Shown here piece by piece: positions 1-64,000 of a DNA stretch of 64,000 nt. Made by a program: the position numbers and the translations under genes. How positions within the stretch are numbered: the first letter of the stretch is position 1; the number at the start of each line of letters is the position of its first letter. This DNA is from an uncultured bacterium (GTDB lineage: Bacteria > Patescibacteriota > Saccharimonadia > UBA4664 > SCTI01). The notes beneath the pieces are model-generated. The model made no database searches. It was not told where the DNA came from and saw only the letters and a list, made by a program, of their open reading frames with translations. The stretch is taken from NCBI GenBank assembly GCA_963721685.1, contig CAVRJJ010000002.1:8848-72847 (forward strand), written 5' to 3'.

Positions 1-83
1 GTTCACTTGCGGTACTACTCCTTATCCTAAGGTGGAGAATGATACGAGGGACCCGGTAATTTCTGCGCGCAACACCAGGGAAA

Positions 84-401
84 TTGCCAAGACGGCGCTT
101 GGGCGCCGAGAAAACGGTTATGGTTGAACACTATAATGATACAGCCTCAGCGATTGCATATTGCCAAAGTCAAAATTGGATAATTATTGGGCTCGAGCAG
201 ACTCCCGATGCCCAAAATATCTTAACGCTCGCTCCCCCGCCCCGCCCCATAGCACTTATTGTTGGCAACGAAGTGGATGGCCTCAGCGCCGATACAATCG
301 CGGCCTGCGACATTGTGGCTGAGATGCCCCAGCGCGGGAGCAAAGAATCGCTGAACGTTAGTGTTGCCACCGGCGTTGCATTATATACACTACTGTTTTA
401 A
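84..401 (+). CDS. SpoU/TrmH-family RNA 2'-O-methyltransferase, C-terminal portion (N-terminal part truncated by window edge or frameshifted)
   Basis: The ORF ends with a SpoU motif II/III-like block (LIVGNEVDGLSADTIAACDIVAEMPQRGSKESLNVSVATGVALY). It is only 105 aa. An in-frame stop lies at ~57, and a neighbouring frame upstream (…ARNTREIAKTALGA…) looks like the missing motif I, which suggests a frameshift near 95-115. Confidence 0.5.
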   Translation: MPRRRLGAEKTVMVEHYNDTASAIAYCQSQNWIIIGLEQTPDAQNILTLAPPPRPIALIVGNEVDGLSADTIAACDIVAEMPQRGSKESLNVSVATGVALYTLLF

Positions 402-1020
402 ATGATAATTTTGATAATTGCGGTCTGAGAGGGGCCGCCGCGCGAACGCGGCAGCCCCTTGACTGTCCGTCGCAGGCTGCTTGAGTCCTGGCTAAGACGA
501 CACGACACATGAAGATCGGCAGCGAATGCCAGAGTGAAGAGCGCTGGGCCTGCATGTGACCGCCACCACGGCCGAAACGCCGCACTTGCGAGCGCTGATT
601 CCTTCCGTTGTGCTTATTTAGCCCCCTTCTAGGCCTCGCCCGCCGAGTCGGAACTCCATGGTTGCATCCGCCGTAGAAGTCGATGCCCCGGGCCAGCTCC
701 CAGGCCGCCTCCATGGACTTCGAGCGTCTCTCGGTGTGGTTCCGGCACTCCGATGCGTGTACCCGAGATGAACTCGTCGGGTTAGCGACTGCCGGCCTCG
801 TGCTCGAGCATGAGCCTGACCAGGAAAAGACAGCCAGTAGGCGTCATCCTGATCGTTCAGTCGCTGAGATCCTCGAAGTCACGCGATTAGCACACAGGCA
901 TCCCAGCAGCGAGCTTCAACGCTGATCTCTGGAACCTCGATGACCCCTTCTTCTGTTGAGTTGCTCCCACGTTTCCTCCCTTGAGGCGTTGACGAAGTGA
1001 GTAAACTTTAGCGGATTGAT

Positions 1021-1067
1021 AATTGCCTGTCAAACGCAAAGAGACGCTCTTTTCAGGGCGTCTCTTT
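1021..1067 (-). terminator. Hairpin downstream of the 5S rRNA; candidate terminator of the 23S-5S transcription unit
   Basis: Perfect 10-bp inverted repeat aaagagacgc / gcgtctcttt (1038-1047 / 1058-1067) with a 10-nt loop. On the minus strand it is followed by GCGUUUG, a modest U tract. Confidence 0.35.
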
Positions 1068-1071
1068 GATA

Positions 1072-1190
1072 ATCCGGCACTGTGCTACTTTCCCGCTAAT
1101 GCAGTATCATCGCCGCAGGTGAGCTTAACTTCGGTGTTCGGGATGGGAACCGGTGTGACCTCACCGCTGAAAGCACCGGGTAATGGCTTA
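1072..1190 (-). rRNA. rrf: 5S ribosomal RNA
   Basis: The reverse complement reads …CCGGUGCUUUCAGCGGUGAGGUCACACCGGUUCCCAUCCCGAACACCGAAGUUAAGCUCACCUGCGGCGAUGAUACUGC…GGGAAAGUAGCACAG. This is the canonical 5S loop C/helix III (CCCAUCCCGAACACCGAAGUUAAGC) with the terminal helix closing. The ends are approximate. Confidence 0.8.
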
Positions 1191-1381
1191 AAAGCGTGAA
1201 TACTGTTTTCAACTGCCTACTATGCATTCTGATCTGTGATCAGACGATATGTGTAGGCAAGAAAACACGTATGAACGCATTTACTTCACTACCCGAAGCT
1301 TTTTAAAGCTTTCGGATAAATTTTTGGGTACATGGCTCTTTTATAAGCCACAAATCGCTAGTCAAATCACGTAGTAAAAAA

Positions 1382-4757
<3,376 letters not shown>

Positions 4758-5201
4758 TTTTACGTTGAATTGACTCCACGCAGCCCCATATGGGTGCGCT
4801 TCGTCGGTTTGACTAGCGATTTGTGGTTACAAAAGTAACTTCTAAATCGCTTGGTTTATTTGCATTACCCTCGATGATATCTTGAAGCAGATACCATCGA
4901 TATTCAATTTTCAAAAAACAACTCCGCCGTTTCTTACTTGGCGGAGCCCACATTCTTATAAACAATCAGATAGTGTAGGTTCTAGAACGAGCCTCCGTTA
5001 TAGCTGGTTGATTGTTTACACATATGTGAGCTCTCACTTAAAGTCTGTAGCTACTTTAGCAGGTTTAATAGGTGTGTGTAAAGAGGTTTTTTAACAGGAG
5101 CTTAAGCGGCTTCGCGGCACTTATTTAGTCGTCATTCTTGAATAGTGGATATACCAATACCGGAAGACCGCTATATAATGAAAGAAAACGGAGGATATAG
5201 T

Positions 5202-7200
<1,999 letters not shown>

Positions 7201-7790
7201 AGCTTGATCAGCCGCTCTGAGAATGTGTGTGGGGCGATTGGCTACCCCTAGATTCAGGGCCCACACAGCTCAGATGCGAGGTTCGACATCGGAGGATGTT
7301 GATGTCTCAGGCAGTTTCCTGCCTGGCGCGTGATTCAACCGCGACTTATGCAACGTGACAACCATCCATCTGGTACATTGGCGTCACGAAGACGAAGAAG
7401 CCGGCGACCCGACCAGGTTGATCTAGAGCCACCCCTACTTGACCGTTCGCGACCGGTCAGGTGCACATAGGGAGCGCTCTCCTGGCCGGACCGCCGTTTG
7501 CCATGACATGGTAGCCGCCGAGTAACCACGTCACAGCTCCGGATTAGCGCGAGAGCGAGGACACGCGCGTTCCGGAACCTCTATGGGGGCGTTCTCCCCT
7601 TGTGTGGCAGAGCACGGGGAGAGGCGTACCTCACCCATGAGAGGTACCTCTAGGGCATCTGGCGGTGGAGGGATGCCCGAGGTTCATTCATTATTTGCCG
7701 GTTTCAACGCTTTGTCAATCAAGTTTCGGTTGCTAGCCCGCTTCATTTCTGATTAAATTACTACGTTACCAATCTGATAGTTAACAACAA

Positions 7791-7867
7791 GGGCGATTAG
7801 CTCAGCTGGTTAGAGCGCGTCACTGATAATGACGAGGTCCCAGGTTCAAGTCCTGGATCGCCCACCA
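7791..7867 (+). tRNA. tRNA-Ile (anticodon GAT)
   Basis: GGGCGAT-TA-GCTC-AGCTGGTTA-GAGC-G-CGTCA-CTGATAA-TGACG-AGGTC-CCAGG-TTCAAGT-CCTGG-ATCGCCC-A-CCA. All four stems pair, the anticodon loop is CU-GAU-AA, and CCA is encoded. Confidence 0.93.
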
Positions 7868-7897
7868 TCTGCCAGGTTTGCCGCTGGCCTTTTTTAT

Positions 7898-7974
7898 GGG
7901 GATGTAGCTCAGCTGGTTAGAGCACCTGCTTTGCAAGCAGGGGGTCAGGAGTTCGAATCTCCTCATCTCCACCA
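7898..7974 (+). tRNA. tRNA-Ala (anticodon TGC)
   Basis: GGGGATG-TA-GCTC-AGCTGGTTA-GAGC-A-CCTGC-TTTGCAA-GCAGG-GGGTC-AGGAG-TTCGAAT-CTCCT-CATCTCC-A-CCA. The G3:U70 alanine identity pair is present and CCA is encoded. Confidence 0.93.
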
Positions 7975-8008
7975 GGAATTATACCCGTTTATTTGGTACA
8001 ATAAGCTT

Positions 8009-8281
8009 ATGAGTTTTGAGCATTTTGTAATTGGCAGTTTGCTTGTAGTATTTGGGTTCCTTGCCCTTAAATACAACTTTCAACTTGTTAATTTAACGGG
8101 TAATGTCGGCTTTGTTGAGCAGTGGCTTGGCGCTGGTTCAACCTATGGATTTTTCAAGCTACTCTCCATAATAATTTGTATCGTCGGTTTCTTATATATG
8201 TTTGGGCTATCCAATGCGGTATTTGGTTGGTTATTATCCCCCCTCGCCCAGTTCTTTCCCAAGGGGAACAACGGCCTGTAA
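8009..8281 (+). CDS. Small hydrophobic membrane protein (2-3 TM helices), hypothetical
   Basis: The ORF track's 7829..8281 frame begins inside tRNA-Ile, so the first plausible start is the ATG at 8009 (MSFEHFVIGSLLVVFGFLALK…). Its stop overlaps the next gene's ATG (TAATG). Confidence 0.4.
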   Translation: MSFEHFVIGSLLVVFGFLALKYNFQLVNLTGNVGFVEQWLGAGSTYGFFKLLSIIICIVGFLYMFGLSNAVFGWLLSPLAQFFPKGNNGL

Positions 8282-8871
8282 TGCAAATCGAGCAGCTCAT
8301 TGCCTACTGCCGGCTGTTAACCCAGTTTCAACAGGTAGAACGCCAGATGTTAGTACCGTCCGGCGAGCGCAACGAAAACGACGTGGAGCATAGTTACCTT
8401 CTGGCGATGACCGGCTGGTACATTGCCACCACCGCCAAACTGGACCTACGGCACGATCTCTTAATTAAATACGCCCTGGTGCACGATCTAGTAGAAGTGT
8501 ACGCTGGCGACACCTACTTTCATGACCCAATTAAAACCGCCAATAAGTCTACCCGCGAAGAAGCGGCCCTTGATGCTCTAAAGCAAAATTACCCTGACTT
8601 CAAAGAACTACACCGTCTCATTAGGCGCTACGAGCAACGCGCCGACGCCGAAAGCCGTTTCATTTACGCGCTGGACAAGCTCTTGCCGGTAATCACCATT
8701 TACCTGGATGGCGGCCGCTCCTGGCACCGTGATAAAATCAGCCTCGAGGTGTTACAGTCATATAAGGTAGAAAAGGTCGCGGCTTCTGCCATTATCGCCG
8801 ACTTATGGCAGCAGTTATCGGCAAAGCTGGTTGAGCAGCCCAAGCTATTCCCACCGGGAACAAAGGTTTAA
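8281..8871 (+). CDS. HD-domain metal-dependent phosphohydrolase (YfbR-like 5'-nucleotidase family)
   Basis: An H…HD motif is present (NDVEHSYLLAMTGW…LVHDLVEVYAGDTYFHD) together with a later conserved Asp (YALDKL). The start is the ATG at 8281, overlapping the upstream stop. Confidence 0.65.
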   Translation: MQIEQLIAYCRLLTQFQQVERQMLVPSGERNENDVEHSYLLAMTGWYIATTAKLDLRHDLLIKYALVHDLVEVYAGDTYFHDPIKTANKSTREEAALDALKQNYPDFKELHRLIRRYEQRADAESRFIYALDKLLPVITIYLDGGRSWHRDKISLEVLQSYKVEKVAASAIIADLWQQLSAKLVEQPKLFPPGTKV

Positions 8872-8877
8872 CCCGAA

Positions 8878-9420
8878 ATGAAGAAACCATCTAAAATCTA
8901 TGTAGTCGGTATTGCCGGAAGCGGCAAAACCACCCTGGCGCGCAAACTTACCAACGATCTTGGCTATCCTCACTTAGACTTGGATAAGGTCCGGTATCCA
9001 CGCTTTGAAACGACGCCTGATGACTCTAAGCTGAAGCCGGCGCTGGAAAACCTGTTGAAGCAACCAACCTGGATCGCCGAAGGCGCTTACACCACTTGGA
9101 GCGCCCCCTTATTGCAGGCAGCTGATGTCATCATCTGGCTGGATGGTAATCCTATCATTGCAGCCTACCGTATTATGAAGCGGCATATTATTAAGCTTTT
9201 GCACGGCCAAAAACACTTTTCCAACCGCAGCACGTTAAAGTTAGCCTGGGCTGCGCTCAATTCCCATCGCACCGGCCCGATTGTGCGAAAAATTGGCGCC
9301 CGACCCACCCATATCCCCTGGCAGCGTGAGATTGAAGAGGGCTTGGCACCTTATAAAGAAAAAGTTTTGCGAATGGACTCGTTAAAAGCGGCCGATAAGA
9401 TGGTTTTTGATAAAGGATAG
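8878..9420 (+). CDS. P-loop NTPase/small kinase (adenylate-kinase-like AAA fold)
   Basis: Walker A at the N-terminus (VVGIAGSGKTTLARKL) and a Walker B-like hhhhD (ADVIIWLDG). About 180 aa. Confidence 0.55.
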   Translation: MKKPSKIYVVGIAGSGKTTLARKLTNDLGYPHLDLDKVRYPRFETTPDDSKLKPALENLLKQPTWIAEGAYTTWSAPLLQAADVIIWLDGNPIIAAYRIMKRHIIKLLHGQKHFSNRSTLKLAWAALNSHRTGPIVRKIGARPTHIPWQREIEEGLAPYKEKVLRMDSLKAADKMVFDKG

Positions 9421-9424
9421 ACAG

Positions 9425-9901
9425 CTACCGCTGTCCCAGTGACAGATCGATGGTATAGACTGGGGATTTTTCAAGTAATCCTTTTTGTTCGGTGGGAAAG
9501 CTTGTGCCTGCGACCTCTCCAAACATGTAGCCGACGCTAAATTTATCGGAACTATACGTAAAATCGTAAAAAACATACTTACCTTCCGAGCTAGAACCAT
9601 TTTTTGAGTAATCCGTTTGCTCTTTATATCCCCGTTTTGAAAGACCGTTAATGATAAAATCATGAGCCTGCGCACCTGTCGTCTGACAGCTATATCTTAC
9701 ATACCAAAGCCTCTCAACCAACATTGCGCTTTGATAATGGCGGTTTTTTTCGATGCAATTTGGCGGGATTGGCAAATTAATTAATTCATTTGTTAAAGCT
9801 TTTTTGGTTTGTTTGTCTTGGTATATTCCATGCAAAATTATCACAACAAAGATAGTAATGAGAACAGCGAACGCTGATAAAATATCCTTAGCTACTTTCA
9901 T
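9425..9901 (-). CDS. Hypothetical membrane-anchored protein (N-terminal TM, extracytoplasmic domain)
   Basis: An N-terminal hydrophobic helix (ILSAFAVLITIFVVIILHGI) followed by a Tyr/Ser-rich domain. No recognisable motif. Confidence 0.45.
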   Translation of the reverse strand: MKVAKDILSAFAVLITIFVVIILHGIYQDKQTKKALTNELINLPIPPNCIEKNRHYQSAMLVERLWYVRYSCQTTGAQAHDFIINGLSKRGYKEQTDYSKNGSSSEGKYVFYDFTYSSDKFSVGYMFGEVAGTSFPTEQKGLLEKSPVYTIDLSLGQR

Positions 9902-9934
9902 AAACTGAAGTATACCACCTCAACCGTTTCCACT

Positions 9935-9962
9935 AAAAAACCGCCCATTTCAGGCGGCGTTT
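9935..9962 (-). terminator. Candidate rho-independent terminator downstream of the 16S rRNA
   Basis: The minus strand reads aaaacgCCGCCtgaaatgGGCGGtttttt: a 5-bp GC stem followed by six U residues, ~165 nt downstream of the 16S 3' end. This supports the 16S being a stand-alone transcription unit. Confidence 0.45.
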
Positions 9963-10124
9963 TAGTATTGAAATCTTGGTAGTGCAGTGTAGAGCCATAC
10001 ATCTTCGACCTAGAAGTACCGCAGCTGATTCACGCGAGCACTTGCAGCAAGCTACAAAGCTCTAACGTGACCAGTCTGGCCATAGGTCAACGCCTATGGA
10101 ACGTGTTACCACGTCGTTCTCCCT

Positions 10125-11730
<1,606 letters not shown>

Positions 11731-11940
11731 AAGATGGAATGGAAGTTCCATCTGTAAAGTTTGAACTGGTGATCAAGTAGGGATTTCTGCCCGAAGGCTT
11801 ACGTCCCAACGTTGACGTTCTTAGTCTTTATAGTGCAAAACCGAAGTTCCACACTTTCATTTTCTCAAAGTAAATGATGGTTACACTGCACTACCAAAAT
11901 TTCAACGTCCACTCTCGAAAATCTCCCAGAAAAAAATAGC

Positions 11941-11967
11941 CGACCAGTGCGGGTCGCTATTTATAGG
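11941..11967 (-). terminator. Candidate terminator after the DUF212 gene, also lying in the 16S upstream region
   Basis: The minus strand reads aGCGACCcgcactGGTCGgcTATTTTTTTCTGG: a short GC stem followed by a U7 tract. Confidence 0.4.
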
Positions 11968-12071
11968 TGACCGGGAAGTTTTTCAAGACTAATAGGAAGT
12001 ATACAGACTGAGAAATTGGGTGTCAACAACTGATGTGAAAAATGAAAAATACCGACACCTGGTAAAAGCTT

Positions 12072-12932
12072 TTACTTTCGCTTCTTAGCTCGGGCCGCTT
12101 TGGCGCGGCGTTTTTTGTTAGGGCCAGGAAGCCAACGCTTCTTCTGGTTTTCTAACTGATGTGCAGCCAAGGCGGGTGGCAGTGAGCTGTAGTAGGTACG
12201 CGCGAGCAATAAGGCGGCTACTACAAAAAGAGCTGCTACAGCTGCGGGCCACACCACCCATAAAGCGGCTGGGACCTTTTCATACTGTAAAAACGCCAGG
12301 AGAATGCATATAAAGCCAAAGCTCCCGAACGCGGTAGAAATACGGCGGGTGGCGCTTAAAGCAATCGCCACGTCCTTGTACGGACGAAGGAGCCACCAGC
12401 GCACCATTGCGCCCAGGAGGATGAGGAAAGCCCCGACGCCGGCTAGGCCATAAACATATGGCAAAGGAACGGGCCAGGTGGCCGCTTGGGTAAACGCGTC
12501 CATCTTATCGTAATTAAATAGGCACCCGAGTACCAGACCCATCAAAGCCCCGGTAAACACTTCAAGCGGCTTGTGACCCAGAATTTCTCGCAAGTGGGTT
12601 GGGGCGGGAAGCCGGTCGTCATGCTTCATACGGTCTATCAAGGCATTTATAGCCACCGCTTGCTCCCCCGCTGCCCGGCGCACCCCAAAGGCGTCATACA
12701 TTACGATGGCGGCGAGAATGACAGTGACCCCGAACACCGGTGAACCCACCCCTTCTACCAACGCGGCCGTAACCGCCAAAGATGTTACCACGGCAGCGTG
12801 AACGCTAGGCATACCCCCCGAGGCATACAGGTATTTGAAATCGACCTTACCCTTAAAGGCAGCTACCACGAATTTCGTAAACTGGGTGATGAGCCAAACC
12901 ACCAGCGGGACTACCACAAAACGGTTGAACAT
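12072..12932 (-). CDS. Divergent PAP2/acid-phosphatase-related membrane protein (DUF212, YuiD-like) fused to an extra C-terminal TM region with a Lys/Arg-rich tail
   Basis: The N-terminal ~150 aa resemble DUF212 (…KFVVAAFKGKVDFKYLYASGGMPSVHAAVVTSLAVT…IVMYDAFGVRRAAGEQA…). They are followed by ~130 aa of additional hydrophobic helices ending in KKRRAKAARAKKRK. Confidence 0.55.
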   Translation of the reverse strand: MFNRFVVVPLVVWLITQFTKFVVAAFKGKVDFKYLYASGGMPSVHAAVVTSLAVTAALVEGVGSPVFGVTVILAAIVMYDAFGVRRAAGEQAVAINALIDRMKHDDRLPAPTHLREILGHKPLEVFTGALMGLVLGCLFNYDKMDAFTQAATWPVPLPYVYGLAGVGAFLILLGAMVRWWLLRPYKDVAIALSATRRISTAFGSFGFICILLAFLQYEKVPAALWVVWPAAVAALFVVAALLLARTYYSSLPPALAAHQLENQKKRWLPGPNKKRRAKAARAKKRK

Positions 12933-13003
12933 ATACGCTATATCCTCTTTTGTGCCTTATTGTAGCCTAAACAGCGATATTAGGATAGGCATGCAGCGGC
13001 TTG

Positions 13004-15256
13004 TTAACGGTGTACCGTTTTTAGTTTGCGGTCGAGGCTTAAGGCTCCGCCGGCGAGCAGCATCATGAAGGCGGCCAAGACAATCAACAGGCCGGTTGTG
13101 CGGGTGCTGGCCGCGGCAGCCTCCTGGCTATGGATCGCTGCCTGGACCGCGTTAGGCAACGACTGGACATTCGCGCTGACATTAGCCGGCCCTAACGATG
13201 CAGTATCAATTGTCTGAGACGCGACTGGGCCGCTGCCCATAGAGGATGCAGCGTCATTGCCTAGGCTGGCTGCCAAACTGCCGCCGCCTACACCCAAAGG
13301 AGCCAGCTGTTGCGGTGAAACCAAGATGGTTCCGGCGGCGGTATCAACACCGGCACTCCCGTTCCATGTCCCAAAGACATTAATAAAGAGGATCCCGAAA
13401 ACCTTGCCAAAATGCAGCGTGCTGTTGAAAATGTTTGCAATACTGCTAGCAACCGTGGCGTTCCCGGATTTGGCGTCACCAGCCGTCGTGTTATTGGCAA
13501 CAGTCGCGTCTCCGCTGGTAGCGGTAATGTTAACGTTGTTCGTAATTGTGCCGTCAACATTATTGTCTATTTCAGCACTATTGCTATTACTTACCGATGC
13601 CTGGTTGTTCGAACCGGGACCCGTCGTATTATTCTGTACGACCGCGTTTGAAGTTAATAAGCCGCCTCCCGATTCACCGGACCCGCCAAGGTTCATGATG
13701 GTACCAAACCAGCGGCCCATATTATTAACGATAACCAAGACGGCGTTTTCTCCGAAGATATTGGTGTTAAAGAGGTTGAATAGGCTGGTGTGGGTTTTGG
13801 CTTCACCGGTCGTCGCGCTGCCCGCCTCGGTATTATTGGCTACGGTAGCGCTTCCAGTTGTAGCGGTGGCGTTAATGTTGTTGTTGAATGTGCCGTTCAC
13901 GTTGTTATCAATATCAAGGGTATTGGTATTCGTGTTGGTGGCCGTGTTGATGGAGCCCGGACCAGTGGTGCTATTCCCAACTAAGCCGCCGGGAGAACCC
14001 GGCTCACTGCTGGCTACAACCCCGTTTAAATTCAACCCCGGAAAGAGGATGTCGCCATCAAGGTTACCGAAGATATTAATAATCCCGAAGAAGGATTGTC
14101 CGGCGCCAATCGCGGTGTTTATGAGGTTAATGATATTAAGTTGGGCTAAAGCATCACCACTCATGGCGCTGCCTCCCCGGTTGTTGCCGTTAACAGTAGC
14201 ATCCCCACTGCTGGCATCGATTTGGACATCATTCACAATCGCACCGGTGGTTTGATTATTTACCTGGAGGTCGCGGCTGCAATCATAGTCGGCAATATTC
14301 GTAGAACCCGGACCAGTGTTGGTGTTGGTCGCGACTCCGCCGGAGCACTGGCCGATCTGCCCGCCCCCGCCGTTGGCCGGCTGAATGGTGATGGCAATAT
14401 CCCCGGTATGGTTTCCATAGATATTTTCAATAAAGTAGGACAGGCCGCCGCTCCCAAACGACCACATGGCGTTCAAAATATTTAACAGATTAGTAACAAT
14501 CGTGGCTAGGCCGGTGCGAGCATCCCCGGCATTGGTATTGTTGGCTACGCCGGCATCACCGCTTGAAGCATTTGAGCTAATATCGTTGTAAATTCCACTA
14601 TTTGTCAGGAGTGTTGCCAAGACGCTTTCGCTATCGGTAACGGTGCCTACATTCGTACTGCCAGGACCGGTATTACTGTTTTCTGGGTCTGTCACGCCCA
14701 GGATCCGGTTCATTAAGGCTGAGGGATCCTTGCTTCCGGCAGTCAAAGCATTTATCGAGTCGCTGGGGGTTACCCCGGGAATCACATGCCACCAGCCAAC
14801 AACCGGGTCGTAACGGTAAAATGGCGAAACCCAGTTAAGCGCATCCTTGCTCCACTTAAAGGTTGTTATGAGGGTAGGCTCCCATTTGTGGGCAGCGTCG
14901 TTAAAGGCATAATCGGGGGCTTTACCGGTTGGTTGGCCGAGCGCAACCGGGTCGGTTGGACCGGTTACCGGCGCGGGATTAGCAGGTTCGGGAGCGGTAG
15001 GCGGGGTCGGGGCAACCGGTGCCGGTGCAGGGGGAGGGGTGGGAACAGATACCACTCCGGGCTCCGCAGGGGTTTCGGTTGCGGCTGGCGGCTCTTCTTC
15101 CGGAGCCGGACTAACCGTTTGTTCAGTTTGGGTTGGAGTCGCCGAATCATCCTCCGCTGCCTGGGCCGGAACGTAGGGCCCCGCCAAAGCCATGGTTGCT
15201 ACTAATAAAATGGCTAGGAAGCGCTGGATCCGAGATTGGATAGTTGTTAGTTTCAT
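13004..15256 (-). CDS. Secreted 750-aa repeat protein: signal peptide, Pro-rich linker, four ~110-aa 'TGPGS-N … SGDATVANNT.AG.A.SG' repeats, then a C-terminal hydrophobic helix with basic tail
   Basis: - Signal peptide: MKLTT…LLVATMALAGPYVPAQA.
- Pro linker: PAPEEEPPAATETPAEPGVVSVPTPPPAPAPVAPTPPTAPEP.
- Repeats start at NTGPGSTNVG, NTGPGSTNIA, TTGPGSINTA and TTGPGSNNQA. Each is followed by an N/T-rich block, a SGDATV.NNT motif and an FG-rich hydrophobic segment.
- The protein ends …TRTTGLLIVLAAFMMLLAGGALSLDRKLKTVHR. Confidence 0.6.
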   Translation of the reverse strand: MKLTTIQSRIQRFLAILLVATMALAGPYVPAQAAEDDSATPTQTEQTVSPAPEEEPPAATETPAEPGVVSVPTPPPAPAPVAPTPPTAPEPANPAPVTGPTDPVALGQPTGKAPDYAFNDAAHKWEPTLITTFKWSKDALNWVSPFYRYDPVVGWWHVIPGVTPSDSINALTAGSKDPSALMNRILGVTDPENSNTGPGSTNVGTVTDSESVLATLLTNSGIYNDISSNASSGDAGVANNTNAGDARTGLATIVTNLLNILNAMWSFGSGGLSYFIENIYGNHTGDIAITIQPANGGGGQIGQCSGGVATNTNTGPGSTNIADYDCSRDLQVNNQTTGAIVNDVQIDASSGDATVNGNNRGGSAMSGDALAQLNIINLINTAIGAGQSFFGIINIFGNLDGDILFPGLNLNGVVASSEPGSPGGLVGNSTTGPGSINTATNTNTNTLDIDNNVNGTFNNNINATATTGSATVANNTEAGSATTGEAKTHTSLFNLFNTNIFGENAVLVIVNNMGRWFGTIMNLGGSGESGGGLLTSNAVVQNNTTGPGSNNQASVSNSNSAEIDNNVDGTITNNVNITATSGDATVANNTTAGDAKSGNATVASSIANIFNSTLHFGKVFGILFINVFGTWNGSAGVDTAAGTILVSPQQLAPLGVGGGSLAASLGNDAASSMGSGPVASQTIDTASLGPANVSANVQSLPNAVQAAIHSQEAAAASTRTTGLLIVLAAFMMLLAGGALSLDRKLKTVHR

Positions 15257-15418
15257 ATATTCCCCTGTACCTTAGTTAATTGGTTTGCTTTGTAAATTAT
15301 TAACTCATTACCACGATGAGTGCTGGGGAGGGGTTTCCCTCCCGAGGGCCGTGCATAAAAAGCGACGGCAGATTGGGCTGGCATAAACGCGCCAGAAACG
15401 TAGTACCACAGCGGCAAA

Positions 15419-15997
15419 CTAGTTAGTAATGTTAACCGTGCTGCTAGTGCTGTTGGTGTTAGAAACGGAACCGCTGGTGGCTGAACCGCCTGTGGTATTA
15501 CCGGCAACGGTAGCCGCGCCGCTAGCGCCAACTTGGACGTTAGCGTTAGTAACGGTTACAGCGTTCGTGTTAATTTTGGTCAACACGTTGAGGTTGGTGC
15601 TGGTAACAGCATTCAGTGAACCAGGACCGGTGAGGTTGATGCTAGCGGTGTTAGTGCCGCCGCTTCCACCCATTGGGCATCCGCAACCGGAGTTGTTGAC
15701 GCTAACGCTGGTTACAGCCGCGTTGGCGTTATGTACACCGCCGCTAGTGGCTGAACCACCAATGGTGTTGCCGGCAACCGTAGCAGGTCCGCTGGCACCT
15801 AATTGGAAGTTAACGTTACCGACACCAACAATGTTAGTGTTCAGCAAAGTTGCTAAGTTAGAGTTGGTAGAAGTAATGGTGTTAATCGAGCCTGGGCCGG
15901 TGGTACTGATGGTACCGCTATCGGCGGCGGCCACTCCTAAGCCAAGGCCTACTGTGGCCAGGGCGATAGAAGCGTAACGAAGTGTGCGATTACGCAT
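15419..15997 (-). CDS. Small secreted TGPGS-repeat protein (two repeats separated by an N-N-S-G-C-G-C-P motif); the C-terminus may be frameshifted
   Basis: Signal peptide, then ISTTGPGSINTITSTN…ASGPATVAGNTIGGSATSGGV…NNSGCGCPMGGSGG…LTGPGSLNAVTSTN…ASGAATVAGNTTGGSATSG. It is a paralogue of 16524..17192 and of the repeats in 13004..15256. Confidence 0.55.
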   Translation of the reverse strand: MRNRTLRYASIALATVGLGLGVAAADSGTISTTGPGSINTITSTNSNLATLLNTNIVGVGNVNFQLGASGPATVAGNTIGGSATSGGVHNANAAVTSVSVNNSGCGCPMGGSGGTNTASINLTGPGSLNAVTSTNLNVLTKINTNAVTVTNANVQVGASGAATVAGNTTGGSATSGSVSNTNSTSSTVNITN

Positions 15998-16034
15998 AAT
16001 GGTAGATTTCCTTTCTTAAAAGAAACTTGTTAAT

Positions 16035-16520
16035 TTATTGGCTGTGAATTTCAACCTGCGCGCCGTTTCCCGATACTTGAATGCTCGAGAAGCTGCTGCC
16101 GCCGGATGAATTGCTTGAACTGAAACTTTGCGAGCTATGGCTGAAATTACTCCCGCCATTTGAATGTGACTGAACCGAAATGTTGAGGTTGCCCGACGGG
16201 GTAGATGCCGAAACATTCCCACTTCCGGAGGTTGTCACGCTCGCCGAATTACCATGCACATGTACTGAGGCGGTTCCACCAGGAACCGGAACGGTAGTAG
16301 TGCCGTTGGTAGTTGGTACTTCTTGGCCATTCACCTTAATGTCGAGCTGGGCATTTTCCTCAGCCGACAAGCTTGGCGTAATTTCCGCTGAAGTACTGGT
16401 CTTGGCGTGATAATCGGCCGTTTTAGCCGCGGGTTGGTGCACAAGGGTGAAGACTGCCCCAACCACACTAACTGAAACTAAGCCTGCGATCACTGATTTT
16501 CTTGGTACAAAACTACTCAT
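16035..16520 (-). CDS. Membrane-anchored Ser/Thr/Asn/Gly-rich hypothetical protein
   Basis: N-terminal TM (IAGLVSVSVVGAVFTLV) followed by a low-complexity S/T/N/G-rich region (…SGSGNVSASTPSGNLNISVQSHSNGGSNFSHSSQSFSSSNSSGGSSF…). Confidence 0.45.
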   Translation of the reverse strand: MSSFVPRKSVIAGLVSVSVVGAVFTLVHQPAAKTADYHAKTSTSAEITPSLSAEENAQLDIKVNGQEVPTTNGTTTVPVPGGTASVHVHGNSASVTTSGSGNVSASTPSGNLNISVQSHSNGGSNFSHSSQSFSSSNSSGGSSFSSIQVSGNGAQVEIHSQ

Positions 16521-16523
16521 ATC

Positions 16524-17192
16524 TCACCCCTGGGCTTTAGCCCGTTTGGCCGCAAATGCGGCGCTTCCGCCAGCGCCAATTAAACTTAACGCTGCTGCTA
16601 GTGCAAGCAGTGCCGCGGAAATACCTTTAGCTTGGTCTATGGCTGAGCTAACAGGACTCGAAGTTGCGGGCTGATAGAGATTCCGCAAACCTGCGACATC
16701 GCAAACAACCGAACAGCCAACTGATGGCAGGACGCCACCTGAGCCTGCTCCCGCGCCACCAACTCCTAACGGAGCTACAGCCAAACCGCCGCCGACTCCA
16801 CCGGAACCAGCGCCAGAGCCACTCCCGTTGCCACCGCTGGGTCCCGTACCTGAGCCTGAGCCGCCACAGTTAAGGCAACCTGGGTTGTTGATAGAAACTG
16901 TGGTTGCCGTACTGTTCGTATTGGCAACATTTCCACTGGTTGCTGAACCACCCACGGTATTACCCGCTACTGTAGCTGGACCACTCGTACCTACTTGCGT
17001 ATTACTGTTGGTAACCGTAACGGCATTAACATTCGATTCAAAAACCACATTGGTTTCAGTCGACGTAATGGTGTTAACAGAACCCGGACCGGTAGTTGAA
17101 ATTGAGCCGTCATCGGCCAATGCCGCGCCAGCGCCAGCCAGCGTCAAGAGACTAGACATTGCAATAGTTCGAACTACTACTTTTGTCTTCAT
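16524..17192 (-). CDS. Secreted TGPGS-repeat protein with an N-N-P-G-C-L-N-C motif, a Gly-rich spacer and a C-terminal hydrophobic helix plus KRAK tail
   Basis: MKTKVVVRTIAMSSLLTLAGAGAALA signal peptide, then ISTTGPGSVNTITSTETN…TSGPATVAGNTVGGSATSGNV…NNPGCLNCGGSGSG…. It ends …GISAALLALAAALSLIGAGGSAAFAAKRAKAQG. Confidence 0.55.
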   Translation of the reverse strand: MKTKVVVRTIAMSSLLTLAGAGAALADDGSISTTGPGSVNTITSTETNVVFESNVNAVTVTNSNTQVGTSGPATVAGNTVGGSATSGNVANTNSTATTVSINNPGCLNCGGSGSGTGPSGGNGSGSGAGSGGVGGGLAVAPLGVGGAGAGSGGVLPSVGCSVVCDVAGLRNLYQPATSSPVSSAIDQAKGISAALLALAAALSLIGAGGSAAFAAKRAKAQG

Positions 17193-17270
17193 ATTATTTT
17201 CCTCCTTTCTTTAGGCGTTATTAGATAGTTCTGTTTTTTGGTTTTCGCCTCCACACTAAAATGAGCTCTA

Positions 17271-18128
17271 TCAGGTGACAAGCACGCTGGTACAACTCAT
17301 TTTGGGTGGAGTGACAAAAAATAGGATGGCAGCACCTGCGTCACTACGTGCTGCATCGGTATATCCCGAGCGACGCAAGCGTGCCAAGTAAAAATTAAGC
17401 AGAAGCAAAGAAGCCGCGACCAAAAGGATTACTAGGATTACCAGCTGTATTTGGGCCACTGCTAACGAAGTAGTAAATATCGCGGCGACGTCGGCTAACA
17501 GCTGAGGTGCTGGGATTAAGCTTGAGGTTAAAAGCACCCGTAAATTGCTAAGTAGTGCCGCTGGATCTTGCGGACCGTTTGGCATGTCAGGTGAAGCCGC
17601 GGTAGCGACAGCAAGACCCATGGGAACACTCGATTGTAATGCCGCCGGACCGCGATTGAGCGCCTTTAAAGCAGACCACGCGGTCATGATGCGCTGTTGG
17701 GTCTGAGAACCTTTTTCAGACGCGCTGGCTACAGGCGAGGCCACTTGTCCCGGTTGGGCGGCCGACGCCTCACTGCCAGTGGGTTGGGATACCCCACTTT
17801 TAGCCAGTAGGAAATCCGACGTACCACCGCCACTTAAAGCATCTGATGCCCCGACTAGCGATTGGCTAGCAGCAGGTGAACCAGTACTAGCACCACTACC
17901 CGAATCACTTGCCCCTCCAATTGTTTGGCTTTGGGAAGAGTTGGAGGAAACATCAATATTGCCATTTCCGGATGCATTAATTTCAAGGGTATTATTGCTA
18001 TTTTGTTCAGCACTGAGGCCTGGACTTTGGGCGCCAGTCGTGGCCTCATCGGCCGCTAAGGCCGCGCCACTGCCCAATGCCCCAGCAAGAAATATAACTC
18101 CGAGTTTTAGCAGCAAGCGTTGCAGCAT
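17271..18128 (-). CDS. Secreted/membrane Ser/Gly/Ala-rich hypothetical protein with C-terminal TM segments
   Basis: Signal peptide MLQRLLLKLGVIFLAGALGSGAALA and a low-complexity S/G/A/Q region. The C-terminus carries a long hydrophobic stretch (LAVAQIQLVILVILLVAASLLLLNFYLARLRR). Confidence 0.45.
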   Translation of the reverse strand: MLQRLLLKLGVIFLAGALGSGAALAADEATTGAQSPGLSAEQNSNNTLEINASGNGNIDVSSNSSQSQTIGGASDSGSGASTGSPAASQSLVGASDALSGGGTSDFLLAKSGVSQPTGSEASAAQPGQVASPVASASEKGSQTQQRIMTAWSALKALNRGPAALQSSVPMGLAVATAASPDMPNGPQDPAALLSNLRVLLTSSLIPAPQLLADVAAIFTTSLAVAQIQLVILVILLVAASLLLLNFYLARLRRSGYTDAARSDAGAAILFFVTPPKMSCTSVLVT

Positions 18129-18320
18129 ACGTTCTGGACTCCACCTGGGCTGTTAGGCCCTCTACATCAACTTACTTATTCGTTACTCAAGTAGCATAGG
18201 CCTTAATAGCTGTAAGCAATACCGGTAAAATAACAAAAGGATTTAACAGAAATTTAATATTTTTGTATAAATGCACAATTGCTTAAGTTACTTTAGCATA
18301 AGCATTTAAGTCTTCGCCAA

Positions 18321-18358
18321 GGCAAAAACAACCTCGCCTAGTGGAGCGAGGTTGTTTG
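18321..18358 (-). terminator. Rho-independent terminator of gyrA
   Basis: Perfect 12-bp stem aaacaacctcgc / gcgaggttgttt (18326-18337 / 18347-18358) with a 9-nt loop. On the minus strand the stem is followed by UUUUUGCC. It lies 27 nt after the gyrA stop. Confidence 0.6.
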
Positions 18359-18384
18359 GCGCATGATAAAAAAATGAAAAAAGC

Positions 18385-21012
18385 TTATGCTGGTGGAGGT
18401 GCGTCCGATAGCTCAAGCTGGGGTTCTGACCCGCCTTCTCCAATTGCTTGCTCAAGCTTCGACTCGCCAATCAACGCGATGGAAGCTACCTTATCACCTT
18501 CCTTCAGGCGCATAATACGGACCCCTTGGGTGGCGCGGCCAATGAGAGAGACGGTTTTAACGGGAAGCCGGATAATCTGCCCACTGGAAGAAATAATAAC
18601 CAAGTCGTCATTACCGTTCTCCAGAGCACGCACATCAAGAGCTTTGCCGGTTTTAACGGTCACAACTCCAGCCTTTATGCCAACGCCACCGCGGGCGTGG
18701 GTTGAGAACTGGTCCACCGACGTGCGCTTGCCATAACCATTCTCCATAATTACCAGTAGTTTTGTTCCGGGTTCGACCACATCAACGCCCACTACCTCAT
18801 CACCCGAGCGCAACCGAATGCCGCGTACTCCCCTGGTTGCCCTCCCCATTGGCCGGGCATCCGACTCTTTAAAGCGAATGGCTTGGGCGAGCGCTGTGGA
18901 CATAATAATTTCATCATTTCCCGACGTTTGCTTAACCCAGCGCAATTCGTCGCCAGTATCAAGCTTAATGGCAATTAGACCATTGGCTCGGACGTTGGCA
19001 TAATCTGCAAGCGCGGTTTTCTTAACGGTGCCTTTTCGGGTTGCCATAAAAAGGTACTTACCGGCGGTGGCGGCATTAAAGGTATTAATGGAAGTAATCA
19101 CTTCATCTGGACCCAACTGAAGCAAGTTAACGATAGCCTGCCCCTTGGCAGTCCGCGAGGCAGCGGGAATCTCATAGACTTTTTGGCGAAACACCCGGCC
19201 CATGTTGGTAAAGAATAGGATGAAATCGTGGTTATGAGTTAGGACCAGGTGCTCAACCACGTCTTCTTCCTTGGTAGTCATGCCCATAATGCCTTTACCC
19301 CCGCGTCCCTGGGACTTATAGGTATTAGCGGGAATCCGCTTAATATAGTTGCCCTGGGTAAGGGTGATAATGACTTGCTCATTAGGCACCAGCTCTTCTT
19401 CACTGAACTTACCCAGCTCGGTCGCCACAATCTGGGTGCGGCGGAGATCGCCGTGCTTTTCCTTTAACTCGGTCAGCTCTTCCTTAATAATCCGTAGGAT
19501 TTCTTTCTCATCCCCCAGAATTTTCTCAAGCGCGGCTATAAGCTTCTTGAGTTCGGCCAGCTCATCTTCAATCTCTTGGCGCTCAAGCCCGGTTAAACGG
19601 CGCAGCTGCATTGCCAGGATGGCTTTAGCCTGGATAACCGTCAATTTAAACTGCTTAATCAAGTTGGCTTCAGCGATTTCACTGGTACGGCTGGCGCGAA
19701 TGGTTTTTATAACTTCATCAATATGGTCGAGCGCTATCTTCAAGCCTTCCAAAATATGTGCTCGGTCTTTGGCTTTACCAAGCTCAAATTCGGTTCGGCG
19801 CCGGACTACGATCTGGCGGTGCGTAATGAACTCTTTGAGCATCATTTCCAGGGTCATGACCCGCGGTTGGCGGCCCTGGTCGGTTAAGGCCAACATGTTT
19901 ACATGGAAGGCGCCCTGCATCGGTGTTAAGCGGTAAAGCTGGTTAAGGATTTTCTTGGGATAACTGTCGCGCTTGAGCTCAACCACAATCCGGATGCCGT
20001 TACGGTTACTTTCGTCGCGGAGGTCGCTAATGCCGGTAATACGTTTATCCTTGGCCAGTTCGGCAATCTTATCAACAAGGGTGGCTTTATTGACTTGGTA
20101 CGGAATTTGGGTAACCACGATCTGTTGATTACCTTTTTTATCCTCTTCAATCTCAGCCACGGCCCGGACCACAATTGAGCCTTTGCCGGTACCATAGGCG
20201 GCTTTAATTGATTCTGTACCGAACATGGTTCCCCCAGTGGGAAAATCCGGACCTTTAACGTGCGCCATTAATGCTTCAAGCGGAGCATCGGGGTTGTCTA
20301 TTATATGAATAATGCCGTCTACCAGTTCTCCCAGGTTATGAGGCGGAATATTGGTGGCCATTCCGACAGCAATGCCCATCTGTCCGTTTAGCAGCAAGTT
20401 GGGAATTTTAGCCGGCAGAACCGAAGGCTCTTTTAAGAAGCCGTCGAAGTTAGGTCGGAAATCTACGGTGTTTTTCTCGATATCAAATAACATTTCGCTG
20501 GCTATGCGAGTCATCCTGGCCTCGGTATAACGCATGGCGGCGGGCGGATCGCCGTCAATCGAGCCAAAGTTACCCTGCCCGTCAACCAACGGATAGCGCA
20601 TTGAGAACTCTTGAGCCATCCGCACCATGGCGTCATAAATAGCGGAGTCGCCATGGGGATGGTAGCCGCCCATAACCTCACCAATAACCGCGGCGCTTTT
20701 ACGGTATTTGGCGTTATGGCGGAGCCCCATGGTATTCATAACGTAGAGTATCCTGCGGTGGACCGGCTTTAAGCCGTCACGGACGTCGGGAAGCGCGCGG
20801 GCCACAATAACCGACATAGCATATTTGAGATAACTATCCTCCATTTCAAACTCAAGGCTTTGGTTCTCTATCTGTCCAGCGCCAATATGACGGGCTTTGG
20901 CGATCGGCATCAGCTCACCATCAAGCGGGCCAATAGTAGACTCCGACGGGTCGTCGGCAGGTTGCTCGGGCAGCTCTGGTGTTTCAGGAGTTTCCGGTTC
21001 TTCAGGATTCAT
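18385..21012 (-). CDS. gyrA: DNA gyrase subunit A
   Basis: 875 aa. The active-site Tyr region ([10 protein letters not shown]) and the QRDR-like region are present, with C-terminal GyrA-box beta-pinwheel repeats. It sits immediately downstream of gyrB on the same strand. Confidence 0.95.
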
Positions 21013-21032
21013 CTTAGCCTTGTCCCATCATC

Positions 21033-23117
21033 TTAAAAATCCAAATCATCATCGGAAACAACCGTAGCGTGGGTTTGGATAAAGTTTTTACGAAGCAGCA
21101 CTTCTTCGCCCATCAGCTTGTTGAAAATAGCATCGGCCTTTTCGGCGTCATCTATGCTTACCTGGAGCATAATACGATGCTCGGGGTTCATGGTGGTATC
21201 CCACAACTGGTCGGCGTTCATTTCGCCCAACCCTTTGTAGCGCTGGATGTTGGCCCCAGCCATTTTCAACCGACTGCGTTCTTCGTCGCTAATTGCCAGC
21301 TCTTCATCATCCAGGTCCGGCGTAGACGCTGAATCATTTGTTTGCTCAGAATCATCCCCCTGGTCGGCAGCGGCGGCCGCTTCTTCAGCCGCATCTGCCT
21401 TGGCTTTGGCCTTGTTGGCAGCCTTTTCTTCGATCAACTTATCAATAATGGCATCACGCTCCTCTTCAGTATAGGCGTAGGTCTTTTTACGTCCGGCCTG
21501 CACCAGGTAAAGGGGCGGTCGGGCGATATAAAGATGTCCCCCGCTAATAATTTCGGGCACATGGCGATAGAAAAAGGTAAGCAGTAAAGTACGGATATGG
21601 GCACCATCAACATCGGCATCGGTCATGATAATAATGTGGCCATAGCGTAATTTAGCAATCTCAAACTGGTCACCAATACCGGTGCCCATGGCAACAATCA
21701 GGTTTTTGATTTCATTATTACCCAACATCCTATCGAGACGGGCGCGTTCAACGTTGAGAATTTTACCACGCAGCGGCAAAATTGCCTGGAATTCACTATC
21801 GCGGCCGGCTTTAGCCGACCCGCCAGCGCTGTCGCCCTCAACAATATACAATTCACTACGATTAACATCTTTAGTACGGCAATCTGAAAGCTTGCTGGCC
21901 AAGGTAAACCCGTCAAGGGCTCCCTTGCGGATAACCGTATCGCGGGCGGCGCGGGCGGCCAGCCGGGCGCGGGCGCTTAAGGTGGCTTTTCCAATGATTT
22001 TGCGGGCCTCTTGGGGGTTTTCATCAAGATAATAGCTGAACCATTCATTCACCACCTGCTCCACCACACTACGGACTTCCGGGCTGCCCAGTTTGGCTTT
22101 GGTTTGGCCTTCAAACTGGGGATCGGGCAGCTTTACCGATATGACAGCGGTAACTCCTTCACGTACATCTTCGCCGGTTAGACTTTCCTCTTTTTCTTTA
22201 AGTAAGCCGTTTTTACGGGCATAATCATTAATGACGCGGGTAAGCGCGGACCTAAAGCCCGTTAAATGAGTCCCGCCCTCGGGGTTATGGATGTTATTGG
22301 CAAACGTACGTACATTCTCACTAAAGCTTTCGGTATACTGCAAGGCCATTTCCACCACCACATCCTTAACCTGCTTTTCCACGTAAAAGGGTGGTTGGTG
22401 AAGGATACTTTTATCCCGGTTAAGGTGCTCAACATAGCTACGAATTCCGCCTTCAAAATAGTAGCCGTAGCTTTCGCTGCTTGGCTCGTTTGAAGCTTTA
22501 ACGTGGATTCCCTTGGTAAGATAGGCCTGGTGGCGCAAATAATCGAGCACCGTTTGGTAATTAAACTGGATAGATTCAAAAATGGTGGCATCCGGCCAAA
22601 AACTAATAGTTGTGCCGGTCCGGTCGGTGGGACCCACCACCTTTGGCTCACCTTTGGGCTTTCCCGTGCCGTACTCTTGGATGTAGTGCTTGCCCTCGAG
22701 ATAGACGTCAACAATCACCTTAGTAGATAACGCGTTGACCACGCTGATACCTACCCCGTGCAGACCGCCGGAAACTTTATAGCCCGAGCCTTCACCGCCA
22801 AATTTTCCACCGGCGTGCAAGACCGTCATGACAGTCTCGAGTGTGCTTTTCCCGGTAGTCTTGTGCTTTTCAATGGGGATACCGCGGCCGTAGTCGTTAA
22901 CCTTCACACCCCCGTCAGCCAGCATCGTGACTTCAATAGTATTACCATGACCGGCCATAGCTTCATCGATAGAGTTATTGATTACTTCCCATATAAGATG
23001 GTGAAGGCCCTCAATACCGGTTCCACCGATATACATGCCGGGACGCTTGCGTACCGGATCAAGACCTTCAAGCACCTGGATTTGGTCGGCGCCGTATTTT
23101 TTCTGATCAACTGCCAT
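21033..23117 (-). CDS. gyrB: DNA gyrase subunit B
   Basis: 694 aa. The GHKL ATPase N-terminus (…GLHHLIWEVINNSIDEAMAG…GGLHGVGISVVNALS), the Toprim EGDSAGGS block and the PLRGKILNVE motif are present. Confidence 0.95.
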   Translation of the reverse strand: MAVDQKKYGADQIQVLEGLDPVRKRPGMYIGGTGIEGLHHLIWEVINNSIDEAMAGHGNTIEVTMLADGGVKVNDYGRGIPIEKHKTTGKSTLETVMTVLHAGGKFGGEGSGYKVSGGLHGVGISVVNALSTKVIVDVYLEGKHYIQEYGTGKPKGEPKVVGPTDRTGTTISFWPDATIFESIQFNYQTVLDYLRHQAYLTKGIHVKASNEPSSESYGYYFEGGIRSYVEHLNRDKSILHQPPFYVEKQVKDVVVEMALQYTESFSENVRTFANNIHNPEGGTHLTGFRSALTRVINDYARKNGLLKEKEESLTGEDVREGVTAVISVKLPDPQFEGQTKAKLGSPEVRSVVEQVVNEWFSYYLDENPQEARKIIGKATLSARARLAARAARDTVIRKGALDGFTLASKLSDCRTKDVNRSELYIVEGDSAGGSAKAGRDSEFQAILPLRGKILNVERARLDRMLGNNEIKNLIVAMGTGIGDQFEIAKLRYGHIIIMTDADVDGAHIRTLLLTFFYRHVPEIISGGHLYIARPPLYLVQAGRKKTYAYTEEERDAIIDKLIEEKAANKAKAKADAAEEAAAAADQGDDSEQTNDSASTPDLDDEELAISDEERSRLKMAGANIQRYKGLGEMNADQLWDTTMNPEHRIMLQVSIDDAEKADAIFNKLMGEEVLLRKNFIQTHATVVSDDDLDF

Positions 23118-23280
23118 AAATTACAACGTAAACCTCAACTAAAAAAGGTGATCTGGTCACCCACCTATTAATCTCTATTATACTGCTTCAGCTCTTATCG
23201 GGCAACATCCCAGGAAAGTAAACTTGCGCTTAAGGGAGCGGTAATGCTTAAATAAAGGAAGCGAGGGAGCCATAATATAA

Positions 23281-24642
23281 ATGTTTCGTAATATTGTATC
23301 AAGCCTAGGGTTTAGTCCGGCATCAGGCGGGCAGCTAACATTTTACTGGCGGCGTCTTAAAGGTGAAAACCTTACGCGCCAATTGTCCATGGTAATGGCC
23401 GGGGCGCTAGTGTTTTTGCAGGTCGCGACGGTTATTGCTCCTCCCGACCCGGCCAGCGCCGCCGGCTCGGCTAACGATATCATTAGAGGCGGGATTGCCG
23501 GCAGCGGCCACCCCCAGGCAACTATGCTTGCCCATTATGACAAATACGCCGACATTAGGGCGCTATTCAACCGCTTTGGTATTTATCGGGTAGATATTGA
23601 AAACACCACCCACGGCACCTTAAACTCTAGCAATCGCGCCTTTATGTCACTTGGCCGTAATGCCCAGTTTAGCGCGGCCCAAGGCGAAAAACCGGTCCAC
23701 GGCCTTGATGGTAAGCTCTACTACGCGCGGCCGCTTTACTTGTGGGGAAATAATGTCACCTATCAAGTAATTGAGGGCAGGCGACGCGGTGACAACCGCT
23801 ACTTCGCCGTGATGTATGACTGCGGCAACTTGGTGCTAACCGATTTAACGCCAACAACCACACCTCCACCGCCTCCGCCTCCACAGCCACCGCCACCTCC
23901 TCCACCAATGCCGCCGCCACCGCCACCTCCTCCACCAATGCCGCCGCCACCTCCGCCTCCGCCAGAGCCGCCACCGCCACCTCCACCGCCACCACCTCCG
24001 CCTCCGCCAGAGCCGCCACCGCCACCTCCACCGCCACCGCCACCACCTGAAGGTACCCCTAATATTGAGCTGGCTAAAAGCGCCGTATTAATTACCGCGG
24101 CTGATGGCACCAAGAAGAATGGCAACGGCGCGACAGCCGCGGCCGGCGACACAATCGAGTACACGCTTACAACCAAAAACACCGGGAACGCCGCTCAAAA
24201 GGATTACGTAGTGGTTGAAAATATCCGCGACATTCTTGAGTATGCCGATGTAATTAGCCCGGGAGGCGCTACCCTTCAGGACGGAAGCTTAACCTGGCCA
24301 AAGACTACGATTAAGGACGGGGAAAGCGATGTTCGGACTTTCCAGGTTAAAGTTAAAAGTCCTATCCCTATCAATCCTATTTCCGTTTCCGATCCCCTGT
24401 CCTATGACTTAAAGATGAATAACGTGTACGGCAATGTCGTGGTGGTAAACCTTCAAGTGCCGCCTGAAAAGCAGATTGAAGTCGCCAGCGCGACCCTTCC
24501 CCAAACCGGAACCGGCACAACCACCTTTATTGTCTTCGTTCTGGTAAGCGCTATGGCTTACTTCTACTTCCGCAACCGTCAGTTAATGACTGAAGTAGCG
24601 ATGTTACGCAATGACCATCATGGACCGGGAGGAGGTGTTTAA
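23281..24642 (+). CDS. LPXTG-anchored surface protein: signal peptide, ~65-residue near-pure poly-proline spacer, DUF11-like beta-sandwich domain, LPQTG sorting signal
   Basis: - N-terminal signal/TM: MVMAGALVFLQVATVIAPP.
- Poly-proline tract (PPPPPPPQPPPPPPPMPPPPPPPPPMPPPPPPPPEPPPPPPPPPPPPPPEPPPPPPPPPPPPEGTP), encoded at 23860-24050.
- DUF11-like segment: AKSAVLITAADGTKKNGNGATAAAGDTIEYTLTTKNTGNA.
- The C-terminus reads LPQTG-TGTTTFIVFVLVSAMAYFYF-RNRQ (sortase motif, hydrophobic helix, basic tail). Confidence 0.7.
   Translation: MFRNIVSSLGFSPASGGQLTFYWRRLKGENLTRQLSMVMAGALVFLQVATVIAPPDPASAAGSANDIIRGGIAGSGHPQATMLAHYDKYADIRALFNRFGIYRVDIENTTHGTLNSSNRAFMSLGRNAQFSAAQGEKPVHGLDGKLYYARPLYLWGNNVTYQVIEGRRRGDNRYFAVMYDCGNLVLTDLTPTTTPPPPPPPQPPPPPPPMPPPPPPPPPMPPPPPPPPEPPPPPPPPPPPPPPEPPPPPPPPPPPPEGTPNIELAKSAVLITAADGTKKNGNGATAAAGDTIEYTLTTKNTGNAAQKDYVVVENIRDILEYADVISPGGATLQDGSLTWPKTTIKDGESDVRTFQVKVKSPIPINPISVSDPLSYDLKMNNVYGNVVVVNLQVPPEKQIEVASATLPQTGTGTTTFIVFVLVSAMAYFYFRNRQLMTEVAMLRNDHHGPGGGV
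23860..24050 (+). repeat. Imperfect tandem CCN-codon repeat encoding the poly-proline tract; contains two ~54-bp near-identical units
   Basis: …ccaccgccacctcctccaccaatgccgccg appears twice in tandem, and …cctccgccagagccgccaccgccacctccaccgccacc appears twice. This is a slippage-prone low-complexity coding repeat. Confidence 0.7.
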
Positions 24643-25187
24643 TGGAACGAGAAAAGCATGGCGAACCAGGACCAAAGAACCAAGCCGAACTGGAAAGCGC
24701 GGCGGTTGAACGCCTCAAGAACCTCGAGCAGGAACACCGCGAAACCCATGAAAAACGGACCGAGCATGTTGAAAAGGCCCGCGAACAGATAAAGGCAGCG
24801 GAAGAAGCCCGCCCTCCGGCGGAAACTGCCCCGACATCTGAGCCTGCCCACCGTCCGGTACTTACCAAAGAAATAAACTACCGCCAAACCATGGTGAGCC
24901 TCCGCCATCGCATGAAGCCCGCCGCGCGGCGTTTTAGCACCATCATCCATGCACCTATTGTTGAGACTGCCAGTGAAGTGATTGGTAAAACCGTGCTTCG
25001 GCCCTCAGTCAGCCTCGGCGCCACCACTACCGCCGTGTTGGTGGCAGGAATTGTGTATTTAAATGCCCGCCATTACGGCTTTGAGCTGCGAGGCTCAGAG
25101 ATTTGGGTTTCCCTTTTATTGGGCGGGGCTATCGGTCTGATTATTGAAGGCACCTACAAGCTCCTTCGGCAACGGCGCAAACGTTAG
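24642..25187 (+). CDS. Hypothetical protein with a charged coiled-coil-like N-terminus and two C-terminal TM helices
   Basis: 181 aa. The N-terminus is E/K/R-rich (…EQEHRETHEKRTEHVEKAREQIKAAEEAR…) and the C-terminus hydrophobic (TTTAVLVAGIVYL … IWVSLLLGGAIGLIIEG). It is convergent with the ATPase gene. Confidence 0.4.
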   Translation: MEREKHGEPGPKNQAELESAAVERLKNLEQEHRETHEKRTEHVEKAREQIKAAEEARPPAETAPTSEPAHRPVLTKEINYRQTMVSLRHRMKPAARRFSTIIHAPIVETASEVIGKTVLRPSVSLGATTTAVLVAGIVYLNARHYGFELRGSEIWVSLLLGGAIGLIIEGTYKLLRQRRKR

Positions 25188-25188
25188 C

Positions 25189-28100
25189 TTACCCCTGAAC
25201 TACATTCCCTTGATCATCAATATAAATTTCACCGGGCTTTAGCGCCGGTTGAGTTGCTTTAGCTTCCTCCTTAGGGGAAGCTTCCGTACTCTTGGCAGCC
25301 GCGGCCGATGGGCTTGCGACGGCAGGTGCCGCTGGTACTGAAGGCTTTTCCGCGGCTTTCGGCTGAGCGGGAGCGGGAGCAGCCGGATTCGGCGCCGGTA
25401 CAGCAGGCGCTGGGTCGGGTGTTTTCGCGGCTTCCGGGATTGGCTTGGACGGACTAGGAGGTGGAACGGCAACAGGAACTACGCTCGGTTCCGGTGTAGC
25501 TAAGGACGGTGACGCGGCTGGCAGAGCCGCTGGTGGAGCGACAGGAACCGGCATCGGTATAATAGGCGGCGCTGATAAGGTTACCGGAGCTACTAGTGGA
25601 GCTGGTGTTACCGGAGGAACCGCAGCAAGCGGTGCCGGCGCGGCAACACCAGCTTTGGCTTTAGCCGCGTCCAGTATTGCCTGGGCAGAGGCTTCATCGG
25701 CTACCGGCGGAACAGGCACTGGGGTAGGTGCTGTAGATTTGGCAGCGTCTATTATTGCCTGCGCGGCTGCTTCGTCATCTGCCAGCTCCTCTAAAACGCT
25801 TTTTTTCTCGTGTTTAGGCGGCTGCAGCACCAACTCATGGTGCCCGGCGTGCAGAGGATCATTGCCAAACTTTTCATCGGACTTAGGCACGGCCGCCGAA
25901 GCGTATGCCGAAGGGGGTTGGGCGGGTTCTTCGCTATGCTTATTAATGGTGGGGTTTTTAAAAGTGATACCTTTAGGCAGATCATTTGGCAGGTGTTCGA
26001 CAGGCAAAGGTGCAGGTGGAGATTCAGCAGCTGGCTCCTCCTCTACAGTTTCGGCTACAGCATTCGGGTCAATCGGATGAGGGGTGCTCGGCCGGTTCAG
26101 AACCCTGCCTTTATGGGTAGCTATCATCGACTTACCCTCGGGTGGTTTTACACCCTGCGGATCAGGAAGAACCGGCGGTACTTGCATCGGACTAACGGGT
26201 GAAGGCGCGGCAGCTGGGCTGGCTGCTGCCTGAACAGCAGGACCTACGGCCGGTTCCGCAACGGCAGGTGAGGTGGTTCTTGGTAGAGATACATTCTCGG
26301 GCGAAGGAGCAGATGGCTGGATAGTCGGCGGGGCGGGCAGAGTTGCCGGGGCTGATGGCTCGGTGGAGTTCACTATAGCGGGGACTGGCGACGATGGTGG
26401 AGCTACCAGGGCAGCGGGCTGTGGTTCTGTAGTTTGCACCGCAGCGATGACTGGGCTTGACGGAGGAGGCGCGGGTACCGGAGCAGGCTTCACTTCTGGA
26501 GGTGCGACAGGCTTTATCTCCACGGGAGGAGCCGGCTTTACTTCCGGAATAGGAGTTACCGCTACAGGTACGGAGTCCTGCGCTTGAGGTACCGCTGCCT
26601 TTGGCTCCGTCGGTTGAGCTAATTTTGGCTCTGGAGGAGGCGGAGGCTCTGCAACCGGCGCTTGCACCGGAGGCTTCGACGCCTCAACTTTCCCATCGGT
26701 TTCATGGGCTTCAATTCGTAATAAAGGCTTAGTTTGGGCTGGTTTGGTGGTGGGCGCGGAACTTGTAGATACGTCGCTTTTCTTGCCATCGGTTTCATGG
26801 GCTTCAATCCGCAGTGGCTCTTCTGGTTTCACAGAAGCAGTAGCTTTAGGAACCGGCTTACTGCCGGCAGTTGCTGTGGCAGCCACCGATTCCGGCAGGG
26901 CTACTGTTTTGGGTGGCTCTGAAGCTAAAACCATCCCTTCAGTCTCGTGAGCTTCAATCAGCAATGCCGGGTCTTTCGTTTTTGGCGCGGCGGGTAGCGT
27001 TACTGCAACCACTGGTGCTGGCTTTTCCTCCGCAGCGGGAAGCGGAATTGTCGTGTCGGACTGAGATTGTACGGCAGGCACTTTAGATAAGACATTTACT
27101 GCTGGAGATACGGGAGCTGAAACCGGCGGCGCGTTAGATACCACTGGTGCTGGCGGCGTTATCACCGGAGCAACAGGCGCCGGTTCAGAAGCGGCAGGAT
27201 CTGCCGGTGCGAGCGCGACCGCGGGAGACGGGGCGGGCGCGGCGGGCGGAGTTGGTTGCGGGCTGGCTGCCCGAAGCTGGCTTAACGATAAGCCGTCAGG
27301 GGCGGTGGGCGCGGCGGGCGGTGGAGCTACTGCCGGAGCTGGGCTGCTTGGCTGCGGAGACTGAAGCACACTAGCGGAAGGCTCCGGCAGGCTTGCGCTC
27401 GCCGCGGACGGAGGTGGTAGGACCGTCGTGGCGGCACTAACGGTCGCGGGAACCGGTGGTGCAACGGGCACAGCAGGCGGTTGTGCGACCGGTGTCGGAG
27501 CGGCAATAGGCGGCGGTGTTCCCTGCAGCCGGGCAAAAATATCGGCTTCCACCGTGGCCCTGGGCACCCCAAACTTGGCCGCGCTCAGTTGCTTGATCGC
27601 CAATCCCATCTCCGCATGCGCTTGGCCCAAAGATGGCAACATGGTAATGCTAAAGGGTTGGCTGGGCAGCCCGCCTATCAATAACTTCATTACCGCGTTA
27701 TAGTTCGGCATATTTACAAGGTCCCGCTGGTCAAAGATCGGCTCAAATTGCTTTACAAGGAATTCCGCGTCTTCAGGACCGGTGCGATAACTAAGCATCG
27801 TTCCCACATTCCCAAAAACGGCGTCTCGGATCTCGTCGCTCAACTGACTGATATACTGGTTGGCTACAATTAAGTTAAGCCGGTACTTGCGGGCCTCACT
27901 TAAAATACTGGCAAAGCTGTCGGTGCTAAAATTTTGGAACTCATCAACATACAGGCTGAAATCCTGGCGCTGGTCTTCGGGAATATTAGAGCGGCTCATC
28001 GCCGCGGCCTGGAACTTAATGACAAATATCATCCCAAGGAGTTGCGCGTTCATCTCCCCTACCAATCCTTTGCCAAGGTTAACAATCAGGATTTTCTTCT

Positions 28101-29943
28101 TATCCATAATATCGCGGATATTAAAACCAGAGTGGGTTTGGCCAATAATATTGCGCATCATTTCGTTGCTTAAAAACGCGCCGAACTTACTGACAAACCA
28201 GCCAAGCATCTCCGACTTGTGGTAATCACTGGTTTGGGCCATCTCTTTAGTCCAGAACTCAATCACCGTGGGGTCATTCAAATACTTAAACTTATTCTTA
28301 AGATAAGCCGTGTCGGTAAACACCTTAGGAATCTCAACAAAACTAGCGCCGTTGGGGTCAGACATCAAAGTAAGGGCCGCGTTCCGGAACCAGTGCTCAA
28401 AACGGGGTCCGATAATTCCGGTCTTGCCAGGATCATAGAGTTTATAAAGCATGTTAATCGATTCCTGGACCAAAAAATCCTTTTGCTCGGGTGAGCTGTA
28501 TTCAAATAGGTTTAATCCTAACGGATGATCCATATCCCCCGGGTTGAAGTACACCACGTCTTCAGCCCGCTCCTTGGGAACCATACTAATAAGCTTTTCA
28601 GCGGTATCGCCATGGGGATCAATAAACGCAAAACCGTTGCCGGCCAGCATATCCTGGACGGCAAGGTTTTCTAAGATGGTAGATTTACCGGTACCGGTTT
28701 GCCCCACAATATAGGTGTGGCGCCGCCGGTCTTCCGGCCCGAGGCGGACTTCCTTTTTTACACCGCGATAAAAGTTGTACCCAAATAACAGCCCGGATTG
28801 GGACATGCTAACCGGCCCGTCGACTTGCTTGGACTTCTGGCGCTCTACCTGGGTGCTTGGCGTAAATTGGGCGTCCGGCAAATGGAATAAGGTCGCGATC
28901 TCAACACTGTTTAAGATATTGGTGGATAGCTCCGGCGGGAAAAAACGGAAAATAAATGCCGTTACCAGCCCCTGCATGTCCCGTCCTTCAACGAATTGGA
29001 AGCCGTTTGAACCGGGAGCCTCAAACAATGAAAAGGCAGTCGTAATATTGCGCAGTAAAATTTGTGAGCGGTCGTAGGAGGGAGATGAGGCAAGTATGCG
29101 AATAAGTACCTCATATCCCGGATGCTTGGTCTTTTCTTCAATCCGCTGCATGGTATCTTCTTCGAGCTTACTTAACTCAAAGCTTTTAGCGTCCTGGCGC
29201 CACTCTTCCGAAGTCTTAACCGCGCCCTTGGCAATATCTGCTACACCAAAGCCCAAGCCACCGCGCCGGGTGTGGCGAGTATTATCAACCAGTTTAATCG
29301 AGTTTTTTGTCCACCCTTCACCGGCCGGACGCAGCATGATTTGAATGGCCGCGCCATCCCCCAGTTGAAGTTTGGACAACGCGTTAAGCAGACCCACCAT
29401 AGGATCCCGCTCCATCTGGTCTAGTGTTCCAATTGGATAAGCGGCCTGATGCTTTAGGACCAACTCACCGCCCACCGTCCCCGTTAAATGGCCTTGGGGG
29501 TTAAATATATTGTGGTCTTCCACCTCTTCAAGGCGGGCACCCGGATAAGCGGTAACAATGGCCTGTTCGACCACGCTAACCATAGCCACCGGAACAGCCG
29601 CGAAGTAATGAATGAGTCCGTTGGACGCGATAATTTCAAATGCTATATGACGCTGCCCGTAAAAATTGCTTTTAAACCCGGACTGGGCGGTACCTGAAAT
29701 AAGGTCGTAAAGCACCTGCGCTTGAGAAATCTTTTCCCGCATAACATCGCGCACGTCGCGGTTGCCGCTATTTTCGGTATCGTCACTGGGGGGCGGCAGA
29801 TGAATTAACAGCGGAACCATCTTCAATCCGCGCTCTACCCCTTTTGCCCGGCGCAAAACCCGGCGATAAGCCAAGAACGCAATCGCGGCAAGGACAATCG
29901 CAAATACCACGAAAAGCAGTACGAGCAGTACAATCCCGTTCAT
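25189..29943 (-). CDS. Membrane-anchored P-loop ATPase of the FtsK/HerA/TrwB superfamily (type IV coupling protein-like) with an ~830-aa Pro/Ala-rich intrinsically disordered C-terminal extension
   Basis: - N-terminal TM: MNGIVLLVLLFVVFAIVLAAIAFLAY.
- Walker A YIVGQTGTGKST, followed ~25 aa later by FAFIDPHGD, as in TrwB/TraD GATGTGKS…VIVDPNGD.
- Walker B-like LYVDEFQNF.
- From ~residue 760 to 1584 the sequence is P/A/V/S/T-rich low complexity, with three copies of (L)LRIEAHETDGK. Confidence 0.7.
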   Translation of the reverse strand: MNGIVLLVLLFVVFAIVLAAIAFLAYRRVLRRAKGVERGLKMVPLLIHLPPPSDDTENSGNRDVRDVMREKISQAQVLYDLISGTAQSGFKSNFYGQRHIAFEIIASNGLIHYFAAVPVAMVSVVEQAIVTAYPGARLEEVEDHNIFNPQGHLTGTVGGELVLKHQAAYPIGTLDQMERDPMVGLLNALSKLQLGDGAAIQIMLRPAGEGWTKNSIKLVDNTRHTRRGGLGFGVADIAKGAVKTSEEWRQDAKSFELSKLEEDTMQRIEEKTKHPGYEVLIRILASSPSYDRSQILLRNITTAFSLFEAPGSNGFQFVEGRDMQGLVTAFIFRFFPPELSTNILNSVEIATLFHLPDAQFTPSTQVERQKSKQVDGPVSMSQSGLLFGYNFYRGVKKEVRLGPEDRRRHTYIVGQTGTGKSTILENLAVQDMLAGNGFAFIDPHGDTAEKLISMVPKERAEDVVYFNPGDMDHPLGLNLFEYSSPEQKDFLVQESINMLYKLYDPGKTGIIGPRFEHWFRNAALTLMSDPNGASFVEIPKVFTDTAYLKNKFKYLNDPTVIEFWTKEMAQTSDYHKSEMLGWFVSKFGAFLSNEMMRNIIGQTHSGFNIRDIMDKKKILIVNLGKGLVGEMNAQLLGMIFVIKFQAAAMSRSNIPEDQRQDFSLYVDEFQNFSTDSFASILSEARKYRLNLIVANQYISQLSDEIRDAVFGNVGTMLSYRTGPEDAEFLVKQFEPIFDQRDLVNMPNYNAVMKLLIGGLPSQPFSITMLPSLGQAHAEMGLAIKQLSAAKFGVPRATVEADIFARLQGTPPPIAAPTPVAQPPAVPVAPPVPATVSAATTVLPPPSAASASLPEPSASVLQSPQPSSPAPAVAPPPAAPTAPDGLSLSQLRAASPQPTPPAAPAPSPAVALAPADPAASEPAPVAPVITPPAPVVSNAPPVSAPVSPAVNVLSKVPAVQSQSDTTIPLPAAEEKPAPVVAVTLPAAPKTKDPALLIEAHETEGMVLASEPPKTVALPESVAATATAGSKPVPKATASVKPEEPLRIEAHETDGKKSDVSTSSAPTTKPAQTKPLLRIEAHETDGKVEASKPPVQAPVAEPPPPPEPKLAQPTEPKAAVPQAQDSVPVAVTPIPEVKPAPPVEIKPVAPPEVKPAPVPAPPPSSPVIAAVQTTEPQPAALVAPPSSPVPAIVNSTEPSAPATLPAPPTIQPSAPSPENVSLPRTTSPAVAEPAVGPAVQAAASPAAAPSPVSPMQVPPVLPDPQGVKPPEGKSMIATHKGRVLNRPSTPHPIDPNAVAETVEEEPAAESPPAPLPVEHLPNDLPKGITFKNPTINKHSEEPAQPPSAYASAAVPKSDEKFGNDPLHAGHHELVLQPPKHEKKSVLEELADDEAAAQAIIDAAKSTAPTPVPVPPVADEASAQAILDAAKAKAGVAAPAPLAAVPPVTPAPLVAPVTLSAPPIIPMPVPVAPPAALPAASPSLATPEPSVVPVAVPPPSPSKPIPEAAKTPDPAPAVPAPNPAAPAPAQPKAAEKPSVPAAPAVASPSAAAAKSTEASPKEEAKATQPALKPGEIYIDDQGNVVQG

Positions 29944-29998
29944 GGCTATGCATCACCTTTATTCATACTCGTGCCCACCCCATCCATGCTAATACCTG

Positions 29999-30430
29999 TT
30001 AAGCATCCGGCTTTTTAACGTCATGGCCGTAACGCTTTTTGAGATAATCAATCTGCAGCGCTTCCACCGCTTCTTCTTGAACATAAGGGTCGTCTTTGGT
30101 TTGCTCAATTATTTTATTCGCCTGGTCCACCCACTCTTTTTCAATAACATCGGTATCACCGGCAACCGTCGGGTTAGGATCGGTGGGGGTAGCGGTCGGA
30201 GGGGTTGCTGTGGGAATGGGGCTCCCCGGTAGCTGTTGGGCAGGTACGTTAGGAATTTGGGGAATTTGGATTGGCTGCCCTGCTGGCGCGCCTTGTGACA
30301 CGTTGGGAGCGGCTTCCGGAGCAGCCGGCGCCGGCTGCTGTTCAACTGCTGGCAGGTTGGCCTGTTCAGGAGAGGATGGTTGGTTTGGGCTGGGCTGAGT
30401 ATTGGCGTTTTGATTGGGTGGCATGAGCAT
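29999..30430 (-). CDS. Pro/Gln-rich small hypothetical protein with a conserved acidic C-terminal ~45 aa
   Basis: 143 aa. The N-terminal 100 aa are P/Q/A/N low complexity and the C-terminus is structured (DVIEKEWVDQANKIIEQTKDDPYVQEEAVEALQIDYLKKRYGHDV). It lies between the PH-domain protein and the ATPase on the same strand, with 53-nt and 126-nt gaps. Confidence 0.4.
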   Translation of the reverse strand: MLMPPNQNANTQPSPNQPSSPEQANLPAVEQQPAPAAPEAAPNVSQGAPAGQPIQIPQIPNVPAQQLPGSPIPTATPPTATPTDPNPTVAGDTDVIEKEWVDQANKIIEQTKDDPYVQEEAVEALQIDYLKKRYGHDVKKPDA

Positions 30431-30556
30431 TCCTTTCTAGCATTTATTATACCACTTATGGTTAATGTCTGCCAGATTCAAATCGCATAATTTCACGTAA
30501 ATTAAAAAGAGCAAAAAATAACAGCTTTTTAGTGTGATAATTACATCAAAGTTCGC

Positions 30557-31069
30557 TTATTTCGCGCGTTCATGGGCGTCAAGAATTACCTCGGATAAAT
30601 TTTGCGGATCCGGCGCCCAGGTAAATACCATATTTTTTTCTTCTCCGGATGTTTTTGCCGTGATATCGCCGTAATTAAATAAGGTGCTCAATAATCCGTT
30701 CTGGGTTGCCGTAACATCTTCTAATTTTTCAAGGTTGAACTGCGACAACCGCCGACTGATTAAACTCCCCTGGCCTACCAGGTACAGGGTTTTATCGGTT
30801 AAAACCAACCCGTTTCCTAAATAGATTTTTAGATTGGCAATTACCAAGATGACAGCCAAAGCCAATAAAGCAACGGCCGCCAGCGCCACCATTGATGGCG
30901 GACCAATATTTTGAATTTGATCCGGGAAACGTCCAAGAAGGTAAAAAATAAGAATCCCGATCATACCAACAATCAACGCGCTAAAGAGTGGGAATACCAA
31001 ACTTAAAGGATGGCGATGAACTGCCACCTCTATCGTTTCATCGGGATCAATACCGGCTGTTAAACTCAT
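30557..31069 (-). CDS. Bacterial PH-domain membrane protein (bPH_2 / YdbT-like, DUF304)
   Basis: Two N-terminal TM helices (LSLVFPLFSALIVGMIGILIFYLL, MVALAAVALLALAVILVIANL) followed by a ~90-aa PH-like domain (…LTDKTLYLVGQGSLISRRLSQFNLEKLEDVTATQNGLLSTLFNYGDITAKTSG…). Confidence 0.55.
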   Translation of the reverse strand: MSLTAGIDPDETIEVAVHRHPLSLVFPLFSALIVGMIGILIFYLLGRFPDQIQNIGPPSMVALAAVALLALAVILVIANLKIYLGNGLVLTDKTLYLVGQGSLISRRLSQFNLEKLEDVTATQNGLLSTLFNYGDITAKTSGEEKNMVFTWAPDPQNLSEVILDAHERAK

Positions 31070-31128
31070 TCGCGCGCGCCTCGCTTATAGGCACTATCCT
31101 AGCATAAGCCGGGTACTACCTGGAATTG

Positions 31129-32607
31129 CTAATAATGGACCCACACCGGGGTGCCAACATCACCCCAGCCGTAAATAAAGGCCGCGGTAGCTTCAGGAAG
31201 GTTCACGCACCCATGAGAGCCGTTGTATTTATAATCCTGTCCGCCAAATACTCCGCCCCGCCAACTCGCGTCATGCATCCCGTAATTGCCGTGAAACGGC
31301 ATCCAATACTTTACGAAAACGTTATAATCATAGCCAATGGCGTACCCGTTTAAATTGCGGTTGGTTTGTTTAGCTTGTATAGAAAACAACCCGGTAACGG
31401 TAGCGTACCCAGCGGCGCTTGCCCCGCTGGTTAGCGGTGCCTCATGGATAACCTGGTGGTTTTCGTATACCCACAGGCGCTGGGAGCTGAGGTTAATTTC
31501 AATATACTTACCATAATCCAAGCTGATACTGCGGTTGTATTCGGTTTGAAAGGGTACTTTTTTGGTTGGGGCGGCCGCGACCACCGGCTGCTTGGCCTCA
31601 ACCGCGGCAGCTATGACCGCTGCCAGCGCGTCTTGATCAAGCTGCAGTCCGTCCTGGCCCACCTGAGTTTCTTGCGAATTACCGTTTTGAACATTAATTT
31701 TACGATTCACGGGGTTCACATTTATTTGCAGGGCCAGCGACTGTAAATAGCTTTTTATCCCGTCCTTACTCAGGGTCGGAATAAGGCCGGGGGCCTCGCT
31801 TTGCGGACTTTTCTGGTAAGTTATCCATCCGCTTTTTTGAGCTGGCGTAGGATTAAATACTTTGTTTTCGTAAGAAATGGTTACCGGTATAGCCAATAAC
31901 TGTTTGGTCTGCGCGATTGCCGGTTCAACATCGGGCACCCGAATCCGGGCGTGCTGAACCGAGGGCTCAAGCTTTAGGGTTGTGATAGAAAAACTCGCTA
32001 GCCCCTTTTTAATAGCGTTGGCCGCGGCTTGGCCGCCTAAAGCCCGTCCGTCCACATCCGGCTGGACAACCGGCTCGCCTTCTTTCACCACAATTGAGGC
32101 ATCAACCGGCACTAGTCCGCTAGCCCCTACCATCTTATCTATGAATGCTGTTTCAACTTTTGGATTAAGCTTAAGGGTGTAGGCCAATTCCTGGCTGTTA
32201 CGCGCGGCCAAAAATTGGAGCGGAACAAAAACCTGATTTCTTCCCACCGCCAAGGCGTGGTCTAGGGTCGCGTCGATGTTATAGGAAGCGCCAATGTCAC
32301 CGGCGCGGATCTTATACGCAGTTGAACCAACCGCTACATTAAGCGTATGGTTGGCGACGGGGCGTTCCAGAACCGCCTTAGCTTCCTGCCGCGTCATTGA
32401 GCCAATCTCCATACCGGCAACGGTTACCCCTGGCATTATCCGGCCGGCCATAAAGGCATTCAACCCAATCTGGGCGGCGAACCCGAGAAAGCCCAACACG
32501 CATGACCCAATAACCAACAGACGCTGCCACCTTTTTAGGGCGTCAGACGGCACGCTGGACGGGTAAGTCTCAATTACCTGACTACCAGGTCCGACGGCTA
32601 CCAGCAT
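31129..32607 (-). CDS. L,D-transpeptidase (YkuD/ErfK catalytic domain) with a large N-terminal extracytoplasmic region, signal-anchored
   Basis: The C-terminal YkuD domain has a canonical active site (HGNYGMHDASWRGGVFGGQDYKYNGSHGCVNLPEATAAFIYGW). An N-terminal signal-anchor helix is present (LLVIGSCVLGFLGFAAQIGLNAF). The middle ~300 aa may be VanW/PG-binding-like. Confidence 0.75.
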   Translation of the reverse strand: MLVAVGPGSQVIETYPSSVPSDALKRWQRLLVIGSCVLGFLGFAAQIGLNAFMAGRIMPGVTVAGMEIGSMTRQEAKAVLERPVANHTLNVAVGSTAYKIRAGDIGASYNIDATLDHALAVGRNQVFVPLQFLAARNSQELAYTLKLNPKVETAFIDKMVGASGLVPVDASIVVKEGEPVVQPDVDGRALGGQAAANAIKKGLASFSITTLKLEPSVQHARIRVPDVEPAIAQTKQLLAIPVTISYENKVFNPTPAQKSGWITYQKSPQSEAPGLIPTLSKDGIKSYLQSLALQINVNPVNRKINVQNGNSQETQVGQDGLQLDQDALAAVIAAAVEAKQPVVAAAPTKKVPFQTEYNRSISLDYGKYIEINLSSQRLWVYENHQVIHEAPLTSGASAAGYATVTGLFSIQAKQTNRNLNGYAIGYDYNVFVKYWMPFHGNYGMHDASWRGGVFGGQDYKYNGSHGCVNLPEATAAFIYGWGDVGTPVWVHY

Positions 32608-32691
32608 ATTGTCTCTACTTTTGGCATAAGAAATTCTTCATGTGCCACTTAATTATAACTCTTACGCTTAGATTTTGACTACCCTTTTCGT

Positions 32692-35024
32692 CTAGGCGCG
32701 AAGTTCCGCGTTAAAGCGCTCACGCAACGTATTTGTAACCGCCTCCACTACCTGTTCGGCATCTTTATCAGTAGGCGTACGCTCCGGATACGAAATTATG
32801 AGCTGAAAAGCTACCGATTTTTTATCTTCACCTAATCCTTCACCGTAATAGTCGCTTTTAAAGTGGGTTTCGTAGTTTGTAAGCGCGGCGGCTATTTCAG
32901 CCCACGCGAGCTCGCGCGGTACAATGACGGCGATATCCCGGATTGCCGATGGGAACCGGCTGCTGCCTCGATACTGCTTAGGGCTGGCCGCCGCCAAGAA
33001 CGGCTCCCAGTCTAACTCAAAATAGCCAATACCGCCATCCAGTTTGAGCTGGGCTGTAAGACCGGGATCAAGCTCGCCTATCCATCCAACAGTTGTATCG
33101 CCTAGTTGTAAGCATCCTACCCGGCCGCGCAAGGCCACGCCCTCGTTCAGGGCCGCGGGCAACACCCGTACCGGCGCGTTAAAGGTCCGCCCCAACCGGT
33201 CAAGCACGGCTTTAACCTGGGGGTAGCCATCGCCTTGGCCGCGTCGCAGCACACCTAAGCGTAACGATTCCCGCGGCAACTCGCCCGGCGCTTTAGGGAG
33301 GTAGACTTTGGAAAATTCAAACATTCCGAACGCTTTGGCGTAGGTGCGATTGCGCTCGGCCGCTGCCAGCAGGCTAGGCAATAAATCAGTGCGTAAGTAG
33401 TCTTGCTCACTTGAAAGCGGGTTTTTGAGCTTTAAATGGTCTTCCAGTGGCCGCCCCAAAAACTCAATTTGCGAACGGCTAATGAATGAATAAGTCATCA
33501 CTTCGAACAAACCCGCCGACCTTAAGACGGCTTTCGCCTGCCACCGCTCCGGCCAATTACGGTCAAAACTGATGCGATTTGGCTGCCACGCCGGTAATGT
33601 TGCCGGCAACTGGTCATAACCAACCAGCTTAATCACCTCTTCGGCCAAGTCGTCTTCAGTCTGCACATCCGGACGCCACCAAGGCACTGAAACATCAATG
33701 GATTCCGATTGGCGGTTATCGGTGGAAAATCCTAAGTTTGCTAACTGTTCGGCTATTTGGCCAGGCTCCATCTGCAAACCAAAACCCGGTTTAGACGTTC
33801 ACTCCGCGTAGTAATCGTTACAGGAGGCACCTCCCCACTTTCCAAATCGGTAATTTGGCTGGCTGGTTCCCCACCGGCAATTTCTTGAAGTAAGCGTAAT
33901 GCCCTGGCCAACGCTCCCGGTGCTGAATTTACCGGTATGCCCCGCTCGAACCGAGCGGAAGCCTCGGTACGCAGTTTGTGGTGTTGGGCGGTTTTACGTA
34001 CCACGGGCCGTCAAAAATCGCCGCTTCAAGTAAAATTTCGGAGGTATGTAACATCTACTTCAGTTGTTAGTCCGCCCATTACCCCGGCTAAGCCGATAGG
34101 ACCGGTAGCGTCGGTAATGAGCAGGTCGCTTGACTGTAACTGGCGCTTTACCCGTCCAGCGCGGTAAAGCTCTCGCCGCTTGGGCTGGACGCACAATAAG
34201 GGGTAATTGAACCTTAGCGGCATCGTAGGCGTGAAGCGGCTGACCCAGCTCCAGCATGACGTAGTTGGTGACATCAACCACCGGGCTTACCGAGCGAATT
34301 CCGGCTTTTAGCAGGCTTGTAACCAGCCATTGAGGAGAATTTCCACCTGGATCAACTTTTACGCGGGCCAACATAAACCGCCTGGATAAATGAGAACCTG
34401 CAATCTGGCGATAGATTCATCGGAGTTCGTCTGACCCTCCAACTCGGGCTCGTCGTACACCAATTGCTGACCGGCTTGAGCGGCCGCCTCCAGAGCCATC
34501 CAGCGAATACCATTTAAATCCCACCTATTTGCGGCTGTTGTTGTTTCTATTACATCATTATCAGATAGAACGAAACTAACAGGCTCTCCAATGGGGGCGT
34601 CATCCGGCAAGAACAAAATACCGCCATGGTCGTTACCCACACCCAGTTCTTGCTCGCTGCACAGCATGCCCGCCGATTCAATACCCCGAAGCTTGGCGGC
34701 TTTAATGCGGGTACCGTCGGGCATTACGGCTCCCACTGCCGCCACCGCCACTTTTTTGCCTACTGATTCAGCATTTATATTAGGAGCGCCGGTTACAATG
34801 GTTAATTCAGTATTTTTTACATCAATAACAGCAATTTTTAATCTGTCGGCGTCTGGGTGCGGATTAACCGTTTTAATGTGGCCTATCGTAATTTTTACAT
34901 CAAGCTCAGTAGCAGGGTGGCTGGCTTCAACCTCAATACCGGCCAGTTCGAGGGCCCTCAACATGTCCTTGGATGCCAGCGGCTTCTCTAGATACTGGTT
35001 GATCCAGCTAACGGGAAGTTTCAT
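32692..35024 (-). pseudogene. pheT: Phenylalanine--tRNA ligase beta subunit, split into four ORF fragments by at least three frameshifts (most likely assembly indels in an essential gene)
   Basis: The fragments 34359..35024, 34060..34374, 33753..34004 and 32692..33777 are colinear with PheT:
- N-terminal tRNA-binding fold (MKLPVSWINQYLE…)
- B3/4 and B5 domains
- C-terminal FDX-ACB domain
The fragments are adjacent or overlapping in different frames. Confidence 0.8.
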
Positions 35025-36034
35025 TAAAACTGCTCCAAGAAATGAAAGTTTGGACGCCAGAACTCGCGCACATCGGTAACGCCGTGCTTAATCGCGGCAA
35101 TCCGCTCCGGGCCGAAGCCAAAGGCAAAACCGGTATAAACTTCCGGGTCGATCCCAACATTCCGCAGCACATGAGCATGCACCATTCCGGCTCCGCCCAA
35201 CTCAAGCCATCCGGTTTGGCTGCACATACGGCAGCCGCTCCCCTTGCAGCCCGGACAGGTCGCGTGCATTTCAACCGAGGGTTCGGTGTAGGGAAAATAG
35301 TTCGGAAGCAGCTTGATCTCGGTTTCTTCCCCTAAGATACCGCGCATCATGGCCAAAAGCGTGCCCTTTAGGTCTGCGAGTGATACGTTTTTATCAACCA
35401 CCAACCCTTCAATTTGCTGGAACTGCCAAGAGTGGCGCTGGTCTTCATCCTCATTACGGTAAACTTTCCCAGGCGCGATAATCCGAATAGGCGGTTGGTG
35501 ATTTTCCATATAGCGGATTTGTACGTTTGAGGTATGAGTACGCGGCAAGTTGCCCCCTTCGAGGTAAAACGTATCCTGCATATCCCGGGCAGGATGGTTG
35601 GCTGGAATATTTAACGCCTCAAAGTTGTACCACTCATTTTCTATCTCCGGTCCATCCGCCACGGTATAGCCCATCTGCCAGTAAAGGCGCACCAATTCAT
35701 CAATTACTTCAAGAACCGGGTGGGCATGGCCAAAACCATGGATATCGTCGGCTGGCACGGTAATATCTACCGTGCTGGTTTCAATTTGGTGTGAAATGCG
35801 TTTATGTTGTAATTTTTTCCTGGCTTCTCCAAGAGCTTGGTCAATTCGCTGGCGCAATTTGTTAGCTTCAGCCCCTTTGGCGGCACGTTCGGCCGCTGGA
35901 AGCTCCCCGATGGAACGCAACAGCTTGGTGAGTTCGCCGTTTCTCCCCACATACCCAACCCGCAGCTTTTCCAGCTCTTGCTCGGAAGCGGCAGCTTGAA
36001 TGTTAGCAATTGCCTCGGATTCATCCATATTCAC
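35024..36034 (-). CDS. pheS: Phenylalanine--tRNA ligase alpha subunit
   Basis: 336 aa. Class II aaRS motifs 2 and 3 are present (…FRPNFHFLEQF region; GFAFGFGPERIAAIKHGVTDVREF). Its stop overlaps the pheT start. Confidence 0.92.
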   Translation of the reverse strand: MNMDESEAIANIQAAASEQELEKLRVGYVGRNGELTKLLRSIGELPAAERAAKGAEANKLRQRIDQALGEARKKLQHKRISHQIETSTVDITVPADDIHGFGHAHPVLEVIDELVRLYWQMGYTVADGPEIENEWYNFEALNIPANHPARDMQDTFYLEGGNLPRTHTSNVQIRYMENHQPPIRIIAPGKVYRNEDEDQRHSWQFQQIEGLVVDKNVSLADLKGTLLAMMRGILGEETEIKLLPNYFPYTEPSVEMHATCPGCKGSGCRMCSQTGWLELGGAGMVHAHVLRNVGIDPEVYTGFAFGFGPERIAAIKHGVTDVREFWRPNFHFLEQF

Positions 36035-36402
36035 GTGCGCGCAACCATGTAAAATTCGGTTAGCGAAAGCAACAACAACAGAAGCAGGGCATCACGCGGG
36101 TTTAACTGCTGCAAACTGCTCAAGGCCAAGAGGATGGTGGCGTAACCGCCGATAAACAGGCCGCGCCGAAACGCGTCTACCCGCCGCAGCTTAACGGCGC
36201 GGTTAGATTGGAGTTTGGCAGCAACCAGATAGGCCCCGGCTGCGAACAAGCCGGTTAAACCGGCAAGAAGCGTTAAAAACCAGAAGGTTACGCCAAAAGG
36301 TCCCAAGGTTAAGGGCGCTAAGGTCAGCATCAGGAATAAGGCCAGTCCCATGCCTGCCAGCCCCACGGTCGTACTTGCCGAAAGAAAACCCTTATGTGCC
36401 AC
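36031..36402 (-). CDS. Small polytopic membrane protein (4 TM), hypothetical
   Basis: 123 aa, almost entirely hydrophobic helices. Its stop overlaps the pheS start by 4 nt, so it is probably co-transcribed. Confidence 0.45.
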   Translation of the reverse strand: MAHKGFLSASTTVGLAGMGLALFLMLTLAPLTLGPFGVTFWFLTLLAGLTGLFAAGAYLVAAKLQSNRAVKLRRVDAFRRGLFIGGYATILLALSSLQQLNPRDALLLLLLLSLTEFYMVART

Positions 36403-36471
36403 CTAAACCTCTTTTATCTCTCCAGTATGGCAAAAAAGCGCTCTGGCTTCAATGCGCGGCGGCCATGAATT

Positions 36472-37844
36472 TTGGCACAGATTGCCGAGTACGGTAGTAT
36501 GGCAGCTATGGATTCCCTAACCCACTACCAGGCCTTGCTTGAGCCATTGATTGGCTTTAAAAGCGTCTCAACCGACCCGTTATATCGAGACGAGGTAAAC
36601 AACACCGCTAAATGGCTGTTGCAGTTGTTTGAAAAAAACGGCTTTATAACCGAATCTTGGCAGCACGGTTCATCCAACCCGGTAGTTTATGCCCGCTATA
36701 ACACGGACCATCCCCATGCCCGCACTTTGCTCGTCTATGGCCACTACGACGTCCAGCCCGCCGCCAAGCCTGACGGCTGGACAAGCGAGCCGTTTGTCCT
36801 GGAGGAACGTGCAGGAAGGCTCTATGGCCGCGGGGTGGTGGACAATAAGGGCCAGACGCTTATCCATATCGCCACAGTCCTCAGAGCTGATTGAGGACAA
36901 GCGACTTAGCCCACAACGTCATTTTCTTGATTGAAGGTAATGAAGAGTCGGGTTCCGGAGATATGACCGATATCATTGAGCAACACAGGCACAAGCTAAA
37001 ATCCGACCATATTATCGTTTCCGATGGCGAGATACCCTACCGGCCCACCATCGAAGTCGGCATTCGCGGCGGCATCAATGTGGAGGTACAGTATAAAACC
37101 GCCCAAAACAACCTGCACTCAGGCATTTACGGCGGCGGCGTACCCAACGCCGCCCAAGAGCTAAGTAAGCTTGTTGCCACCTTTTACGATGCCAACCAAA
37201 GGGTCAACATCCCCGGTTTCTATGACGGCGTTGACCCTGTTACCGCAAAACAACGTAGCGACGCAAAAACCTTGTTTGTGGGTGATGCCCGGTTTAAAGA
37301 AATTACCGGGATAACCAGGCCGCTTACTCCCAAAGGATATGACTTTTTAACCGCGACCGGGTTGTTACCAACGCTCCAGATTAGCGGCTTGATCTCCGGC
37401 TATACTGAAGAAGGCTTTGCCTCCATCATCCCTTCCGATGCCCGAGCCAACATTAATATCCGCATTGTACATTCCCAAGATTACCGCCACATTTCCAAAA
37501 TGGTAACCGAGGCCATCCATGAACGCTCCCCTGAATATGTTGAGCTGAAAATCACCATTGAAGAGTTTGGCAATGCCATGAAACTGGATACCAGCCAACC
37601 CATTGTGCGCCACATAGAGAGCCTGCTTCAGGAAGCTTACGGTGAAAAAGCCCTTTACTCGTACTGCGGCGGTTCCATGCCGGTAATGATGGACTTTAAA
37701 AATATCCTAGGCCAAGAGCCGCTGCTGGTAAGCCTAGGCAATAATGACTGCAATATGCACGGAACAGATGAAAACTTCTCCATTGAGCTATTGAAAAAAG
37801 GCTTGGCCTTTAGCGAATTACTCTTTTCGCGAGAGATTATATAA
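36472..37844 (+). pseudogene. M20-family metallopeptidase (dipeptidase/ArgE/DapE-like) split by a frameshift near 36890
   Basis: The first fragment contains GHYDVQP and GRGVVDNKGQ. The second begins …IFLIEGNEESGSGDM (the M20 His/Asp, GRG.D.KG and EE metal/catalytic motifs). The two ORFs abut at 36891-36894 in different frames. Confidence 0.7.
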
Positions 37845-38330
37845 GAGCAAGTTGGTTGCGGGGCGGACGAAGTTCGTCCATTTGTTACTACTAGTTGACG
37901 CTTGCCGCCCCGCTAGTATTTCCTAGCGAGCCTGATGGTTGGCTAAGAAATAAGGTTATCGCTAAGTAGCGATAGGTGCGGTCCCTACCATTATCTGGTA
38001 GTTCGAAGGGAGTCGCTGCCCGCACACAGGTTACGAGCAGATAATTCCCCTCGAACTTCCGGCGAAACATTTGATCGCACAAGCGATGTTTCTTTAACAG
38101 TAGGACAAGTCCGGTTTGGAAAGTAAGGGGGATACTTCTAAACCGGGCTAGTCCTACTGTGTTGCGGTAAGGACGGGATAAGGTTCTAAGATTTTCAAGG
38201 TTTCTTCTTCCTGCGGGCCGATCAAGCTTGTGCTTGAATGTTCTTAATATAGCACAAGCAGTATAGTAAAGTCAACATGTTCCCTGGAAAAATGTGTTGT
38301 AAATAATTCAACTGTGGATAAGCTGCTTTT

Positions 38331-39328
38331 CTACAACAGGCCGAGGCTGGACCGTACTTGGATAAGCTTCTCGGTTGCGATGGCCGTTGCCTTCTGTCTG
38401 CCCGCTTCTATAATTGCTTCCAGTTTGCGGTTATCAGCTAAGAGCTCCGCGTGGCGCTGCTGGATGGGTTCGATATGCTCAACTACCGCCTCGGCCAGGG
38501 CTTCCTTAAATGGTCCATACCCCGCCGTTCCGGTAGGACTCCGCGATGTCGTTGGGCGGGGCTCCGGTTACCTTAGCAAATATCTGAATAAGGTTTGTAT
38601 GGCGCGGCTTTTTCAGTATCCAAGGTTATTTCATTGCCGGAATCGGTTACCGCCCGCTTAATTTTTTGGCGCAAGACGTCTGGGCTATCACTTAGCATCA
38701 GGTTACCGCTACCGTCTTCATCGCTCTTGCTCATCTTGGAGGTTGGATCTTGCAGGTTCATGATCCGGTGGCCAACATCGGGCAGAACCGCTCGCGGCAA
38801 GGTAAAGGTAGGACCATACAGGTTGTTAAAGCGTTCACCAATATCACGCGCCAATTCAACATGCTGGCGCTGATCGCTGCCAACCGGCACTTCATTGGTG
38901 TCGTAAAGCAGAATATCGGCGGCCATAAGGGTTGGATAGGTGTAAAGCCCCACCAACTGCCCCTCCGCTCCAGACGTGCGGGATTTGTCTTTAAACTGCG
39001 TCATGCGGTTAAGCTCGCCCATAGTGACATAGTTATTAAAAATCCAGGCCAGTTCGGCATGCGCGGGAACCTGTGACTGGACAAACAGTGTTACCTTGGC
39101 TGGGTCTAAGCCGGCGGCAAGGAACCAGGCGACGTTCGACAGCGTATTGTCGCGCAAGGAACCCGGGTCGGGTCGGGCAATTAAGGAGTGCAGGTTCGGA
39201 ACAAAGAAAAAATACTCGGTTTCCTGGTCATTCGAAGACTGGAGCTCAACCCACGGCTTCAAGGCGCCTAGGTAATTACCCAGAGTAAGGTCGCTGTTGG
39301 CCCGAATTCCCGAGAGGACGCGTTTCAT
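38331..39328 (-). pseudogene. trpS: Tryptophan--tRNA ligase with a single frameshift near 38525-38575 (the C-terminal ~65 aa lie in another frame)
   Basis: The main ORF 38573..39328 contains the class I motifs, an N-terminal GIRANSDLTLGNYLG block (HIGH-region position) and KMSKS. The C-terminal helical domain (YGPFKEALAEAVVEHIEPIQQRHAELLADNRKLEAIIEAGRQKATAIATEKLIQVRSSLGLL, stop at 38331-38333) is readable in a -1/+1 frame immediately downstream. Confidence 0.8.
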
Positions 39329-39337
39329 ATCCGTATC

Positions 39338-40456
39338 TTACTCATCGCTTTGGGGTTTGTCGACCAGCAAGGGTTCAATGGCGGGTGTGGTATCGGCGAT
39401 GCGCATAACATCTTTATCGACCTTGCCCAGCTCTTTATGGGCGTTGTTGTAGTGGTTGACGGTGGTGCCCAGGGAATTACCGAGCTTTTGCATAAACACT
39501 TCATAGGCGGTTAAATGGCGTCCCAATTCCCCTACCCGCTGCTGGATCTCCTTAGCTTGCTCTTCAATCTGCAGGGAGCGCAATCCTTGCAGAACCGTTT
39601 GCAGGTAAGCCATAAAGGAAGTTGGCGAAACGATAATAACGTGCTTGTCGCGAAAGGCGTATTCAATTAAGTCGCGGGCGGTGGTTTGGACGGTGCCAAC
39701 CTTGTTAATCAACAGGTCGTAATAGACGGCTTCCGAGGGAATGAACATAAAGGCGAAATCCATGGTGCCTTCGGAAGGACGAATGTACTTAGCGGTTTCG
39801 TCGATCCGGTTTTTTAAGTCAGCCTTAAAGGATTTAACCAGAATATCGCGGGAACCGGCGTCTTTTTCTTCCACCAGTCGGTTGTAGTTCTCAAGGGAAA
39901 ACTTGGAGTCAATTGGTAATATTTTAGTATCTAAATGGATAATGGCATCAACCGCATCGCCGTTTTTAAACTTATATTGTAGGCTGAATTGGCCTGGGGA
40001 TAACGTATTTTCAAGCACCTGTTGTAAATAATACTCTCCGAGAACGCCGCGTTGTTTTGGATTTTGTAGGACATTTTGGAGGGTCTGCAACCGATCGGCC
40101 ACACTAACGACCTGCTCGTTCCCCTTTTGCAGCTTAACCAGGCTTTGGGTGACCTCGGTGATCAGCTTGGAAGATTCGGCAAACTGCTGGTGCATCACCT
40201 GGCGCATCTGTTCGCTGGTCTTGTCCATCCGGACATCCAGGCGCTCGGTTAGCTTACCCAGCTGCTCTTGAAGCAATAGCAGGCTTTTATCCTCTGAAGG
40301 GGGCTGGCTTCCCCGGCGCACCACCGAGCCAATATAAATAGCCGCGCCAATTACCGCTACCGCTACTACCCCCGCCGCGATGAGTACCCATTCCATACCG
40401 CTTATTGTACGGTATTCGTTCGGTTTTGTCACTGGTATGGCTGTATGATCAAACAT
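39338..40456 (-). CDS. rmuC: DNA recombination protein RmuC family
   Basis: N-terminal TM, a long coiled-coil and a C-terminal RmuC domain (…NPKQRGVLGEYYLQQVLENTL…IHLDTKILPIDSKFSLENYNRL…). Confidence 0.8.
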   Translation of the reverse strand: MFDHTAIPVTKPNEYRTISGMEWVLIAAGVVAVAVIGAAIYIGSVVRRGSQPPSEDKSLLLLQEQLGKLTERLDVRMDKTSEQMRQVMHQQFAESSKLITEVTQSLVKLQKGNEQVVSVADRLQTLQNVLQNPKQRGVLGEYYLQQVLENTLSPGQFSLQYKFKNGDAVDAIIHLDTKILPIDSKFSLENYNRLVEEKDAGSRDILVKSFKADLKNRIDETAKYIRPSEGTMDFAFMFIPSEAVYYDLLINKVGTVQTTARDLIEYAFRDKHVIIVSPTSFMAYLQTVLQGLRSLQIEEQAKEIQQRVGELGRHLTAYEVFMQKLGNSLGTTVNHYNNAHKELGKVDKDVMRIADTTPAIEPLLVDKPQSDE

Positions 40457-40568
40457 TGACTTTTCAGCAAATATATGCTAAAGTACCTTGTCGTTTATTT
40501 TTGCCTCCTGCAGCTATACGAAGACCTCCGCTTGAACCTATAGTTCGAGCCCTATCCAAAGGATTGCC

Positions 40569-41291
40569 ATGACCGCTTCACGCGCACGTCGTACCTGTGC
40601 CCTCGCGGCTGTCGCGCTGCTCCTGCCCTGTGCAGGTTCAGCTCACGCCCAGGAGAAGCCCAGTTCGCACACCAACCCGCCGGCGATTACGCCGGAGACG
40701 CCCTCGCCTTTCGCAGAGGAGGAGTCCCTCTACCTCCCGAAAGAGGTCGAATACGGCCCAGTCTGGGCCGTCGGCGAAGACGGCGTGCATCTCGATGCCT
40801 TGGGCATTCGGGTCGCTCTCAGTCGTATCGGCCTGGGCCTTCAGGAGAGCACCCTCTTCGCGATTCCGCGTCGCACACGCGTCACAAGTACGCGCATCGA
40901 CATGCACGTTGACTGCAGCCGGCTCAAGAAAGGCCAGCTGGGATCGACGCTGATCGAGAACCAGGAGAACCAGCGTGTCACCAAACGGTGCGGCACGAAC
41001 AGGCCGTTCGTGGTCGCATGGGCCGGCCTCCCCGTCTACACCGACGACGTCCTGGAGTTCTACTCGAGAGCAGTCGCCACGTTTGCAAATTGGGAGGTGG
41101 TCGATCCAGTTTCGTTGACGATCGACGGTTCGCGCATCACCCTGCGCTTCAATTCCGGAGCACAGCGCATCTCGATCATCCGTCAGAAGGTGATCAGGTG
41201 CAGGCGACACGGGCGCACTGACCGGTGCGTCACGTACAAGGGCCACTTCTCTCCCGAAAACGAGAACCCGACCGCGGGTAAACGCCAGTAG
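40569..41291 (+). CDS. Secreted hypothetical protein encoded in the higher-GC islet
   Basis: Signal peptide MTASRARRTCALAAVALLLPCAGSAHA. The codon usage is GC-rich and unlike the flanking genes. No recognisable catalytic motif. Confidence 0.5.
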   Translation: MTASRARRTCALAAVALLLPCAGSAHAQEKPSSHTNPPAITPETPSPFAEEESLYLPKEVEYGPVWAVGEDGVHLDALGIRVALSRIGLGLQESTLFAIPRRTRVTSTRIDMHVDCSRLKKGQLGSTLIENQENQRVTKRCGTNRPFVVAWAGLPVYTDDVLEFYSRAVATFANWEVVDPVSLTIDGSRITLRFNSGAQRISIIRQKVIRCRRHGRTDRCVTYKGHFSPENENPTAGKRQ

Positions 41292-41302
41292 TACAACGAC
41301 AA

Positions 41303-41337
41303 GGCCCGGGCACACTGCCCGGGCCGCTTCATTTATG
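41303..41337 (+). terminator. Hairpin terminator candidate after the secreted-protein gene
   Basis: ggcccgggca-cac-tgcccgggcc is a perfect 10-bp GC stem (41303-41325), followed by gcttcatttat. Confidence 0.45.
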
Positions 41338-41354
41338 CAATTATGATAATGCTA

Positions 41355-41419
41355 AAAAGGAAAGAACCCCGAACCGCTTGCGCGGCCCAGGGCTCGGTTT
41401 CGGACCGCTTACGCGGTCC
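41355..41419 (-). terminator. Tandem hairpins after the metalloprotease gene (minus strand)
   Basis: GGACCGC-GTAA-GCGGTCC lies immediately after the stop. An imperfect second helix (ccgaaaccg…cggttcgg) follows, and then GGGGUUCUUUCCUUUUU on the minus strand. Confidence 0.45.
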
Positions 41420-43084
41420 CTAGCGTCGCCTTCGAACAACTACATCGAAGGCGGTTGATCCGTAGTCTCCTGCGGAAACCCGGATGGAATGTTGCCCGAT
41501 GATGGGCGTGGTCCACATCCGCGGACAGGTAGCGATCCCCTTCTTGCTGGAGATCACCGTGGCTTTCTGGGACTTGAACCTGGACCTCTGGAACCAAACT
41601 CGGCCACGTTTGGCGCTGCAAGACACCTTTACGCCAGCCGCTGGACTTCCATCAGCTTTGATGGCCTTAACCCTGAATCGAGAACGGAGTACCTGGCTGG
41701 CCTTGGCGGAAACACGGGTCGGACTGACCCGTTTCAGCCTCGGCTTGGCTGGTGGCGGGCAGTACTGCAATGTGTCCGGGCCGGGAATTACCATCGAATA
41801 CGGACTCGCGTCCTTGGTGATGGTTTTTCCGAACACCCGTCCTGATGGTCCAGTGAAGGCAACTGCGATCTGGCCTCGGTGTGAGACCAAACTCGGTGCC
41901 GCGAACGACCCGTTAACTACCGGGACGGTAAGTGGCTCAAATGCATCGACTGGTGAGCGAAAGCTCACCGAGCCGCAGTTTGCGTTTACAACGACTCCGA
42001 AGATTCCTTCTTCGGGTCCTGAGCGTCGCCAGTTTGTCGAGGTTAGCGGTCCCTCGAGGCTATTGGCGGTCGCCTCAATACGCAGGCGCTCAGGTGGTAG
42101 GTTCGGAGGGATCCAAAGCCCCCATCGTCCGAACTCGTCAGTTGCACCGGTTCCGGAGCGAACAACACGGCCATCATGGCCAAAAACTGTCAGACCGACT
42201 TCCATGCCGACCTGAGGTACCTCCTTGCCATCTTGCGTACACAGGAAGTGAATAGCGAAGAGCTGCACTTCCAGCAGGAGGCGACAGCCCGCGGCCGGAA
42301 CGTCGAAGACGCTCTGGTTTTCGAGCCAGAGGGCCGTGGGAACTCCCTCGACCGCTTGCTGTGCCTCAGCGGCCAAAGCGATCAACTGGGACCGATCGAT
42401 ATCGGCCTTCGCCCGACTGAACAGCAGCGAATTGAATCCTCTGAAGAACTGGGGATTTTCCAACAGCACCTTGCCGAACGCAAATCCGGCCATCTGGTAA
42501 CGAATTCTCGTCCCAGGATTATAGTCGTCCTGTGAATGGTAAACGGTATTAGGCGCCCCCAACGCTTGAAGATTCCAGTTCTCATAAAACTGGGCCTTGT
42601 CTTGGCCCTGGCTGCTGTCGTACTCCATTGGATCAACGATGCCTTGGCGCGTCAAGAGCCGCATGACCTCGTTGGTCGCGGCGACGGCCGAGCCTTCCTC
42701 CCACACCCGGTTATTTAGCACCAGGTTAGCGCTGTCGCGCAGAACGTGGGTCAGCTCATGCACCAAGTGAAACCTGATCGCCGAAGCGAGTTGAAACATC
42801 TTCCGACCGCGATCGTAGAGACCCCTGTCGGACTTGGTCACCGTCACCTTGATGGGCGCGGCGGGAGGTCCGTAGACCTCATTGAGCGTCTTAAGTATCG
42901 GCCCTTCGTGGGCCGTCCAAGCTCTCAGCAGATCAGCCTCACCTGCGCCCCAGGAACCGTCAACGACGACGGTAATTGCGGGACTCGGTTCGTGATCTGC
43001 CGATGCAACTCCACCAGGACAGGCCAGGAGGAGCGCGATGATCGCCAGGAGGATCCTGGCGCTCGGGAACTTATTGTCAAACAC
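41420..43084 (-). CDS. Secreted/lipoprotein zinc metalloprotease (HExxH zincin), GC-rich, candidate horizontally acquired
   Basis: Signal peptide with a lipobox-like LLAC (MFDNKFPSARILLAIIALLLACPGG). The zincin motif reads FHLVHELTHVL. The 554-aa protein has a basic C-terminal region. Local GC is ~60% against ~50% for the surroundings. Confidence 0.65.
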   Translation of the reverse strand: MFDNKFPSARILLAIIALLLACPGGVASADHEPSPAITVVVDGSWGAGEADLLRAWTAHEGPILKTLNEVYGPPAAPIKVTVTKSDRGLYDRGRKMFQLASAIRFHLVHELTHVLRDSANLVLNNRVWEEGSAVAATNEVMRLLTRQGIVDPMEYDSSQGQDKAQFYENWNLQALGAPNTVYHSQDDYNPGTRIRYQMAGFAFGKVLLENPQFFRGFNSLLFSRAKADIDRSQLIALAAEAQQAVEGVPTALWLENQSVFDVPAAGCRLLLEVQLFAIHFLCTQDGKEVPQVGMEVGLTVFGHDGRVVRSGTGATDEFGRWGLWIPPNLPPERLRIEATANSLEGPLTSTNWRRSGPEEGIFGVVVNANCGSVSFRSPVDAFEPLTVPVVNGSFAAPSLVSHRGQIAVAFTGPSGRVFGKTITKDASPYSMVIPGPDTLQYCPPPAKPRLKRVSPTRVSAKASQVLRSRFRVKAIKADGSPAAGVKVSCSAKRGRVWFQRSRFKSQKATVISSKKGIATCPRMWTTPIIGQHSIRVSAGDYGSTAFDVVVRRRR

Positions 43085-43193
43085 GGCCCCTCCTTAGGGA
43101 GTCGAAGTTCTTATTCTCAGAGTCGAGCGTATAGCAATATTATAACATTTCAGATAGAGAGTGTCAATTAAAGAACCTTGTCACAAGCCAATA

Positions 43194-46100
43194 TTATTCA
43201 AGAATAATGTAGTCGAGCGTATAGGTGGTATTCGGTAGTACTACCTGGTCAGTTTTGAGCATAAAGTCGGTAAGCGACTTGCTGTGCGGAAAGATCTTGG
43301 CATCCAAGGTTAGTCCGTCTTGGCCAGACAAGACCACCCGCGGCACCTTACCAAACGGCTTGCTAAAGGTTATTTTTACCAGATGGCCGGCGGTTAGGTT
43401 GCTAGAACCAGCGACGAGAGTGATAGTACCGGATGTATCATTACCGTCTACAACCACGGTTGCACTCGTACCGCTAGCCGCCAGCACCTCAACTGTTGGA
43501 GTATCACCACCGCTAATGATATGCCCATCAACCTGCAGGTCTTGGAGCTGGGTTAGGCCTAGGACTACGAGATCGCCGTTAATGGTAGCGCTACCGGTGA
43601 CGGTGAGGGTTGTAATAGTGGCGGTACCAGAAACGTTGAGCTCGGCGAAGTCGGCAGTGCCGGAGACACTCAGACCACTTAAGGAGGCCATGCCGCCATT
43701 TTGGATAACACTGGTGATGCTAGGACCGTTGTAGTAACCGGGTTCGACAAAGACAATGACGCTTGTTTCCCCTGAGTTGGGATCCCAGGAGCCCAGGGCC
43801 TTACCAATGACAAAGCCGGATTGGGTGGCTTTCGTGGCTTTGCCGGGTTCGGATGAGGTTGTCAGATAGTCCCCGGCCTGGATGGGTTCTGAGCTTACGG
43901 CGATGTTAACCGGTACGCGGCCGTTGAGCGCTACCGGCATCGGGTTGTCTTCGGGCTTAATGTTATGGCCGGCTGAGGTGAAGTCGCCGTGGTTGTCGGA
44001 GACAATACCGACGGTGTTTACTTGGTAGGGGCTACTACTCTTAACCAGCTGGGTAACCTGGCCCTTGAGCTTGCCCCAGTCGATGTTGCCGTCGGTTGTA
44101 TCGTAAGTATTAACCATGGTAGTGCCAGTTACCACAATGTCGCCGTAGCCTATACCTGGAGCAACCGGATAGTCTTCAGCGTAGTCGGCGGCCGGAGCGG
44201 CGTTACAATCGCGCAACTCGTAGGCGGTGCCAGCCGTTGGCCCCGTGGCGTTGGCTAAGCTTGAACAGACCGCGTTAGTTGAGGCAGTATTACCCAAAGT
44301 TACTTTGACCGTACCGGAGGTGGTGTCGACTACCAGCAGGCCGTTACCGGCGGCGTTCTGAACCTGGAAGCCAGTGGCGGAGTTGGCGTCACTCTTGAAG
44401 AGCGAGGCACCATACACGGTTGTGCCTCCTTGGAAAGTGTTGTTGTAAGAGGTGACGGTGAGCTCGGTTTTACCGGAGGTCATGACACGGTTGCCAGTGC
44501 CAGTGATAGCGACGGCGACGAACATACCGTTGCCATAAGCTATGCCATCCCAACTATTATCCGCGGCGCTGGTACGGATGGCCCAGTTGATGCCGTCGGG
44601 GGAGGTCATTACACGGTTGCCAGTGCCATCATTGGATACCGCCACGAACAGGCCGTTGCCATAGGTGACACCGAGCCAGCCATTGTTTGCGGAGCTAGTG
44701 CGAATAGTCCAGCTAATGCCGTCAGGGCTGGTCATGACACGGTTGCCAGTACCAGAAGATGCTACGGCGACAAACATCCCGTTGCCGTAGGTAACGGAGT
44801 TCCACGCGTTATCCGCGGCGCTGGTGCGGATCGTCCAGCTCGTCCCATTAGTAGAGGTCATGACGCGGTTGCCGGTGCCAGTGATAGCGACGGCTACGAA
44901 CATACCATTGCCGTAAGTGACGGAGTACCAATCATTGTCCGCGGCGCTGGTGCGGGATGTCCAGTTAATGCCGTCGGGGCTAGTCATGACACGGTTGCCA
45001 GTGCCGGAAGATGCTACGGCGACAAACATCCCGTTGCCGTAGGTTACGGAGCGCCATGTGAGGGACGCTGCAGTCGTGCGGAGGGTCCAGGTTATGCCAT
45101 CGGGGGAGGTCATCGGAGCACCAGCATTCCCACTAATAGCGACAAATATCCCGTTGCCGTAGGCTACGGTTGTCCAGTTGTCATCCGCGGCGCTGGTGCG
45201 GGATGTCCAGTTAACGCCATCGGGGCTGGTCATGACGCGGTTGCCGGTGCCGGTGGCTGCAACGGCGACGAAAACCCCGTTACCATAGGCCACAGATCGC
45301 CATTCATTATCGGGGGCGCTGGTGCGGGAGGTCCAATTAGCGCCAGCAGTTATTAGATTGTCTGAAATAAGATCACCGCGAACGGTAATTCCACCTTGGT
45401 AGGTATTATTTGCCGGAACGACGGTCAATTCGGTTTTGCCGGAGGTCATGACGCGGTTGCCGGTGCCGTCTTCAGAGACAGCCACAAACAAACCATTGCC
45501 GTACGTAACGGAGCGCCAGGCGTTGGTTGTGGGGCTGGTGCGAGAGGTCCAGTTGATACCGTCGGGGGAGGTCATCACCTGACTGACAATGCCATCATAG
45601 GCCACCGCCACGAACAACCCATTGCCGTAGGTGACGGAGTCCCAGCTGGCATCCGAAGCGCTGGTGCGGATTGTCCAGGTTGTGCCGTTGGGGGAGGTCA
45701 TGACGCGGTTGCCGGTGCCGCTCGAAGACACCGCCACAAACAAGCCATTGCCGTAAGTAACGCTATACCAGTTGTTATCCGCGGCGCTGGTGCGTATGGT
45801 CCAGTTGATACCGTCGGGACTGGTCATCACCCGGTTGCCGGAGCCGGAGTATGCCACCGCTACAAACAACCCGTTGCCGTAGGTGACGGAGCGCCAAGAG
45901 TTGTTCGCAGCGCTGGTGCGGATGGTCCAGTTGATGCCGTCGGGGCTAGTCATCACCCGGTTGCCGGTGCCTGTTTGCGCCACCGCTACAAACAACCCGT
46001 TGCCGTAGGTGACGGACACCCACTCGTTATTCGCTGCGCTGGTGCGGATGGTCCAGTTGATGCCGTCGGGGGAGGTCATCACCAGGTTGCCGGAGCCGGA

Positions 46101-49100
46101 GTATGCCACCGCCACGAACAACCCGTTGCCGTAAGTGACGGCGTACCAGCCATTATCCGCGGCGCTGGTGCGGATGGTCCAGTTGATGCCGTCGGGGGAG
46201 GTCATCACCCGGTTGCCGGTGCCGTTGTCTGCTATCGCTACAAACAGCCCATTGCCGTAAGTAACGGACTTCCAGTCGTTATCCGCGGCACTATTGCGGG
46301 AGGTCCAGTCAATGCCTTTGGATAGCTCTACCCCCCCAACAGAGAGGGTTGCCGCCGAAAGGCTGCCAGTGAATAAGGCGCTTCCGCTAACACTCAAGCC
46401 ACCCTGAATACTCGCATCCCCTCCTATGCTCACATTTCTATTCACTCGTAGTGTATTTGTTTCAATGCTGCCGGTTTCAAGTTGCTGAATATAAGCTCCG
46501 CCGATATCGTAAATCTTCATTGTGGGGTTGAATGCACCTGCAACATTGTATAAGTAGCGGCCTTGCACCGAAATATCCTGAGTGCTCGCGATACTAGTAT
46601 CCTGCGCCAGCAAAACGGGGCTGGCAGGATTGCTAATATCATAGGTATACACACCACCAGTGCTTGAGGCATAGAGATACCTACCCTGTACCACAACAGA
46701 GGTAAGAACATCTCCCACCGATACATTAGTAACAAAAGTTGGACTAGTGGGATTTTTGATATCATAGACACCTAAGGTATTGTCTGTACTGCCATTAAGA
46801 ACATACGCATAACGTCCCTGAACGGCCAAGCCGTTTGGAGCAGTTCCAACTCCAACCGATCCCGCCAACACTGGACGGGATGGGCTACCTATATCGTAGA
46901 TTGTGAGCGTGGATGAAGAGTTATTTATCACATATGCGTAACGCCCTTGGATGATTAGATCAAACGGGTCAAGTCCGGTGGAGACGGTACCAGTTAAAAC
47001 CGGGGCGGCGGGATTACCGATGTCATAGACTGTCAAAACATCACTGGTTCCTACTACATACACGTAACGCCCTTGAACATAGAGTCCCCTGGCTCCACTT
47101 GGCACCGTTACCTGACCAGTTGCGTTAGGTGAAGCTGGATTGCTAACATCATAGATGCCTAGAATGCTATTGCTAAGAACATAGGCATAGCGGTCTTGGA
47201 CATATACATCCGTCGGATTTGCTACTGTTGACACTGTACCAGCTAAAACCGGGGCGGCGGGATTGCTCGTGTCATAAATTGATAAACTTGCTGCATCATC
47301 ATTTGCCACGTAGGCGTAGCGACCTTGAGTAAAAATCGATCTTGCTACTTGTAGACCAGCGCCAACTGCAACAGTACCAACGGCGGTAAGGCCGTTGATC
47401 TTCCCTGATACATAGAATTGGCCAGCCGCAGTACCAACCGCTCCAATTGAGGCCCTGCTATTAGTCGTATCTACGTTAAAAATATTAACACCAGCAGCAG
47501 CGTTTTGAACCTGAAATGCGCTGGTTGAATCGGTTTGATTACGAAACGTTGTACTTCCCCCGTTAGCAATAGTAAGGACATCGCGAGCGGTAGCGGTGGT
47601 ATCTCTTACCGTCAAGAGATTGCCTGAGCCAGCACTTTCAATACGCAGCCCTTCAACGGCGCCGGTGCTGAGTTGGTCAACTTTAAGGACAGCCCCGCTG
47701 GTAATGCCGCCGCTTGAGGGGTTTTGGAAGATTAAGTTACCGTCAGCGGAAGTCAGAGCCAGGGTGGCATCAGCGCTGTCTGCGTCGGCGGTATAGGCTT
47801 GTTGGAGAGTGGTGGTACCAGTACATCCAGCACTCGTACACACCCCAACTCCCCCAATGGTTAGGGTTGTTGTAGAAAGTGAGGTGTTTGAGCCGACGGT
47901 CATGGTGCTGGCACACTGCAAAGCTCCAGTTGCGTTAGTTAGGGTACACCCGCTGCCGGCAAAGCCACCCCCAAGCAATATATCGCCGGTACTGGTACCA
48001 CCTACTAATACTTGCCCGGTGCCGTTGCCATCGACGCTTATGTTGGTGTTGGTTCCACCGGCGGCAACCGTAAGGGCGCCGGTTCCCGAGATGGCGGTAC
48101 CGGAGACGTTAAGCGAGTTAACGGCTGAGGCGGTTAGGGTACCGCCGGAGACGTTTCCGCCGGAGAGCGTTCCGCCTGAAAGACTAGCTCCATCAATTGT
48201 ACCGCTAGCCACCAAGTTACCGGCCGCGGTAACACTAAACACGCTGGTTGGCGAACTGCCAGACTGCAAATCAAGCAAGTTGCCAGTCGGGCTAGCATTG
48301 GTATTAGAAGCGAATATCAGGGCTTGACCGGCAGATGGGTTGCCACTGGCGGTAACACGCAGGGTTGAGTTGGTATTGGTGCCGTTTACTAAGCTGAGTA
48401 CACCTGAGGCAACCGCGCTAGAAGAGTTGGTAAAGGTATAGAGGTTGCCCGCTGCCGTTACCGCGAAGGAGGAGGTATCAACGGCGTTTTTAGCGAGACC
48501 GGTAGCGCCCGAGGCCGTACATCCAGCACTCGTACACACCCCAACTCCCCCAATGGTTAGGGTTGTTGTAGAAAGTGAGGTGTTTGAGCCGACGGTCATG
48601 GTGCTGGCACACTGCAAAGCTCCAGTTGCGTTAGTTAGGGTACACCCGCTGCCGGCAAAGCCACCCCCAAGCAATATATCGCCGGTACTGGTACCACCTA
48701 CTAATACTTGCCCGGTGCCGTTGCCATCGACGCTTATGTTGGTGTTGGTTCCACCGGCGGCAACCGTAAGGGCGCCGGTTCCCGAGATGGCGGTACCGGA
48801 GACGTTAAGCGAGTTAACGGCTGAGGCGGTTAGGGTACCGCCGGAGACGTTTCCGCCGCTAAAGGTGCCGCCGGAAATGGTGGCAGAGTTAATCGTGCCG
48901 GTTGTCGTTAACGAGCCTTGGATGCTAGCGGCACCCGCTGCTTGAGTAAAAATTGAACTGCTTAAGTATGTAGTTGGCGCAGCGACGGCCGAAGTAGCAG
49001 TAGAAGGAGTAAACACATCAGCTGCTATCCCATCGTGCTTAATGACAATCGAGGCTGTTCCGGCAGTTGTCCCAGCTGATCGCCGCAAGCGCAACGAGAG

Positions 49101-50519
49101 CGTGGCTCCGCTCATATTTGCTTCTAACGTGAAATCATTACCACTATATGCCCCCGTGTCGCTGATTGGTTGAACAATTACCCAGGTATTGGTAGTTTGG
49201 TCATATTTTATGGGGAAGCTATAGTTCTTGCTTACTGAGAAGCCGCCATTAGGCACGGTAACGGATGCTTCAAAGCTTCCGGCTCCGTTTGACAGCGCAT
49301 AGGTCCCAATGTCGACTTCAGTCCCGACAACAGTTGGCATTGTACGCGTTAAGTTGGTGGTGAATGAATTAGTTGTTGTAATATTGGCAATGTTTAAAAG
49401 ATTTCCTGAAGCATCAATGCGCTGCGTACCAGCTGAAGCGCCAGTGTTAATTCCGGTAGTCGCGTTAAAAGTGGCCGCCCTTCCTGTGCCGTCGATATTA
49501 AAGCTCGCGGATGTCTGCGGACTGGCGTTTTGGTTCTGGATATAGCTGCCAGAGCTAGCTGCAGCAGTACAACCTGTTGAAGTACATACGCTCGTACCCC
49601 CAATGGTCAAAGCTGTTGTAGAAAGTGAGGTGTTGGCACCGGCTTTTAAGCTGACGCTGGCATTGACGCTGCCGGTTACCTGAAGAATGTCACCACCTGA
49701 AAGTGGTACCACGCCGATCCCAATTTTGGTGTTGGTAGTATCGGCGATAAAGAGATTGCCAGCACCAGAGGTATTTTGAATTTGGAAGGCGGTAGCGCTG
49801 GTACGGTTAATAGCTTGGTCACCCAGAGTGAAGGTGTTGGCGGCGTCGCGCCGGGCGTAGAGATCTCCATCTACCCCGTCAAGCTCATCGGCGTTAAAGG
49901 CATAGGGTGAAGCGGCGATTGGCTGGCGCGGGGTGAAGGGCCCTTCGGTAAAGACCGCGCAGCCGTTGGTGGCGCAGGTGGCGGTGGCCGGAGTGGGCAG
50001 CTCCACTTCAACGTAGAGTGAGATTTGGGTGAAATCAAAGGTGGAAAGCGAGGTTAAGGTGCCAAACTGCACGGAGAACAACCCGTTGGTCACCTGAATC
50101 CGATTATCGGTGCCGGTCCTGGTGTAATCTTCCTGGAACAGGTTGGTGCCTCCGCTCGGGGCACTCATGATCCTAAACTTGATGTTATACAAACCATCAG
50201 CCAGTGTGTTGCCGGCAGCGTTGGTGAGCCGACCCTGGAAGTTAATCTTGTAGGGAATAGTTGAAGCGGCGTCGGCCGGCGGAGACAACAGCGGAACCGT
50301 GGCGCTAACGGCTAGCCCTAAGATCAATACAACTATGGCAGCAATAGCCGGTTTCTTGGTTAAAAGAAGCTTACGCAGCCGCATGAACACATTTTTTCGA
50401 TACCCCAAAGCACCCGACCGGGTCGGGTTCATTGGTAACGGAATATTATGACTTCCTGAAGATTGCTTCTGGTAGTTACCGTTCAAATTGCCTATTGTCC
50501 TCTTTTGTATTTGCCTCAC
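43194..50519 (-). CDS. Giant (2441 aa) cell-surface repeat protein: N-terminal signal/anchor, tail-fibre-like beta-rich modules, 7 LVIVD repeats, two arrays of 8 x 38-aa Asp-box/BNR-like repeats, tail-fibre-like C-terminus
   Basis: - Signal-anchor: …MRLRKLLLTKKPAIAAIVVLILGLAVSATVPLLSPPADA.
- A ~130-aa module (…SGGTLSGGNVSGGTLTASAVNSLNVSGTAISGTGALTVAAGGTNTNISVDGNGTGQVLVGG…) is duplicated exactly.
- LVIVD-type blades: YAYV.N…L.IYDI.NP..PVL.G.V…G..P..L.VQGRYAYV, seven copies.
- Sixteen copies of W.SVTYGNG.FVAVA..G.GNRVMTSPDGINWTIRTSAA.N, arranged as 2 x 8 with each array ending GNRVMTSGKTELTV. The TSPDGINWT core resembles the Asp-box S-x-D-x-G-x-x-W. Confidence 0.75.
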   Translation of the reverse strand: MRQIQKRTIGNLNGNYQKQSSGSHNIPLPMNPTRSGALGYRKNVFMRLRKLLLTKKPAIAAIVVLILGLAVSATVPLLSPPADAASTIPYKINFQGRLTNAAGNTLADGLYNIKFRIMSAPSGGTNLFQEDYTRTGTDNRIQVTNGLFSVQFGTLTSLSTFDFTQISLYVEVELPTPATATCATNGCAVFTEGPFTPRQPIAASPYAFNADELDGVDGDLYARRDAANTFTLGDQAINRTSATAFQIQNTSGAGNLFIADTTNTKIGIGVVPLSGGDILQVTGSVNASVSLKAGANTSLSTTALTIGGTSVCTSTGCTAAASSGSYIQNQNASPQTSASFNIDGTGRAATFNATTGINTGASAGTQRIDASGNLLNIANITTTNSFTTNLTRTMPTVVGTEVDIGTYALSNGAGSFEASVTVPNGGFSVSKNYSFPIKYDQTTNTWVIVQPISDTGAYSGNDFTLEANMSGATLSLRLRRSAGTTAGTASIVIKHDGIAADVFTPSTATSAVAAPTTYLSSSIFTQAAGAASIQGSLTTTGTINSATISGGTFSGGNVSGGTLTASAVNSLNVSGTAISGTGALTVAAGGTNTNISVDGNGTGQVLVGGTSTGDILLGGGFAGSGCTLTNATGALQCASTMTVGSNTSLSTTTLTIGGVGVCTSAGCTASGATGLAKNAVDTSSFAVTAAGNLYTFTNSSSAVASGVLSLVNGTNTNSTLRVTASGNPSAGQALIFASNTNASPTGNLLDLQSGSSPTSVFSVTAAGNLVASGTIDGASLSGGTLSGGNVSGGTLTASAVNSLNVSGTAISGTGALTVAAGGTNTNISVDGNGTGQVLVGGTSTGDILLGGGFAGSGCTLTNATGALQCASTMTVGSNTSLSTTTLTIGGVGVCTSAGCTGTTTLQQAYTADADSADATLALTSADGNLIFQNPSSGGITSGAVLKVDQLSTGAVEGLRIESAGSGNLLTVRDTTATARDVLTIANGGSTTFRNQTDSTSAFQVQNAAAGVNIFNVDTTNSRASIGAVGTAAGQFYVSGKINGLTAVGTVAVGAGLQVARSIFTQGRYAYVANDDAASLSIYDTSNPAAPVLAGTVSTVANPTDVYVQDRYAYVLSNSILGIYDVSNPASPNATGQVTVPSGARGLYVQGRYVYVVGTSDVLTVYDIGNPAAPVLTGTVSTGLDPFDLIIQGRYAYVINNSSSTLTIYDIGSPSRPVLAGSVGVGTAPNGLAVQGRYAYVLNGSTDNTLGVYDIKNPTSPTFVTNVSVGDVLTSVVVQGRYLYASSTGGVYTYDISNPASPVLLAQDTSIASTQDISVQGRYLYNVAGAFNPTMKIYDIGGAYIQQLETGSIETNTLRVNRNVSIGGDASIQGGLSVSGSALFTGSLSAATLSVGGVELSKGIDWTSRNSAADNDWKSVTYGNGLFVAIADNGTGNRVMTSPDGINWTIRTSAADNGWYAVTYGNGLFVAVAYSGSGNLVMTSPDGINWTIRTSAANNEWVSVTYGNGLFVAVAQTGTGNRVMTSPDGINWTIRTSAANNSWRSVTYGNGLFVAVAYSGSGNRVMTSPDGINWTIRTSAADNNWYSVTYGNGLFVAVSSSGTGNRVMTSPNGTTWTIRTSASDASWDSVTYGNGLFVAVAYDGIVSQVMTSPDGINWTSRTSPTTNAWRSVTYGNGLFVAVSEDGTGNRVMTSGKTELTVVPANNTYQGGITVRGDLISDNLITAGANWTSRTSAPDNEWRSVAYGNGVFVAVAATGTGNRVMTSPDGVNWTSRTSAADDNWTTVAYGNGIFVAISGNAGAPMTSPDGITWTLRTTAASLTWRSVTYGNGMFVAVASSGTGNRVMTSPDGINWTSRTSAADNDWYSVTYGNGMFVAVAITGTGNRVMTSTNGTSWTIRTSAADNAWNSVTYGNGMFVAVASSGTGNRVMTSPDGISWTIRTSSANNGWLGVTYGNGLFVAVSNDGTGNRVMTSPDGINWAIRTSAADNSWDGIAYGNGMFVAVAITGTGNRVMTSGKTELTVTSYNNTFQGGTTVYGASLFKSDANSATGFQVQNAAGNGLLVVDTTSGTVKVTLGNTASTNAVCSSLANATGPTAGTAYELRDCNAAPAADYAEDYPVAPGIGYGDIVVTGTTMVNTYDTTDGNIDWGKLKGQVTQLVKSSSPYQVNTVGIVSDNHGDFTSAGHNIKPEDNPMPVALNGRVPVNIAVSSEPIQAGDYLTTSSEPGKATKATQSGFVIGKALGSWDPNSGETSVIVFVEPGYYNGPSITSVIQNGGMASLSGLSVSGTADFAELNVSGTATITTLTVTGSATINGDLVVLGLTQLQDLQVDGHIISGGDTPTVEVLAASGTSATVVVDGNDTSGTITLVAGSSNLTAGHLVKITFSKPFGKVPRVVLSGQDGLTLDAKIFPHSKSLTDFMLKTDQVVLPNTTYTLDYIILE
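47819..48166. repeat. Copy 1 of a ~347-bp perfect intragenic direct repeat inside the giant gene
   Basis: The sequence gtacatccagcactcgtacacaccccaactcccccaatggttagggttgttgtagaaagtgaggtgtttgagccgacggtcatggtgctggc…gagacgtttccgcc recurs at 48515. The plus-strand ORFs 47809.. and 48445.. in the six-frame track share a 113-aa identical segment, which gives the repeat extent. Confidence 0.85.
48515..48862. repeat. Copy 2 of the ~347-bp perfect direct repeat (696-bp period)
   Basis: As above. The two copies diverge immediately after …gagacgtttccgcc. Confidence 0.85.
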
Positions 50520-50622
50520 ACCTAGCTGTAACGGGTTACAGTAAGATGTAGCTTAATTTTACCTCTTATGCTTACCTATTGCAAACCAGTTATGCTAATA
50601 ATTGACGAACAAATGATTCCAG

Positions 50623-51501
50623 TTATTTTTTGTGTCGTTTTTTACCTTTGCGAAGCCAATAAAAATAGGTTGCGATCATAATGAGCAGCATCGCGAGCAC
50701 AAACCGCCAATAGCCGGTAACCGCGAAGACATAGGCGGTTTTTGATTTGCTGGGGCTGGTAGTTGAATCAATAACCTTGACCGGTACAATGCCCAAGAAA
50801 CTCCCTTTCCTGTCTACTTGGATAACGCGGCTATTTTGTGGCAGCACCAATGGCCCGCGCACCCTGGCTGGCTTACCGAAAAAGCCGGTTTTTAGCTGGA
50901 GCTTAGGGTTAAACGCGATCGGCTGGGAACCGCTGGCAGTATTTTCATACTCAACTTTGCCGGCAATGCCATTCCCTAAAGCCACAAACGGCAGGTGCAT
51001 CCTGCTCACCCGCCCATCCTTAGTCCCGCCCCCGCCAATATCCAGAATAAACAAGGTGCCTACCCTGGCCAAAGCCGCCACCTGCGCTCCGCTTCCACCC
51101 GACTTAGCGGGCATGGTAGTAAAAAATAAGGCTCCGTAGACCCCGCCGCGCGGCAGCTTATTAGGGTCGATGGTAAATGCCACCCGGATAGCTTCGCGCG
51201 GGCCAAGCTCAAATTCTGAAACATCGGTAGTGATGCCGGCACGCAACGCTTCACTCGGGGAAAAAGCTAAGTTGCCGTCATTATCAATCTGCTGGAATGC
51301 CTCCACGCTCGATCTGAGCGTTAAAGTGCTGGTGGTGGGGTTGGAGACATCAACATGCCCAGATTTTTTGGTACCCAGGGGAATCGATTCCTGATACTGC
51401 AGGGGGGCTATCTTGAGGGCTATGGGCGCGGGGGCAGCCGCGGTGCCAGTACCCCCGATGCCCAAAGTGATCACCAGAATGGTAATAAGACGCTTAATCA
51501 T
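50623..51501 (-). CDS. Cell-surface protein with signal peptide, beta-sandwich-like body and a C-terminal TM anchor with basic tail (DUF916/DUF3324-like topology)
   Basis: - N-terminal signal peptide: MIKRLITILVITLGIGGTGTAAA.
- Body: …IAPLQYQESIPLGTKKSGHVDVSNPTTSTLTL….
- C-terminal anchor: WRFVLAMLLIMIATYFYWL-RKGKKRHKK.
Its stop overlaps the start of the next gene by 4 nt. Confidence 0.5.
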   Translation of the reverse strand: MIKRLITILVITLGIGGTGTAAAPAPIALKIAPLQYQESIPLGTKKSGHVDVSNPTTSTLTLRSSVEAFQQIDNDGNLAFSPSEALRAGITTDVSEFELGPREAIRVAFTIDPNKLPRGGVYGALFFTTMPAKSGGSGAQVAALARVGTLFILDIGGGGTKDGRVSRMHLPFVALGNGIAGKVEYENTASGSQPIAFNPKLQLKTGFFGKPARVRGPLVLPQNSRVIQVDRKGSFLGIVPVKVIDSTTSPSKSKTAYVFAVTGYWRFVLAMLLIMIATYFYWLRKGKKRHKK

Positions 51502-52202
51502 GGCTTGGTGGTGGCGGTAAAGGTCACGTTATTGGTATAATTACCGGCTTTCTGGCTGCTGGCAGTATCGAGGCGAAACTGCATGGTGGTGACATCGCTA
51601 GCTCCGCCCGAAAAGCCGTTCTTGGTGTGGAATGTGGTAGCGGCGCCTGGAATCGCGGCGTACTTGTAATTAGGGTTTGTCCCCCATTTTATGTCAACAC
51701 TGGTGCCGGAGGTGATGGTAAAGCCAAGCCCCTGGGTTGTTCCTTCAACCCACAACGCCGGGGCGGCGATGGCGGCAGCAATGGCGGCGATGGTGGTAGT
51801 AGTGTCGGTGTGGGTAAGGTTATTGTTCTGGTTAATCGCTAAGTCGTATCCTGGAGCGTCGGTATAGACAGTGGACTGTATCGTGGCGTTTTGGGAAGTT
51901 CCAGGCACAACCGAAGGAATTGATACGGTGCCGGTACTAAGCGTAAGCTGGACCGCCTGCTCCAGCTGCGCAACATAGCCTTGGGTGAGCTTGTAACTGG
52001 TACTTGTTCCCGAACCGACAGCCGCCTCACCCCCGGAATCGACTAGCTTATAGCTTGTGGAGCTACCTTGCCCTCCAAAATTATTAGCAACGTTCGGATC
52101 CAGCCGGTAGCTAGGGCTTGTTAATACTCCCGCCCCAACCGCGGTTGGTATAACCGCAAGTGCCATAACAGCTGCTATTCGTATGTGCCCACGCGTCAAC
52201 AT
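51498..52202 (-). CDS. Small secreted surface protein, WxL-domain-like (C-terminal …AGNYTNNVTFTATTKP)
   Basis: Signal peptide (IAAVMALAVIPTAVGAG), a Thr/Ser/Asn-rich beta body, an internal ALWVEGTTQGLGFT motif and the C-terminal motif AGNYTNNVTFTATTKP. This resembles the WxL-protein C-terminal consensus A-G-T-Y-T-G-T-V-T-W-T-L-x-D-A-P as recalled from memory. Confidence 0.45.
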   Translation of the reverse strand: MLTRGHIRIAAVMALAVIPTAVGAGVLTSPSYRLDPNVANNFGGQGSSTSYKLVDSGGEAAVGSGTSTSYKLTQGYVAQLEQAVQLTLSTGTVSIPSVVPGTSQNATIQSTVYTDAPGYDLAINQNNNLTHTDTTTTIAAIAAAIAAPALWVEGTTQGLGFTITSGTSVDIKWGTNPNYKYAAIPGAATTFHTKNGFSGGASDVTTMQFRLDTASSQKAGNYTNNVTFTATTKP

Positions 52203-52251
52203 CTCTTATAATTCTAACGCTTTGCCTGCAATCTTTCCACCCCTCACGCCT

Positions 52252-54462
52252 TTACCCGGCGGAGGCACGAAGATGAAAGCCAAAGTAGGCCGCGTGCTTC
52301 GTTATGGTTACCGGCTGCCGCAGTTTTTCGCCGGACGGAAGGGCTACCTCAATATTATATTCTCCCGGTGCCGCGAATAAAGTGTATTTACCGTTCGAGG
52401 CCGTGGGGCTCGACTGGACCAACTGCTCGCTTCCTTTAGCCAGGAGGTTCACATTTAACCCGGCGTAACCGGTTCCGTGGGAATCAACCACCCTCCCCCA
52501 TTTTATGCGTTGCTGAAAAACCAGCAGGTGCAAGCTTAAGAGTACCGTCAGCGAAAGGGTAGCGCATATAAGCGCGTTTATTACCGAAAAATGGTTTAAC
52601 ACCAGGTAAATGCTTAATGACCATCCATATCCCAGTACCGCCCATCCCAAGACCCCCAGATCTAGATCGATAATCCACTGTCCCCAGGTACGCACCACCG
52701 GCTGAGGGGTCATTTCTACAACGAAACCGGCGTTTTCATTAGCGACCGGAGCGCTAGCCGCCACCATGGCATACCCGGGATGCCTCGCCCCAATAACCTG
52801 CTTTTCGGCTACTTTAAGCTTAAACCGGCCGCGAAAACCACTAACCGCGTAATGACGCGTTCCTTCGGTATATACCAGCGCCCAAGCAATAGGCTTGCCT
52901 GTTAAGCGGTTAATTACCGTCCCCTTTACTTTACGGCCGCTGTTAAAGACCATGATGAGCCGCCGCCCTAGCGTGCGTACGAGCAGCCAAAGCTCTTCAA
53001 GGCCCACTAGGCCCCGCGTGACTAACGTCGCAAAAATAGCGGCCAGCAGTGCCACGCCCGTCAGTACGGTTGATGTCGCCGTAGACTTAAGGGCCCGAAC
53101 GTAGGTTTCACCAATTACCGATCCCACTCCTAGTACCACGCCGGCTAAGTTCCCAATATTATTCCACTGGAAGCGGGCCGCGCCGGCAATGCCCGCGTTG
53201 GGATTTTTGTAGAAGACATTGACGGGCACGGAAAGACTCTCCCCCGCTTCGGTTTCAACAGTAGCAATCAAGGCGTTGCTACCCTCTTCAAGGATCACCG
53301 AAACCGAGAATGTCCCGTCGCTGGCAACCAGGACTTTGGCTAATTGTTCCCCGTTGCTAAGGATGCGCACCAGTAATCCTGGAGTAGCCGTACCGCTCAC
53401 GGTAACATTAGGCCGGGTAACGGTAGTATGGTCTTTGGGGTTAAGGATTTTGGGCGGCAATGGCGGCGGCGGTCGGAACGTTACAATAACATCAGACGAG
53501 GGTCCGCTGGTTCGGTTAAACAGGGTGGCTGTGGCATAGATTGTGTTGGGCCCTGCTTCAAGGGCAACATTCAGCGTTAACGTGCCGTCGGGCGGGGTAA
53601 TGCCTGAGGCTACTTCTGCCCCGTTGCGGTACAGGCGGACGGTAGATCCGGCGGCGGACGCCACGGTAACGTCGGTACTCGCCTCCGAGGTGCTGCTGCC
53701 TGATGACGGAGCGATAATGGTTGGAGGTGACGGAGCCGGCAAAATAGTACTACCTGGAGGCGAATACGGGGGCTGCGTAATCACCGGCGGCAATGAGGGC
53801 GGCGGGATATATGAGATTACCACGGGAGCGCTGGGACCACTAACTCCCGCGGCGTTGGCGGCAGTCGCGTACAGGGTATTTAAACCAAGAGCAAGCCCCG
53901 CCGCGGTGCTAAAGTTACCGTTAATATCTACCGTGGTGGTGGCTACCAGCAAGTTATTCCGGAACAGCGCGATTATCGCCCCGGGTTCGGATGTCCCGCT
54001 CACCCCAATTGAAGCTGTCTGCACAACAGCGCCATTGCCGGGTGAGGTAATGATTGGCGATCCAGGCGGGTTTACGTTGCGCACAATGGTGATGGTTGGG
54101 CTGTCTGCTTCATTGCCACAGTTATCGCTGGCATGAGCCATAATCTGGTTATTACCGGCGCTCAATGGAACATTCGCGCTATAACTTCCATCACCGGCTA
54201 CAACCATGCTTGCCACAGGGAAGCCATTCACCTTAATTTCCAGGTCGGCAAATGGCTGGGCGGTACCGCTGATACTGGCCGTTGCACTAGCGGTGGGTGT
54301 AGGAGTGCTGGTTGTAATGCCAACCGGCGCAAACAGCGTTGAACAGACATTTACATTGATAATCGAGGTACCCCCAGCGGCAAGTAGGCTGCTGGGAACA
54401 AATAAGGCTAGAGCCAGTAATGCCTGCAGCCAGCGTCGGACGGCACTAACGCCGCCGGACAT
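52252..54462 (-). CDS. Secreted/polytopic membrane protein with four bacterial Ig-like domains, a multi-TM segment and two carboxypeptidase-regulatory-like beta domains
   Basis: - Signal peptide: ALLALALFVPSSLLAA.
- Four ~95-aa Big-like repeats (ISGTAQPFADLEIKVNGFPVA…DGSYSANVPLSAGNNQIMAHASDNCGNEA; VSGTSEPGAIIALFRNNLLVA…; …VRLYRNGAEVAS…; VSGTATPGLLVRILSNGEQLAKV…DGTFSVSVILEEGSNALIATVE).
- Then ≥5 hydrophobic helices.
- CarbopepD_reg-like segments: KVKGTVINRLTGKPIAWALVY…; RVVDSHGTGYAGLNVNLLAK…GKYTLFAAPGEYNIEV. Confidence 0.55.
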   Translation of the reverse strand: MSGGVSAVRRWLQALLALALFVPSSLLAAGGTSIINVNVCSTLFAPVGITTSTPTPTASATASISGTAQPFADLEIKVNGFPVASMVVAGDGSYSANVPLSAGNNQIMAHASDNCGNEADSPTITIVRNVNPPGSPIITSPGNGAVVQTASIGVSGTSEPGAIIALFRNNLLVATTTVDINGNFSTAAGLALGLNTLYATAANAAGVSGPSAPVVISYIPPPSLPPVITQPPYSPPGSTILPAPSPPTIIAPSSGSSTSEASTDVTVASAAGSTVRLYRNGAEVASGITPPDGTLTLNVALEAGPNTIYATATLFNRTSGPSSDVIVTFRPPPPLPPKILNPKDHTTVTRPNVTVSGTATPGLLVRILSNGEQLAKVLVASDGTFSVSVILEEGSNALIATVETEAGESLSVPVNVFYKNPNAGIAGAARFQWNNIGNLAGVVLGVGSVIGETYVRALKSTATSTVLTGVALLAAIFATLVTRGLVGLEELWLLVRTLGRRLIMVFNSGRKVKGTVINRLTGKPIAWALVYTEGTRHYAVSGFRGRFKLKVAEKQVIGARHPGYAMVAASAPVANENAGFVVEMTPQPVVRTWGQWIIDLDLGVLGWAVLGYGWSLSIYLVLNHFSVINALICATLSLTVLLSLHLLVFQQRIKWGRVVDSHGTGYAGLNVNLLAKGSEQLVQSSPTASNGKYTLFAAPGEYNIEVALPSGEKLRQPVTITKHAAYFGFHLRASAG

Positions 54463-55333
54463 TTTTGGGCCTACTGAAATACGCGTACGCGCCTAAGGCA
54501 CCAACAGCCAGAAGCATTAGCAGAAAGGCGGTGGAAGAAAGAACCAGCACATGGCGGGTTGGAAGCTTTTCCGTCTTATCGAAGTAATGCACGGTTCCGC
54601 CTAGCTTAAAGAATCCAAAAGCCGGTGCCTTATCCCACGTTAAAGCAATCCTGCGAGGGGCATTTGGCAAAACTACGAGGTTATTATTGAAACGGTATTT
54701 TTCGTTCCCAAAAAAATCCGTAATTACGTATTTTACATCGGCAAAATAATGGACATTACCGGTGTTGACCATGCGAACGCTGGCTTCAACGGGCGCCCCA
54801 TTTTGCCACATCTTGGCGTTGAAGCTATCGAGCTTACCTACTCTTTCCAAGACACCGTCAACGGTAACGTAAAGGTGCGATCCTACCCGTTTGATGCTGG
54901 CGATTCCGATGGAATTGGGCTTACCTTTAGTGGAAACAAACAGCGCGGCATAGTGGGTGCCCGGGGCGGCATTTTGCGGCACCGTAATGGTGTATCCAAT
55001 ATTTGTTCTCTCTTGCGGTTTTAACGTAAAAGTTGTTTTTTCAAACTGCACCCAGCTTTCCAGCTGCTCCGGGTTGGGGGTGTTGGCATAATTACGCTCA
55101 TACTCTTCATTTTTTATGGTGGCTCCGCCAGCGCTGGTGGTGTATTCGCTTAGTTCGGTACCGTCATTTTTCACCGTTAGCTTACCGGAAATCCTCTGCC
55201 CCGCCTTAACGCTATGCTCGGTATAGGTAGGCGAAACGGCCGCTCCGGTACCAAGTTCAGCCGCCAGTGCTTGCATAGGCACCACAAGCAGCACCAGCGC
55301 CAGAAACAGATACAAAAACTTCGTTACTCTCAT
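54446..55333 (-). CDS. DUF916/DUF3324-like cell-surface protein (CscA-like): signal peptide, two beta-sandwich domains, C-terminal TM anchor with RRR tail
   Basis: - Signal peptide: MRVTKFLYLFLALVLLVVPMQALA.
- …AAVSPTYTEHSVKAGQRISGKLTVKNDGTE…, resembling the DUF916 pattern x-V-x-P-x…K-x-G-Q…V-x-V-x-N.
- C-terminus: VLVLSSTAFLLMLLAVGALGAYAYF-SRPKNVRRR. Confidence 0.5.
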   Translation of the reverse strand: MRVTKFLYLFLALVLLVVPMQALAAELGTGAAVSPTYTEHSVKAGQRISGKLTVKNDGTELSEYTTSAGGATIKNEEYERNYANTPNPEQLESWVQFEKTTFTLKPQERTNIGYTITVPQNAAPGTHYAALFVSTKGKPNSIGIASIKRVGSHLYVTVDGVLERVGKLDSFNAKMWQNGAPVEASVRMVNTGNVHYFADVKYVITDFFGNEKYRFNNNLVVLPNAPRRIALTWDKAPAFGFFKLGGTVHYFDKTEKLPTRHVLVLSSTAFLLMLLAVGALGAYAYFSRPKNVRRR

Positions 55334-55413
55334 TACTAAGATAGTAGCACAAGCATAAGAATTGATTAAATAAAACGTACCGCTTAAGGGCGGTGCGTTT
55401 TATGGATTAAATT

Positions 55414-56022
55414 TTATAGGGCAAGAGCGGTATAAAGCACGGTACCGGTGTAGGTGCCGTTGGGCTTAGTGATATCAGCTTTAGCGCTGTACCACACGGT
55501 GTGGGTATTCCCCGCGTACGGGCCAGTAGCCCGGGCGCTTAGCAACTGAGGTGCGGCGTTTTGTGGAACCAAAGAAAAGGTACGGGATGTACAGTTGGCT
55601 CCGGTAGTTGAGGTGGGGCCAGCCCCAAAGGAACCATGGCTATCTTCGCGCCATCCCCAGGCATTGGTTGGTAATACTGCTGGCGATGCAAAGGTAGCAG
55701 TGGCGTTAGCCAGGGTGTTGGCACCGTTGGCCAAGGTATTTTGGGCAGCTGTGGTGTGAGCCACATTGTTGTCTTGAATAGATAACGAATACCCATTGGC
55801 GGCATTGGTGGTAACGGTTACTGTATCACTAGCGCAAACTTGGTCGGGGCTGGCCGTAGGCGCTAGGTTAATAGTTACGGGCGAGGTGGTTGTAAAGGTT
55901 GAAATCGAACTGGCGATCACCGCGTTCACAACCGTGGTAGCGGTGGCTGCCGAAGCAGCCAAAGGAGCAAGCACGATAGCTGCTGCCCCTAAGGTTAATA
56001 CGGTTTTCCTAGGAACTCTCAT
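55414..56022 (-). CDS. Small secreted WxL-domain-like surface protein (paralogue 1 of a tandem pair)
   Basis: Signal peptide MRVPRKTVLTLGAAAIVLAPLAASA, a Thr/Ala/Asn-rich body, an internal NAWGWREDSHG and a C-terminal KPNGTYTGTVLYTALAL (compare the WxL C-terminal motif GTYTGTVTWTL). It is ~90% identical to 56158..56784. Confidence 0.5.
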   Translation of the reverse strand: MRVPRKTVLTLGAAAIVLAPLAASAATATTVVNAVIASSISTFTTTSPVTINLAPTASPDQVCASDTVTVTTNAANGYSLSIQDNNVAHTTAAQNTLANGANTLANATATFASPAVLPTNAWGWREDSHGSFGAGPTSTTGANCTSRTFSLVPQNAAPQLLSARATGPYAGNTHTVWYSAKADITKPNGTYTGTVLYTALAL

Positions 56023-56157
56023 TTCATGACCCTTTCGACGTTTTCATTATTAGAGGCCACTTCACTTCTTATATAAGACCATAACACAAGCATAAGCATT
56101 AACCTAACAAAAAGCCCGGCTATCCGGGCTTTTTTGCCTTACCGAGAATAAATTACT

Positions 56158-56784
56158 TTACAGGGCGAGGGCCGTGTAAAGTACCGTAGCGGTGTAAGTA
56201 CCGTTCGGCTTGGTACTGTCAGCCTTAGCACTGTACCACACGGTGTGGGTATTCCCCGCGTACGGGCCAGTAGCCCGGGCGCTTAGCAACTGAGGAGCGG
56301 CGTTTTGAGGAACTAATGAGAATGTCGCCGCGGTACAACCTGCGCCGGTGGTGGTGGTAGGACCAGCACCAAAGGTACCATGGCTATCTTCGCGCCATCC
56401 CCAGGAGTTAAGGGGCAATGCTGCTGGTGATGCAAAGGTAGCAGTGGCGTTAGCCAGGGTATTTGCTCCATTAGCCAGGGTGTTCATAGCGGCGGTAGTG
56501 TGAGCTACGTTATTGTCTTGAATCGACAATGAATACCCGTTGGCGGCGTTGGTGCTAACCGTTACCGTATCGCTGGCACAAACTTGGTCTGGGCTGGCCG
56601 TAGGCGCTAGGTTAATAGTTACGGGCGAGGTGGTTGTAAAGGTTGAGATCGAACTGGCGATCACCGCGTTCACAACCGTGGTAGCGGTGGCTGCCGATGC
56701 CGCCAACGGTGCAAACACTATGGCCGCCGCTCCCAGGGTTAATGCTGTTCTTCTTGGCACTTTCATTTTGTTTTTTTCCTTCAT
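56158..56784 (-). CDS. Small secreted WxL-domain-like surface protein (paralogue 2; the likely true start is the MKVPRR Met at ~56766)
   Basis: The architecture matches paralogue 1 (…NSWGWREDSHGTFGAG…KPNGTYTATVLYTALAL). Long identical DNA stretches confirm a tandem duplication, for example cacggtgtgggtattccccgcgtacgggccagtagcccgggcgcttagcaactgagg. Confidence 0.5.
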   Translation of the reverse strand: MKEKNKMKVPRRTALTLGAAAIVFAPLAASAATATTVVNAVIASSISTFTTTSPVTINLAPTASPDQVCASDTVTVSTNAANGYSLSIQDNNVAHTTAAMNTLANGANTLANATATFASPAALPLNSWGWREDSHGTFGAGPTTTTGAGCTAATFSLVPQNAAPQLLSARATGPYAGNTHTVWYSAKADSTKPNGTYTATVLYTALAL

Positions 56785-56904
56785 ACTTAAAAGTGATGGA
56801 TTTATTAGATCTTAAAACAAGAATACAGCAAGCATAAGCTCTTTGTCAATGCTTTTTCTTGATTGCGGTCCCATTGCATAATATATGTATACAACCACGC
56901 TTCA

Positions 56905-59900
56905 CTATTGCGGTGCGAAGTAGTTAAACTCATACAACTGGCCGGAAGCCGGAGCGCTATTGAAGGTCACATTGAGAGTTGTGGTAGTGGCACTCATATG
57001 GGCAGACATATTGGCGCTGACTGTATTGGTAGGACTAAATACAATTTTTGGTGCTGCGCCAAAGGCAGTATTTAAGGTGACACTACATTGGTCTCCGCTG
57101 GATATGCCTGTCCCCCCGGGGGTAATTTGAATCGTGCCGGCGGTATCTGTCCCTGAAACCACGCACGCCCCAGTGGTTCCCGCTGCTGCGGCGGCCGTGC
57201 CAGTGGGGCTGCCACCGCCAGTAATGAGGTGCCCATTGACCGTTAAATTACCTGAAACCGCTAATTGAGCCACAGTCACCGTCATATTGGAGGTATCGGC
57301 GATAAACAGTGGGTTATTATCTTGGTCTTGGATTTGGAACGCGGTGGTGGAATCGCTTGTGTTACGGAATAATTGGTCGTTCCCGGCAAAGACTTGGCTA
57401 TTGCGTGTCAGTAGGGCTACGCTGCTTGAGAGCACACTGTTATTAACTGTTCCGGTGGACAGGTTGCTGGCGTTAAGCCCGCTTAATCCGGAGCCAACAC
57501 CGGTAATAGTCCCAGTGCCAGCATTAATATTGGTGTTGTCGGTATCAATCCCCGCCTCCACATTTAAGGCACCTGTAATAGTTGCTATTCCGTTAACGGT
57601 TAGGGTCGTCGCGCCACCGTCTTGGGAGAGAATGGAGTTAGTTATATTTTGCGAGTTGGAAAACAACGGAATAAAGTTAGCGGTCGCCCCGCTTGAAGTA
57701 ACAGTCCCGCTTGCACAGCCCTGGAAGGTGGGGTTACTACTGGGCCCATTGGAAATCAAACACTGCCCTGCCGATCCCGGAGTTGTAACGCTAACCGGGC
57801 CACTACCATTGCCATAAAGGATGCCGTTAGCGGTAAAACTCGTAACGCCTGTGCCGCCACTGGCAACCGGCAGCGTCCCCGTAAAAGTAATATTTCCGGC
57901 GTTACTAAGCGCGATGTTACCTGACGCTGATACGGCAACCGTCCCGCTCTGGTTTGGTATTACAATCGTGGCGTTCCCGGCGGCGCTTTGGAAGATAAGG
58001 TTGGATGAAAATAAACCGCTGTAGGAGTTGAGGCTAATACTTGTTCCCTGCACTGAGACACCGTTACTGGTAGAGCCTATGGTTAGGCTGCTGGTTGGGG
58101 CAATGGTATTGGTGGTCAAGAACCCTAGCGTGGCGCTAGCAAACGTTGGTGTAGACCCAGTTGCCAAATTTTGCGGCAATGACAGCGTAATGGTAGTGCC
58201 AACGGTCCCCACGCTTACCTGGTCAGCCGTACCGGCCAGAGTTAGCGCTCCAGTTGCCAAGTTAACCGACTGCACACCTGCCACAGCGCTTAAACAGTTT
58301 CCGCTATCCAAACAGACCTCACCACTATCATCCGGCAATGTGATTGACTGGTTGGCGGTCGGTGTGGCAAAGCCTAGTGTTGTAGAAAAAGAGCCATTTG
58401 TGACACTAAACGTTGAGTTATCGGATCCTTGTAGGATGAGTGTTTCACCTGAAGTACCAACAGTTAGGTCTGAGCCATCGCCAACAATGGCATCGGCGGC
58501 TAATGTGCCCGCCACGGTTAAAACTGCGCCCGATTCACTAGCGATGGAATCGGTTAAGGTATTTGTAATAGTGTCGAATTTAACCAGATTACCTGCCGTT
58601 TGGCTAGTACCGCTAGATAGGCCGCTACTCCCCGGACACGAACCAAAGGCCGCCCCGGTTACTGTAGACATCAAGCACTCCCCCGGTGCTATGGCCGCGC
58701 CGCCGCTGGCATCGAGCTGGACCAGCTCACCATCGCCATTAAAGGTGTTCCCCTGGGTAGTTATGCCAGCGCCCAAGCTAACCACACCGCCAGTTACACT
58801 AAAATCAGCACTATCAAACTGGGCAATCCCTTTAGCTGATGTAGAAGCGTCATCAATAGTGATGGTAGTTGCGTTTATTGCGCTCGAATTATTGAGCGTA
58901 ATAATGCCGCTAATGCCATTAACCGAGGCGACGCCGCCGCCGGCTGATTCAATCGTGATAGTTCCACCCGGCACGTCATTGACAATATTAATCCCACTGC
59001 CCGCCAGCACAGTCACTGAATTGGTAATGCCGTTGACATCGGTTACACCGGATCCGCCGCCGCTACCATCACTGGTAAGGCAGGTTAAGCAGGTTATGTC
59101 CCCAAGAGCATTGAGTGAAATTGCACCTGAAGCCGAAACCGCCACTAAACCGGAAGCGTCGGGAATCACTATGCTATTTACGCCGGTGGGGGCGTCAAAG
59201 CTAAGCGTTGTACTATTTACTCCGCTTGTCCCACTCAGCGTTGTGGTGGACGCAAATCCCTGGAGTGTCAGTGACTGGCTGGTACTGCCCACGGTAAGTG
59301 CCGCGGAGGGATTAATGCTGGTAAGCGCGGTTAAGCTGGTTATATCGGCGTTAGCCCCCAGCTCGGCAGCTCCCAAATTTGTTCGCGCCCCTAAGGCCGT
59401 GGTGGCACCTGTGCCGCCTTTCAGCAACGAGACCGTACCCAAACTCACCGCTCCGGCGGTAACCGAGAAATCGGTGGCGCTGAAGGAAGCGATTCCCTTA
59501 GCCAGGGTTGTAGCGTTATCAATCGTAATAGCCGTCCCCACACCTGAACTGTTGTTGATGGTTAAGGCCCCAACCAAGCCCTCCACGCTTGTCACGCCAG
59601 AACCGGTTGTCGCGTAGCCACAGTTGTTTGTCGATAGACAAACAGTGCCGCTATCGTTGGGGAGGGAGATTGTTCGGTTTGCCGTGGGCGGGATGAAGTT
59701 AAATGTTGTGGTAAAGGCTCCGGACCGGGCACTCAGGGAGGTCGCGGCGTTTCCCTGCAAGGTAAGGCTTTGGCTGGTTGAGCCAATCGCTAAGGCTGCT
59801 CCAGGGGTAATGGCGGTCAGCCCGGTAAGGGAGGTGATGTCGCTGTTTAGCCCACTCGCGGCCGCGCCAAGGTTGGTGCGCGCCCCACTAGCGGTTGCAG

Positions 59901-61095
59901 CGTTCGTACCACCTTTAGCTATTGGCACCACATTTAGGCTGACCGCCCCGCCTGCTAGAAGAAAATCAGTTGCGCTGAAGGAGGCTATGCCTTTCGTTGT
60001 GGTTGTCGCATCATCAATCGTAATAGTTGTGCCCACCGCGGTGGCGTTGGCAATATCCAACGCTCCGCTTACGCCATTAAGGCTGGTTACCGAAGCCGTA
60101 CCGCTGCAAGAGCCAAATACCGGGGCGGTAGCCGTACTTACCAAGCACAATCCCGGTCCGGCAGCAGCGACAGTACTGATAGGGCCGGAACCGTTGCCCA
60201 GCAATACCCCATTGGCCGTTAAACTGTTAACCCCGGTTCCTCCGCTGGCAACCGCTAAGGCCGTCCCCAGGTTCAGTCCGTTAAAGGTGGGCGACGAGCT
60301 GGGGGCGATGCTTTGAGGCAGACTTAGTACAATATTTCCGGTGGACTGATTAACGCTGATTTGCCCGGGACTCCCACTTAATGCCGTGACGCCGGTGTTT
60401 GCGATGGTTAACCCATTAATCGCGATACCCCCACCGGCGCTAAAACTCAGGGCGCCGGTTTGGCCCTGTACGCTGAGCACTGCGCTGGTTGGAGCGGTTG
60501 AACTTAACACACCGCCAGCTACACTTAAACCGCTGCCTACCGCGATATCGCCGCTTAAACCGCCAATTGAATTAACCCGCTGACTGTTATCGGCGAGATT
60601 AATGAAGCTGGTGCCGTTATAGTAATACAACTGGCGGTCGGCCTGGGACAAATAGAGCTGTCCTACGATAGGCGCGGCCGGCTGTTCGCCCGGGGTTATC
60701 ACCGCCGAATCGTTAATTCGCAGCTGCCCGTTAATTTGTAGCTGTTGACTTTTATCCAAGCTCAGCTCACCGTTACGGGCGAACTCACCGAGCGACAAGC
60801 TGGTAACTTTATAGCTTGAGGCGCTTGATGCCGGGTCGTCACTTCCCCGGCCCTGGGTGAGCACCACGAAAGCGGCTATTGCCAGAAAGATGAGAAGAGT
60901 TATAACTCCGGCAATAATGGTAGCGGAATGGCCAAAAAAGCGATGATGCCGACCCGATGGCGGCACATCCGGCCCGGACCCCAGCGGGTTTAAGCTTGTT
61001 ACCGGCTGGGGGGTAGCAATGCTGCTCGCTACTCCTGAGGCCAGGTTGACTGGATCAACCGAAGACGAGGGCGATATTGAATCCCTTGGCATCAT
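56905..61095 (-). CDS. Giant (1396 aa) membrane-anchored tail-fibre-like surface protein with repeated K-G-G-T-G-A-T-x-A-x-G-A-R-T-N-L-G-A-A motifs
   Basis: - Signal-anchor: HSATIIAGVITLLIFLAIAAFVVL.
- Three copies of the module …TKGIASFSATDF…AGGAVSL…IAKGGTNAATASGARTNLGAA… (second copy LLKGGTGATTALGARTNLGAA), as seen in phage tail-fibre and related fibrous proteins.
- The module recurs: FQIQDQDNNPLFIADTSNMTV.
- Gly/Ser/Thr-rich beta composition throughout. Confidence 0.65.
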   Translation of the reverse strand: MMPRDSISPSSSVDPVNLASGVASSIATPQPVTSLNPLGSGPDVPPSGRHHRFFGHSATIIAGVITLLIFLAIAAFVVLTQGRGSDDPASSASSYKVTSLSLGEFARNGELSLDKSQQLQINGQLRINDSAVITPGEQPAAPIVGQLYLSQADRQLYYYNGTSFINLADNSQRVNSIGGLSGDIAVGSGLSVAGGVLSSTAPTSAVLSVQGQTGALSFSAGGGIAINGLTIANTGVTALSGSPGQISVNQSTGNIVLSLPQSIAPSSSPTFNGLNLGTALAVASGGTGVNSLTANGVLLGNGSGPISTVAAAGPGLCLVSTATAPVFGSCSGTASVTSLNGVSGALDIANATAVGTTITIDDATTTTKGIASFSATDFLLAGGAVSLNVVPIAKGGTNAATASGARTNLGAAASGLNSDITSLTGLTAITPGAALAIGSTSQSLTLQGNAATSLSARSGAFTTTFNFIPPTANRTISLPNDSGTVCLSTNNCGYATTGSGVTSVEGLVGALTINNSSGVGTAITIDNATTLAKGIASFSATDFSVTAGAVSLGTVSLLKGGTGATTALGARTNLGAAELGANADITSLTALTSINPSAALTVGSTSQSLTLQGFASTTTLSGTSGVNSTTLSFDAPTGVNSIVIPDASGLVAVSASGAISLNALGDITCLTCLTSDGSGGGSGVTDVNGITNSVTVLAGSGINIVNDVPGGTITIESAGGGVASVNGISGIITLNNSSAINATTITIDDASTSAKGIAQFDSADFSVTGGVVSLGAGITTQGNTFNGDGELVQLDASGGAAIAPGECLMSTVTGAAFGSCPGSSGLSSGTSQTAGNLVKFDTITNTLTDSIASESGAVLTVAGTLAADAIVGDGSDLTVGTSGETLILQGSDNSTFSVTNGSFSTTLGFATPTANQSITLPDDSGEVCLDSGNCLSAVAGVQSVNLATGALTLAGTADQVSVGTVGTTITLSLPQNLATGSTPTFASATLGFLTTNTIAPTSSLTIGSTSNGVSVQGTSISLNSYSGLFSSNLIFQSAAGNATIVIPNQSGTVAVSASGNIALSNAGNITFTGTLPVASGGTGVTSFTANGILYGNGSGPVSVTTPGSAGQCLISNGPSSNPTFQGCASGTVTSSGATANFIPLFSNSQNITNSILSQDGGATTLTVNGIATITGALNVEAGIDTDNTNINAGTGTITGVGSGLSGLNASNLSTGTVNNSVLSSSVALLTRNSQVFAGNDQLFRNTSDSTTAFQIQDQDNNPLFIADTSNMTVTVAQLAVSGNLTVNGHLITGGGSPTGTAAAAAGTTGACVVSGTDTAGTIQITPGGTGISSGDQCSVTLNTAFGAAPKIVFSPTNTVSANMSAHMSATTTTLNVTFNSAPASGQLYEFNYFAPQ

Positions 61096-61238
61096 CGGTT
61101 AAACCCTCTGTGCTTTCCAGATGTGTAAATAACTCCACGCATTACGATTAATCATAACGCTTATGCCTGTATGATGCAAACCTGTTACGCTTATGCGCGC
61201 CTGAGCGCCCGCGCGAACTATATATTACTACCTGGACC

Positions 61239-62063
61239 TTAGCCCGTAATCACCAAATATGAGGCGCCGCAGGCAACCAGCAAGATAACCAGCCCCGTGC
61301 CGAGAATTCGGGCAAGCGCGCGAAAGATGTGGGCTTTAGCCAACGGATTACGGCCAACGGCGATTAAGGTACTGCGAATCCCGGAAAATAAGATAAATCC
61401 AACGATGGCCAAGGCGACCAAAAGCAATCCCGTCGCCAGCAGAACCCGGATTATCGCTACCGGCTTACCGGCAATGACATCGGCAATTTTCTGTAAAAAT
61501 ATCGGATAAGGCGTTTTTTTCACTGGCGGAACGAAGTAAGCGACTTCAAGCACCACCGGCACCGTTGAAATCTGAACCGTCTTCTTGGAGCCGTCATGGG
61601 ATGTAAGGGTGGTTGTGGTGGTACCTACCGCCGGTGCGTCGGCTTCGGCCACCCCAATGCATTTACCCTCGGCTACGGCCTTCATGCCTACCCCCTTGAT
61701 GGGCGAAGCGGCAATTAAGTCTCCGGCTTTCACCCGACCGCCTAAATCTGAAACGATAGCGGTGGTCTTGCCGCTGGTGGCCACCTGTAGCTCATCGCTG
61801 GGGCTGGCTACCTCCAGGTTGGCGCTGCGGTTTGCCACCACAATGCCAATCAGCGCGTCAGACATTGTGGCATCTGCCGCGACAACTTGGCTCTGGTCAT
61901 CCTTGGATTGAGCTACCAGCGTTCCGGGAACAAGTTCCGAGCTGCCGCGGTAACCATGGCTAACAGCGGCAGCCAAAACCTGCAAAGGCAATGCTACCGC
62001 CAAAAGCAGTACAACGCCAATTAGAATTCTTGCCGCGAACTGCGTCCGAACTTGGGCAGCCAC
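61239..62063 (-). CDS. Hypothetical bitopic/polytopic membrane protein (N-terminal TM, extracytoplasmic SAF-like middle, C-terminal TM pair)
   Basis: The track ORF 61239..62213 begins inside tRNA-Pro. The plausible start is a GTG at ~62061 (…LEVKVAAQVRTQFAARILIGVVLLLAVALP…), preceded by GGAGG and a TATAAT-like box at ~62087-62092 on the minus strand. Confidence 0.45.
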   Translation of the reverse strand: MAAQVRTQFAARILIGVVLLLAVALPLQVLAAAVSHGYRGSSELVPGTLVAQSKDDQSQVVAADATMSDALIGIVVANRSANLEVASPSDELQVATSGKTTAIVSDLGGRVKAGDLIAASPIKGVGMKAVAEGKCIGVAEADAPAVGTTTTTLTSHDGSKKTVQISTVPVVLEVAYFVPPVKKTPYPIFLQKIADVIAGKPVAIIRVLLATGLLLVALAIVGFILFSGIRSTLIAVGRNPLAKAHIFRALARILGTGLVILLVACGASYLVITG

Positions 62064-62143
62064 TTTCACCTCCAGGCACTGTTCATAGGGGTTTATTATA
62101 CCAGTTACGCTTTCGGTTTGGCTAGCGGTAAAAAAATAACTGC

Positions 62144-62219
62144 TGGTCGGGGTGAGAGGACTTGAACCTCCGGCCTCAGCAACCCGAATGCTGCGCGCTA
62201 CCAACTGCGCCACACCCCG
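62144..62219 (-). tRNA. tRNA-Pro (anticodon CGG)
   Basis: The reverse complement reads CGGGGTG-TG-GCGC-AGTTGGTA-GCGC-G-CAGCA-TTCGGGT-TGCTG-AGGCC-GGAGG-TTCAAGT-CCTCT-CACCCCG-A-CCA. The C1:G72 pair is typical of bacterial tRNA-Pro, all stems pair, and the anticodon loop is UU-CGG-GU. Confidence 0.9.
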
Positions 62220-62398
62220 CTAACCTTGGTTATTCTAGCGAAAAACCCGAAGGCACTCAAGAAATGGCCGGACATCGTTAGGCCTGAAGGCCCTGCCGCT
62301 TCTAGGATACCACCCCGCCATGCTCGCTAACGTTGCACCGCGGGTGCACCTCTTAACGCGACACCCGCAGATAGTTGAAAAAGCCTAATGTAGTGTTA

Positions 62399-62983
62399 TT
62401 ACAACCAAAATGGTTTAGCAGGTCGAATCTGCCGTCTTCTCGGCCTGCTGGGCCGAAAATGCTTAGCCACTATTTCCGGCCAATAGGTTTTAAGCCACTT
62501 TTTTTGTTGTAAATACAGATGCTCAAGTCCGCGTTCAGCGTACTCCGCCCGGATAATCCCCCCGGCATGGGGGTGGGCGTGCGTCTGCTCTAAAGGTGAG
62601 TTAAAGCCATGGGCATAATGAATTAATTCATGAACCAGCGTAGCGATAACTACAAATTCCGGAATTTCCGCTGAACGGAACAATCCGTTCATGGTAATTA
62701 TTGAAACCGAAGGGTCGCTCCGATCAAGCCGGATTGAGCCGAGCTGGCGCTTGGCAATGCGGCCAAACTGGATGCGCACAATATTATTTTGCGGGACCTC
62801 GCTAAAATACCTGTCCCAGGTTTCATCAAGGATCTGCTGCAACCAATACTCATCACGCACGGGCACGCTCCAACTGTTGCTCACCCTCTTCGCCGGTGCC
62901 GTAATAGCGGATCGCGGCGCACTGATGAATATTAGATACTTTGGGGGCAAACGACCGCTCCCGTATAGCCGCGGCCAGTTCAC
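62399..62983 (-). CDS. YgjP/SprT-like (DUF45) HExxH metal-dependent hydrolase
   Basis: The HExxH motif is embedded as VIATLVHELIHYAH, with DUF45-like context (…IVRIQFGRIAKRQLGSIRLDRSDPSVSIITMNGL…). The 5' end overlaps the upstream ORF by ~130 nt, so the real start is probably internal. Confidence 0.6.
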   Translation of the reverse strand: MNWPRLYGSGRLPPKYLIFISAPRSAITAPAKRVSNSWSVPVRDEYWLQQILDETWDRYFSEVPQNNIVRIQFGRIAKRQLGSIRLDRSDPSVSIITMNGLFRSAEIPEFVVIATLVHELIHYAHGFNSPLEQTHAHPHAGGIIRAEYAERGLEHLYLQQKKWLKTYWPEIVAKHFRPSRPRRRQIRPAKPFWL

Positions 62984-64000
62984 TCAGCTTAGCGCGGTGA
63001 TTAGCTAGTATTCGAGGAGTAAGCGTGGCACTGCCGCTTACTCCGGTTACCACATAATCCAGAGTAACCGCCGCCGGAACCACTCCCGTCATTTCTTGGT
63101 AAGCCAAGGCGTAGGTTCTTAGCTGTAAGCTGTTTTTAGCGGTCCGGCTAAGGCTTTCCGGGTCGGTTTTGCGCCCCGTTTTAAAATCTTTAAGCTCAAT
63201 TCCCTCAGGTGTTGTGAAAACCGCATCAATACGGCCTTTGATCCTTAGCTTAGCTTCGGGTATTTCCAGGGTAAATGGTAGTTCGGAGGCAGTTATCTCA
63301 AAATTATGATTTTTGTCATTTTCCTGTTCCCGTTGTAAAAAATTCTCAATTGTTTCTTGAGCTATCTGTTTGGCGGCATTAGCCTGCTGGCGGTTTTGGT
63401 AACCCTGACCGTTCCAACCTTCCTCTAGACGGTGCATCAACTCGGCTTTATCAAGCTTTTCACCGCGAAGCTCAGATTGGTAATACTCCTGTATAATTTT
63501 ATGCACGACTGTCCCAAATGCCAGCTGGGGCCCATAGGGCTGAGTGATTCCCAGCACTTGTTCCAGATAAAAATCATAGGGACAAAAATCATAACTGGCC
63601 AGCGCGCTGACATTGAGCTCCACCCATCCATCGGCTGACTCAAACGGCAAGCGATCAGCTTGCTTATCTTGAAGCGGGTAAAATCGTTGTAGGCCGCGCA
63701 TTGCCCCCTTCACATCCGCGGGAGTAGACGATGCTTTGGAAGCTGCACTATCAACCGCGCCCACCAACTCTTCCACCAACGGCGAAGTTGCTTGCCTGGT
63801 CCCGCCGGCGGTAGTGGTGGGGGCGCTTACCATCAGGCACTTCCGCGCTCGGGTTGCCGCCACATACATTAACCGGCGCAGTTCATGCTCCGGCGGTAAG
63901 TCGGCTTGACCCAGCAAAGCCCCCGGTATTTCCAGCCCTTGGGCTTGGCGGTTAGACCAGTTGGCCCGGGTACAGTTGATAAGGAAAACCGTATTGAATT
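62853..64000 (-). CDS. C-terminal part of a UvrD-family helicase fused to a PD-(D/E)XK (Cas4/AddB-like) nuclease domain; the gene continues beyond the window
   Basis: In frame up to the window edge: …IPGALLGQADLPPEHELRRLMYVAATRARKCLMV (helicase motif VI region). Nuclease-domain hallmarks follow (YDFCPYDFYLEQVLG…RIDAVFTTPEGIELKDFKTGRK…CAAIRYYG). Confidence 0.6.
   Translation of the reverse strand, partial: FNTVFLINCTRANWSNRQAQGLEIPGALLGQADLPPEHELRRLMYVAATRARKCLMVSAPTTTAGGTRQATSPLVEELVGAVDSAASKASSTPADVKGAMRGLQRFYPLQDKQADRLPFESADGWVELNVSALASYDFCPYDFYLEQVLGITQPYGPQLAFGTVVHKIIQEYYQSELRGEKLDKAELMHRLEEGWNGQGYQNRQQANAAKQIAQETIENFLQREQENDKNHNFEITASELPFTLEIPEAKLRIKGRIDAVFTTPEGIELKDFKTGRKTDPESLSRTAKNSLQLRTYALAYQEMTGVVPAAVTLDYVVTGVSGSATLTPRILANHRAKLSELAAAIRERSFAPKVSNIHQCAAIRYYGTGEEGEQQLERARA

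Follow-up and report, generated by a model that had tools for sequence, protein, structure and literature searches.

A conserved gene cluster for repeat-bearing surface proteins in Saccharimonadia and its possible part in a co-assembling envelope structure

Five adjacent minus-strand genes were analysed within a 64,000-nucleotide stretch of DNA from an uncultured bacterium (hereafter the window). The five open reading frames proposed by a first-pass annotation of this DNA were borne out, with the coordinates given below:

13004-15256, minus strand: A750 gene (750 aa), ORF call
15315-15343, minus strand: terminator-like element between the 192-aa and 750-aa genes, from sequence
15419-15997, minus strand: B192 gene (192 aa), ORF call
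16035-16520, minus strand: C161 gene (161 aa), ORF call
16524-17192, minus strand: D222 gene (222 aa), ORF call
17271-18128, minus strand: E285 gene (285 aa), ORF call
12072-12932, minus strand: context, DUF212 (divergent PAP2) membrane protein gene (Pfam PF02681, E = 1.8e-40)
18324-18357, minus strand: context, canonical hairpin and T-run terminator just after gyrA, read from sequence

The gyrA terminator sets the cluster apart as its own transcription unit, and by synteny the DUF212 gene is the conserved downstream neighbour of the A750 gene in gyrA-linked loci. A signal peptide or anchor had been claimed for every product, and a hydrophobic segment of signal or anchor type is indeed present at the N-terminus of all five; in the 750-, 222- and 285-aa proteins a further hydrophobic segment lies at the C-terminus, ahead of basic residues. 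The extreme Asn/Thr/Gly/Ser composition ascribed to all five does not extend to the 285-aa protein, which is Ala/Ser/Leu-rich instead.

Three of these proteins share a repeat unit, present in four copies in the 750-aa protein, two in the 192-aa protein and one in the 222-aa protein. The 750-aa protein has TGPGS at residues 196, 314, 431 and 545 (a spacing of 114-118 residues), the 192-aa protein has it at residues 33 and 123 and the 222-aa protein at residue 34, and SG.A.V..N comes after every one of them. All seven copies score E = 3e-8 to 2e-20 against a unit HMM built from homologues, so the repeat is far beyond chance. No copy was found in the 161- and 285-aa proteins, either in the translations or with the unit HMM. 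The first-pass annotation was right to place the repeat in three proteins; its description of all five as sharing it fails for the 161- and 285-aa proteins, and that of two to four copies each fails for the single-unit 222-aa protein. The paired-Cys motif that it assigned to the small paralogues reads CxC in the 192-aa and Cx2C in the 222-aa protein and is not conserved in the family.

The 750-aa protein combines the four units with disordered linkers and a C-terminal transmembrane (TM) helix:

15158-15256, minus strand: A750 signal peptide
14930-15157, minus strand: A750 Pro-rich disordered linker
14777-14929, minus strand: A750 Trp/Tyr-rich small beta domain
14357-14683, 14003-14329, 13667-13978 and 13307-13636, minus strand: A750 four long repeat units
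13115-13297, minus strand: A750 second disordered linker, after the repeats
about 13028-13114, minus strand: A750 C-terminal TM helix, then basic tail

In the AlphaFold2 model of A750, the unit cores have block-mean pLDDT values of up to 93-97. Homologous clusters number at least 1148, and none of those listed has a functional annotation. A JGI record names one homologue 'trimeric autotransporter adhesin', a name that finds no support here.

The 192-aa protein is secreted and has no anchor:

15923-15997, minus strand: B192 signal peptide
15692-15913 and 15422-15643, minus strand: B192 two repeat units
15326-15343, minus strand: hairpin GGGAGGG-AAAC-CCCTCCC, 3' of the B192 gene

A frameshift had been suspected at the 3' end of this gene; the frame is intact, as 46 homologues of 183-210 aa (mostly 190-200) align along the length of the 192-aa protein and share the same ending. 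The sequence GCACTCATC (15315-15323) lies two bases past the hairpin. Among 71 orthologous 192-aa/750-aa intergenic regions, 89% contain a hairpin of -15 kcal/mol or lower, a level reached by 1% of shuffled sequences and by 19-27% of neighbouring intergenic regions. Of 76 loci, 30 have the motif GCA[AC]T[TC]AT. The 5S rRNA gene in the window is followed by the same hairpin, with GCAATTATC after it.

The 222-aa protein carries its single unit ahead of a Gly-rich linker and an LPxTG-like motif:

17115-17192, minus strand: D222 signal peptide
16884-17105, minus strand: D222 single repeat unit
16734-16883, minus strand: D222 Gly-rich linker
16716-16730, minus strand: D222 LPSVG (LPxTG-like motif, residues 155-159)
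16683-16700, minus strand: D222 DVAGLR
about 16548-16634, minus strand: D222 TM helix, then basic tail

The earlier view that the C-terminal helix and basic tail come without LPXTG needs correction for this protein. LPSVG lies 68 residues from its C-terminus, and LPx[T/V]G is present in 35 of 35 gyrA-linked D orthologues (59-70 residues from the C-terminus). In 12 of 12 sortase-linked D orthologues, LPxTG was located by eye 38-42 residues from the C-terminus, beside a sortase. These sortase-linked proteins resemble LPXTG proteins in having LPxTG, a hydrophobic stretch, a basic tail and an adjoining sortase gene, whereas D222 of the window has LPSVG and a conserved DVSALR-type insert of ~27 residues between this motif and the TM helix. 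This arrangement is not a canonical sorting signal. The LPXTG model NCBIfam TIGR01167 has no match in the 222-aa protein of the window and gives 14.5 bits, against a cut-off of 15.9, on one sortase-linked orthologue. The 64-kb window contains no sortase gene, and none was found for any gyrA-linked locus in the flanks fetched, which measure at most 9 kb. Cleavage of LPSVG by a sortase may occur.

The remaining two proteins have exported regions as well. The start codon of the C161 gene lies 3 nt past the stop of the 222-aa gene. Residues 8-32 of C161 form an N-terminal membrane anchor, and its exported region is Ser-rich. A jackhmmer search identified one homologue each in 55 of 84 sequences (83 loci and the window), and in 51 loci, sortase-linked ones included, it is encoded directly upstream of the 192-aa gene. 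E285 has a signal peptide and an exported region rich in Ala and Ser; its TM helix spans about residues 213-252, and residues 251-263 form a conserved cytoplasmic motif, LRRSGYxxAARSD. A strict pattern for this motif matches 22 loci. In nearly all gyrA-linked loci, an ORF of 263-374 aa with the same layout separates gyrA from the single-repeat gene.

The 750-aa family has relatives in at least 256 species genomes, virtually all of which carry a Saccharimonadia or Saccharibacteria label. At three loci with other labels, GyrA is 73-75% identical to that of the window, which is within the Saccharimonadia-labelled range. The family is confined to one lineage, the Saccharimonadia (TM7, candidate phyla radiation), in agreement with the earlier proposal of a lineage-specific family. 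The monoderm context assumed in that proposal is likewise supported, since the relatives have sortases and Patescibacteria are called monoderm (PMC11665869). Two stable types of locus were recognised. In one the order is gyrA-E-D-(C)-B-A-DUF212; in the other, (C)-B-A is succeeded by glycosyltransferase-sortase-D, encoded on the opposite strand. Wherever a locus reaches far enough (76 intergenic regions were measured), the 192-aa gene lies immediately upstream of the 750-aa gene. The neighbours of the cluster are housekeeping genes, namely gyrA, the gene for a PAP2-like membrane protein and 16S rRNA. In the cultured Saccharibacterium Southlakia epibionticum, gyrB-gyrA-PAP2-16S are contiguous without the cluster, and the module is therefore not universal at the gyrA site.

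Copy number of the repeat is nearly constant. With the unit HMM, four units were detected in 79 of 84 members of the 750-aa family, two in 79 of 85 members of the 192-aa family and one in all 44 D-family (222-aa) proteins, and an exhaustive search revealed no giant or variable repeat arrays. The two units of the 192-aa protein are closer to each other than to their orthologues in 96% of genome pairs, and the single 222-aa unit shows the same within-genome likeness in 82-88%. The small-protein units evolve in concert within genomes, which could reflect plain gene conversion between neighbouring paralogues or a shared amino-acid bias. The 750-aa units are mostly position-orthologous and only 36-40% identical to the small-protein units; in the sole cross-class pair tested for homogenisation (192-aa unit 2 and 750-aa unit 4), identity within a genome is higher than that between orthologues in only 20% of genome pairs.

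The repeat matches no described family. The first-pass annotation had not recognised it either, and the window proteins have no match in Pfam (E <= 1), NCBIfam or PDB sequences, and no significant structural match by Foldseek in PDB and BFVD (none at E < 1 among PDB chains). It had likened the repeat to a beta-solenoid, which was not supported: the solenoid matches returned by Foldseek (FapC, CsgA, LpxD and an ice-binding protein) all lie above E = 1, with rmsd values of 28-41 Å, so no solenoid superposes. Covariation (Meff about 1000) instead gives a long three-stranded antiparallel meander, in which 12 of the 40 top covarying pairs belong to the b-c ladder (p about 1e-7) and 6 to the a-b ladder (p about 0.02). 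This topology agrees with the AlphaFold2 secondary structure and suggests a unit of roughly 70 residues folded as a three-stranded antiparallel sheet with strands of ~20 residues. Covariation also places a hydrophobic d-e hairpin on the b/c face in units of the large protein only. The small-protein units have no covering hairpin, yet the same face is conserved (3.2 and 2.7 bits, VVNNQA / ANNTTVV, vs 0.7 and 1.6 for the other face). Modelled alone, the 192-aa protein is of low confidence (pLDDT 56.5).

Several known classes of surface protein were considered and rejected. The C-terminus, a single TM helix and basic tail, and the lack of a Pfam/NCBIfam match do not fit an autotransporter or trimeric autotransporter adhesin. 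A sortase-assembled pilin would be expected to have Ig-like or CnaB domains and a class C sortase in its locus, but no pilin-domain HMM of Pfam or NCBIfam matches, and the sortases that neighbour the relatives fall far short of the cut-off for every class, with class C weakest (17.8 bits vs 160). A collagen-like protein was discounted, as there are no Gly-X-Y runs in the translations and no Pfam Collagen match. SLH and known S-layer profiles do not match the window proteins, and PF07752 gave one chance-level match (E = 0.048) in 1 of 47 aligned sequences. SasG and Aap are LPXTG-anchored, mutually associating proteins of elongated three-stranded antiparallel units with little or no hydrophobic core. 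They share with the present family long three-stranded antiparallel sheets (here suggested by covariation) and LPXTG-type surface proteins; SasG, however, has variable tandem arrays on a single protein, whereas here fixed copy numbers are spread over three proteins. Neither the window proteins nor the 47-sequence 192-aa alignment matches G5 (PF07501), and with no PDB Foldseek match at E < 1 the likeness to SasG/Aap G5-E is one of general topology, not membership.

We infer, with confidence somewhat short of even, that the five-gene set is a lineage-specific envelope module of these little-known ultrasmall bacteria, based on a shared beta-repeat, whose products co-assemble into a surface structure of wall-anchored, membrane-anchored and secreted components. 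Counting in favour of this are the gene linkage, the two stable locus types, the fixed copy numbers, the sorting motifs, the sheet topology, the conserved uncovered face of the small-protein units, their concerted evolution and the strong hairpin after the 192-aa gene. Counting against it are the other possible causes of concerted evolution, the non-canonical setting of LPSVG, the lack of a TIGR01167 match in D222 and of a sortase gene in the sequence covered for gyrA-linked loci, and the absence of the module from the gyrA site of S. epibionticum. A750 would be held in the membrane by its C-terminal helix, and its four units would be self-contained, since in every sheet one face is covered by the additional hydrophobic hairpin. 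D222 would present one uncovered unit on a flexible linker, fixed to wall or membrane via its LPxTG-type signal, and the secreted B192, with two uncovered units, would probably be the most abundant part. C161 and E285 are likely assembly or anchoring accessories. The uncovered conserved faces of the small-protein units may pack against one another, and secreted B192 may build onto the anchored proteins to form a surface coat or short fibres; the relative abundance of the proteins and their biological role are inferred in the same way. Possible, if doubtful, is that the three repeat proteins and two accessories form a Saccharimonadia-only polymer, a coat or fibre of long, core-less beta-sheet planks, stacked by their conserved polar face and seeded on a sortase-type wall anchor and a membrane anchor. 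If true, this would be a kind of surface polymer unseen so far, and it would shape how ultrasmall bacteria meet their hosts or environment.

The proteins might instead be independent surface adhesins, each binding its own host or substrate ligand, with the repeat as stalk or binding module and no co-assembly, which we consider rather improbable. All five are exported or anchored, the Trp/Tyr-rich N-terminal beta domain of A750 could bind glycans, and Saccharibacteria in cultivation live as epibionts and rely on adhesins at their surface (PMC10633639, PMC11665869). The surface proteins also diverge faster than GyrA across relatives (33-56% vs 62-86% identity). Adhesin families, however, usually vary in repeat number and gene content, whereas copy number, length and gene order are fixed here across hundreds of species; an anchorless, secreted two-unit protein such as B192 makes a poor free-standing adhesin, and the small units conserve a face that is uncovered in cis and co-vary within genomes. 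A fibre, sheath or adhesin, as suggested in the first-pass annotation, would be conceivable; on balance the data speak more for an envelope structure that co-assembles than for adhesins acting singly.

It is unlikely that the proteins serve as a membrane-to-wall tether or spacer, in which A750 binds wall-anchored D222 through the shared unit and sets envelope geometry, and B192 acts as a soluble cap or competitor without an extended coat. The complementary anchors (TM helix and LPxTG-type signal), each on a long flexible linker, would suit such a role, as would the fixed stoichiometric copy numbers and the housekeeping neighbours. The A750 units, however, are already covered by their own hairpin and show neither close identity to the small units nor homogenisation with them in the pair tested (the 36-40% and 20% above), and a tether leaves the terminator-like element that sets the 192-aa gene apart unexplained.

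Still harder to sustain is a functional amyloid of the curli or chaplin type, in which the small proteins polymerise as cross-beta fibres nucleated by the anchored paralogue. Their composition (Asn/Thr/Gly/Ser/Ala/Val-rich, few charges) and a semi-polar conserved face with Asn/Gln/Thr rows are compatible with it. Streptomyces chaplins comprise long, sortase-anchored ChpA-C and short, secreted ChpD-H, a split mirrored by the anchored and secreted paralogues here; in both systems, paralogues with one small domain, in wall-anchored and secreted forms, are encoded together in a monoderm. The chaplin domain is nevertheless hydrophobic and of about 40 residues, whereas the present unit is polar and of about 70; the distribution of units is reversed relative to chaplins, with two in the secreted form and one in the anchored form, and there is an extra four-unit membrane protein. 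Curli (CsgA/CsgB) and Pseudomonas Fap likewise have Asn/Gln/Gly/Ser/Ala-rich repeats and a major subunit with an anchored paralogue (there the nucleator), and FapC and CsgA ranked top in Foldseek, non-significantly and without superposition (for CsgA 8c50, E = 4.5 and rmsd 37 Å). Both, however, require diderm outer-membrane secretion machinery. The window proteins and the 47 sequences of the 192-aa alignment match neither Curlin_rpt (PF07012) nor the chaplin domain (PF03777). Covariation gives an intramolecular antiparallel meander of ~20-residue strands, not a strand-arc-strand solenoid with strand-loop-strand rungs of 19-23 residues, and a curli subunit was rejected.

Long ORFs on the opposite strand (13257-14255 and 15429-15977) and the absence of the exact 192-aa sequence from the protein collection could be taken to indicate spurious low-complexity translations or decayed pseudogenes, but this is scarcely credible and is refuted by conservation. 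Homologues of all five families keep the same gene order in other genomes, which shows that the ORFs are not spurious; four of the five products have been recorded as called genes; the repeat family shows strong between-column covariation; and length, gene order and invariant Gly/Asn/Trp columns are common to hundreds of homologues.

The five minus-strand ORFs of the cluster lie between gyrA and a DUF212/PAP2-like gene, exactly where the first-pass annotation had placed them. Their products are referred to here by a letter and a length in amino acids.

18385-21012, gyrA, flanking the cluster
17271-18128, minus strand, ORF, E285 gene
16524-17192, minus strand, ORF, D222 gene
16035-16520, minus strand, ORF, C161 gene
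15419-15997, minus strand, ORF, B192 gene
13004-15256, minus strand, ORF, A750 gene
14777-14929, minus strand, small Trp- and Tyr-rich beta domain of A750, modelled with confidence by AlphaFold2
12072-12932, DUF212/PAP2-like gene, flanking the cluster opposite gyrA

The D222 and C161 genes are separated by 3 nt and the C161 and B192 genes by 37 nt. A 182-aa ORF on the opposite strand (15429-15977, plus) shadows the B192 gene (15419-15997, minus). All five proteins carry a hydrophobic N-terminal signal or anchor. The window is from a Saccharimonadia genome, and close homologues of its proteins are labelled Candidatus Saccharimonadia. A C-terminal hydrophobic segment with basic residues, previously ascribed to two proteins lacking LPXTG, is present in three (A750, D222 and E285), but the lack of LPXTG does not hold for D222, in which an LPxTG-like LPSVG was found at residues 155-159. 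A collection of 15 billion proteins includes the products of the other four genes on this contig but not the exact B192 sequence; the gene was probably missed, or called differently, in the source annotation.

In the cultured Southlakia epibionticum, gyrB, gyrA, a divergent PAP2 protein gene and the 16S rRNA gene are consecutive (SEML1_0145-0148; supplementary gene table, PMC10633639). The window shares this backbone (12072-23117), with the five-gene cluster added between gyrA and the PAP2-like gene. Because S. epibionticum has the identical backbone without the five genes, the cluster is an indel within a conserved gyrB-gyrA-PAP2-16S backbone, as compared at this one S. epibionticum site.

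A repeat had been proposed as common to all five proteins. It is present in A750, B192 and D222, which contain four, two and one TGPGS motifs, respectively, and absent from C161 and E285, which contain none by either TGPGS count or unit HMM. A gap-free alignment of the seven units spans 74 residues and has 14 invariant columns, and an HMM built from homologues recovers each copy at E = 3e-8 to 2e-20, with no further match across the window. Repeat number is fixed in each protein family: four units in 79/84 A750-family proteins, two in 79/85 B192-family proteins and one in 44/44 D222-family proteins. In the consensus of A750 relatives from sortase-linked loci, TGPxS occurs only in units 1 and 3, and units 2 and 4 retain the remaining repeat. 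The suspected frameshift in the B192 gene is refuted by 46 homologues of 183-210 aa (mostly 190-200) that align over the length of B192 and share its ending, and the paired-Cys motif is not a shared feature, the Cys pairs not being conserved in alignments of relatives. The small beta domain of A750, which has no Pfam match, could bind glycan or cell wall; in sortase-linked relatives, a Y.Y(N/D)..TG.W motif is repeated in it.

The family had not been recognised on first reading, and neither Pfam nor NCBIfam scans of the five proteins gave a credible match. Scanned against Pfam, the 47 aligned B192-family sequences returned only scattered single chance matches, and PDB sequence searches with A750 and with the B192 family profile returned nothing. 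At E <= 0.001, Foldseek found nothing for the A750 model in PDB and BFVD or for the low-confidence B192 model in PDB. The suggested resemblance to beta-solenoids did not survive this comparison: the PDB matches are indeed beta-solenoids, but with E > 1, rmsd of 28-41 Å and no superposition. Solenoid, amyloid and ice-binding matches were dropped as evidence, since none reached E <= 0.001 and rmsd for matches of both models ranged from 12 to 50 Å. Literature searches on sortases, LPXTG proteins and surface layers of Saccharibacteria turned up no account of the family. For none of the named families that could be tested was membership established. Chaplins are similar in combining anchored with secreted paralogues, and SasG G5-E repeats in their long three-stranded sheets; both likenesses are functional or topological only, not homology.

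The A750 family comprises at least 1148 clusters (90% identity, E <= 1e-10), all but three named "hypothetical protein" by their sources and none with a credible function. Relatives occur in at least 256 species genomes in a scan of one genome per species, and essentially all of the 80 species genomes listed are labelled Saccharimonadia or Saccharibacteria. An exhaustive HMM search with the seven window units against 1.84 billion representatives retrieved 1534 proteins at E <= 0.001; the best 150 have three to six repeats and lengths of ~270-800 aa, with no giant or variable arrays among them. Five cluster-bearing contigs (L051, L007, L011, L028 and L073) are labelled Rhodoglobus sp., Nanoarchaeia, Parcubacteria or Nomurabacteria. 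Because GyrA of the three labelled Parcubacteria or Nanoarchaeia (L007, L011 and L028) is 73-75% identical to that of the window, inside the 62-86% range of other loci, these belong to the same lineage as the window, and such labels look like mistakes of binning or naming. The contig labelled Rhodoglobus may be of Saccharimonadia origin and have ended up in an actinobacterial bin.

Gene order was compared in 83 related loci, which fall into two arrangements. In gyrA-linked (type 1) loci, including that of the window, the order is gyrA, E285-like, D222-like, (C161-like), B192-like, A750-like and DUF212; in sortase-linked (type 2) loci, (C161-like), B192-like and A750-like genes are followed on the opposite strand by genes for a GT2 glycosyltransferase, a sortase and a D222-like protein. 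Wherever a locus reaches far enough, the B192 gene immediately precedes A750 (76 intergenic regions measured); loci without this adjacency have A750 at a contig end. C161-like genes were found in 55 of 84 sequences (the sample plus the window), 51 of them directly upstream of B192. E285-like ORFs, identified by position and C-terminal motif, fill the gyrA-D222 gap in nearly all type 1 loci and encode a signal peptide, a TM helix and a cytoplasmic motif LRRSG[FY]xxAARSD. A jackhmmer search with E285 was discarded, as it drifted into the repeat families via signal-peptide and low-complexity similarity.

AlphaFold2 modelled A750 with block-mean pLDDT of up to 93-97 in the repeat cores, 88-93 in the small Trp-rich N-terminal domain and 69.5 overall. 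Mean-field direct-coupling analysis of 1166 core units (effective number 1016) placed unit positions 29-46 opposite 55-72 in a strong antiparallel ladder (12/40 top pairs, p ~1e-7, top z-score 12), linked positions 6-26 and 30-50 by a weaker one (6/40 top pairs, p ~0.02) and brought the TGP motif into contact with the tip of the second hairpin. These covariation ladders therefore describe a unit folded as a three-stranded meander, its strands ~20 residues long, in keeping with the long strands that both AlphaFold2 models show. The long A750-type units (1042 analysed) have an extra hairpin at positions 78-97, which pairs with the third strand and touches hydrophobic positions in strands two and three, so that one sheet face is covered. 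B192- and D222-type units have no such cover, and their conservation is highest on the face that is covered in A750 (3.2 and 2.7 bits, consensus VVNNQA / ANNTTVV; opposite face 0.7 and 1.6 bits). Because this face is conserved, uncovered and semi-polar, its sequence pattern implies a partner, which for the single-unit D222 must presumably come in trans.

Units of B192 and D222 from the same genome share 54-56% mutual identity; orthologous units across genomes average 42-46%. Identity within a genome is higher than identity between orthologues in 96% (B1/B2), 88% (B1/D1) and 82% (B2/D1) of genome pairs, and in 23/39 genomes a B1 or D1 unit has a same-genome paralogue as its nearest neighbour. 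A750 units are mostly position-orthologous. The B192/D222 pattern would fit units obliged to keep matching one another; gene conversion between neighbours would leave the same picture.

Single-repeat proteins of sortase-linked loci bear a predicted canonical cell-wall sorting signal, with LPxTG 38-42 residues from the C-terminus in 12/12 (one LPNTA), then a hydrophobic stretch and a basic tail. In those of gyrA-linked loci, LPx[T/V]G stands 59-70 residues before the C-terminus in 35/35, and in 27 of the 35 a DVSALR-like segment precedes the TM helix; in the window D222, DVAGLR follows the LPSVG. The NCBIfam anchor model did not match the window D222, and the 64-kb window contains no sortase gene. 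The D222 family defines a variant LPxTG-type sorting signal, putative as to cleavage. In the closest relatives (L001, L006, L008 and L043) a Cys-x3-Cys pair follows LPxxG, e.g., LPSVGCSVVCDV (window region 16683-16730, minus strand), and more distant relatives have Ala or Pro in its place.

A canonical hairpin with a T-run lies 3' of gyrA. The 162-nt B192-A750 gap contains a GC-rich hairpin followed by GCACTCATC, and the hairpin-plus-GCAATTATC arrangement recurs 3' of the 5S rRNA gene and at one further window site. At each site the GC-rich hairpin is followed by GCA[AC]T[TC]ATC without a T-run:

15315-15343, minus strand, hairpin element 3' of the B192 gene
1018-1070, minus strand, hairpin element 3' of the 5S rRNA gene
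413-460, minus strand, hairpin element at the third site

Of 71 orthologous B192-A750 gaps, 89% contain a strong hairpin (-15 kcal/mol or stronger, 40-nt window), compared with 1% of shuffles and 19-27% of neighbouring gaps, and the GCA[AC]T[TC]ATC motif lies 3' of the hairpin in 30/76 related loci. The hairpin plus GCAAUUAUC may be a candidate lineage-typical, non-canonical terminator; because it is terminator-like, E285-D222-C161-B192 probably form a transcription unit ending at B192, and this predicted terminator suggests that B192 may be made in excess of A750. The standard promoter consensus seems to apply in this organism, because the 16S rRNA gene is preceded by a near-consensus sigma-70 site (11998-12026, minus strand, TTGACA-17-TATACT, 11/12 matches). 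No comparable site is present in the cluster intergenic regions, where a sigma-70 scan gave no convincing promoter and overall counts equal to those of shuffles.

Taken as a protein-domain family and gene module of Saccharimonadia, the cluster is real, conserved and undescribed, and any function is putative. Among the possible readings, the evidence favours an envelope structure of several parts, built around a single common module, in which D222 would be a single-unit part fixed to wall or membrane, A750 a membrane-anchored four-unit part, B192 a secreted two-unit part, and C161 and E285 two accessory membrane proteins. The same proteins could possibly act as independent adhesins or as a simple membrane-to-wall tether, and a curli- or chaplin-type amyloid is likewise possible. 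The module, which carries no functional annotation, combines a new domain family of covariation-supported fold topology with an architecture fixed across at least 256 species genomes. It is a concrete candidate for a major envelope structure. Much of uncultured bacterial diversity consists of Saccharimonadia and other Patescibacteria, whose cell surfaces have hardly been charted; the module offers testable targets for cryo-ET, proteomics and the Saccharibacteria genetic tools now at hand. If absent from the oral, host-associated lineage, the cluster may mark a difference between environmental and host-associated Saccharimonadia.

Elsewhere in the window, a 1396-aa ORF (56905-61095, minus strand) has no Pfam match, a 1584-aa ORF (25189-29943, minus strand) weakly matches type IV secretion coupling-protein and HerA-like ATPase families, and a 2441-aa ORF (43194-50519, minus strand) contains LVIVD and beta-propeller repeats. 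The rRNA genes (region 1072-11731, minus strand) are unlinked, as is common in Saccharimonadia (TM7, Patescibacteria).

10127-11731, minus strand, 16S rRNA gene
1374-4761, minus strand, 23S rRNA gene

The 5.3 kb from 16S to 23S contain an IMP dehydrogenase gene (5582-7183) and two opposite-strand tRNAs (7791-7971). The match to 23S covers 3388 nt, compared with 2925 nt in the model, so the gene contains ~460 nt of inserted sequence.

Follow-up and report, generated by a model that had tools for sequence, protein, structure and literature searches.

We consider it likely that the eight-gene array described here is a chromosomal Pam-type pilus operon of a Saccharibacterium, chaperone-assisted, usher-less and of the donor-strand type, with two giant adhesin-like fibres co-encoded. 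It is best read as a minimal, single-domain-pilin variant of the Pam pilus, a thin, adhesive type recently described from CPR bacteria, which are ultrasmall parasites. In Ca. Mycosynbacter amalyticus, this pilus comprises the pilins PamA, PamB and PamE, the tip PamT, the chaperones PamC and PamD, both anchored to the membrane, and the anchor PamR, and cryo-EM showed that the Pam pilins form donor-strand filaments (bioRxiv 10.64898/2026.03.03.709456). The likeness was judged from NCBIfam models and from the description in that preprint. Since every NCBIfam Pam match stays below its curated cut-off (20 vs 55, 30 vs 240 and 104 vs 300 bits), the Pam membership suggested by the sequences is at superfamily level only. 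The first-pass annotation had proposed an uncharacterised apparatus; among described systems, the Pam pilus is its nearest relative.

The array occupies positions 43194 to 61095 of the window, the whole stretch of 64,000 nucleotides that was analysed. All eight consecutive minus-strand ORFs listed beforehand exist, with exact coordinates (Table 1). In coordinate order, the intergenic distances are 103, -4, 49, -17, 80, 135 and 120 nt. The spacing of 0-130 nt given earlier holds broadly and is exceeded once (135 nt), and the two overlapping junctions (51501/51498 and 54462/54446) are real, at -4 and -17 nt. Both overlaps also occur in independent gene calls on another contig. In the calls of other gene finders, the 295-aa protein starts 6 codons later and the 234-aa protein 12 codons later. 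A promoter candidate lies within the 120-nt gap upstream of the pilin genes, in a region where promoter-type consensus sites are not clearly more numerous than in shuffles. Directly 3′ of the pilin genes stands a hairpin with a T-run which, by analogy with the pap and fim operons, may be an attenuator setting a high pilin-to-chaperone ratio.

Table 1. Features of the array, in window coordinates
Feature	Position	Strand	Basis
Giant LVIVD/Asp-box propeller protein, 2441 aa as listed	43194..50519	-	
Chaperone candidate B, membrane-tethered, 292 aa	50623..51501	-	
PamT-like tip subunit candidate, 234 aa	51498..52202	-	NCBIfam PamT sub-cutoff; pilin profile
PamR-like anchor/terminator candidate, 736 aa	52252..54462	-	NCBIfam PamR; Pfam; TM helices
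Chaperone candidate A, membrane-tethered, 295 aa	54446..55333	-	AF2, Foldseek, hhalign
Terminator-like hairpin + T-run	55379..55394	-	consensus match only
Major pilin candidate 2, 202 aa	55414..56022	-	NCBIfam CPR_Pam_pilin_C E 5.5e-4
Major pilin candidate 1, 208 aa	56158..56784	-	signal peptide, Ig-like body
Sigma-70-like promoter candidate TTGACA-18-TATTCT	56820..56849	-	consensus match only
Tail-fibre-like membrane-anchored protein, 1396 aa	56905..61095	-	TM helix, repeats, weak PHROG match

In the 208-aa protein, the signal peptide is followed by an N-terminal extension (ATATTVVNAVIASSIS), a donor-strand candidate, and by an Ig-like body with a conserved strand at its C-terminus (G-T-Y-T-x-x-V-x-Y-T-A). 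The 202-aa protein is its tandem paralogue, with 92% amino acid and 84% nucleotide identity. The C-terminal motif noticed earlier as common to the small proteins is confirmed, and 121 homologues conserve it; G195, Y197, Y203, T204 and A205 are invariant among them. The only NCBIfam affinities of the 208-, 202- and 234-aa proteins are to the CPR "Pam pilus" models, below cut-off. CPR_Pam_pilin_C is the best match of the first two (E about 5e-4), and members of their family reach E 3e-10 with the model covered end to end. An AF2 model of the pilin (pLDDT 83) matches subunits from fibres built by donor-strand exchange (TLP-1b, CfaB, CsuA/B and Fim and Pap pilins); Foldseek also returned FimG, CS20, CanX, CupE and PapA, and almost all of the top 30 matches are chaperone-usher pilins or TasA. 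Weak matches to SCPU, the archaic chaperone-usher pilin model, were found in 16 of the 121 family members. Furthermore, the pilins share with PamR-like proteins a conserved mature N-terminal strand of alternating hydrophobic residues, which the tip paralogue lacks.

The 295- and 292-aa proteins (18-20% identical) have the same architecture, in which a signal peptide precedes two Ig-like domains, a C-terminal TM helix and a basic tail. The anchor and K/R tail previously ascribed to them are thus present in both, and the TM helix occurs in 103 of 104 homologues. The proposed DUF916/DUF3324 kinship also stands, with Pfam below threshold. For the window protein, PF06030 scores 21.1 bits where the cut-off is 27.3, and 10 of 29 family members show the match as well. 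The family profile has a single significant match among PDB sequences, E. faecium WxLIP1 (E 8.8e-8, both domains), and hhalign against seven Firmicute WxLIPs gives a probability of 97.6% (P 2.7e-12). For the AF2 model of chaperone A (pLDDT 89), the WxLIP crystal structures 9i1y and 9i25 are the top Foldseek matches (E 1.3e-11), followed by RbmA and then by FimC, CfaA, PapD, CsuC, SafB and Caf1M at about 1e-8. These results support the two proteins as remote homologues of WxLIP (DUF916-DUF3324), the WxL-interacting protein known from Gram-positive gut bacteria, and the 295-aa protein is a candidate PapD/FimC-like chaperone, as PamC and PamD are described to be. Neither chaperone candidate was matched by any PamC or PamD model. 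The link between Pam-like helper proteins and WxLIP is a new element.

This homology raises the question of whether the array encodes a Firmicute-style WxL/Csc surface complex, in which non-polymerising, wall-associated domains are held on the surface by a WxLIP-like partner and the complex displays large adhesins. In five of six Firmicute loci fetched, a small beta-protein precedes a two-Ig TM protein, the sixth (L082) having no WxL gene annotated beside its WxLIP gene. In addition, as in 'large WxL' proteins, long multi-domain proteins elsewhere carry the small-protein domain at their C-terminus, and there is a local motif resemblance ('SDTVTVSTN..GYxL' vs 'VxxSDxRG..GWxL'). However, the small proteins, first annotated as WxL-like, could not be upheld as such: among the 121 pilin family members, none matches PF13731 even with E<=1 allowed, comparison with a validated WxL alignment by hhalign yields P 0.15, the W-x-L motif is absent from the small proteins and the array has no LPXTG protein. 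Donor-strand pilins are among the top structural matches of the pilin model, and the solved WxL chain (9i25_A) is not. A polymer is moreover implied because a donor-like N-terminal strand coexists with a tip paralogue and an anchor, and the nearest CPR relatives are proven filaments. We regard the wall-complex reading as unlikely.

The tip and anchor candidates fit the Pam-type pilus. The 234-aa protein is a pilin paralogue (E 3e-10 against the pilin profile) without the pilin-type N-terminal donor strand; its match to NCBIfam PamT (E 2.6e-7) is below cut-off, and family members reach E 2.5e-10. Its stop overlaps the chaperone B start by 4 nt. The gene for the 736-aa protein overlaps chaperone A by 17 nt at its start. 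Its product has a signal peptide, and at the mature N-terminus stands a pilin-like strand ('TSIINVNVC'); next come four Ig-like repeats, and after these internal TM helices and two CarboxypepD_reg domains. The earlier description of an Ig-like polytopic membrane protein was borne out by Big_6/Glucodextran_B repeats (Pfam) and internal hydrophobic helices. The 736-aa protein matches PamR at E 9e-30 (103.6 bits vs a cut-off of 300). Homologues at the same position elsewhere are shorter (~260-300 aa) and share an N-terminal 'T-x-[VI]-N-A-x-[IV]-C' strand; a TM helix lies C-terminally in 21 of 24, and one of these homologues matches PamR at E 4.3e-53.

Somewhat less probable than the wall complex is a donor-strand fibre formed without chaperones, as in the TasA, TLP-1 or archaeal Taf/Abp type, with the two-Ig TM proteins as anchors or adhesins. 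The haloarchaeal TafC tip-adhesin model is matched by 21 locus proteins, and PapD-like chaperones play no part in the assembly of Taf and TasA fibres. However, the two-Ig proteins resemble PapD, FimC and CsuC chaperones as well as WxLIP, and pairing of pilin and chaperone is near-universal: of 72 related loci, 69 have the chaperone gene directly 3′ of that for the pilin. The tip has a dedicated second copy, directly 3′ of its gene in 25 of 28 loci and with the 4-nt overlap in 24. A signal peptidase of the SipW type did not turn up in the locus.

Two giant proteins complete the array. For the 2441-aa protein, the LVIVD and Asp-box propellers reported at first could be recovered: LVIVD matches at E 2.3e-29, EPTP-like and Beta_propel models match too, and there are 7 'QGRYxY', 14 'YGNGxFVA' and 12 Asp-box-like 'SxDGxxW' units, in 42-residue periods. 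This pattern suggests three 7-bladed propellers, one LVIVD and two Asp-box-type, C-terminal to fibre-like repeats. Judging from homologues, the true start is probably Met46 (about 50384), followed by a cleavable signal peptide. The mature N-terminus is TIPYKINFQGRL, and a conserved N-terminal domain (~residues 85-330) is found again in the gene downstream of chaperone B in 16 of the 17 related loci whose sequence extends far enough, and outside this domain these proteins vary between loci. The 1396-aa protein was correctly called TM-anchored and tail-fibre-like: ~57 cytoplasmic residues and one TM helix (60-78) precede a long extracellular fibre with three tail-fibre-type 'KGIAxF' repeats. It has no homologue in 73 related loci. 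A C-terminal domain of ~90 aa is common to both giants.

Such repeats, together with weak PHROG matches (tail fibre, E 7.8e-4, for the 1396-aa protein), could point to a prophage or phage-derived tail module of tail fibres and baseplate-like proteins, and the N-terminal region of the giant presumably resembles the N-terminal domains of tail-fibre-like proteins. However, no capsid, portal, terminase, tape-measure or integrase genes were found in the context of the array, and the flanks are housekeeping in nature (RmuC, aminoacyl-tRNA synthetase, PD-(D/E)XK nuclease, tRNA-Pro, gyrA/gyrB and PheRS). More than 70 Saccharibacteria genomes conserve the core, in which signal peptides and TM anchors occur throughout, and dozens of them also keep its order (pilin, chaperone, anchor, tip, chaperone, protein with the giant's N-terminal domain). 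Context, flanking genes and conserved core effectively refute the tail module, to which we give very little credence. Taxon-labelled homologues come nearly all from Saccharibacteria/Saccharimonadia; the organism is a CPR member, as had been suspected.

For the Pam-type pilus, we infer strand insertion, subunit order and the tip and anchor roles as follows. Signal peptides are evident in the component sequences, and all components would be exported via Sec. The mature pilins, nearly identical and of ~170 residues, would have an incomplete Ig-like fold. The tethered two-Ig chaperone, encoded immediately downstream, would transiently complete this fold by beta-strand insertion, and on polymerisation the N-terminal extension of the next pilin would displace the chaperone strand (donor-strand exchange). 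Since the pilins are single-domain, the donor strand would be N-terminal and not an inter-domain linker. The 234-aa paralogue, devoid of the extension, would occupy the distal tip with the help of its own translationally coupled chaperone, while the 736-aa protein would plug the final pilin with its pilin-like strand and anchor the fibre to the cell membrane. The 1396-aa fibre and the secreted 2441-aa protein would be the likely host-binding elements, alongside or attached to the pilus.

Compared with the Pam pilus, the array has a CPR (Saccharimonadia) host, Sec-exported parts and no usher. It has two PapD/FimC-like chaperones, each with the C-terminal TM helix also described for PamC and PamD, a PamT-like single-domain tip subunit and a PamR-like anchor that combines an N-terminal strand with membrane helices; conserved neighbours of the pam operon are a 'tail fibre-like protein' and ATP synthase genes (bioRxiv 10.64898/2026.03.03.709456). 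A tail-fibre-like protein adjoins here too, whereas ATP synthase genes are absent from the window. The pilins are related to the Pam pilin C-terminal domain. However, each has only one domain (~170 residues when mature), extended at the N-terminus, and is missing both the N-terminal beta-sandwich domain and the linker donor strand by which PamA, PamB and PamE are defined; Pam pilins have two domains, weigh 39-55 kDa and take their donor strand from a linker. The PamR-like protein has 736 aa, is polytopic and is equipped with CarboxypepD_reg domains, the gene order is not the same and a 2441-aa triple-propeller protein belongs to the array.

Chaperone-usher pili, too, have Ig-like pilins that combine an N-terminal extension with a conserved C-terminal strand; further common points are two-Ig-domain chaperones, a tip-to-shaft-to-terminator logic and a pilin gene placed first and followed by a hairpin. 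In contrast, the present system has neither outer membrane nor usher, its chaperones are tethered to the cytoplasmic membrane, its terminator is itself a membrane protein, and sequence-level kinship is confined to the weak SCPU matches. TasA of Bacillus, the TLP-1a/b pond fibrils and haloarchaeal Tat-fimbriae (TafA/C/E/F) resemble the present system in their monoderm or archaeal envelope, in donor-strand exchange through the N-terminus, and in having a terminator that is a membrane protein (TafF) and an adhesin at the tip (TafC). They differ in lacking PapD/WxLIP-like chaperones and, respectively, in Tat export (Taf) and use of the SipW signal peptidase (TasA).

Lastly, Firmicute WxL/Csc clusters combine WxL proteins with WxLIP (DUF916-DUF3324-TMH), which is predicted to complete the beta-sandwich of its partner by strand insertion and was crystallised in complex (PMC10599100; PDB 9i1y, 9i25). 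Common to both systems are a homologous two-Ig, C-terminally TM-anchored partner, a small secreted beta-protein encoded immediately upstream whose beta-sandwich the partner is thought to finish by strand insertion, and use of the small-protein domain at the C-terminus of large adhesins. The array differs in its CPR lineage and in small proteins that are not detectably WxL domains and have no LPXTG companion; its tip, anchor and donor-like N-terminal strand, as deduced from sequence, would yield a filament rather than a wall-bound complex.

The array comprises eight consecutive minus-strand open reading frames at exactly the coordinates which the first-pass annotation gave them, with intergenic gaps of 103, -4, 49, -17, 80, 135 and 120 nt. 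The 17-nt and 4-nt gene overlaps were seen again in independent gene calls on a second contig, and the earlier domain-level description of the encoded proteins stands. That annotation read the locus as a surface complex of the WxL/DUF916 type, possibly from a CPR bacterium. Two parts of this interpretation, the DUF916-like partners and the CPR host, are retained here; the membership of the small proteins in the WxL family is not. In our analysis the locus is probably an operon for a donor-strand pilus of the Pam type, in which giant adhesins are encoded as well, Pam being the pilus of Ca. Mycosynbacter amalyticus.

Three small proteins share a C-terminal G-x-Y-T-x-x-V-x-Y-T-A strand which is invariant in 121 homologues. 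Two of them, the pilin candidates of 208 and 202 aa, consist of one Ig-like domain behind an N-terminal extension of ~18 residues ('TTINAxIxSVIS'). No two-domain pilin, with an N-terminal β-sandwich, a linker donor strand and a C-terminal domain, is encoded in the window. As modelled by AF2 (pLDDT 83), the 208-aa protein resembles donor-strand fibre subunits, and the top Foldseek matches of the model are nearly all chaperone-usher pilins plus TasA. SCPU, an archaic chaperone-usher pilin family, is the commonest weak Pfam match (16 of 121 family members). Against the NCBIfam model Pam_pilin_C (NF058581, cut-off 55 bits), the window pilins score 20 bits (E 4-5e-4, model positions 13-146 of 148) and their relatives 18-40 bits, the best with E 3e-10 and full model coverage; every family member tested scores under 55 bits. 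The consistency of these sub-cut-off scores across members indicates a relatedness that would lie at the superfamily level. Only one of 114 pilins has a C-terminal transmembrane (TM) helix. Single-sequence PDB searches with the 208-, 234- and 295-aa proteins returned nothing useful.

The pilin family counts 2872 representatives at E<=1e-3 (~2900 sequence clusters). Its domain is also found as the last ~170 residues of many proteins that are 343-2607 aa long (including P0152-P0297, homologues from other genomes), whose N-terminal parts contain TolB-like β-propellers and collagen-like or transglutaminase-like regions. These proteins resemble adhesins with a built-in pilin domain, and also 'large WxL' proteins.

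Four tests reject the proposal that the small proteins carry WxL domains. First, the Pfam WxL domain (PF13731) was matched by no window protein and, at E<=1, by none of the 121 family members. Then, comparisons of WxL HMMs with sequences in both directions gave no membership for the small proteins. Furthermore, a WxL alignment was built from Firmicute plasmids which detects the WxL chain of known structure, 9i25_A, with E 5e-8; the sole WxL-like signal obtained with it in hhalign was a 20-column local motif (P 0.15). Lastly, the structural hit lists inspected gave no support for WxL membership. An LPXTG partner, the CscD criterion, is likewise missing, as no LPxTG-like motif occurs in the ten proteins checked. 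Hassan & Williamson define a WxL cluster by at least one WxLIP (a DUF916-DUF3324-TM protein) and at least two WxL proteins within 4 genes, and by this definition, the WxL family's own, the array is not a WxL cluster.

The DUF916-like character proposed for the 292- and 295-aa proteins is borne out by Foldseek, by the PDB profile search, by PF06030 matches in relatives and by hhalign. Both candidate chaperones have the C-terminal TM helix and basic tail that had been described, and 103 of 104 chaperone homologues share the helix. For the 295-aa protein, AF2 (pLDDT 89) predicts two β-sandwich domains with a helix at the C-terminus. In the PDB this model is closest to crystal structures of E. faecium WxLIP, free and WxL-bound (9i1y, 9i25; E 1.3e-11), followed by RbmA and then by the pilus chaperones FimC, CfaA, PapD, CsuC, SafB, DraB and Caf1M (E ~1e-8). 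When the chaperone family profile was compared with the PDB, EfmWxLIP1 was the sole significant sequence match (E 8.8e-8), and the match covers both domains. PF06030 is matched by 10 of 29 family members; the window chaperone reaches 21.1 bits, under the gathering threshold of 27.3, and has no match to PF11797. In hhalign, the chaperones align with seven WxLIPs from Firmicute plasmids over 225 columns (probability 97.6%, P 2.7e-12; controls P 0.08-0.3). None of 54 chaperone homologues matches the NCBIfam PamC or PamD models, and a second homologue search with the chaperone profile added few members, its word pre-filter being limiting. As judged from sequence profiles and predicted models, the CPR chaperone candidates are remote homologues of WxLIP. 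Taken with the WxL tests, the partner is therefore WxLIP-like and the small proteins are not demonstrably WxL.

The 234-aa protein, the tip candidate, is a pilin paralogue (pilin profile E 3e-10) which does not have the 'TTINAxI' N-terminal strand. It matches PamT (NF058579) with E 2.6e-7 and 30 bits, the cut-off being 240. The tip gene of most related operons encodes 440-720 aa (e.g. L009:12370-13776, L023:7435-9075 and L055:10912-13077, each in a different related locus). These longer proteins carry an insert of 200-430 residues between the conserved N- and C-terminal parts, and the 234 aa of the window represent the minimal form. The NCBIfam TafC model, which describes the tip adhesin of haloarchaeal Tat-fimbriae, was matched by 21 of 140 locus proteins (best E 1.4e-14).

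The 736-aa protein, the anchor candidate, matches PamR (NF058578) with E 9e-30 and 103.6 bits (cut-off 300). It contains Ig-like repeats, two CarboxypepD_reg domains and internal hydrophobic helices. PamR is described as an RbmA-like Ig/FnIII protein with a membrane anchor and an extra N-terminal strand; the membrane helices of the 736-aa protein are internal and multiple instead of one at the C-terminus. The mature N-terminus starts 'TSIINVNVC', and the pilin-like N-terminal strand is conserved. In related loci, the gene between the first chaperone and the tip usually encodes a protein of 260-300 aa; 21 of 24 such positional homologues have a C-terminal TM helix, and their mature N-terminus, 'T-x-[VI]-N-A-x-[IV]-C', is closely like the pilin extension.

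The giant protein of 2441 aa contains LVIVD repeats (E 2.3e-29) and EPTP-like repeats; by motif count there are seven LVIVD-type blades and two sets of seven 'YGNGxFVA' blades, 12 of these 14 carrying an Asp-box-like 'SxDGxxW' motif. Its true start is most likely Met46, followed by a predicted cleavable signal peptide, and the mature N-terminus, 'TIPYKINFQGRL', is very conserved among homologues. The 1396-aa protein has a single TM helix (residues 60-78) and tail-fibre-type repeats. A C-terminal domain of ~90 residues is common to both (residues 1283-1371 of the 1396-aa protein and 2327-2417 of the giant; 36% identity, E 6e-13). A pilin profile search of the two proteins detected no pilin-like domain; the hhalign match of the giant's N-terminal domain to the pilin profile is marginal (P 1e-3, 23 columns, probability 20%) and was set aside. 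It is plausible that the 1396-aa fibre and the giant are host-binding elements. A faint match of the giant to H-type lectins was also recorded.

A pilin alignment search gathered 73 related loci, 72 of which enter the synteny counts. The large majority (at least 60) are labelled Saccharibacteria/Saccharimonadales and about six are untyped ('uncultured bacterium'). The remaining few belong to other CPR (Parcubacteria, Patescibacteria group) or are short contigs with stray labels (Verrucomicrobiia, Dongiaceae, Chloroflexi). The suspected CPR membership of the host agrees with these homologues, as nearly all with a taxon label are Saccharibacteria/Saccharimonadales. In 69 of 72 loci the pilin gene is directly followed by a chaperone gene (median gap 15 nt). 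A tip gene is also present in 28 loci and directly precedes a second chaperone in 25 of them; 24 tip-chaperone pairs show the 4-nt overlap of the window. Where the sequence allows, a homologue of the N-terminal ~250 residues of the giant is found downstream (16 of 17 loci), and the remainder of this protein varies, the whole ranging from ~260 to 2300 aa. A second, simpler operon type is also common in Saccharibacteria: pilin, chaperone, pilin and then a protein of 300-530 aa (commonly 360-430) of no known family. Sixteen loci are of this type, without tip gene, second chaperone or giant-type gene (they include L012, L016-L019, L021, L024, L028, L033, L037, L040, L047 and L054).

Signal peptides, TM topology, predicted folds, gene order and N-terminal strands, together with the chaperone-WxLIP homology and the sub-threshold relatedness to the Pam models, suggest the following assembly process. 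The pilins would be exported with an incomplete Ig fold, and the neighbouring membrane-tethered chaperone would cap each of them through strand insertion. During polymerisation, the chaperone strand would be exchanged for the N-terminal extension of the next pilin. The 234-aa subunit, which has no donor strand, would begin the fibre at the tip with its own chaperone. Finally, the last pilin would receive the N-terminal strand of the PamR-like protein, which would anchor the fibre in the membrane.

A prophage or phage tail module was considered as another origin of the array. The window contains rRNA genes, gyrA/gyrB, PheRS, IMPDH, RmuC and an L,D-transpeptidase and is chromosomal CPR DNA. No phage genes were found in it; the neighbours of the array are housekeeping genes, with no phage structural or integration genes beside it, and a PHROGs search gave weak or unknown-function matches and nothing phage-specific. 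The prophage alternative is therefore rejected. With regard to expression, promoter and terminator scans returned plausible sites whose counts are not clearly above those of shuffled sequences; high expression of the pilins would be in keeping with the promoter-like site before their genes and the hairpin that follows.

Positions of the array's fibre-protein genes, candidate expression signals and other features of the window
Feature	Position	Strand	Remark
Gene of the giant propeller protein (2441 aa)	43194-50519	minus	
Gene of the 1396-aa fibre protein	56905-61095	minus	
Shared C-terminal domain, 1396-aa protein	56905-57200		
Shared C-terminal domain, giant	43194-43500		
Promoter-like site ahead of pilin genes	56849-56820	minus	candidate, consensus match only
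Hairpin after pilin genes	55394-55379	minus	attenuator candidate, consensus match only
Gene of the 554-aa secreted protein	41420-43084	minus	directly downstream of the giant gene
Candidate promoter of the 554-aa gene	43139-43167		sigma-70-like, extended -10, perfect 12/12
324-aa ORF	61239-62219	minus	upstream of the array
tRNA-Pro	62144-62219	minus	overlaps 5' end of the 324-aa ORF
Gene of the 453-aa protein	23281-24642	plus	DUF11-type repeat
Gene of the 1584-aa protein	25189-29943	minus	T4SS-DNA_transf, E 7.7e-7
Four consecutive genes of secreted proteins	15419-18128	minus	no Pfam family
rRNA region	1072-11731		unusual arrangement
16S rRNA	10127-11731	minus	
23S rRNA	1374-4761	minus	
IMP dehydrogenase gene	5582-7183	minus	in the 16S-23S gap
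tRNA-Ile and tRNA-Ala	7791-7974	plus	in the 16S-23S gap

The 554-aa protein contains an HExxH motif (HELTH) and has no Pfam match; its gene has a candidate promoter of its own and is thus probably transcribed separately. On the other side of the array, the 324-aa ORF overlaps a tRNA gene, so its true start must be further downstream. The product is a membrane protein with a pair of TM helices at its C-terminus, and the sole homologue found adjoins one other pilus locus (L050).

Further surface-related genes lie elsewhere in the window. The four consecutive secreted proteins are rich in Gly, Ser, Thr and Asn. Those of 192 and 222 aa are paralogues built from repeated 'ISTTGPGSxNTITSTN...ATVAGNTxGGSATSG' units, those of 222 and 285 aa have a TM helix at the end, and the group may form another surface structure. 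The repeat of the 453-aa protein is a surface-protein module, and no relation of this protein to the pilus array was found; the start of a 181-aa ORF overlaps the stop of its gene by one base. The 1584-aa protein has a region resembling T4SS coupling-protein/HerA-like ATPases and may be part of a patescibacterial type IV secretion machinery. The 16S and 23S genes are 5.4 kb apart, and the 23S match of 3388 nt against a 2925-nt model implies an insertion of ~460 nt.

The WxLIP family is widespread in enterococci, listeriae and lactobacilli and has been linked to adhesion and virulence. The 2023 paper which named WxLIP reads it quite differently from the chaperone role considered here, and proposes that it binds peptidoglycan and the host and that its TM helix inserts into the host membrane (PMC10599100). 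In the same work, WxLIP is predicted to finish the WxL β-sandwich with an inserted parallel strand (PMC10599100), and a WxLIP-WxL complex has been crystallised (PDB 9i25). We interpret strand insertion of this kind as a chaperone-type interaction. Tentatively, and as somewhat less probable than its opposite, we propose that the two-Ig membrane-tethered Pam-type proteins of CPR and the WxLIP of Firmicutes/Actinobacteria are one family with one job: usher-less, membrane-anchored chaperones that would insert a strand and so finish the incomplete β-sandwich of a secreted partner encoded alongside them. If true, WxL clusters and Pam pili would be two branches of one ancient monoderm system for surface-fibre assembly, WxLIP would act as a chaperone or assembly factor and not as the peptidoglycan- and host-binding adhesin currently proposed, and the single-domain-pilin operon of the window would come close to that system in its minimal form. 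Should the homology reflect a common mechanism, structures of WxL-WxLIP complexes would model the CPR chaperone step, and Pam filaments would suggest that WxL clusters may assemble via strand complementation. The Pam preprint does not mention WxL or DUF916 (10.64898/2026.03.03.709456), the WxLIP paper does not mention chaperones (PMC10599100), and no paper tying Pam to WxL/DUF916 was found in the literature searched, to which the link between CPR chaperones and WxLIP appears to be new.

The operon occurs in dozens of genomes. How Saccharibacteria attach to the host bacteria on which they live is largely obscure. The locus would represent a simpler, single-domain-pilin form of Pam with a conserved six-gene core, apparently very common in Saccharibacteria. 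The highly variable giant fibre and propeller proteins coupled to this core are good candidates for host-recognition determinants. The locus matters mainly because its architecture is minimal, because it is spread widely through Saccharibacteria and because of the link to WxLIP.

Among known systems, chaperone-usher pili differ from the locus by their usher: no locus protein has a PapC/FimD match in Pfam or NCBIfam. CPR bacteria are monoderm, hence an usher is unnecessary. The closest known system is Pam. Its pili were first identified in 2026 in one cultivated species, and the NCBIfam 'CPR Pam pilus' models derive from that preprint (10.64898/2026.03.03.709456). Cryo-EM of Ca. Mycosynbacter amalyticus filaments revealed PamA and PamB joined by donor-strand exchange; the authors further propose membrane-anchored, PapD/FimC-like PamC and PamD, a single-domain tip PamT, an RbmA-like membrane anchor PamR and a conserved adjacent 'tail fibre-like protein' (10.64898/2026.03.03.709456). 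The system is described as confined to CPR, chiefly Saccharimonadia and Microgenomatia. Like Pam, of which PamC and PamD were compared by description, the window locus has two PapD/FimC-like chaperones which keep a C-terminal TM helix, and its relatives are nearly all CPR (Saccharibacteria). In contrast to the two-domain pilins of Pam, those of the window are single-domain; their donor strand would therefore lie at the N-terminus, as it does in chaperone-usher pili, TasA and TLP-1. The PamR-like anchor is expanded and polytopic, the ATP synthase neighbourhood is absent, every window HMM score is under the curated NCBIfam cut-off, and the gene of a giant propeller protein is joined to the tip module. 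The window locus is thus a variant of Pam and not an orthologous copy.

Follow-up and report, generated by a model that had tools for sequence, protein, structure and literature searches.

A membrane-anchored protein with phage tail-fibre modules in a Saccharimonadia chromosome

The source of the DNA analysed here is a member of the Saccharimonadia, in the candidate phyla radiation (CPR/Patescibacteria), a tiny bacterium of parasitic type. The window, a stretch of 64,000 nucleotides, encodes a protein of 1396 aa in which the initial annotation recognised a repeated phage tail-fibre motif behind a signal anchor, and it suggested a receptor-binding fibre recruited for cell-cell attachment. What would such a protein do in a bacterium's own membrane? 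A fibre that is anchored in the membrane of its producer and carries phage tail-fibre modules would be a good candidate for the means by which these bacteria hold on to their host cells.

Anchor, modules and tip

The ORF is complete (56905..61095, minus strand, ATG start), and a public contig of 89,350 bp encodes an identical protein, P0001. Its coordinates, strand and length were exactly as first described, and so was the anchor: a Kyte-Doolittle scan of the full protein gave one transmembrane segment, aa 57-80 (60856..60927, minus strand like all features of the protein; peak 3.06), and no further TM-like segment above threshold. The preceding tail (aa 1-56, 60928..61095) is S/P-rich, ends in RHHRFFGH and is probably cytoplasmic. 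A tail followed by a hydrophobic segment was found in 76 of 92 homologues, the median tail being ~60 residues long. The 14 cysteines make seven close pairs, all outside the membrane segment. The topology is probably type II (N-in, C-out), in which a cytoplasmic tail of ~56 residues and one TM helix would leave ~1300 residues outside the cell. The protein itself had no match in Pfam or NCBIfam.

Next to the membrane lies a conserved N-proximal domain (aa 95-250, 60346..60813), the signature of the family, with the pattern INGQLR.N.S...P...GQ.Y....N.L.YYNG followed by VLSVQGQTG repeats. Beyond it, four types of module recur. Three copies of the GGT[GN]A[TA]T...GAR.NLG motif had been reported, at a spacing of about 190 aa. 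The full motif occurs twice only, at aa 395 and 560, 165 aa apart; it is TKGIA.F.A.DF that occurs three times (aa 368, 533 and 755), with spacings of 165 and 222 aa, of which ~190 is the mean. The third copy of TKGIA.F.A.DF is followed by QGNTFNGDGELVQLD and not by the GGTGA motif, and degenerate copies of the form VASGGTGV.S.TANG, lacking AR.NLG, were found at aa 282 and 1077.

The series begins with module D1 (aa 252-330, 60106..60342; PQSIA..S.PTF...VASGGTGV.S.TANG.L.GNGSGP...C...C, with Cys317-Cys330). This is followed by A1 (aa 336-387, 59935..60090; S.NG..GAL.I.N....GT.ITIDDATT..KGIASFSATDF), by B1 (aa 390-430, 59806..59928; KGGTNAATASGARTNLGAAASGLNSDITSLTGL), which is the phage tail-fibre shaft motif, and by C1 (aa 431-497, 59605..59805; AL.IGSTSQSLTLQG...PTAN.TI.LP..SGTVC....NC, with Cys486-Cys492). 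A2 (aa 498-553, 59437..59604), B2 (aa 555-595, 59311..59433; KGGTGATTALGARTNLGAAELGANADITSLTAL) and C2 (aa 596-660, 59116..59310) come next. A3 (aa 719-775, 58771..58941; KGIAQFDSADF) has no B motif after it, and C3 (aa 874-936, 58288..58476; Cys928-Cys934), C4 (aa 998-1056, 57928..58104) and D2 (aa 1058-1127, 57715..57924; VASGGTGVTSFTANG..., with Cys1112-Cys1127) complete the series. The C and D modules were delimited by internal alignment, the A modules by motif and internal alignment, and the B modules by motif and by phage and PDB-chain matches.

The longest repeat, aa 354-488 against aa 519-654, showed 63% identity over 136 aa (E 5e-42, composition-based statistics). D1 and D2 are 47% identical (E 6e-13), and C1 aligned with the three later C modules at E 2e-18 to 3e-8. 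When the extracellular part was shuffled 20,000 times, each sub-motif was expected 0.0002-0.003 times and the full motif turned up in no shuffle. The A/B/C/D mosaic is therefore far beyond chance, and these values, with the phage tail-fibre matches given below, speak against a generic low-complexity G/T/A pattern.

A strand motif, S.DSTTAFQIQ....LF.ADT.N..V.V (aa 1245-1291, 57223..57363), modelled with moderate confidence (pLDDT 53-67), leads into the C-terminal domain (aa 1292-1396, 56908..57222). The AF2 model of the latter is an all-beta sandwich with a Cys1311-Cys1337 pair and pLDDT ~85-97, a putative receptor-binding tip. A Foldseek search of BFVD with this model matched two uncultured Caudovirales proteins (E 3e-10 and 2e-8), with tail-fibre, H-type-lectin and gp53-like entries lower in the list, so that structural similarity to viral proteins is present. 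The structure search against the PDB gave no significant match (best E 0.1; the pyocin-foot and H-type-lectin entries were non-significant), and the tip sequence had no match in cultured phages. The domain is present in 15 of the 92 homologues, and alternative positions of the cysteine pair covary across the alignment.

The FQIQ motif had been taken to link this protein with a 2441-aa protein encoded in the same window. FQ[IV]Q is indeed present in both, at aa 1253 here and at aa 245, 1002 and 2051 of the giant, and the link is stronger than was claimed because the C-terminal domain is common to the two: aa 1283-1371 aligned with aa 2327-2417 of the giant (36% identity, E 6e-13).

Phage relatives, family and oligomeric state

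In a tblastn search of 50,697 phage records, module B matched 48 (identity 53-72%, E down to 4e-7), and among the matches listed almost all lay in genes annotated as tail fibres. They included Klebsiella, Acinetobacter and Pantoea phages and a T5-like L-shaped fibre; a Klebsiella phage gp17-like fibre with a Phage_T7_tail N-domain contains LPVAKGGTGAADAGTARTNLGAAASGSNGDITALTGL. The tail-fibre family phrog_11393 was matched with E 8e-7. Against PDB chain sequences, the module B profile found SU10 gp12 (E 2e-19), PhiM1 gp47 (E 2.5e-13) and, marginally, the R1/R2 pyocin fibres (E 0.0025-0.04); these deposited relatives are limited to the ~25-40-residue B motif, and the matching SU10 region is not resolved in the structure. 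Module A was found on 12 IMG/VR viral contigs, within proteins of 569-2346 aa. Five of the six scanned match phage PHROG families, mostly of unknown function, and two match baseplate-wedge or tail-fibre families. As first suggested, then, the motif is typical of phage tail fibres, and by sequence comparison modules A and B are kin to modules of phage tail-fibre and baseplate proteins.

The pyocin match corresponds to residues ~570-594, in the interdigitated trimeric 'helix-plus-turn' shaft of the R1/R2 fibre (PMC6116203). On balance it seems fairly likely that the 1396-aa protein would form a trimeric, cell-anchored fibre with a lectin-like tip for binding to a host or surface. Outside the membrane the N-proximal domain would be followed by a shaft of the four module types and then by the 105-residue, disulfide-bonded beta-sandwich tip. 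By analogy with the pyocin shaft, three chains probably intertwine into one fibre, and scaling from the pyocin fibre (240 Å per 369 residues) suggests a length of the order of 50-100 nm. Such a fibre would hold the tip away from the cell, where it might bind a structure on the surface of a host or substrate, probably a glycan; this would help epibiotic attachment, and recruitment for cell-cell attachment would fit the same picture.

Alternatively, the protein could be a monomeric 'beads-on-a-string' adhesin, whose modules fold singly like those of Ig-repeat adhesins, the phage motif being short and either convergent or borrowed. The seven cysteine pairs are short-range and inside single modules (C, D and tip), suggesting locally stabilised units, and the tip is confidently modelled as a monomer; however, the tips of trimeric phage fibres and of the mosaic adhesive trimers (MAT) of Bdellovibrio likewise fold per chain, with no strand swapping (PMC10769870). 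For the shaft modules, by contrast, no fold as a monomer is predicted: the AF2 model of aa 330-665 was poor (pLDDT 57, from a shallow alignment of 20 rows). This would be expected of an obligate interdigitated oligomer, although the shallow alignment could equally explain it. As the pyocin counterpart of the B motif belongs to an interdigitated trimer, and one family member (P0043) carries the S74 trimerisation chaperone domain, a string of monomeric beads is judged unlikely.

The family to which the protein belongs is large. Its 93 homologues are mostly Saccharimonadia giants. The alignment of the N-proximal domain has 15 invariant columns, and its profile found 2300 cluster representatives at E<=1e-3, of which 271 reach E<=1e-30; the match almost always falls at residues ~80-280, in proteins of up to 4635 aa. 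The profile also gave weak matches (phrog_8309, 1e-6; phrog_6613 and phrog_13229, ~1e-3) to N-terminal regions in tail and tail-fibre families of phages; in the present protein the domain is probably located at the cell envelope. Peptidase_S74, Phage Tail Collar with Gp10_C, or beta-helix/NosD domains are found in homologues that share both the TM anchor and the N-proximal domain, and Kelch and CBM_4_9 domains occur in family members in which no N-proximal domain was detected.

A family of this kind might instead supply a general surface coat, S-layer-like or acting as a spacer, that shapes the cell surface without specific host recognition. The S/T/G/A content of 52%, the size of the family, the several paralogues per genome (with two fibres in tandem at locus L006) and the fact that the cell-proximal domain, not the tip, is the most conserved part are all consistent with a coat. 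Yet the distal domains are variable and of carbohydrate-binding or -degrading types (lectin-like sandwich, CBM_4_9, beta-helix, Kelch, tail collar), which is the signature of receptor-binding proteins and not of lattice-forming coats, and a domain scan of the 1396-aa protein detected no S-layer, SLH or cell-wall-binding domain. A coat function therefore appears improbable. Across the family the shaft is retained and the distal end is exchangeable, being a lectin-like sandwich, beta-helix, Kelch propeller, CBM, tail-collar or S74-chaperone domain, as in phage receptor-binding proteins and MAT fibres.

Chromosomal setting

The window is part of the chromosome and contains rRNA, tRNA synthetase and RmuC genes. 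The fibre gene heads a co-directional run that has the 2441-aa giant at its other end. Directly downstream are two pilin genes (56784-56158 and 56022-55414), and then genes for a chaperone-like protein with a C-terminal TM helix, a PamR-like and a PamT-like protein, a second chaperone-like protein and the giant; the genes overlap or are separated by <=135 bp. Four of these neighbours match three NCBIfam CPR Pam models (pilin_C, E 4-5e-4 for two genes; PamR, 9e-30; PamT, 2.6e-7). On its other flank the fibre gene has a homologue of the gene that, in relatives, stands first in the ATP synthase operon. In CPR bacteria, a 'tail fibre-like protein' has been reported to be consistently co-localised with the pam operon and the genes for ATP synthase (bioRxiv 10.64898/2026.03.03.709456).

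This arrangement, and the C-terminal domain common to the proteins at the two ends of the cluster, would suit an accessory protein of the neighbouring Pam-type pilus (for anchoring, as a tip or as a co-adhesin) that works only together with it. Every Pam match is, however, below the curated cut-off, and the fibre matches no NCBIfam Pam model. It has its own membrane anchor, and the Ig-like donor-strand architecture reported for Pam subunits is absent from it. A promoter-like site separates it from the first pilin, but such sites are found here at no more than chance frequency. Nor is the linkage of fibre and pilus conserved in the other loci examined: four further Saccharibacteria pilin loci (L020-L023) again have the pilin, chaperone, PamT-like and second-chaperone genes, but no 1396-like fibre within 10 kb (0/4), and at three fibre loci (L005-L007) there is no pilin gene within 10 kb (0/3). 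There is thus only a small chance that the protein is a dedicated pilus accessory.

That the gene is a tail-fibre gene of a prophage, tailocin or contractile injection system remaining in the chromosome is very improbable: modules A and B are found in phage tail-fibre and baseplate proteins, but, in keeping with the initial annotation, the 27 window ORFs that were scanned with Pfam (at 21-64 kb) include no phage structural, baseplate, sheath or tail-assembly-chaperone gene, a TM anchor takes the place of a baseplate/adaptor attachment domain, and hundreds of CPR proteins have the same anchored architecture in diverse chromosomal contexts.

Comparison with known systems

One of the closest descriptions is that of the pam-neighbourhood 'tail fibre-like protein' (Troman et al. 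2026, 10.64898/2026.03.03.709456), also from CPR/Saccharimonadia and beside Pam pilus and ATP synthase genes, as the present gene lies between a Pam-like cluster and the ATP-synthase-operon-head homologue. It has a one-sentence mention in the preprint, without sequence, accession, architecture or function, so the likeness is by description only, and the consistent pilus link reported there differs from what was seen in the loci sampled here.

The shafts of the R1/R2 pyocin fibre PA0620 (6CL5/6CL6, PMC6116203), SU10 gp12 (7Z47), PhiM1 gp47 (8VBX) and Klebsiella T7-like gp17 have the same GGTGA..A..AR.NLG(A) module of 25-45 residues, with identities of up to 53-72%. In these fibres too a shaft bears a distal receptor-binding domain, and in the pyocin the module directly precedes the lectin-like tip (PMC6116203). 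Phage and tailocin fibres, however, are parts of virions or tailocins held by N-terminal baseplate/adaptor domains, whereas the CPR fibre would sit in its producer's own membrane with no phage genes around it; it is also much longer and lacks the HxH iron site beside the motif.

The MAT fibres of Bdellovibrio bacteriovorus comprise a conserved N-domain, a trimeric shaft and swapped tips, in S74 and non-S74 subfamilies (Caulton et al. 2024, PMC10769870). The solved MAT fragments in the PDB gave no sequence match with the 1396-aa protein, and the two differ in build. In the CPR protein the N-terminal TM anchor looks uncleaved and sits in a cell of monoderm type, whereas MAT proteins have a signal peptide and attach at the outer surface, and its shaft consists of A/B/C/D modules with GGTGA..AR.NLG in place of a beta-helix with a capping-loop motif. 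In both cases, nevertheless, phage-tail-fibre-like fibres would be borne by the cells of a bacterium that lives at the expense of other bacteria, with an invariant N-terminal domain after the export signal, a long repetitive shaft, chimeric and swappable C-terminal tips that include lectin-type folds, many paralogues per genome, and subfamilies with and without the S74 chaperone.

Anchor and module mosaic of the fibre protein

The open reading frame was exactly as described in the initial annotation, running from 56905 to 61095 on the minus strand with an ATG start and encoding 1396 aa, and an identical protein is encoded on a publicly available contig of 89,350 bp. Serine, threonine, glycine and alanine together account for 52% of its residues. 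There is one hydrophobic segment (aa 57-80), which lies behind a tail of 56 residues, and a single-pass anchor with N-in/C-out topology is predicted. The putative ectodomain of 1300 residues combines phage-fibre modules with cysteine pairs of the disulfide type: all 14 cysteines are extracellular and fall into seven short-range pairs (317/330, 486/492, 669/672, 807/820, 928/934, 1112/1127 and 1311/1337).

Three full copies of the motif GGT[GN]A[TA]T..GAR.NLG had been counted initially, but just two were found, at aa 395 and 560. The segment TKGIA.F..DF does occur three times (aa 368, 533 and 755); after the third copy comes QGNTFNGDGELVQLD, with no GGTGA motif. Both motifs proved to be parts of a larger mosaic built from four module types: A (aa 336-387, 498-553 and 719-775), B (aa 390-430 and 555-595), C (aa 431-497, 596-660, 874-936 and 998-1056) and D (aa 252-330 and 1058-1127). 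The A-B-C unit at aa 354-488 is 63% identical to that at aa 519-654 (E 5e-42). BLAST of the whole fibre against itself returned the trivial match only, and the internal repeats emerged once the query was cut into 150-aa pieces. The possibility that the motif is a generic low-complexity pattern was examined with 20,000 shuffles, in which the expectation for each sub-motif was 0.0002-0.003 and the full motif did not occur. Together with the A-B-C match this shows that the repetition is genuine and no artefact of low complexity.

Searches with the full-length fibre were of little use. Pfam and NCBIfam gave only a chance match to Sarcoglycan (E 0.15), and phmmer found nothing relevant among all PDB chains at E<=1.

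Relation to phage and tailocin fibres

The repeated motif had been described as being of phage tail-fibre type, a view that phage records, PDB chains and PHROG families all support. When the A1+B1+C1 segment was compared by tblastn with 50,697 phage records, 48 records matched and, among the matches listed, nearly all lay in genes annotated as tail fibres. These were fibres of Klebsiella T7-like, Acinetobacter and Pantoea phages and one T5-like L-shaped fibre, with 53-72% identity over 38-66 residues (best E 4e-7). The shaft of the fibre thus carries sequence modules common to bona fide tail fibres. In the Klebsiella phage AttikonH2 the shaft encoded by the matching gene includes LPVAKGGTGAADAGTARTNLGAAASGSNGDITALTGL, and the gene has a Phage_T7_tail N-domain, which the fibre of the window does not. 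Indeed no baseplate or adaptor docking domain was matched in Pfam, the N-terminus being the 56-aa tail followed by the transmembrane helix. Since the fibre has neither such an attachment domain nor a phage context, it falls outside the class of virion tail fibres.

A 17-row profile of module B, run against PDB chains, matched the long tail fibre gp12 of SU10 (7Z47, E 2e-19), the tail fibre gp47 of PhiM1 (8VBX, E 2.5e-13) and the R1 and R2 pyocin fibres (6CL5, 6CL6 and 6CT8, E 0.0025-0.04). The SU10 structure is uninformative for module B because gp12 is built for its first 90 residues only. In the pyocin fibre the counterpart, SGILPLARGGLGANTAAGARNNIGA (residues about 570-594), comes after the HxH iron site and lies in the distal half of the 'Shaft'.(PMC6116203) This region consists of very short helix-plus-turn units with the three chains interdigitated, and directly precedes the lectin-like C-terminal domain.(PMC6116203)

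For module A a profile search of the PDB gave chance matches only, to antibody heavy chains via GTTVTVSSAST. The TKGIA.F..DF segment was found on 12 viral contigs in IMG/VR, in proteins of 569-2346 aa; over about 34 residues the identity reaches 76%. A PHROG scan of six of these proteins gave matches to phage families for five. Most of the families have no known function or are annotated as head decoration, and the proteins of two contigs (L008 and L018) matched baseplate-wedge or tail-fibre families. The A and B modules of the fibre itself matched the tail-fibre family phrog_11393 (E 8e-7). The N-proximal domain (aa 95-250) matched the N-terminal parts of phrog_8309 (1e-6) and, at about 1e-3, of phrog_6613 (tail protein) and phrog_13229 (tail fibre). 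These domain-wise signals are weaker and mutually consistent. The region comprising the N-domain and D modules gave one match by tblastn against the phage records, in an uncultured phage.

When the shaft piece aa 330-665 was modelled as a monomer with AF2, the pLDDT was 57. A model this poor would agree with an obligate trimer without proving one. This failure, the analogy with the pyocin Shaft and the presence of an S74 chaperone in a relative suggest that three chains may intertwine into one fibre. The same three points do not fit a monomeric adhesin built like beads on a string, with which the cysteine pairs would agree, and such an arrangement is considered unlikely. Scaling of the putative trimer from the pyocin fibre (240 Å per 369 residues) gives a predicted length of about 50-100 nm.

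The tip was modelled with AF2 from a 13-row alignment of residues 1222-1396. Residues 1292-1396 were predicted to form an all-beta sandwich (pLDDT about 85-97), and the C-terminal alignment contains two alternative positions for a cysteine pair, which covary. As a check on similarity to fibre proteins the model was submitted to Foldseek. Against BFVD it significantly matched two proteins from uncultured Caudovirales (884 and 604 aa, E 3e-10 and 2e-8) with 24-26% identity, and weaker entries bear the names tail fibre, H-type lectin and gp53-like C-terminal domain. Against the PDB nothing was significant (best E 0.1); the list of non-significant entries includes the R-pyocin fibre foot, AP22 gp54 and Helix pomatia agglutinin. 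The predicted fold is assigned by way of predicted viral structures only. By sequence, the C-terminal domain had no tblastn match in cultured phages, and a word-indexed homologue search returned two weak matches only.

The same domain also ends the 2441-aa giant of the window (36% identity, E 6e-13), so the evolutionary link that had been drawn between the two giants holds, in the form of a common C-terminal domain. It is found at the end of 15 of the 92 homologues. Distal domains among the relatives also include Peptidase_S74 (P0043), Phage Tail Collar plus T4 Gp10_C (P0070), a NosD/right-handed beta-helix (P0039), Kelch (P0022) and CBM_4_9 (P0084). Peptidase_S74 is an intramolecular trimerisation chaperone in endosialidases and tail fibres; Pfam detected none in the fibre itself. 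The anchor at the N-terminus and the N-proximal domain of the fibre recur in P0043, P0070 and P0039, and a scan for the N-proximal domain gave no match in P0022 and P0084. At the family level, distal ends are swapped on a common fibre design. Phage receptor-binding proteins and the MAT fibres of Bdellovibrio follow the same plan, in which the proximal end is conserved, the shaft is modular and the tips, which bind or degrade sugars, can be exchanged.

The protein is thus very probably an anchored surface fibre of phage-fibre-like construction. Its conserved N-proximal domain may be located at the wall or S-layer, and the confidently modelled beta-sandwich tip, exchangeable across the family, would bind a ligand on the host surface, probably a glycan, and so aid attachment of the epibiont. 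The case for a host-binding adhesin, taken alone, is evenly balanced; the combined reading, an anchored surface fibre that acts as a host-binding adhesin, is fairly probable. A non-specific surface coat would be in keeping with the composition and copy number, but not with tips of the receptor-binding type, and seems improbable.

Genomic neighbourhood and the adjacent pilus cluster

A group of genes lies immediately downstream of the fibre gene, likewise on the minus strand. The first two encode pilin-like proteins of about 205 aa (56158-56784 and 55414-56022; pilin_C 4-5e-4) that are 92% identical to each other. These are followed, in this order, by a chaperone-like fn3/WxLIP-like protein of 295 aa with a C-terminal transmembrane helix (54446-55333), a PamR-like Ig-repeat protein of 736 aa (52252-54462; PamR 9e-30), a PamT-like protein of 234 aa (51498-52202; PamT 2.6e-7) and a second chaperone-like protein of 292 aa (50623-51501). 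The 2441-aa giant (43194-50519, minus strand), which has LVIVD/beta-propeller repeats at aa 1059-1560, stands at the other end of the cluster. Four cluster genes match three NCBIfam models for Pam, the recently described pilus system of the candidate phyla radiation (CPR), all below the curated cut-offs, and the stretch 50623-56784 is assigned on this sequence basis as a putative divergent Pam-type pilus cluster.

The fibre might then be an accessory of the Pam pilus. Besides the adjacency of the genes, a preprint on this system mentions a 'tail fibre-like protein' consistently co-localised with the pam operon (10.64898/2026.03.03.709456). The fibre, however, has its own anchor, and the linkage is not conserved in the loci sampled. 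It also had no match to the NCBIfam Pam models at E<=0.01. The pilin family gave 333 matches, and on four long contigs carrying other Saccharibacteria pilin loci (L020-L023) the order pilin, chaperone, PamT-like protein, second chaperone is kept, with no 1396-like fibre within 10 kb in any of the four, which weakens the idea of a conserved Pam member. Conversely, pilins were absent within 10 kb of the fibre in three other fibre loci (L005-L007). With four pilin loci and six fibre loci, the sample was small. With the linkage tested from both sides, a Pam accessory appears an unlikely role, and the fibre is better placed in a loosely conserved 'surface and energy' neighbourhood than regarded as an obligate Pam component. 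In two of the four pilin loci (L020 and L022) the last gene encodes a protein with the N-terminal domain (aa 42-250) of the 2441-aa giant, so the giant may be the real pilus-linked adhesin. A scan for promoters and terminators was uninformative on operon structure, as the number of sites was no higher than in shuffled sequence.

Two adjacent genes with Mtd_N domains lie beside the Saccharibacteria pilin cluster of L021 (7391-9462). Mtd_N is a domain of the major tropism determinant of Bordetella phage BPP-1, and the pair hints at a target of a diversity-generating retroelement beside the pilus.

Directly upstream of the fibre gene is that of a conserved membrane protein of about 276 aa (61239-62066, minus strand); the mechanical ORF call ran to 62213, overlapping tRNA-Pro (62144-62219). 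The protein comprises an N-terminal transmembrane helix, about 190 aa of exo-domain and, at the C-terminus, a hairpin, GIRSTLIAVGRNPLAKAHIFRALARILGTG, which is like the R-Q/N-P loop of the F-ATPase c subunit but without the carboxylate. It had no match in Pfam, and sequence searches of the PDB with it, the pilin and the chaperone-like protein were equally negative. Its homologue adjoins fibre genes in five of the six other fibre loci (L002-L006, not L007), directly so in L002 and L006 as in the window. It is the leading gene of an ATP synthase operon (b-like, delta, alpha, gamma, beta, epsilon) in L004 and L005; there the operon stops immediately before the fibre gene, and no a or c subunit genes were called in it. 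In L003 the membrane protein and the fibre have this same spacing. There are no ATP synthase genes in the window.

The wider surroundings of the fibre are chromosomal. Its neighbours are pilin-like, chaperone-like, PD-(D/E)XK, tRNA, rRNA, aminoacyl-tRNA synthetase, RmuC and L,D-transpeptidase genes; the window carries bacterial 16S, 23S and 5S rRNA, synthetases of the Phe and Trp/Tyr types and a VirD4-like ATPase. The closest syntenic locus, L002, belongs to a Candidatus Saccharimonadia MAG, with 64-72% identity in the flanking genes and 60% over residues 1-330 of the fibre, and almost every named homologue belongs to Saccharimonadia, Saccharibacteria or Patescibacteria. From the rRNA and synthetase genes, this synteny and the taxonomy of the homologues, the region is chromosomal CPR DNA. 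The absence of flanking phage structural genes, noted initially, was confirmed by Pfam scanning of 27 ORFs (21-64 kb), none of which was phage-structural. A prophage or tailocin remnant, contradicted by the gene context and by the anchor, is highly improbable, and such an origin of the locus was rejected on gene context.

Two further features of the window were observed. The rRNA genes (1072-11731) are arranged atypically, as is typical for CPR genomes: the gap of about 5.4 kb between 16S and 23S holds protein ORFs, and tRNA-Ile and tRNA-Ala lie on the opposite strand. At 3388 nt the 23S gene exceeds its model of 2925 positions, which implies insertions. At 25189-29943 (minus strand) a 1584-aa protein has an ATPase core resembling VirD4/T4SS coupling proteins (aa about 400-700), and its C-terminal tail is very long and rich in Pro and Ala.

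A family of anchored fibres and its known counterparts

Fifteen columns of the N-proximal domain are invariant in 19 diverse homologues, and the domain is taken as the signature by which a CPR family of giant N-anchored fibres was defined in this analysis. When 1.84 billion cluster representatives were searched exhaustively with HMMER, the domain was recognised in 2300 proteins at E<=1e-3, of which 756 reached <=1e-10 and 271 reached <=1e-30; it lies nearly always at about residues 80-280, in proteins of up to 4635 aa. Among the 92 homologues, 64 contain it and 76 have an N-terminal hydrophobic segment (median start at position 61). Across the family there are 115 A-type modules in 65 proteins and 64 B-type modules in 38 proteins, the latter sometimes in 40-residue tandem. 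The fibre has the complete layout: the N-terminal transmembrane segment, then the INGQLR.N.S...GQ.YY....N.L.YYNG / VLSVQGQTG domain, then modules of the A, B, C and D types. A search with a 6-row alignment of the N-domain returned three genome loci. In L006, a 1.7-Mb contig, two family genes (2901 aa and 2281 aa) lie in tandem at 233-16846, the sole gene between them being a homologue of the upstream membrane protein, which shows a local expansion of paralogues.

It is tentatively proposed that Saccharibacteria and related CPR encode at least 2300 clusters (50% identity) of self-anchored trimeric fibres, built from modules of phage receptor-binding proteins, whose swappable tips would set the hosts to which the cell can attach. 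For the way in which the ultrasmall CPR epibionts recognise and hold their specific host bacteria, cell-anchored fibres built of phage receptor-binding modules, with tips that can be exchanged among lectin, beta-helix and propeller types, are concrete, testable candidates for determinants of host range. If the proposal is true, epibionts use phage-type hardware for host recognition and trade modules with phages, and host ranges could be read from the fibre tips and re-engineered through them. It would also document that phages and the surface proteins of cells have tail-fibre modules in common on a large scale. The N-proximal profile and the A and B modules could serve to annotate thousands of giants now called 'hypothetical'.

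Published work implicates type IV pili, Pam pili and unnamed 'adhesins' in host binding by CPR epibionts,(PMC10633639, PMC12206443 and the Pam preprint) and a Tn-seq paper on Southlakia refers only to 'multiple adhesins', which bear other domains. In the literature searched, a single sentence of the Pam preprint is the sole mention of proteins such as the fibre.

In its putative mode of action the fibre may be likened to phage receptor-binding fibres and to the MAT fibres of Bdellovibrio. The latter are meandering trimers with an invariant N-domain behind a signal peptide, S74 and non-S74 subfamilies and diverse tips, and one member binds glycans on the prey surface.(PMC10769870) The likeness to MAT fibres is at the family level, where variable C-terminal tips and both S74 and non-S74 members are found; the conserved N-proximal domain would be analogous to the MAT N-domain by description only, and phmmer against the PDB (E<=1) found no similarity between the fibre and solved MAT fragments (Bd2133, Bd1334, Bd3182 and others). 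If correct, the comparison would mean that the principle of the MAT fibres reaches beyond a Gram-negative predator and into the candidate phyla radiation, with the fibre as its monoderm, membrane-anchored counterpart. Taken with the literature result, these comparisons suggest a large, uncharacterised family that is the membrane-anchored, monoderm/CPR version of phage-derived adhesive fibres.
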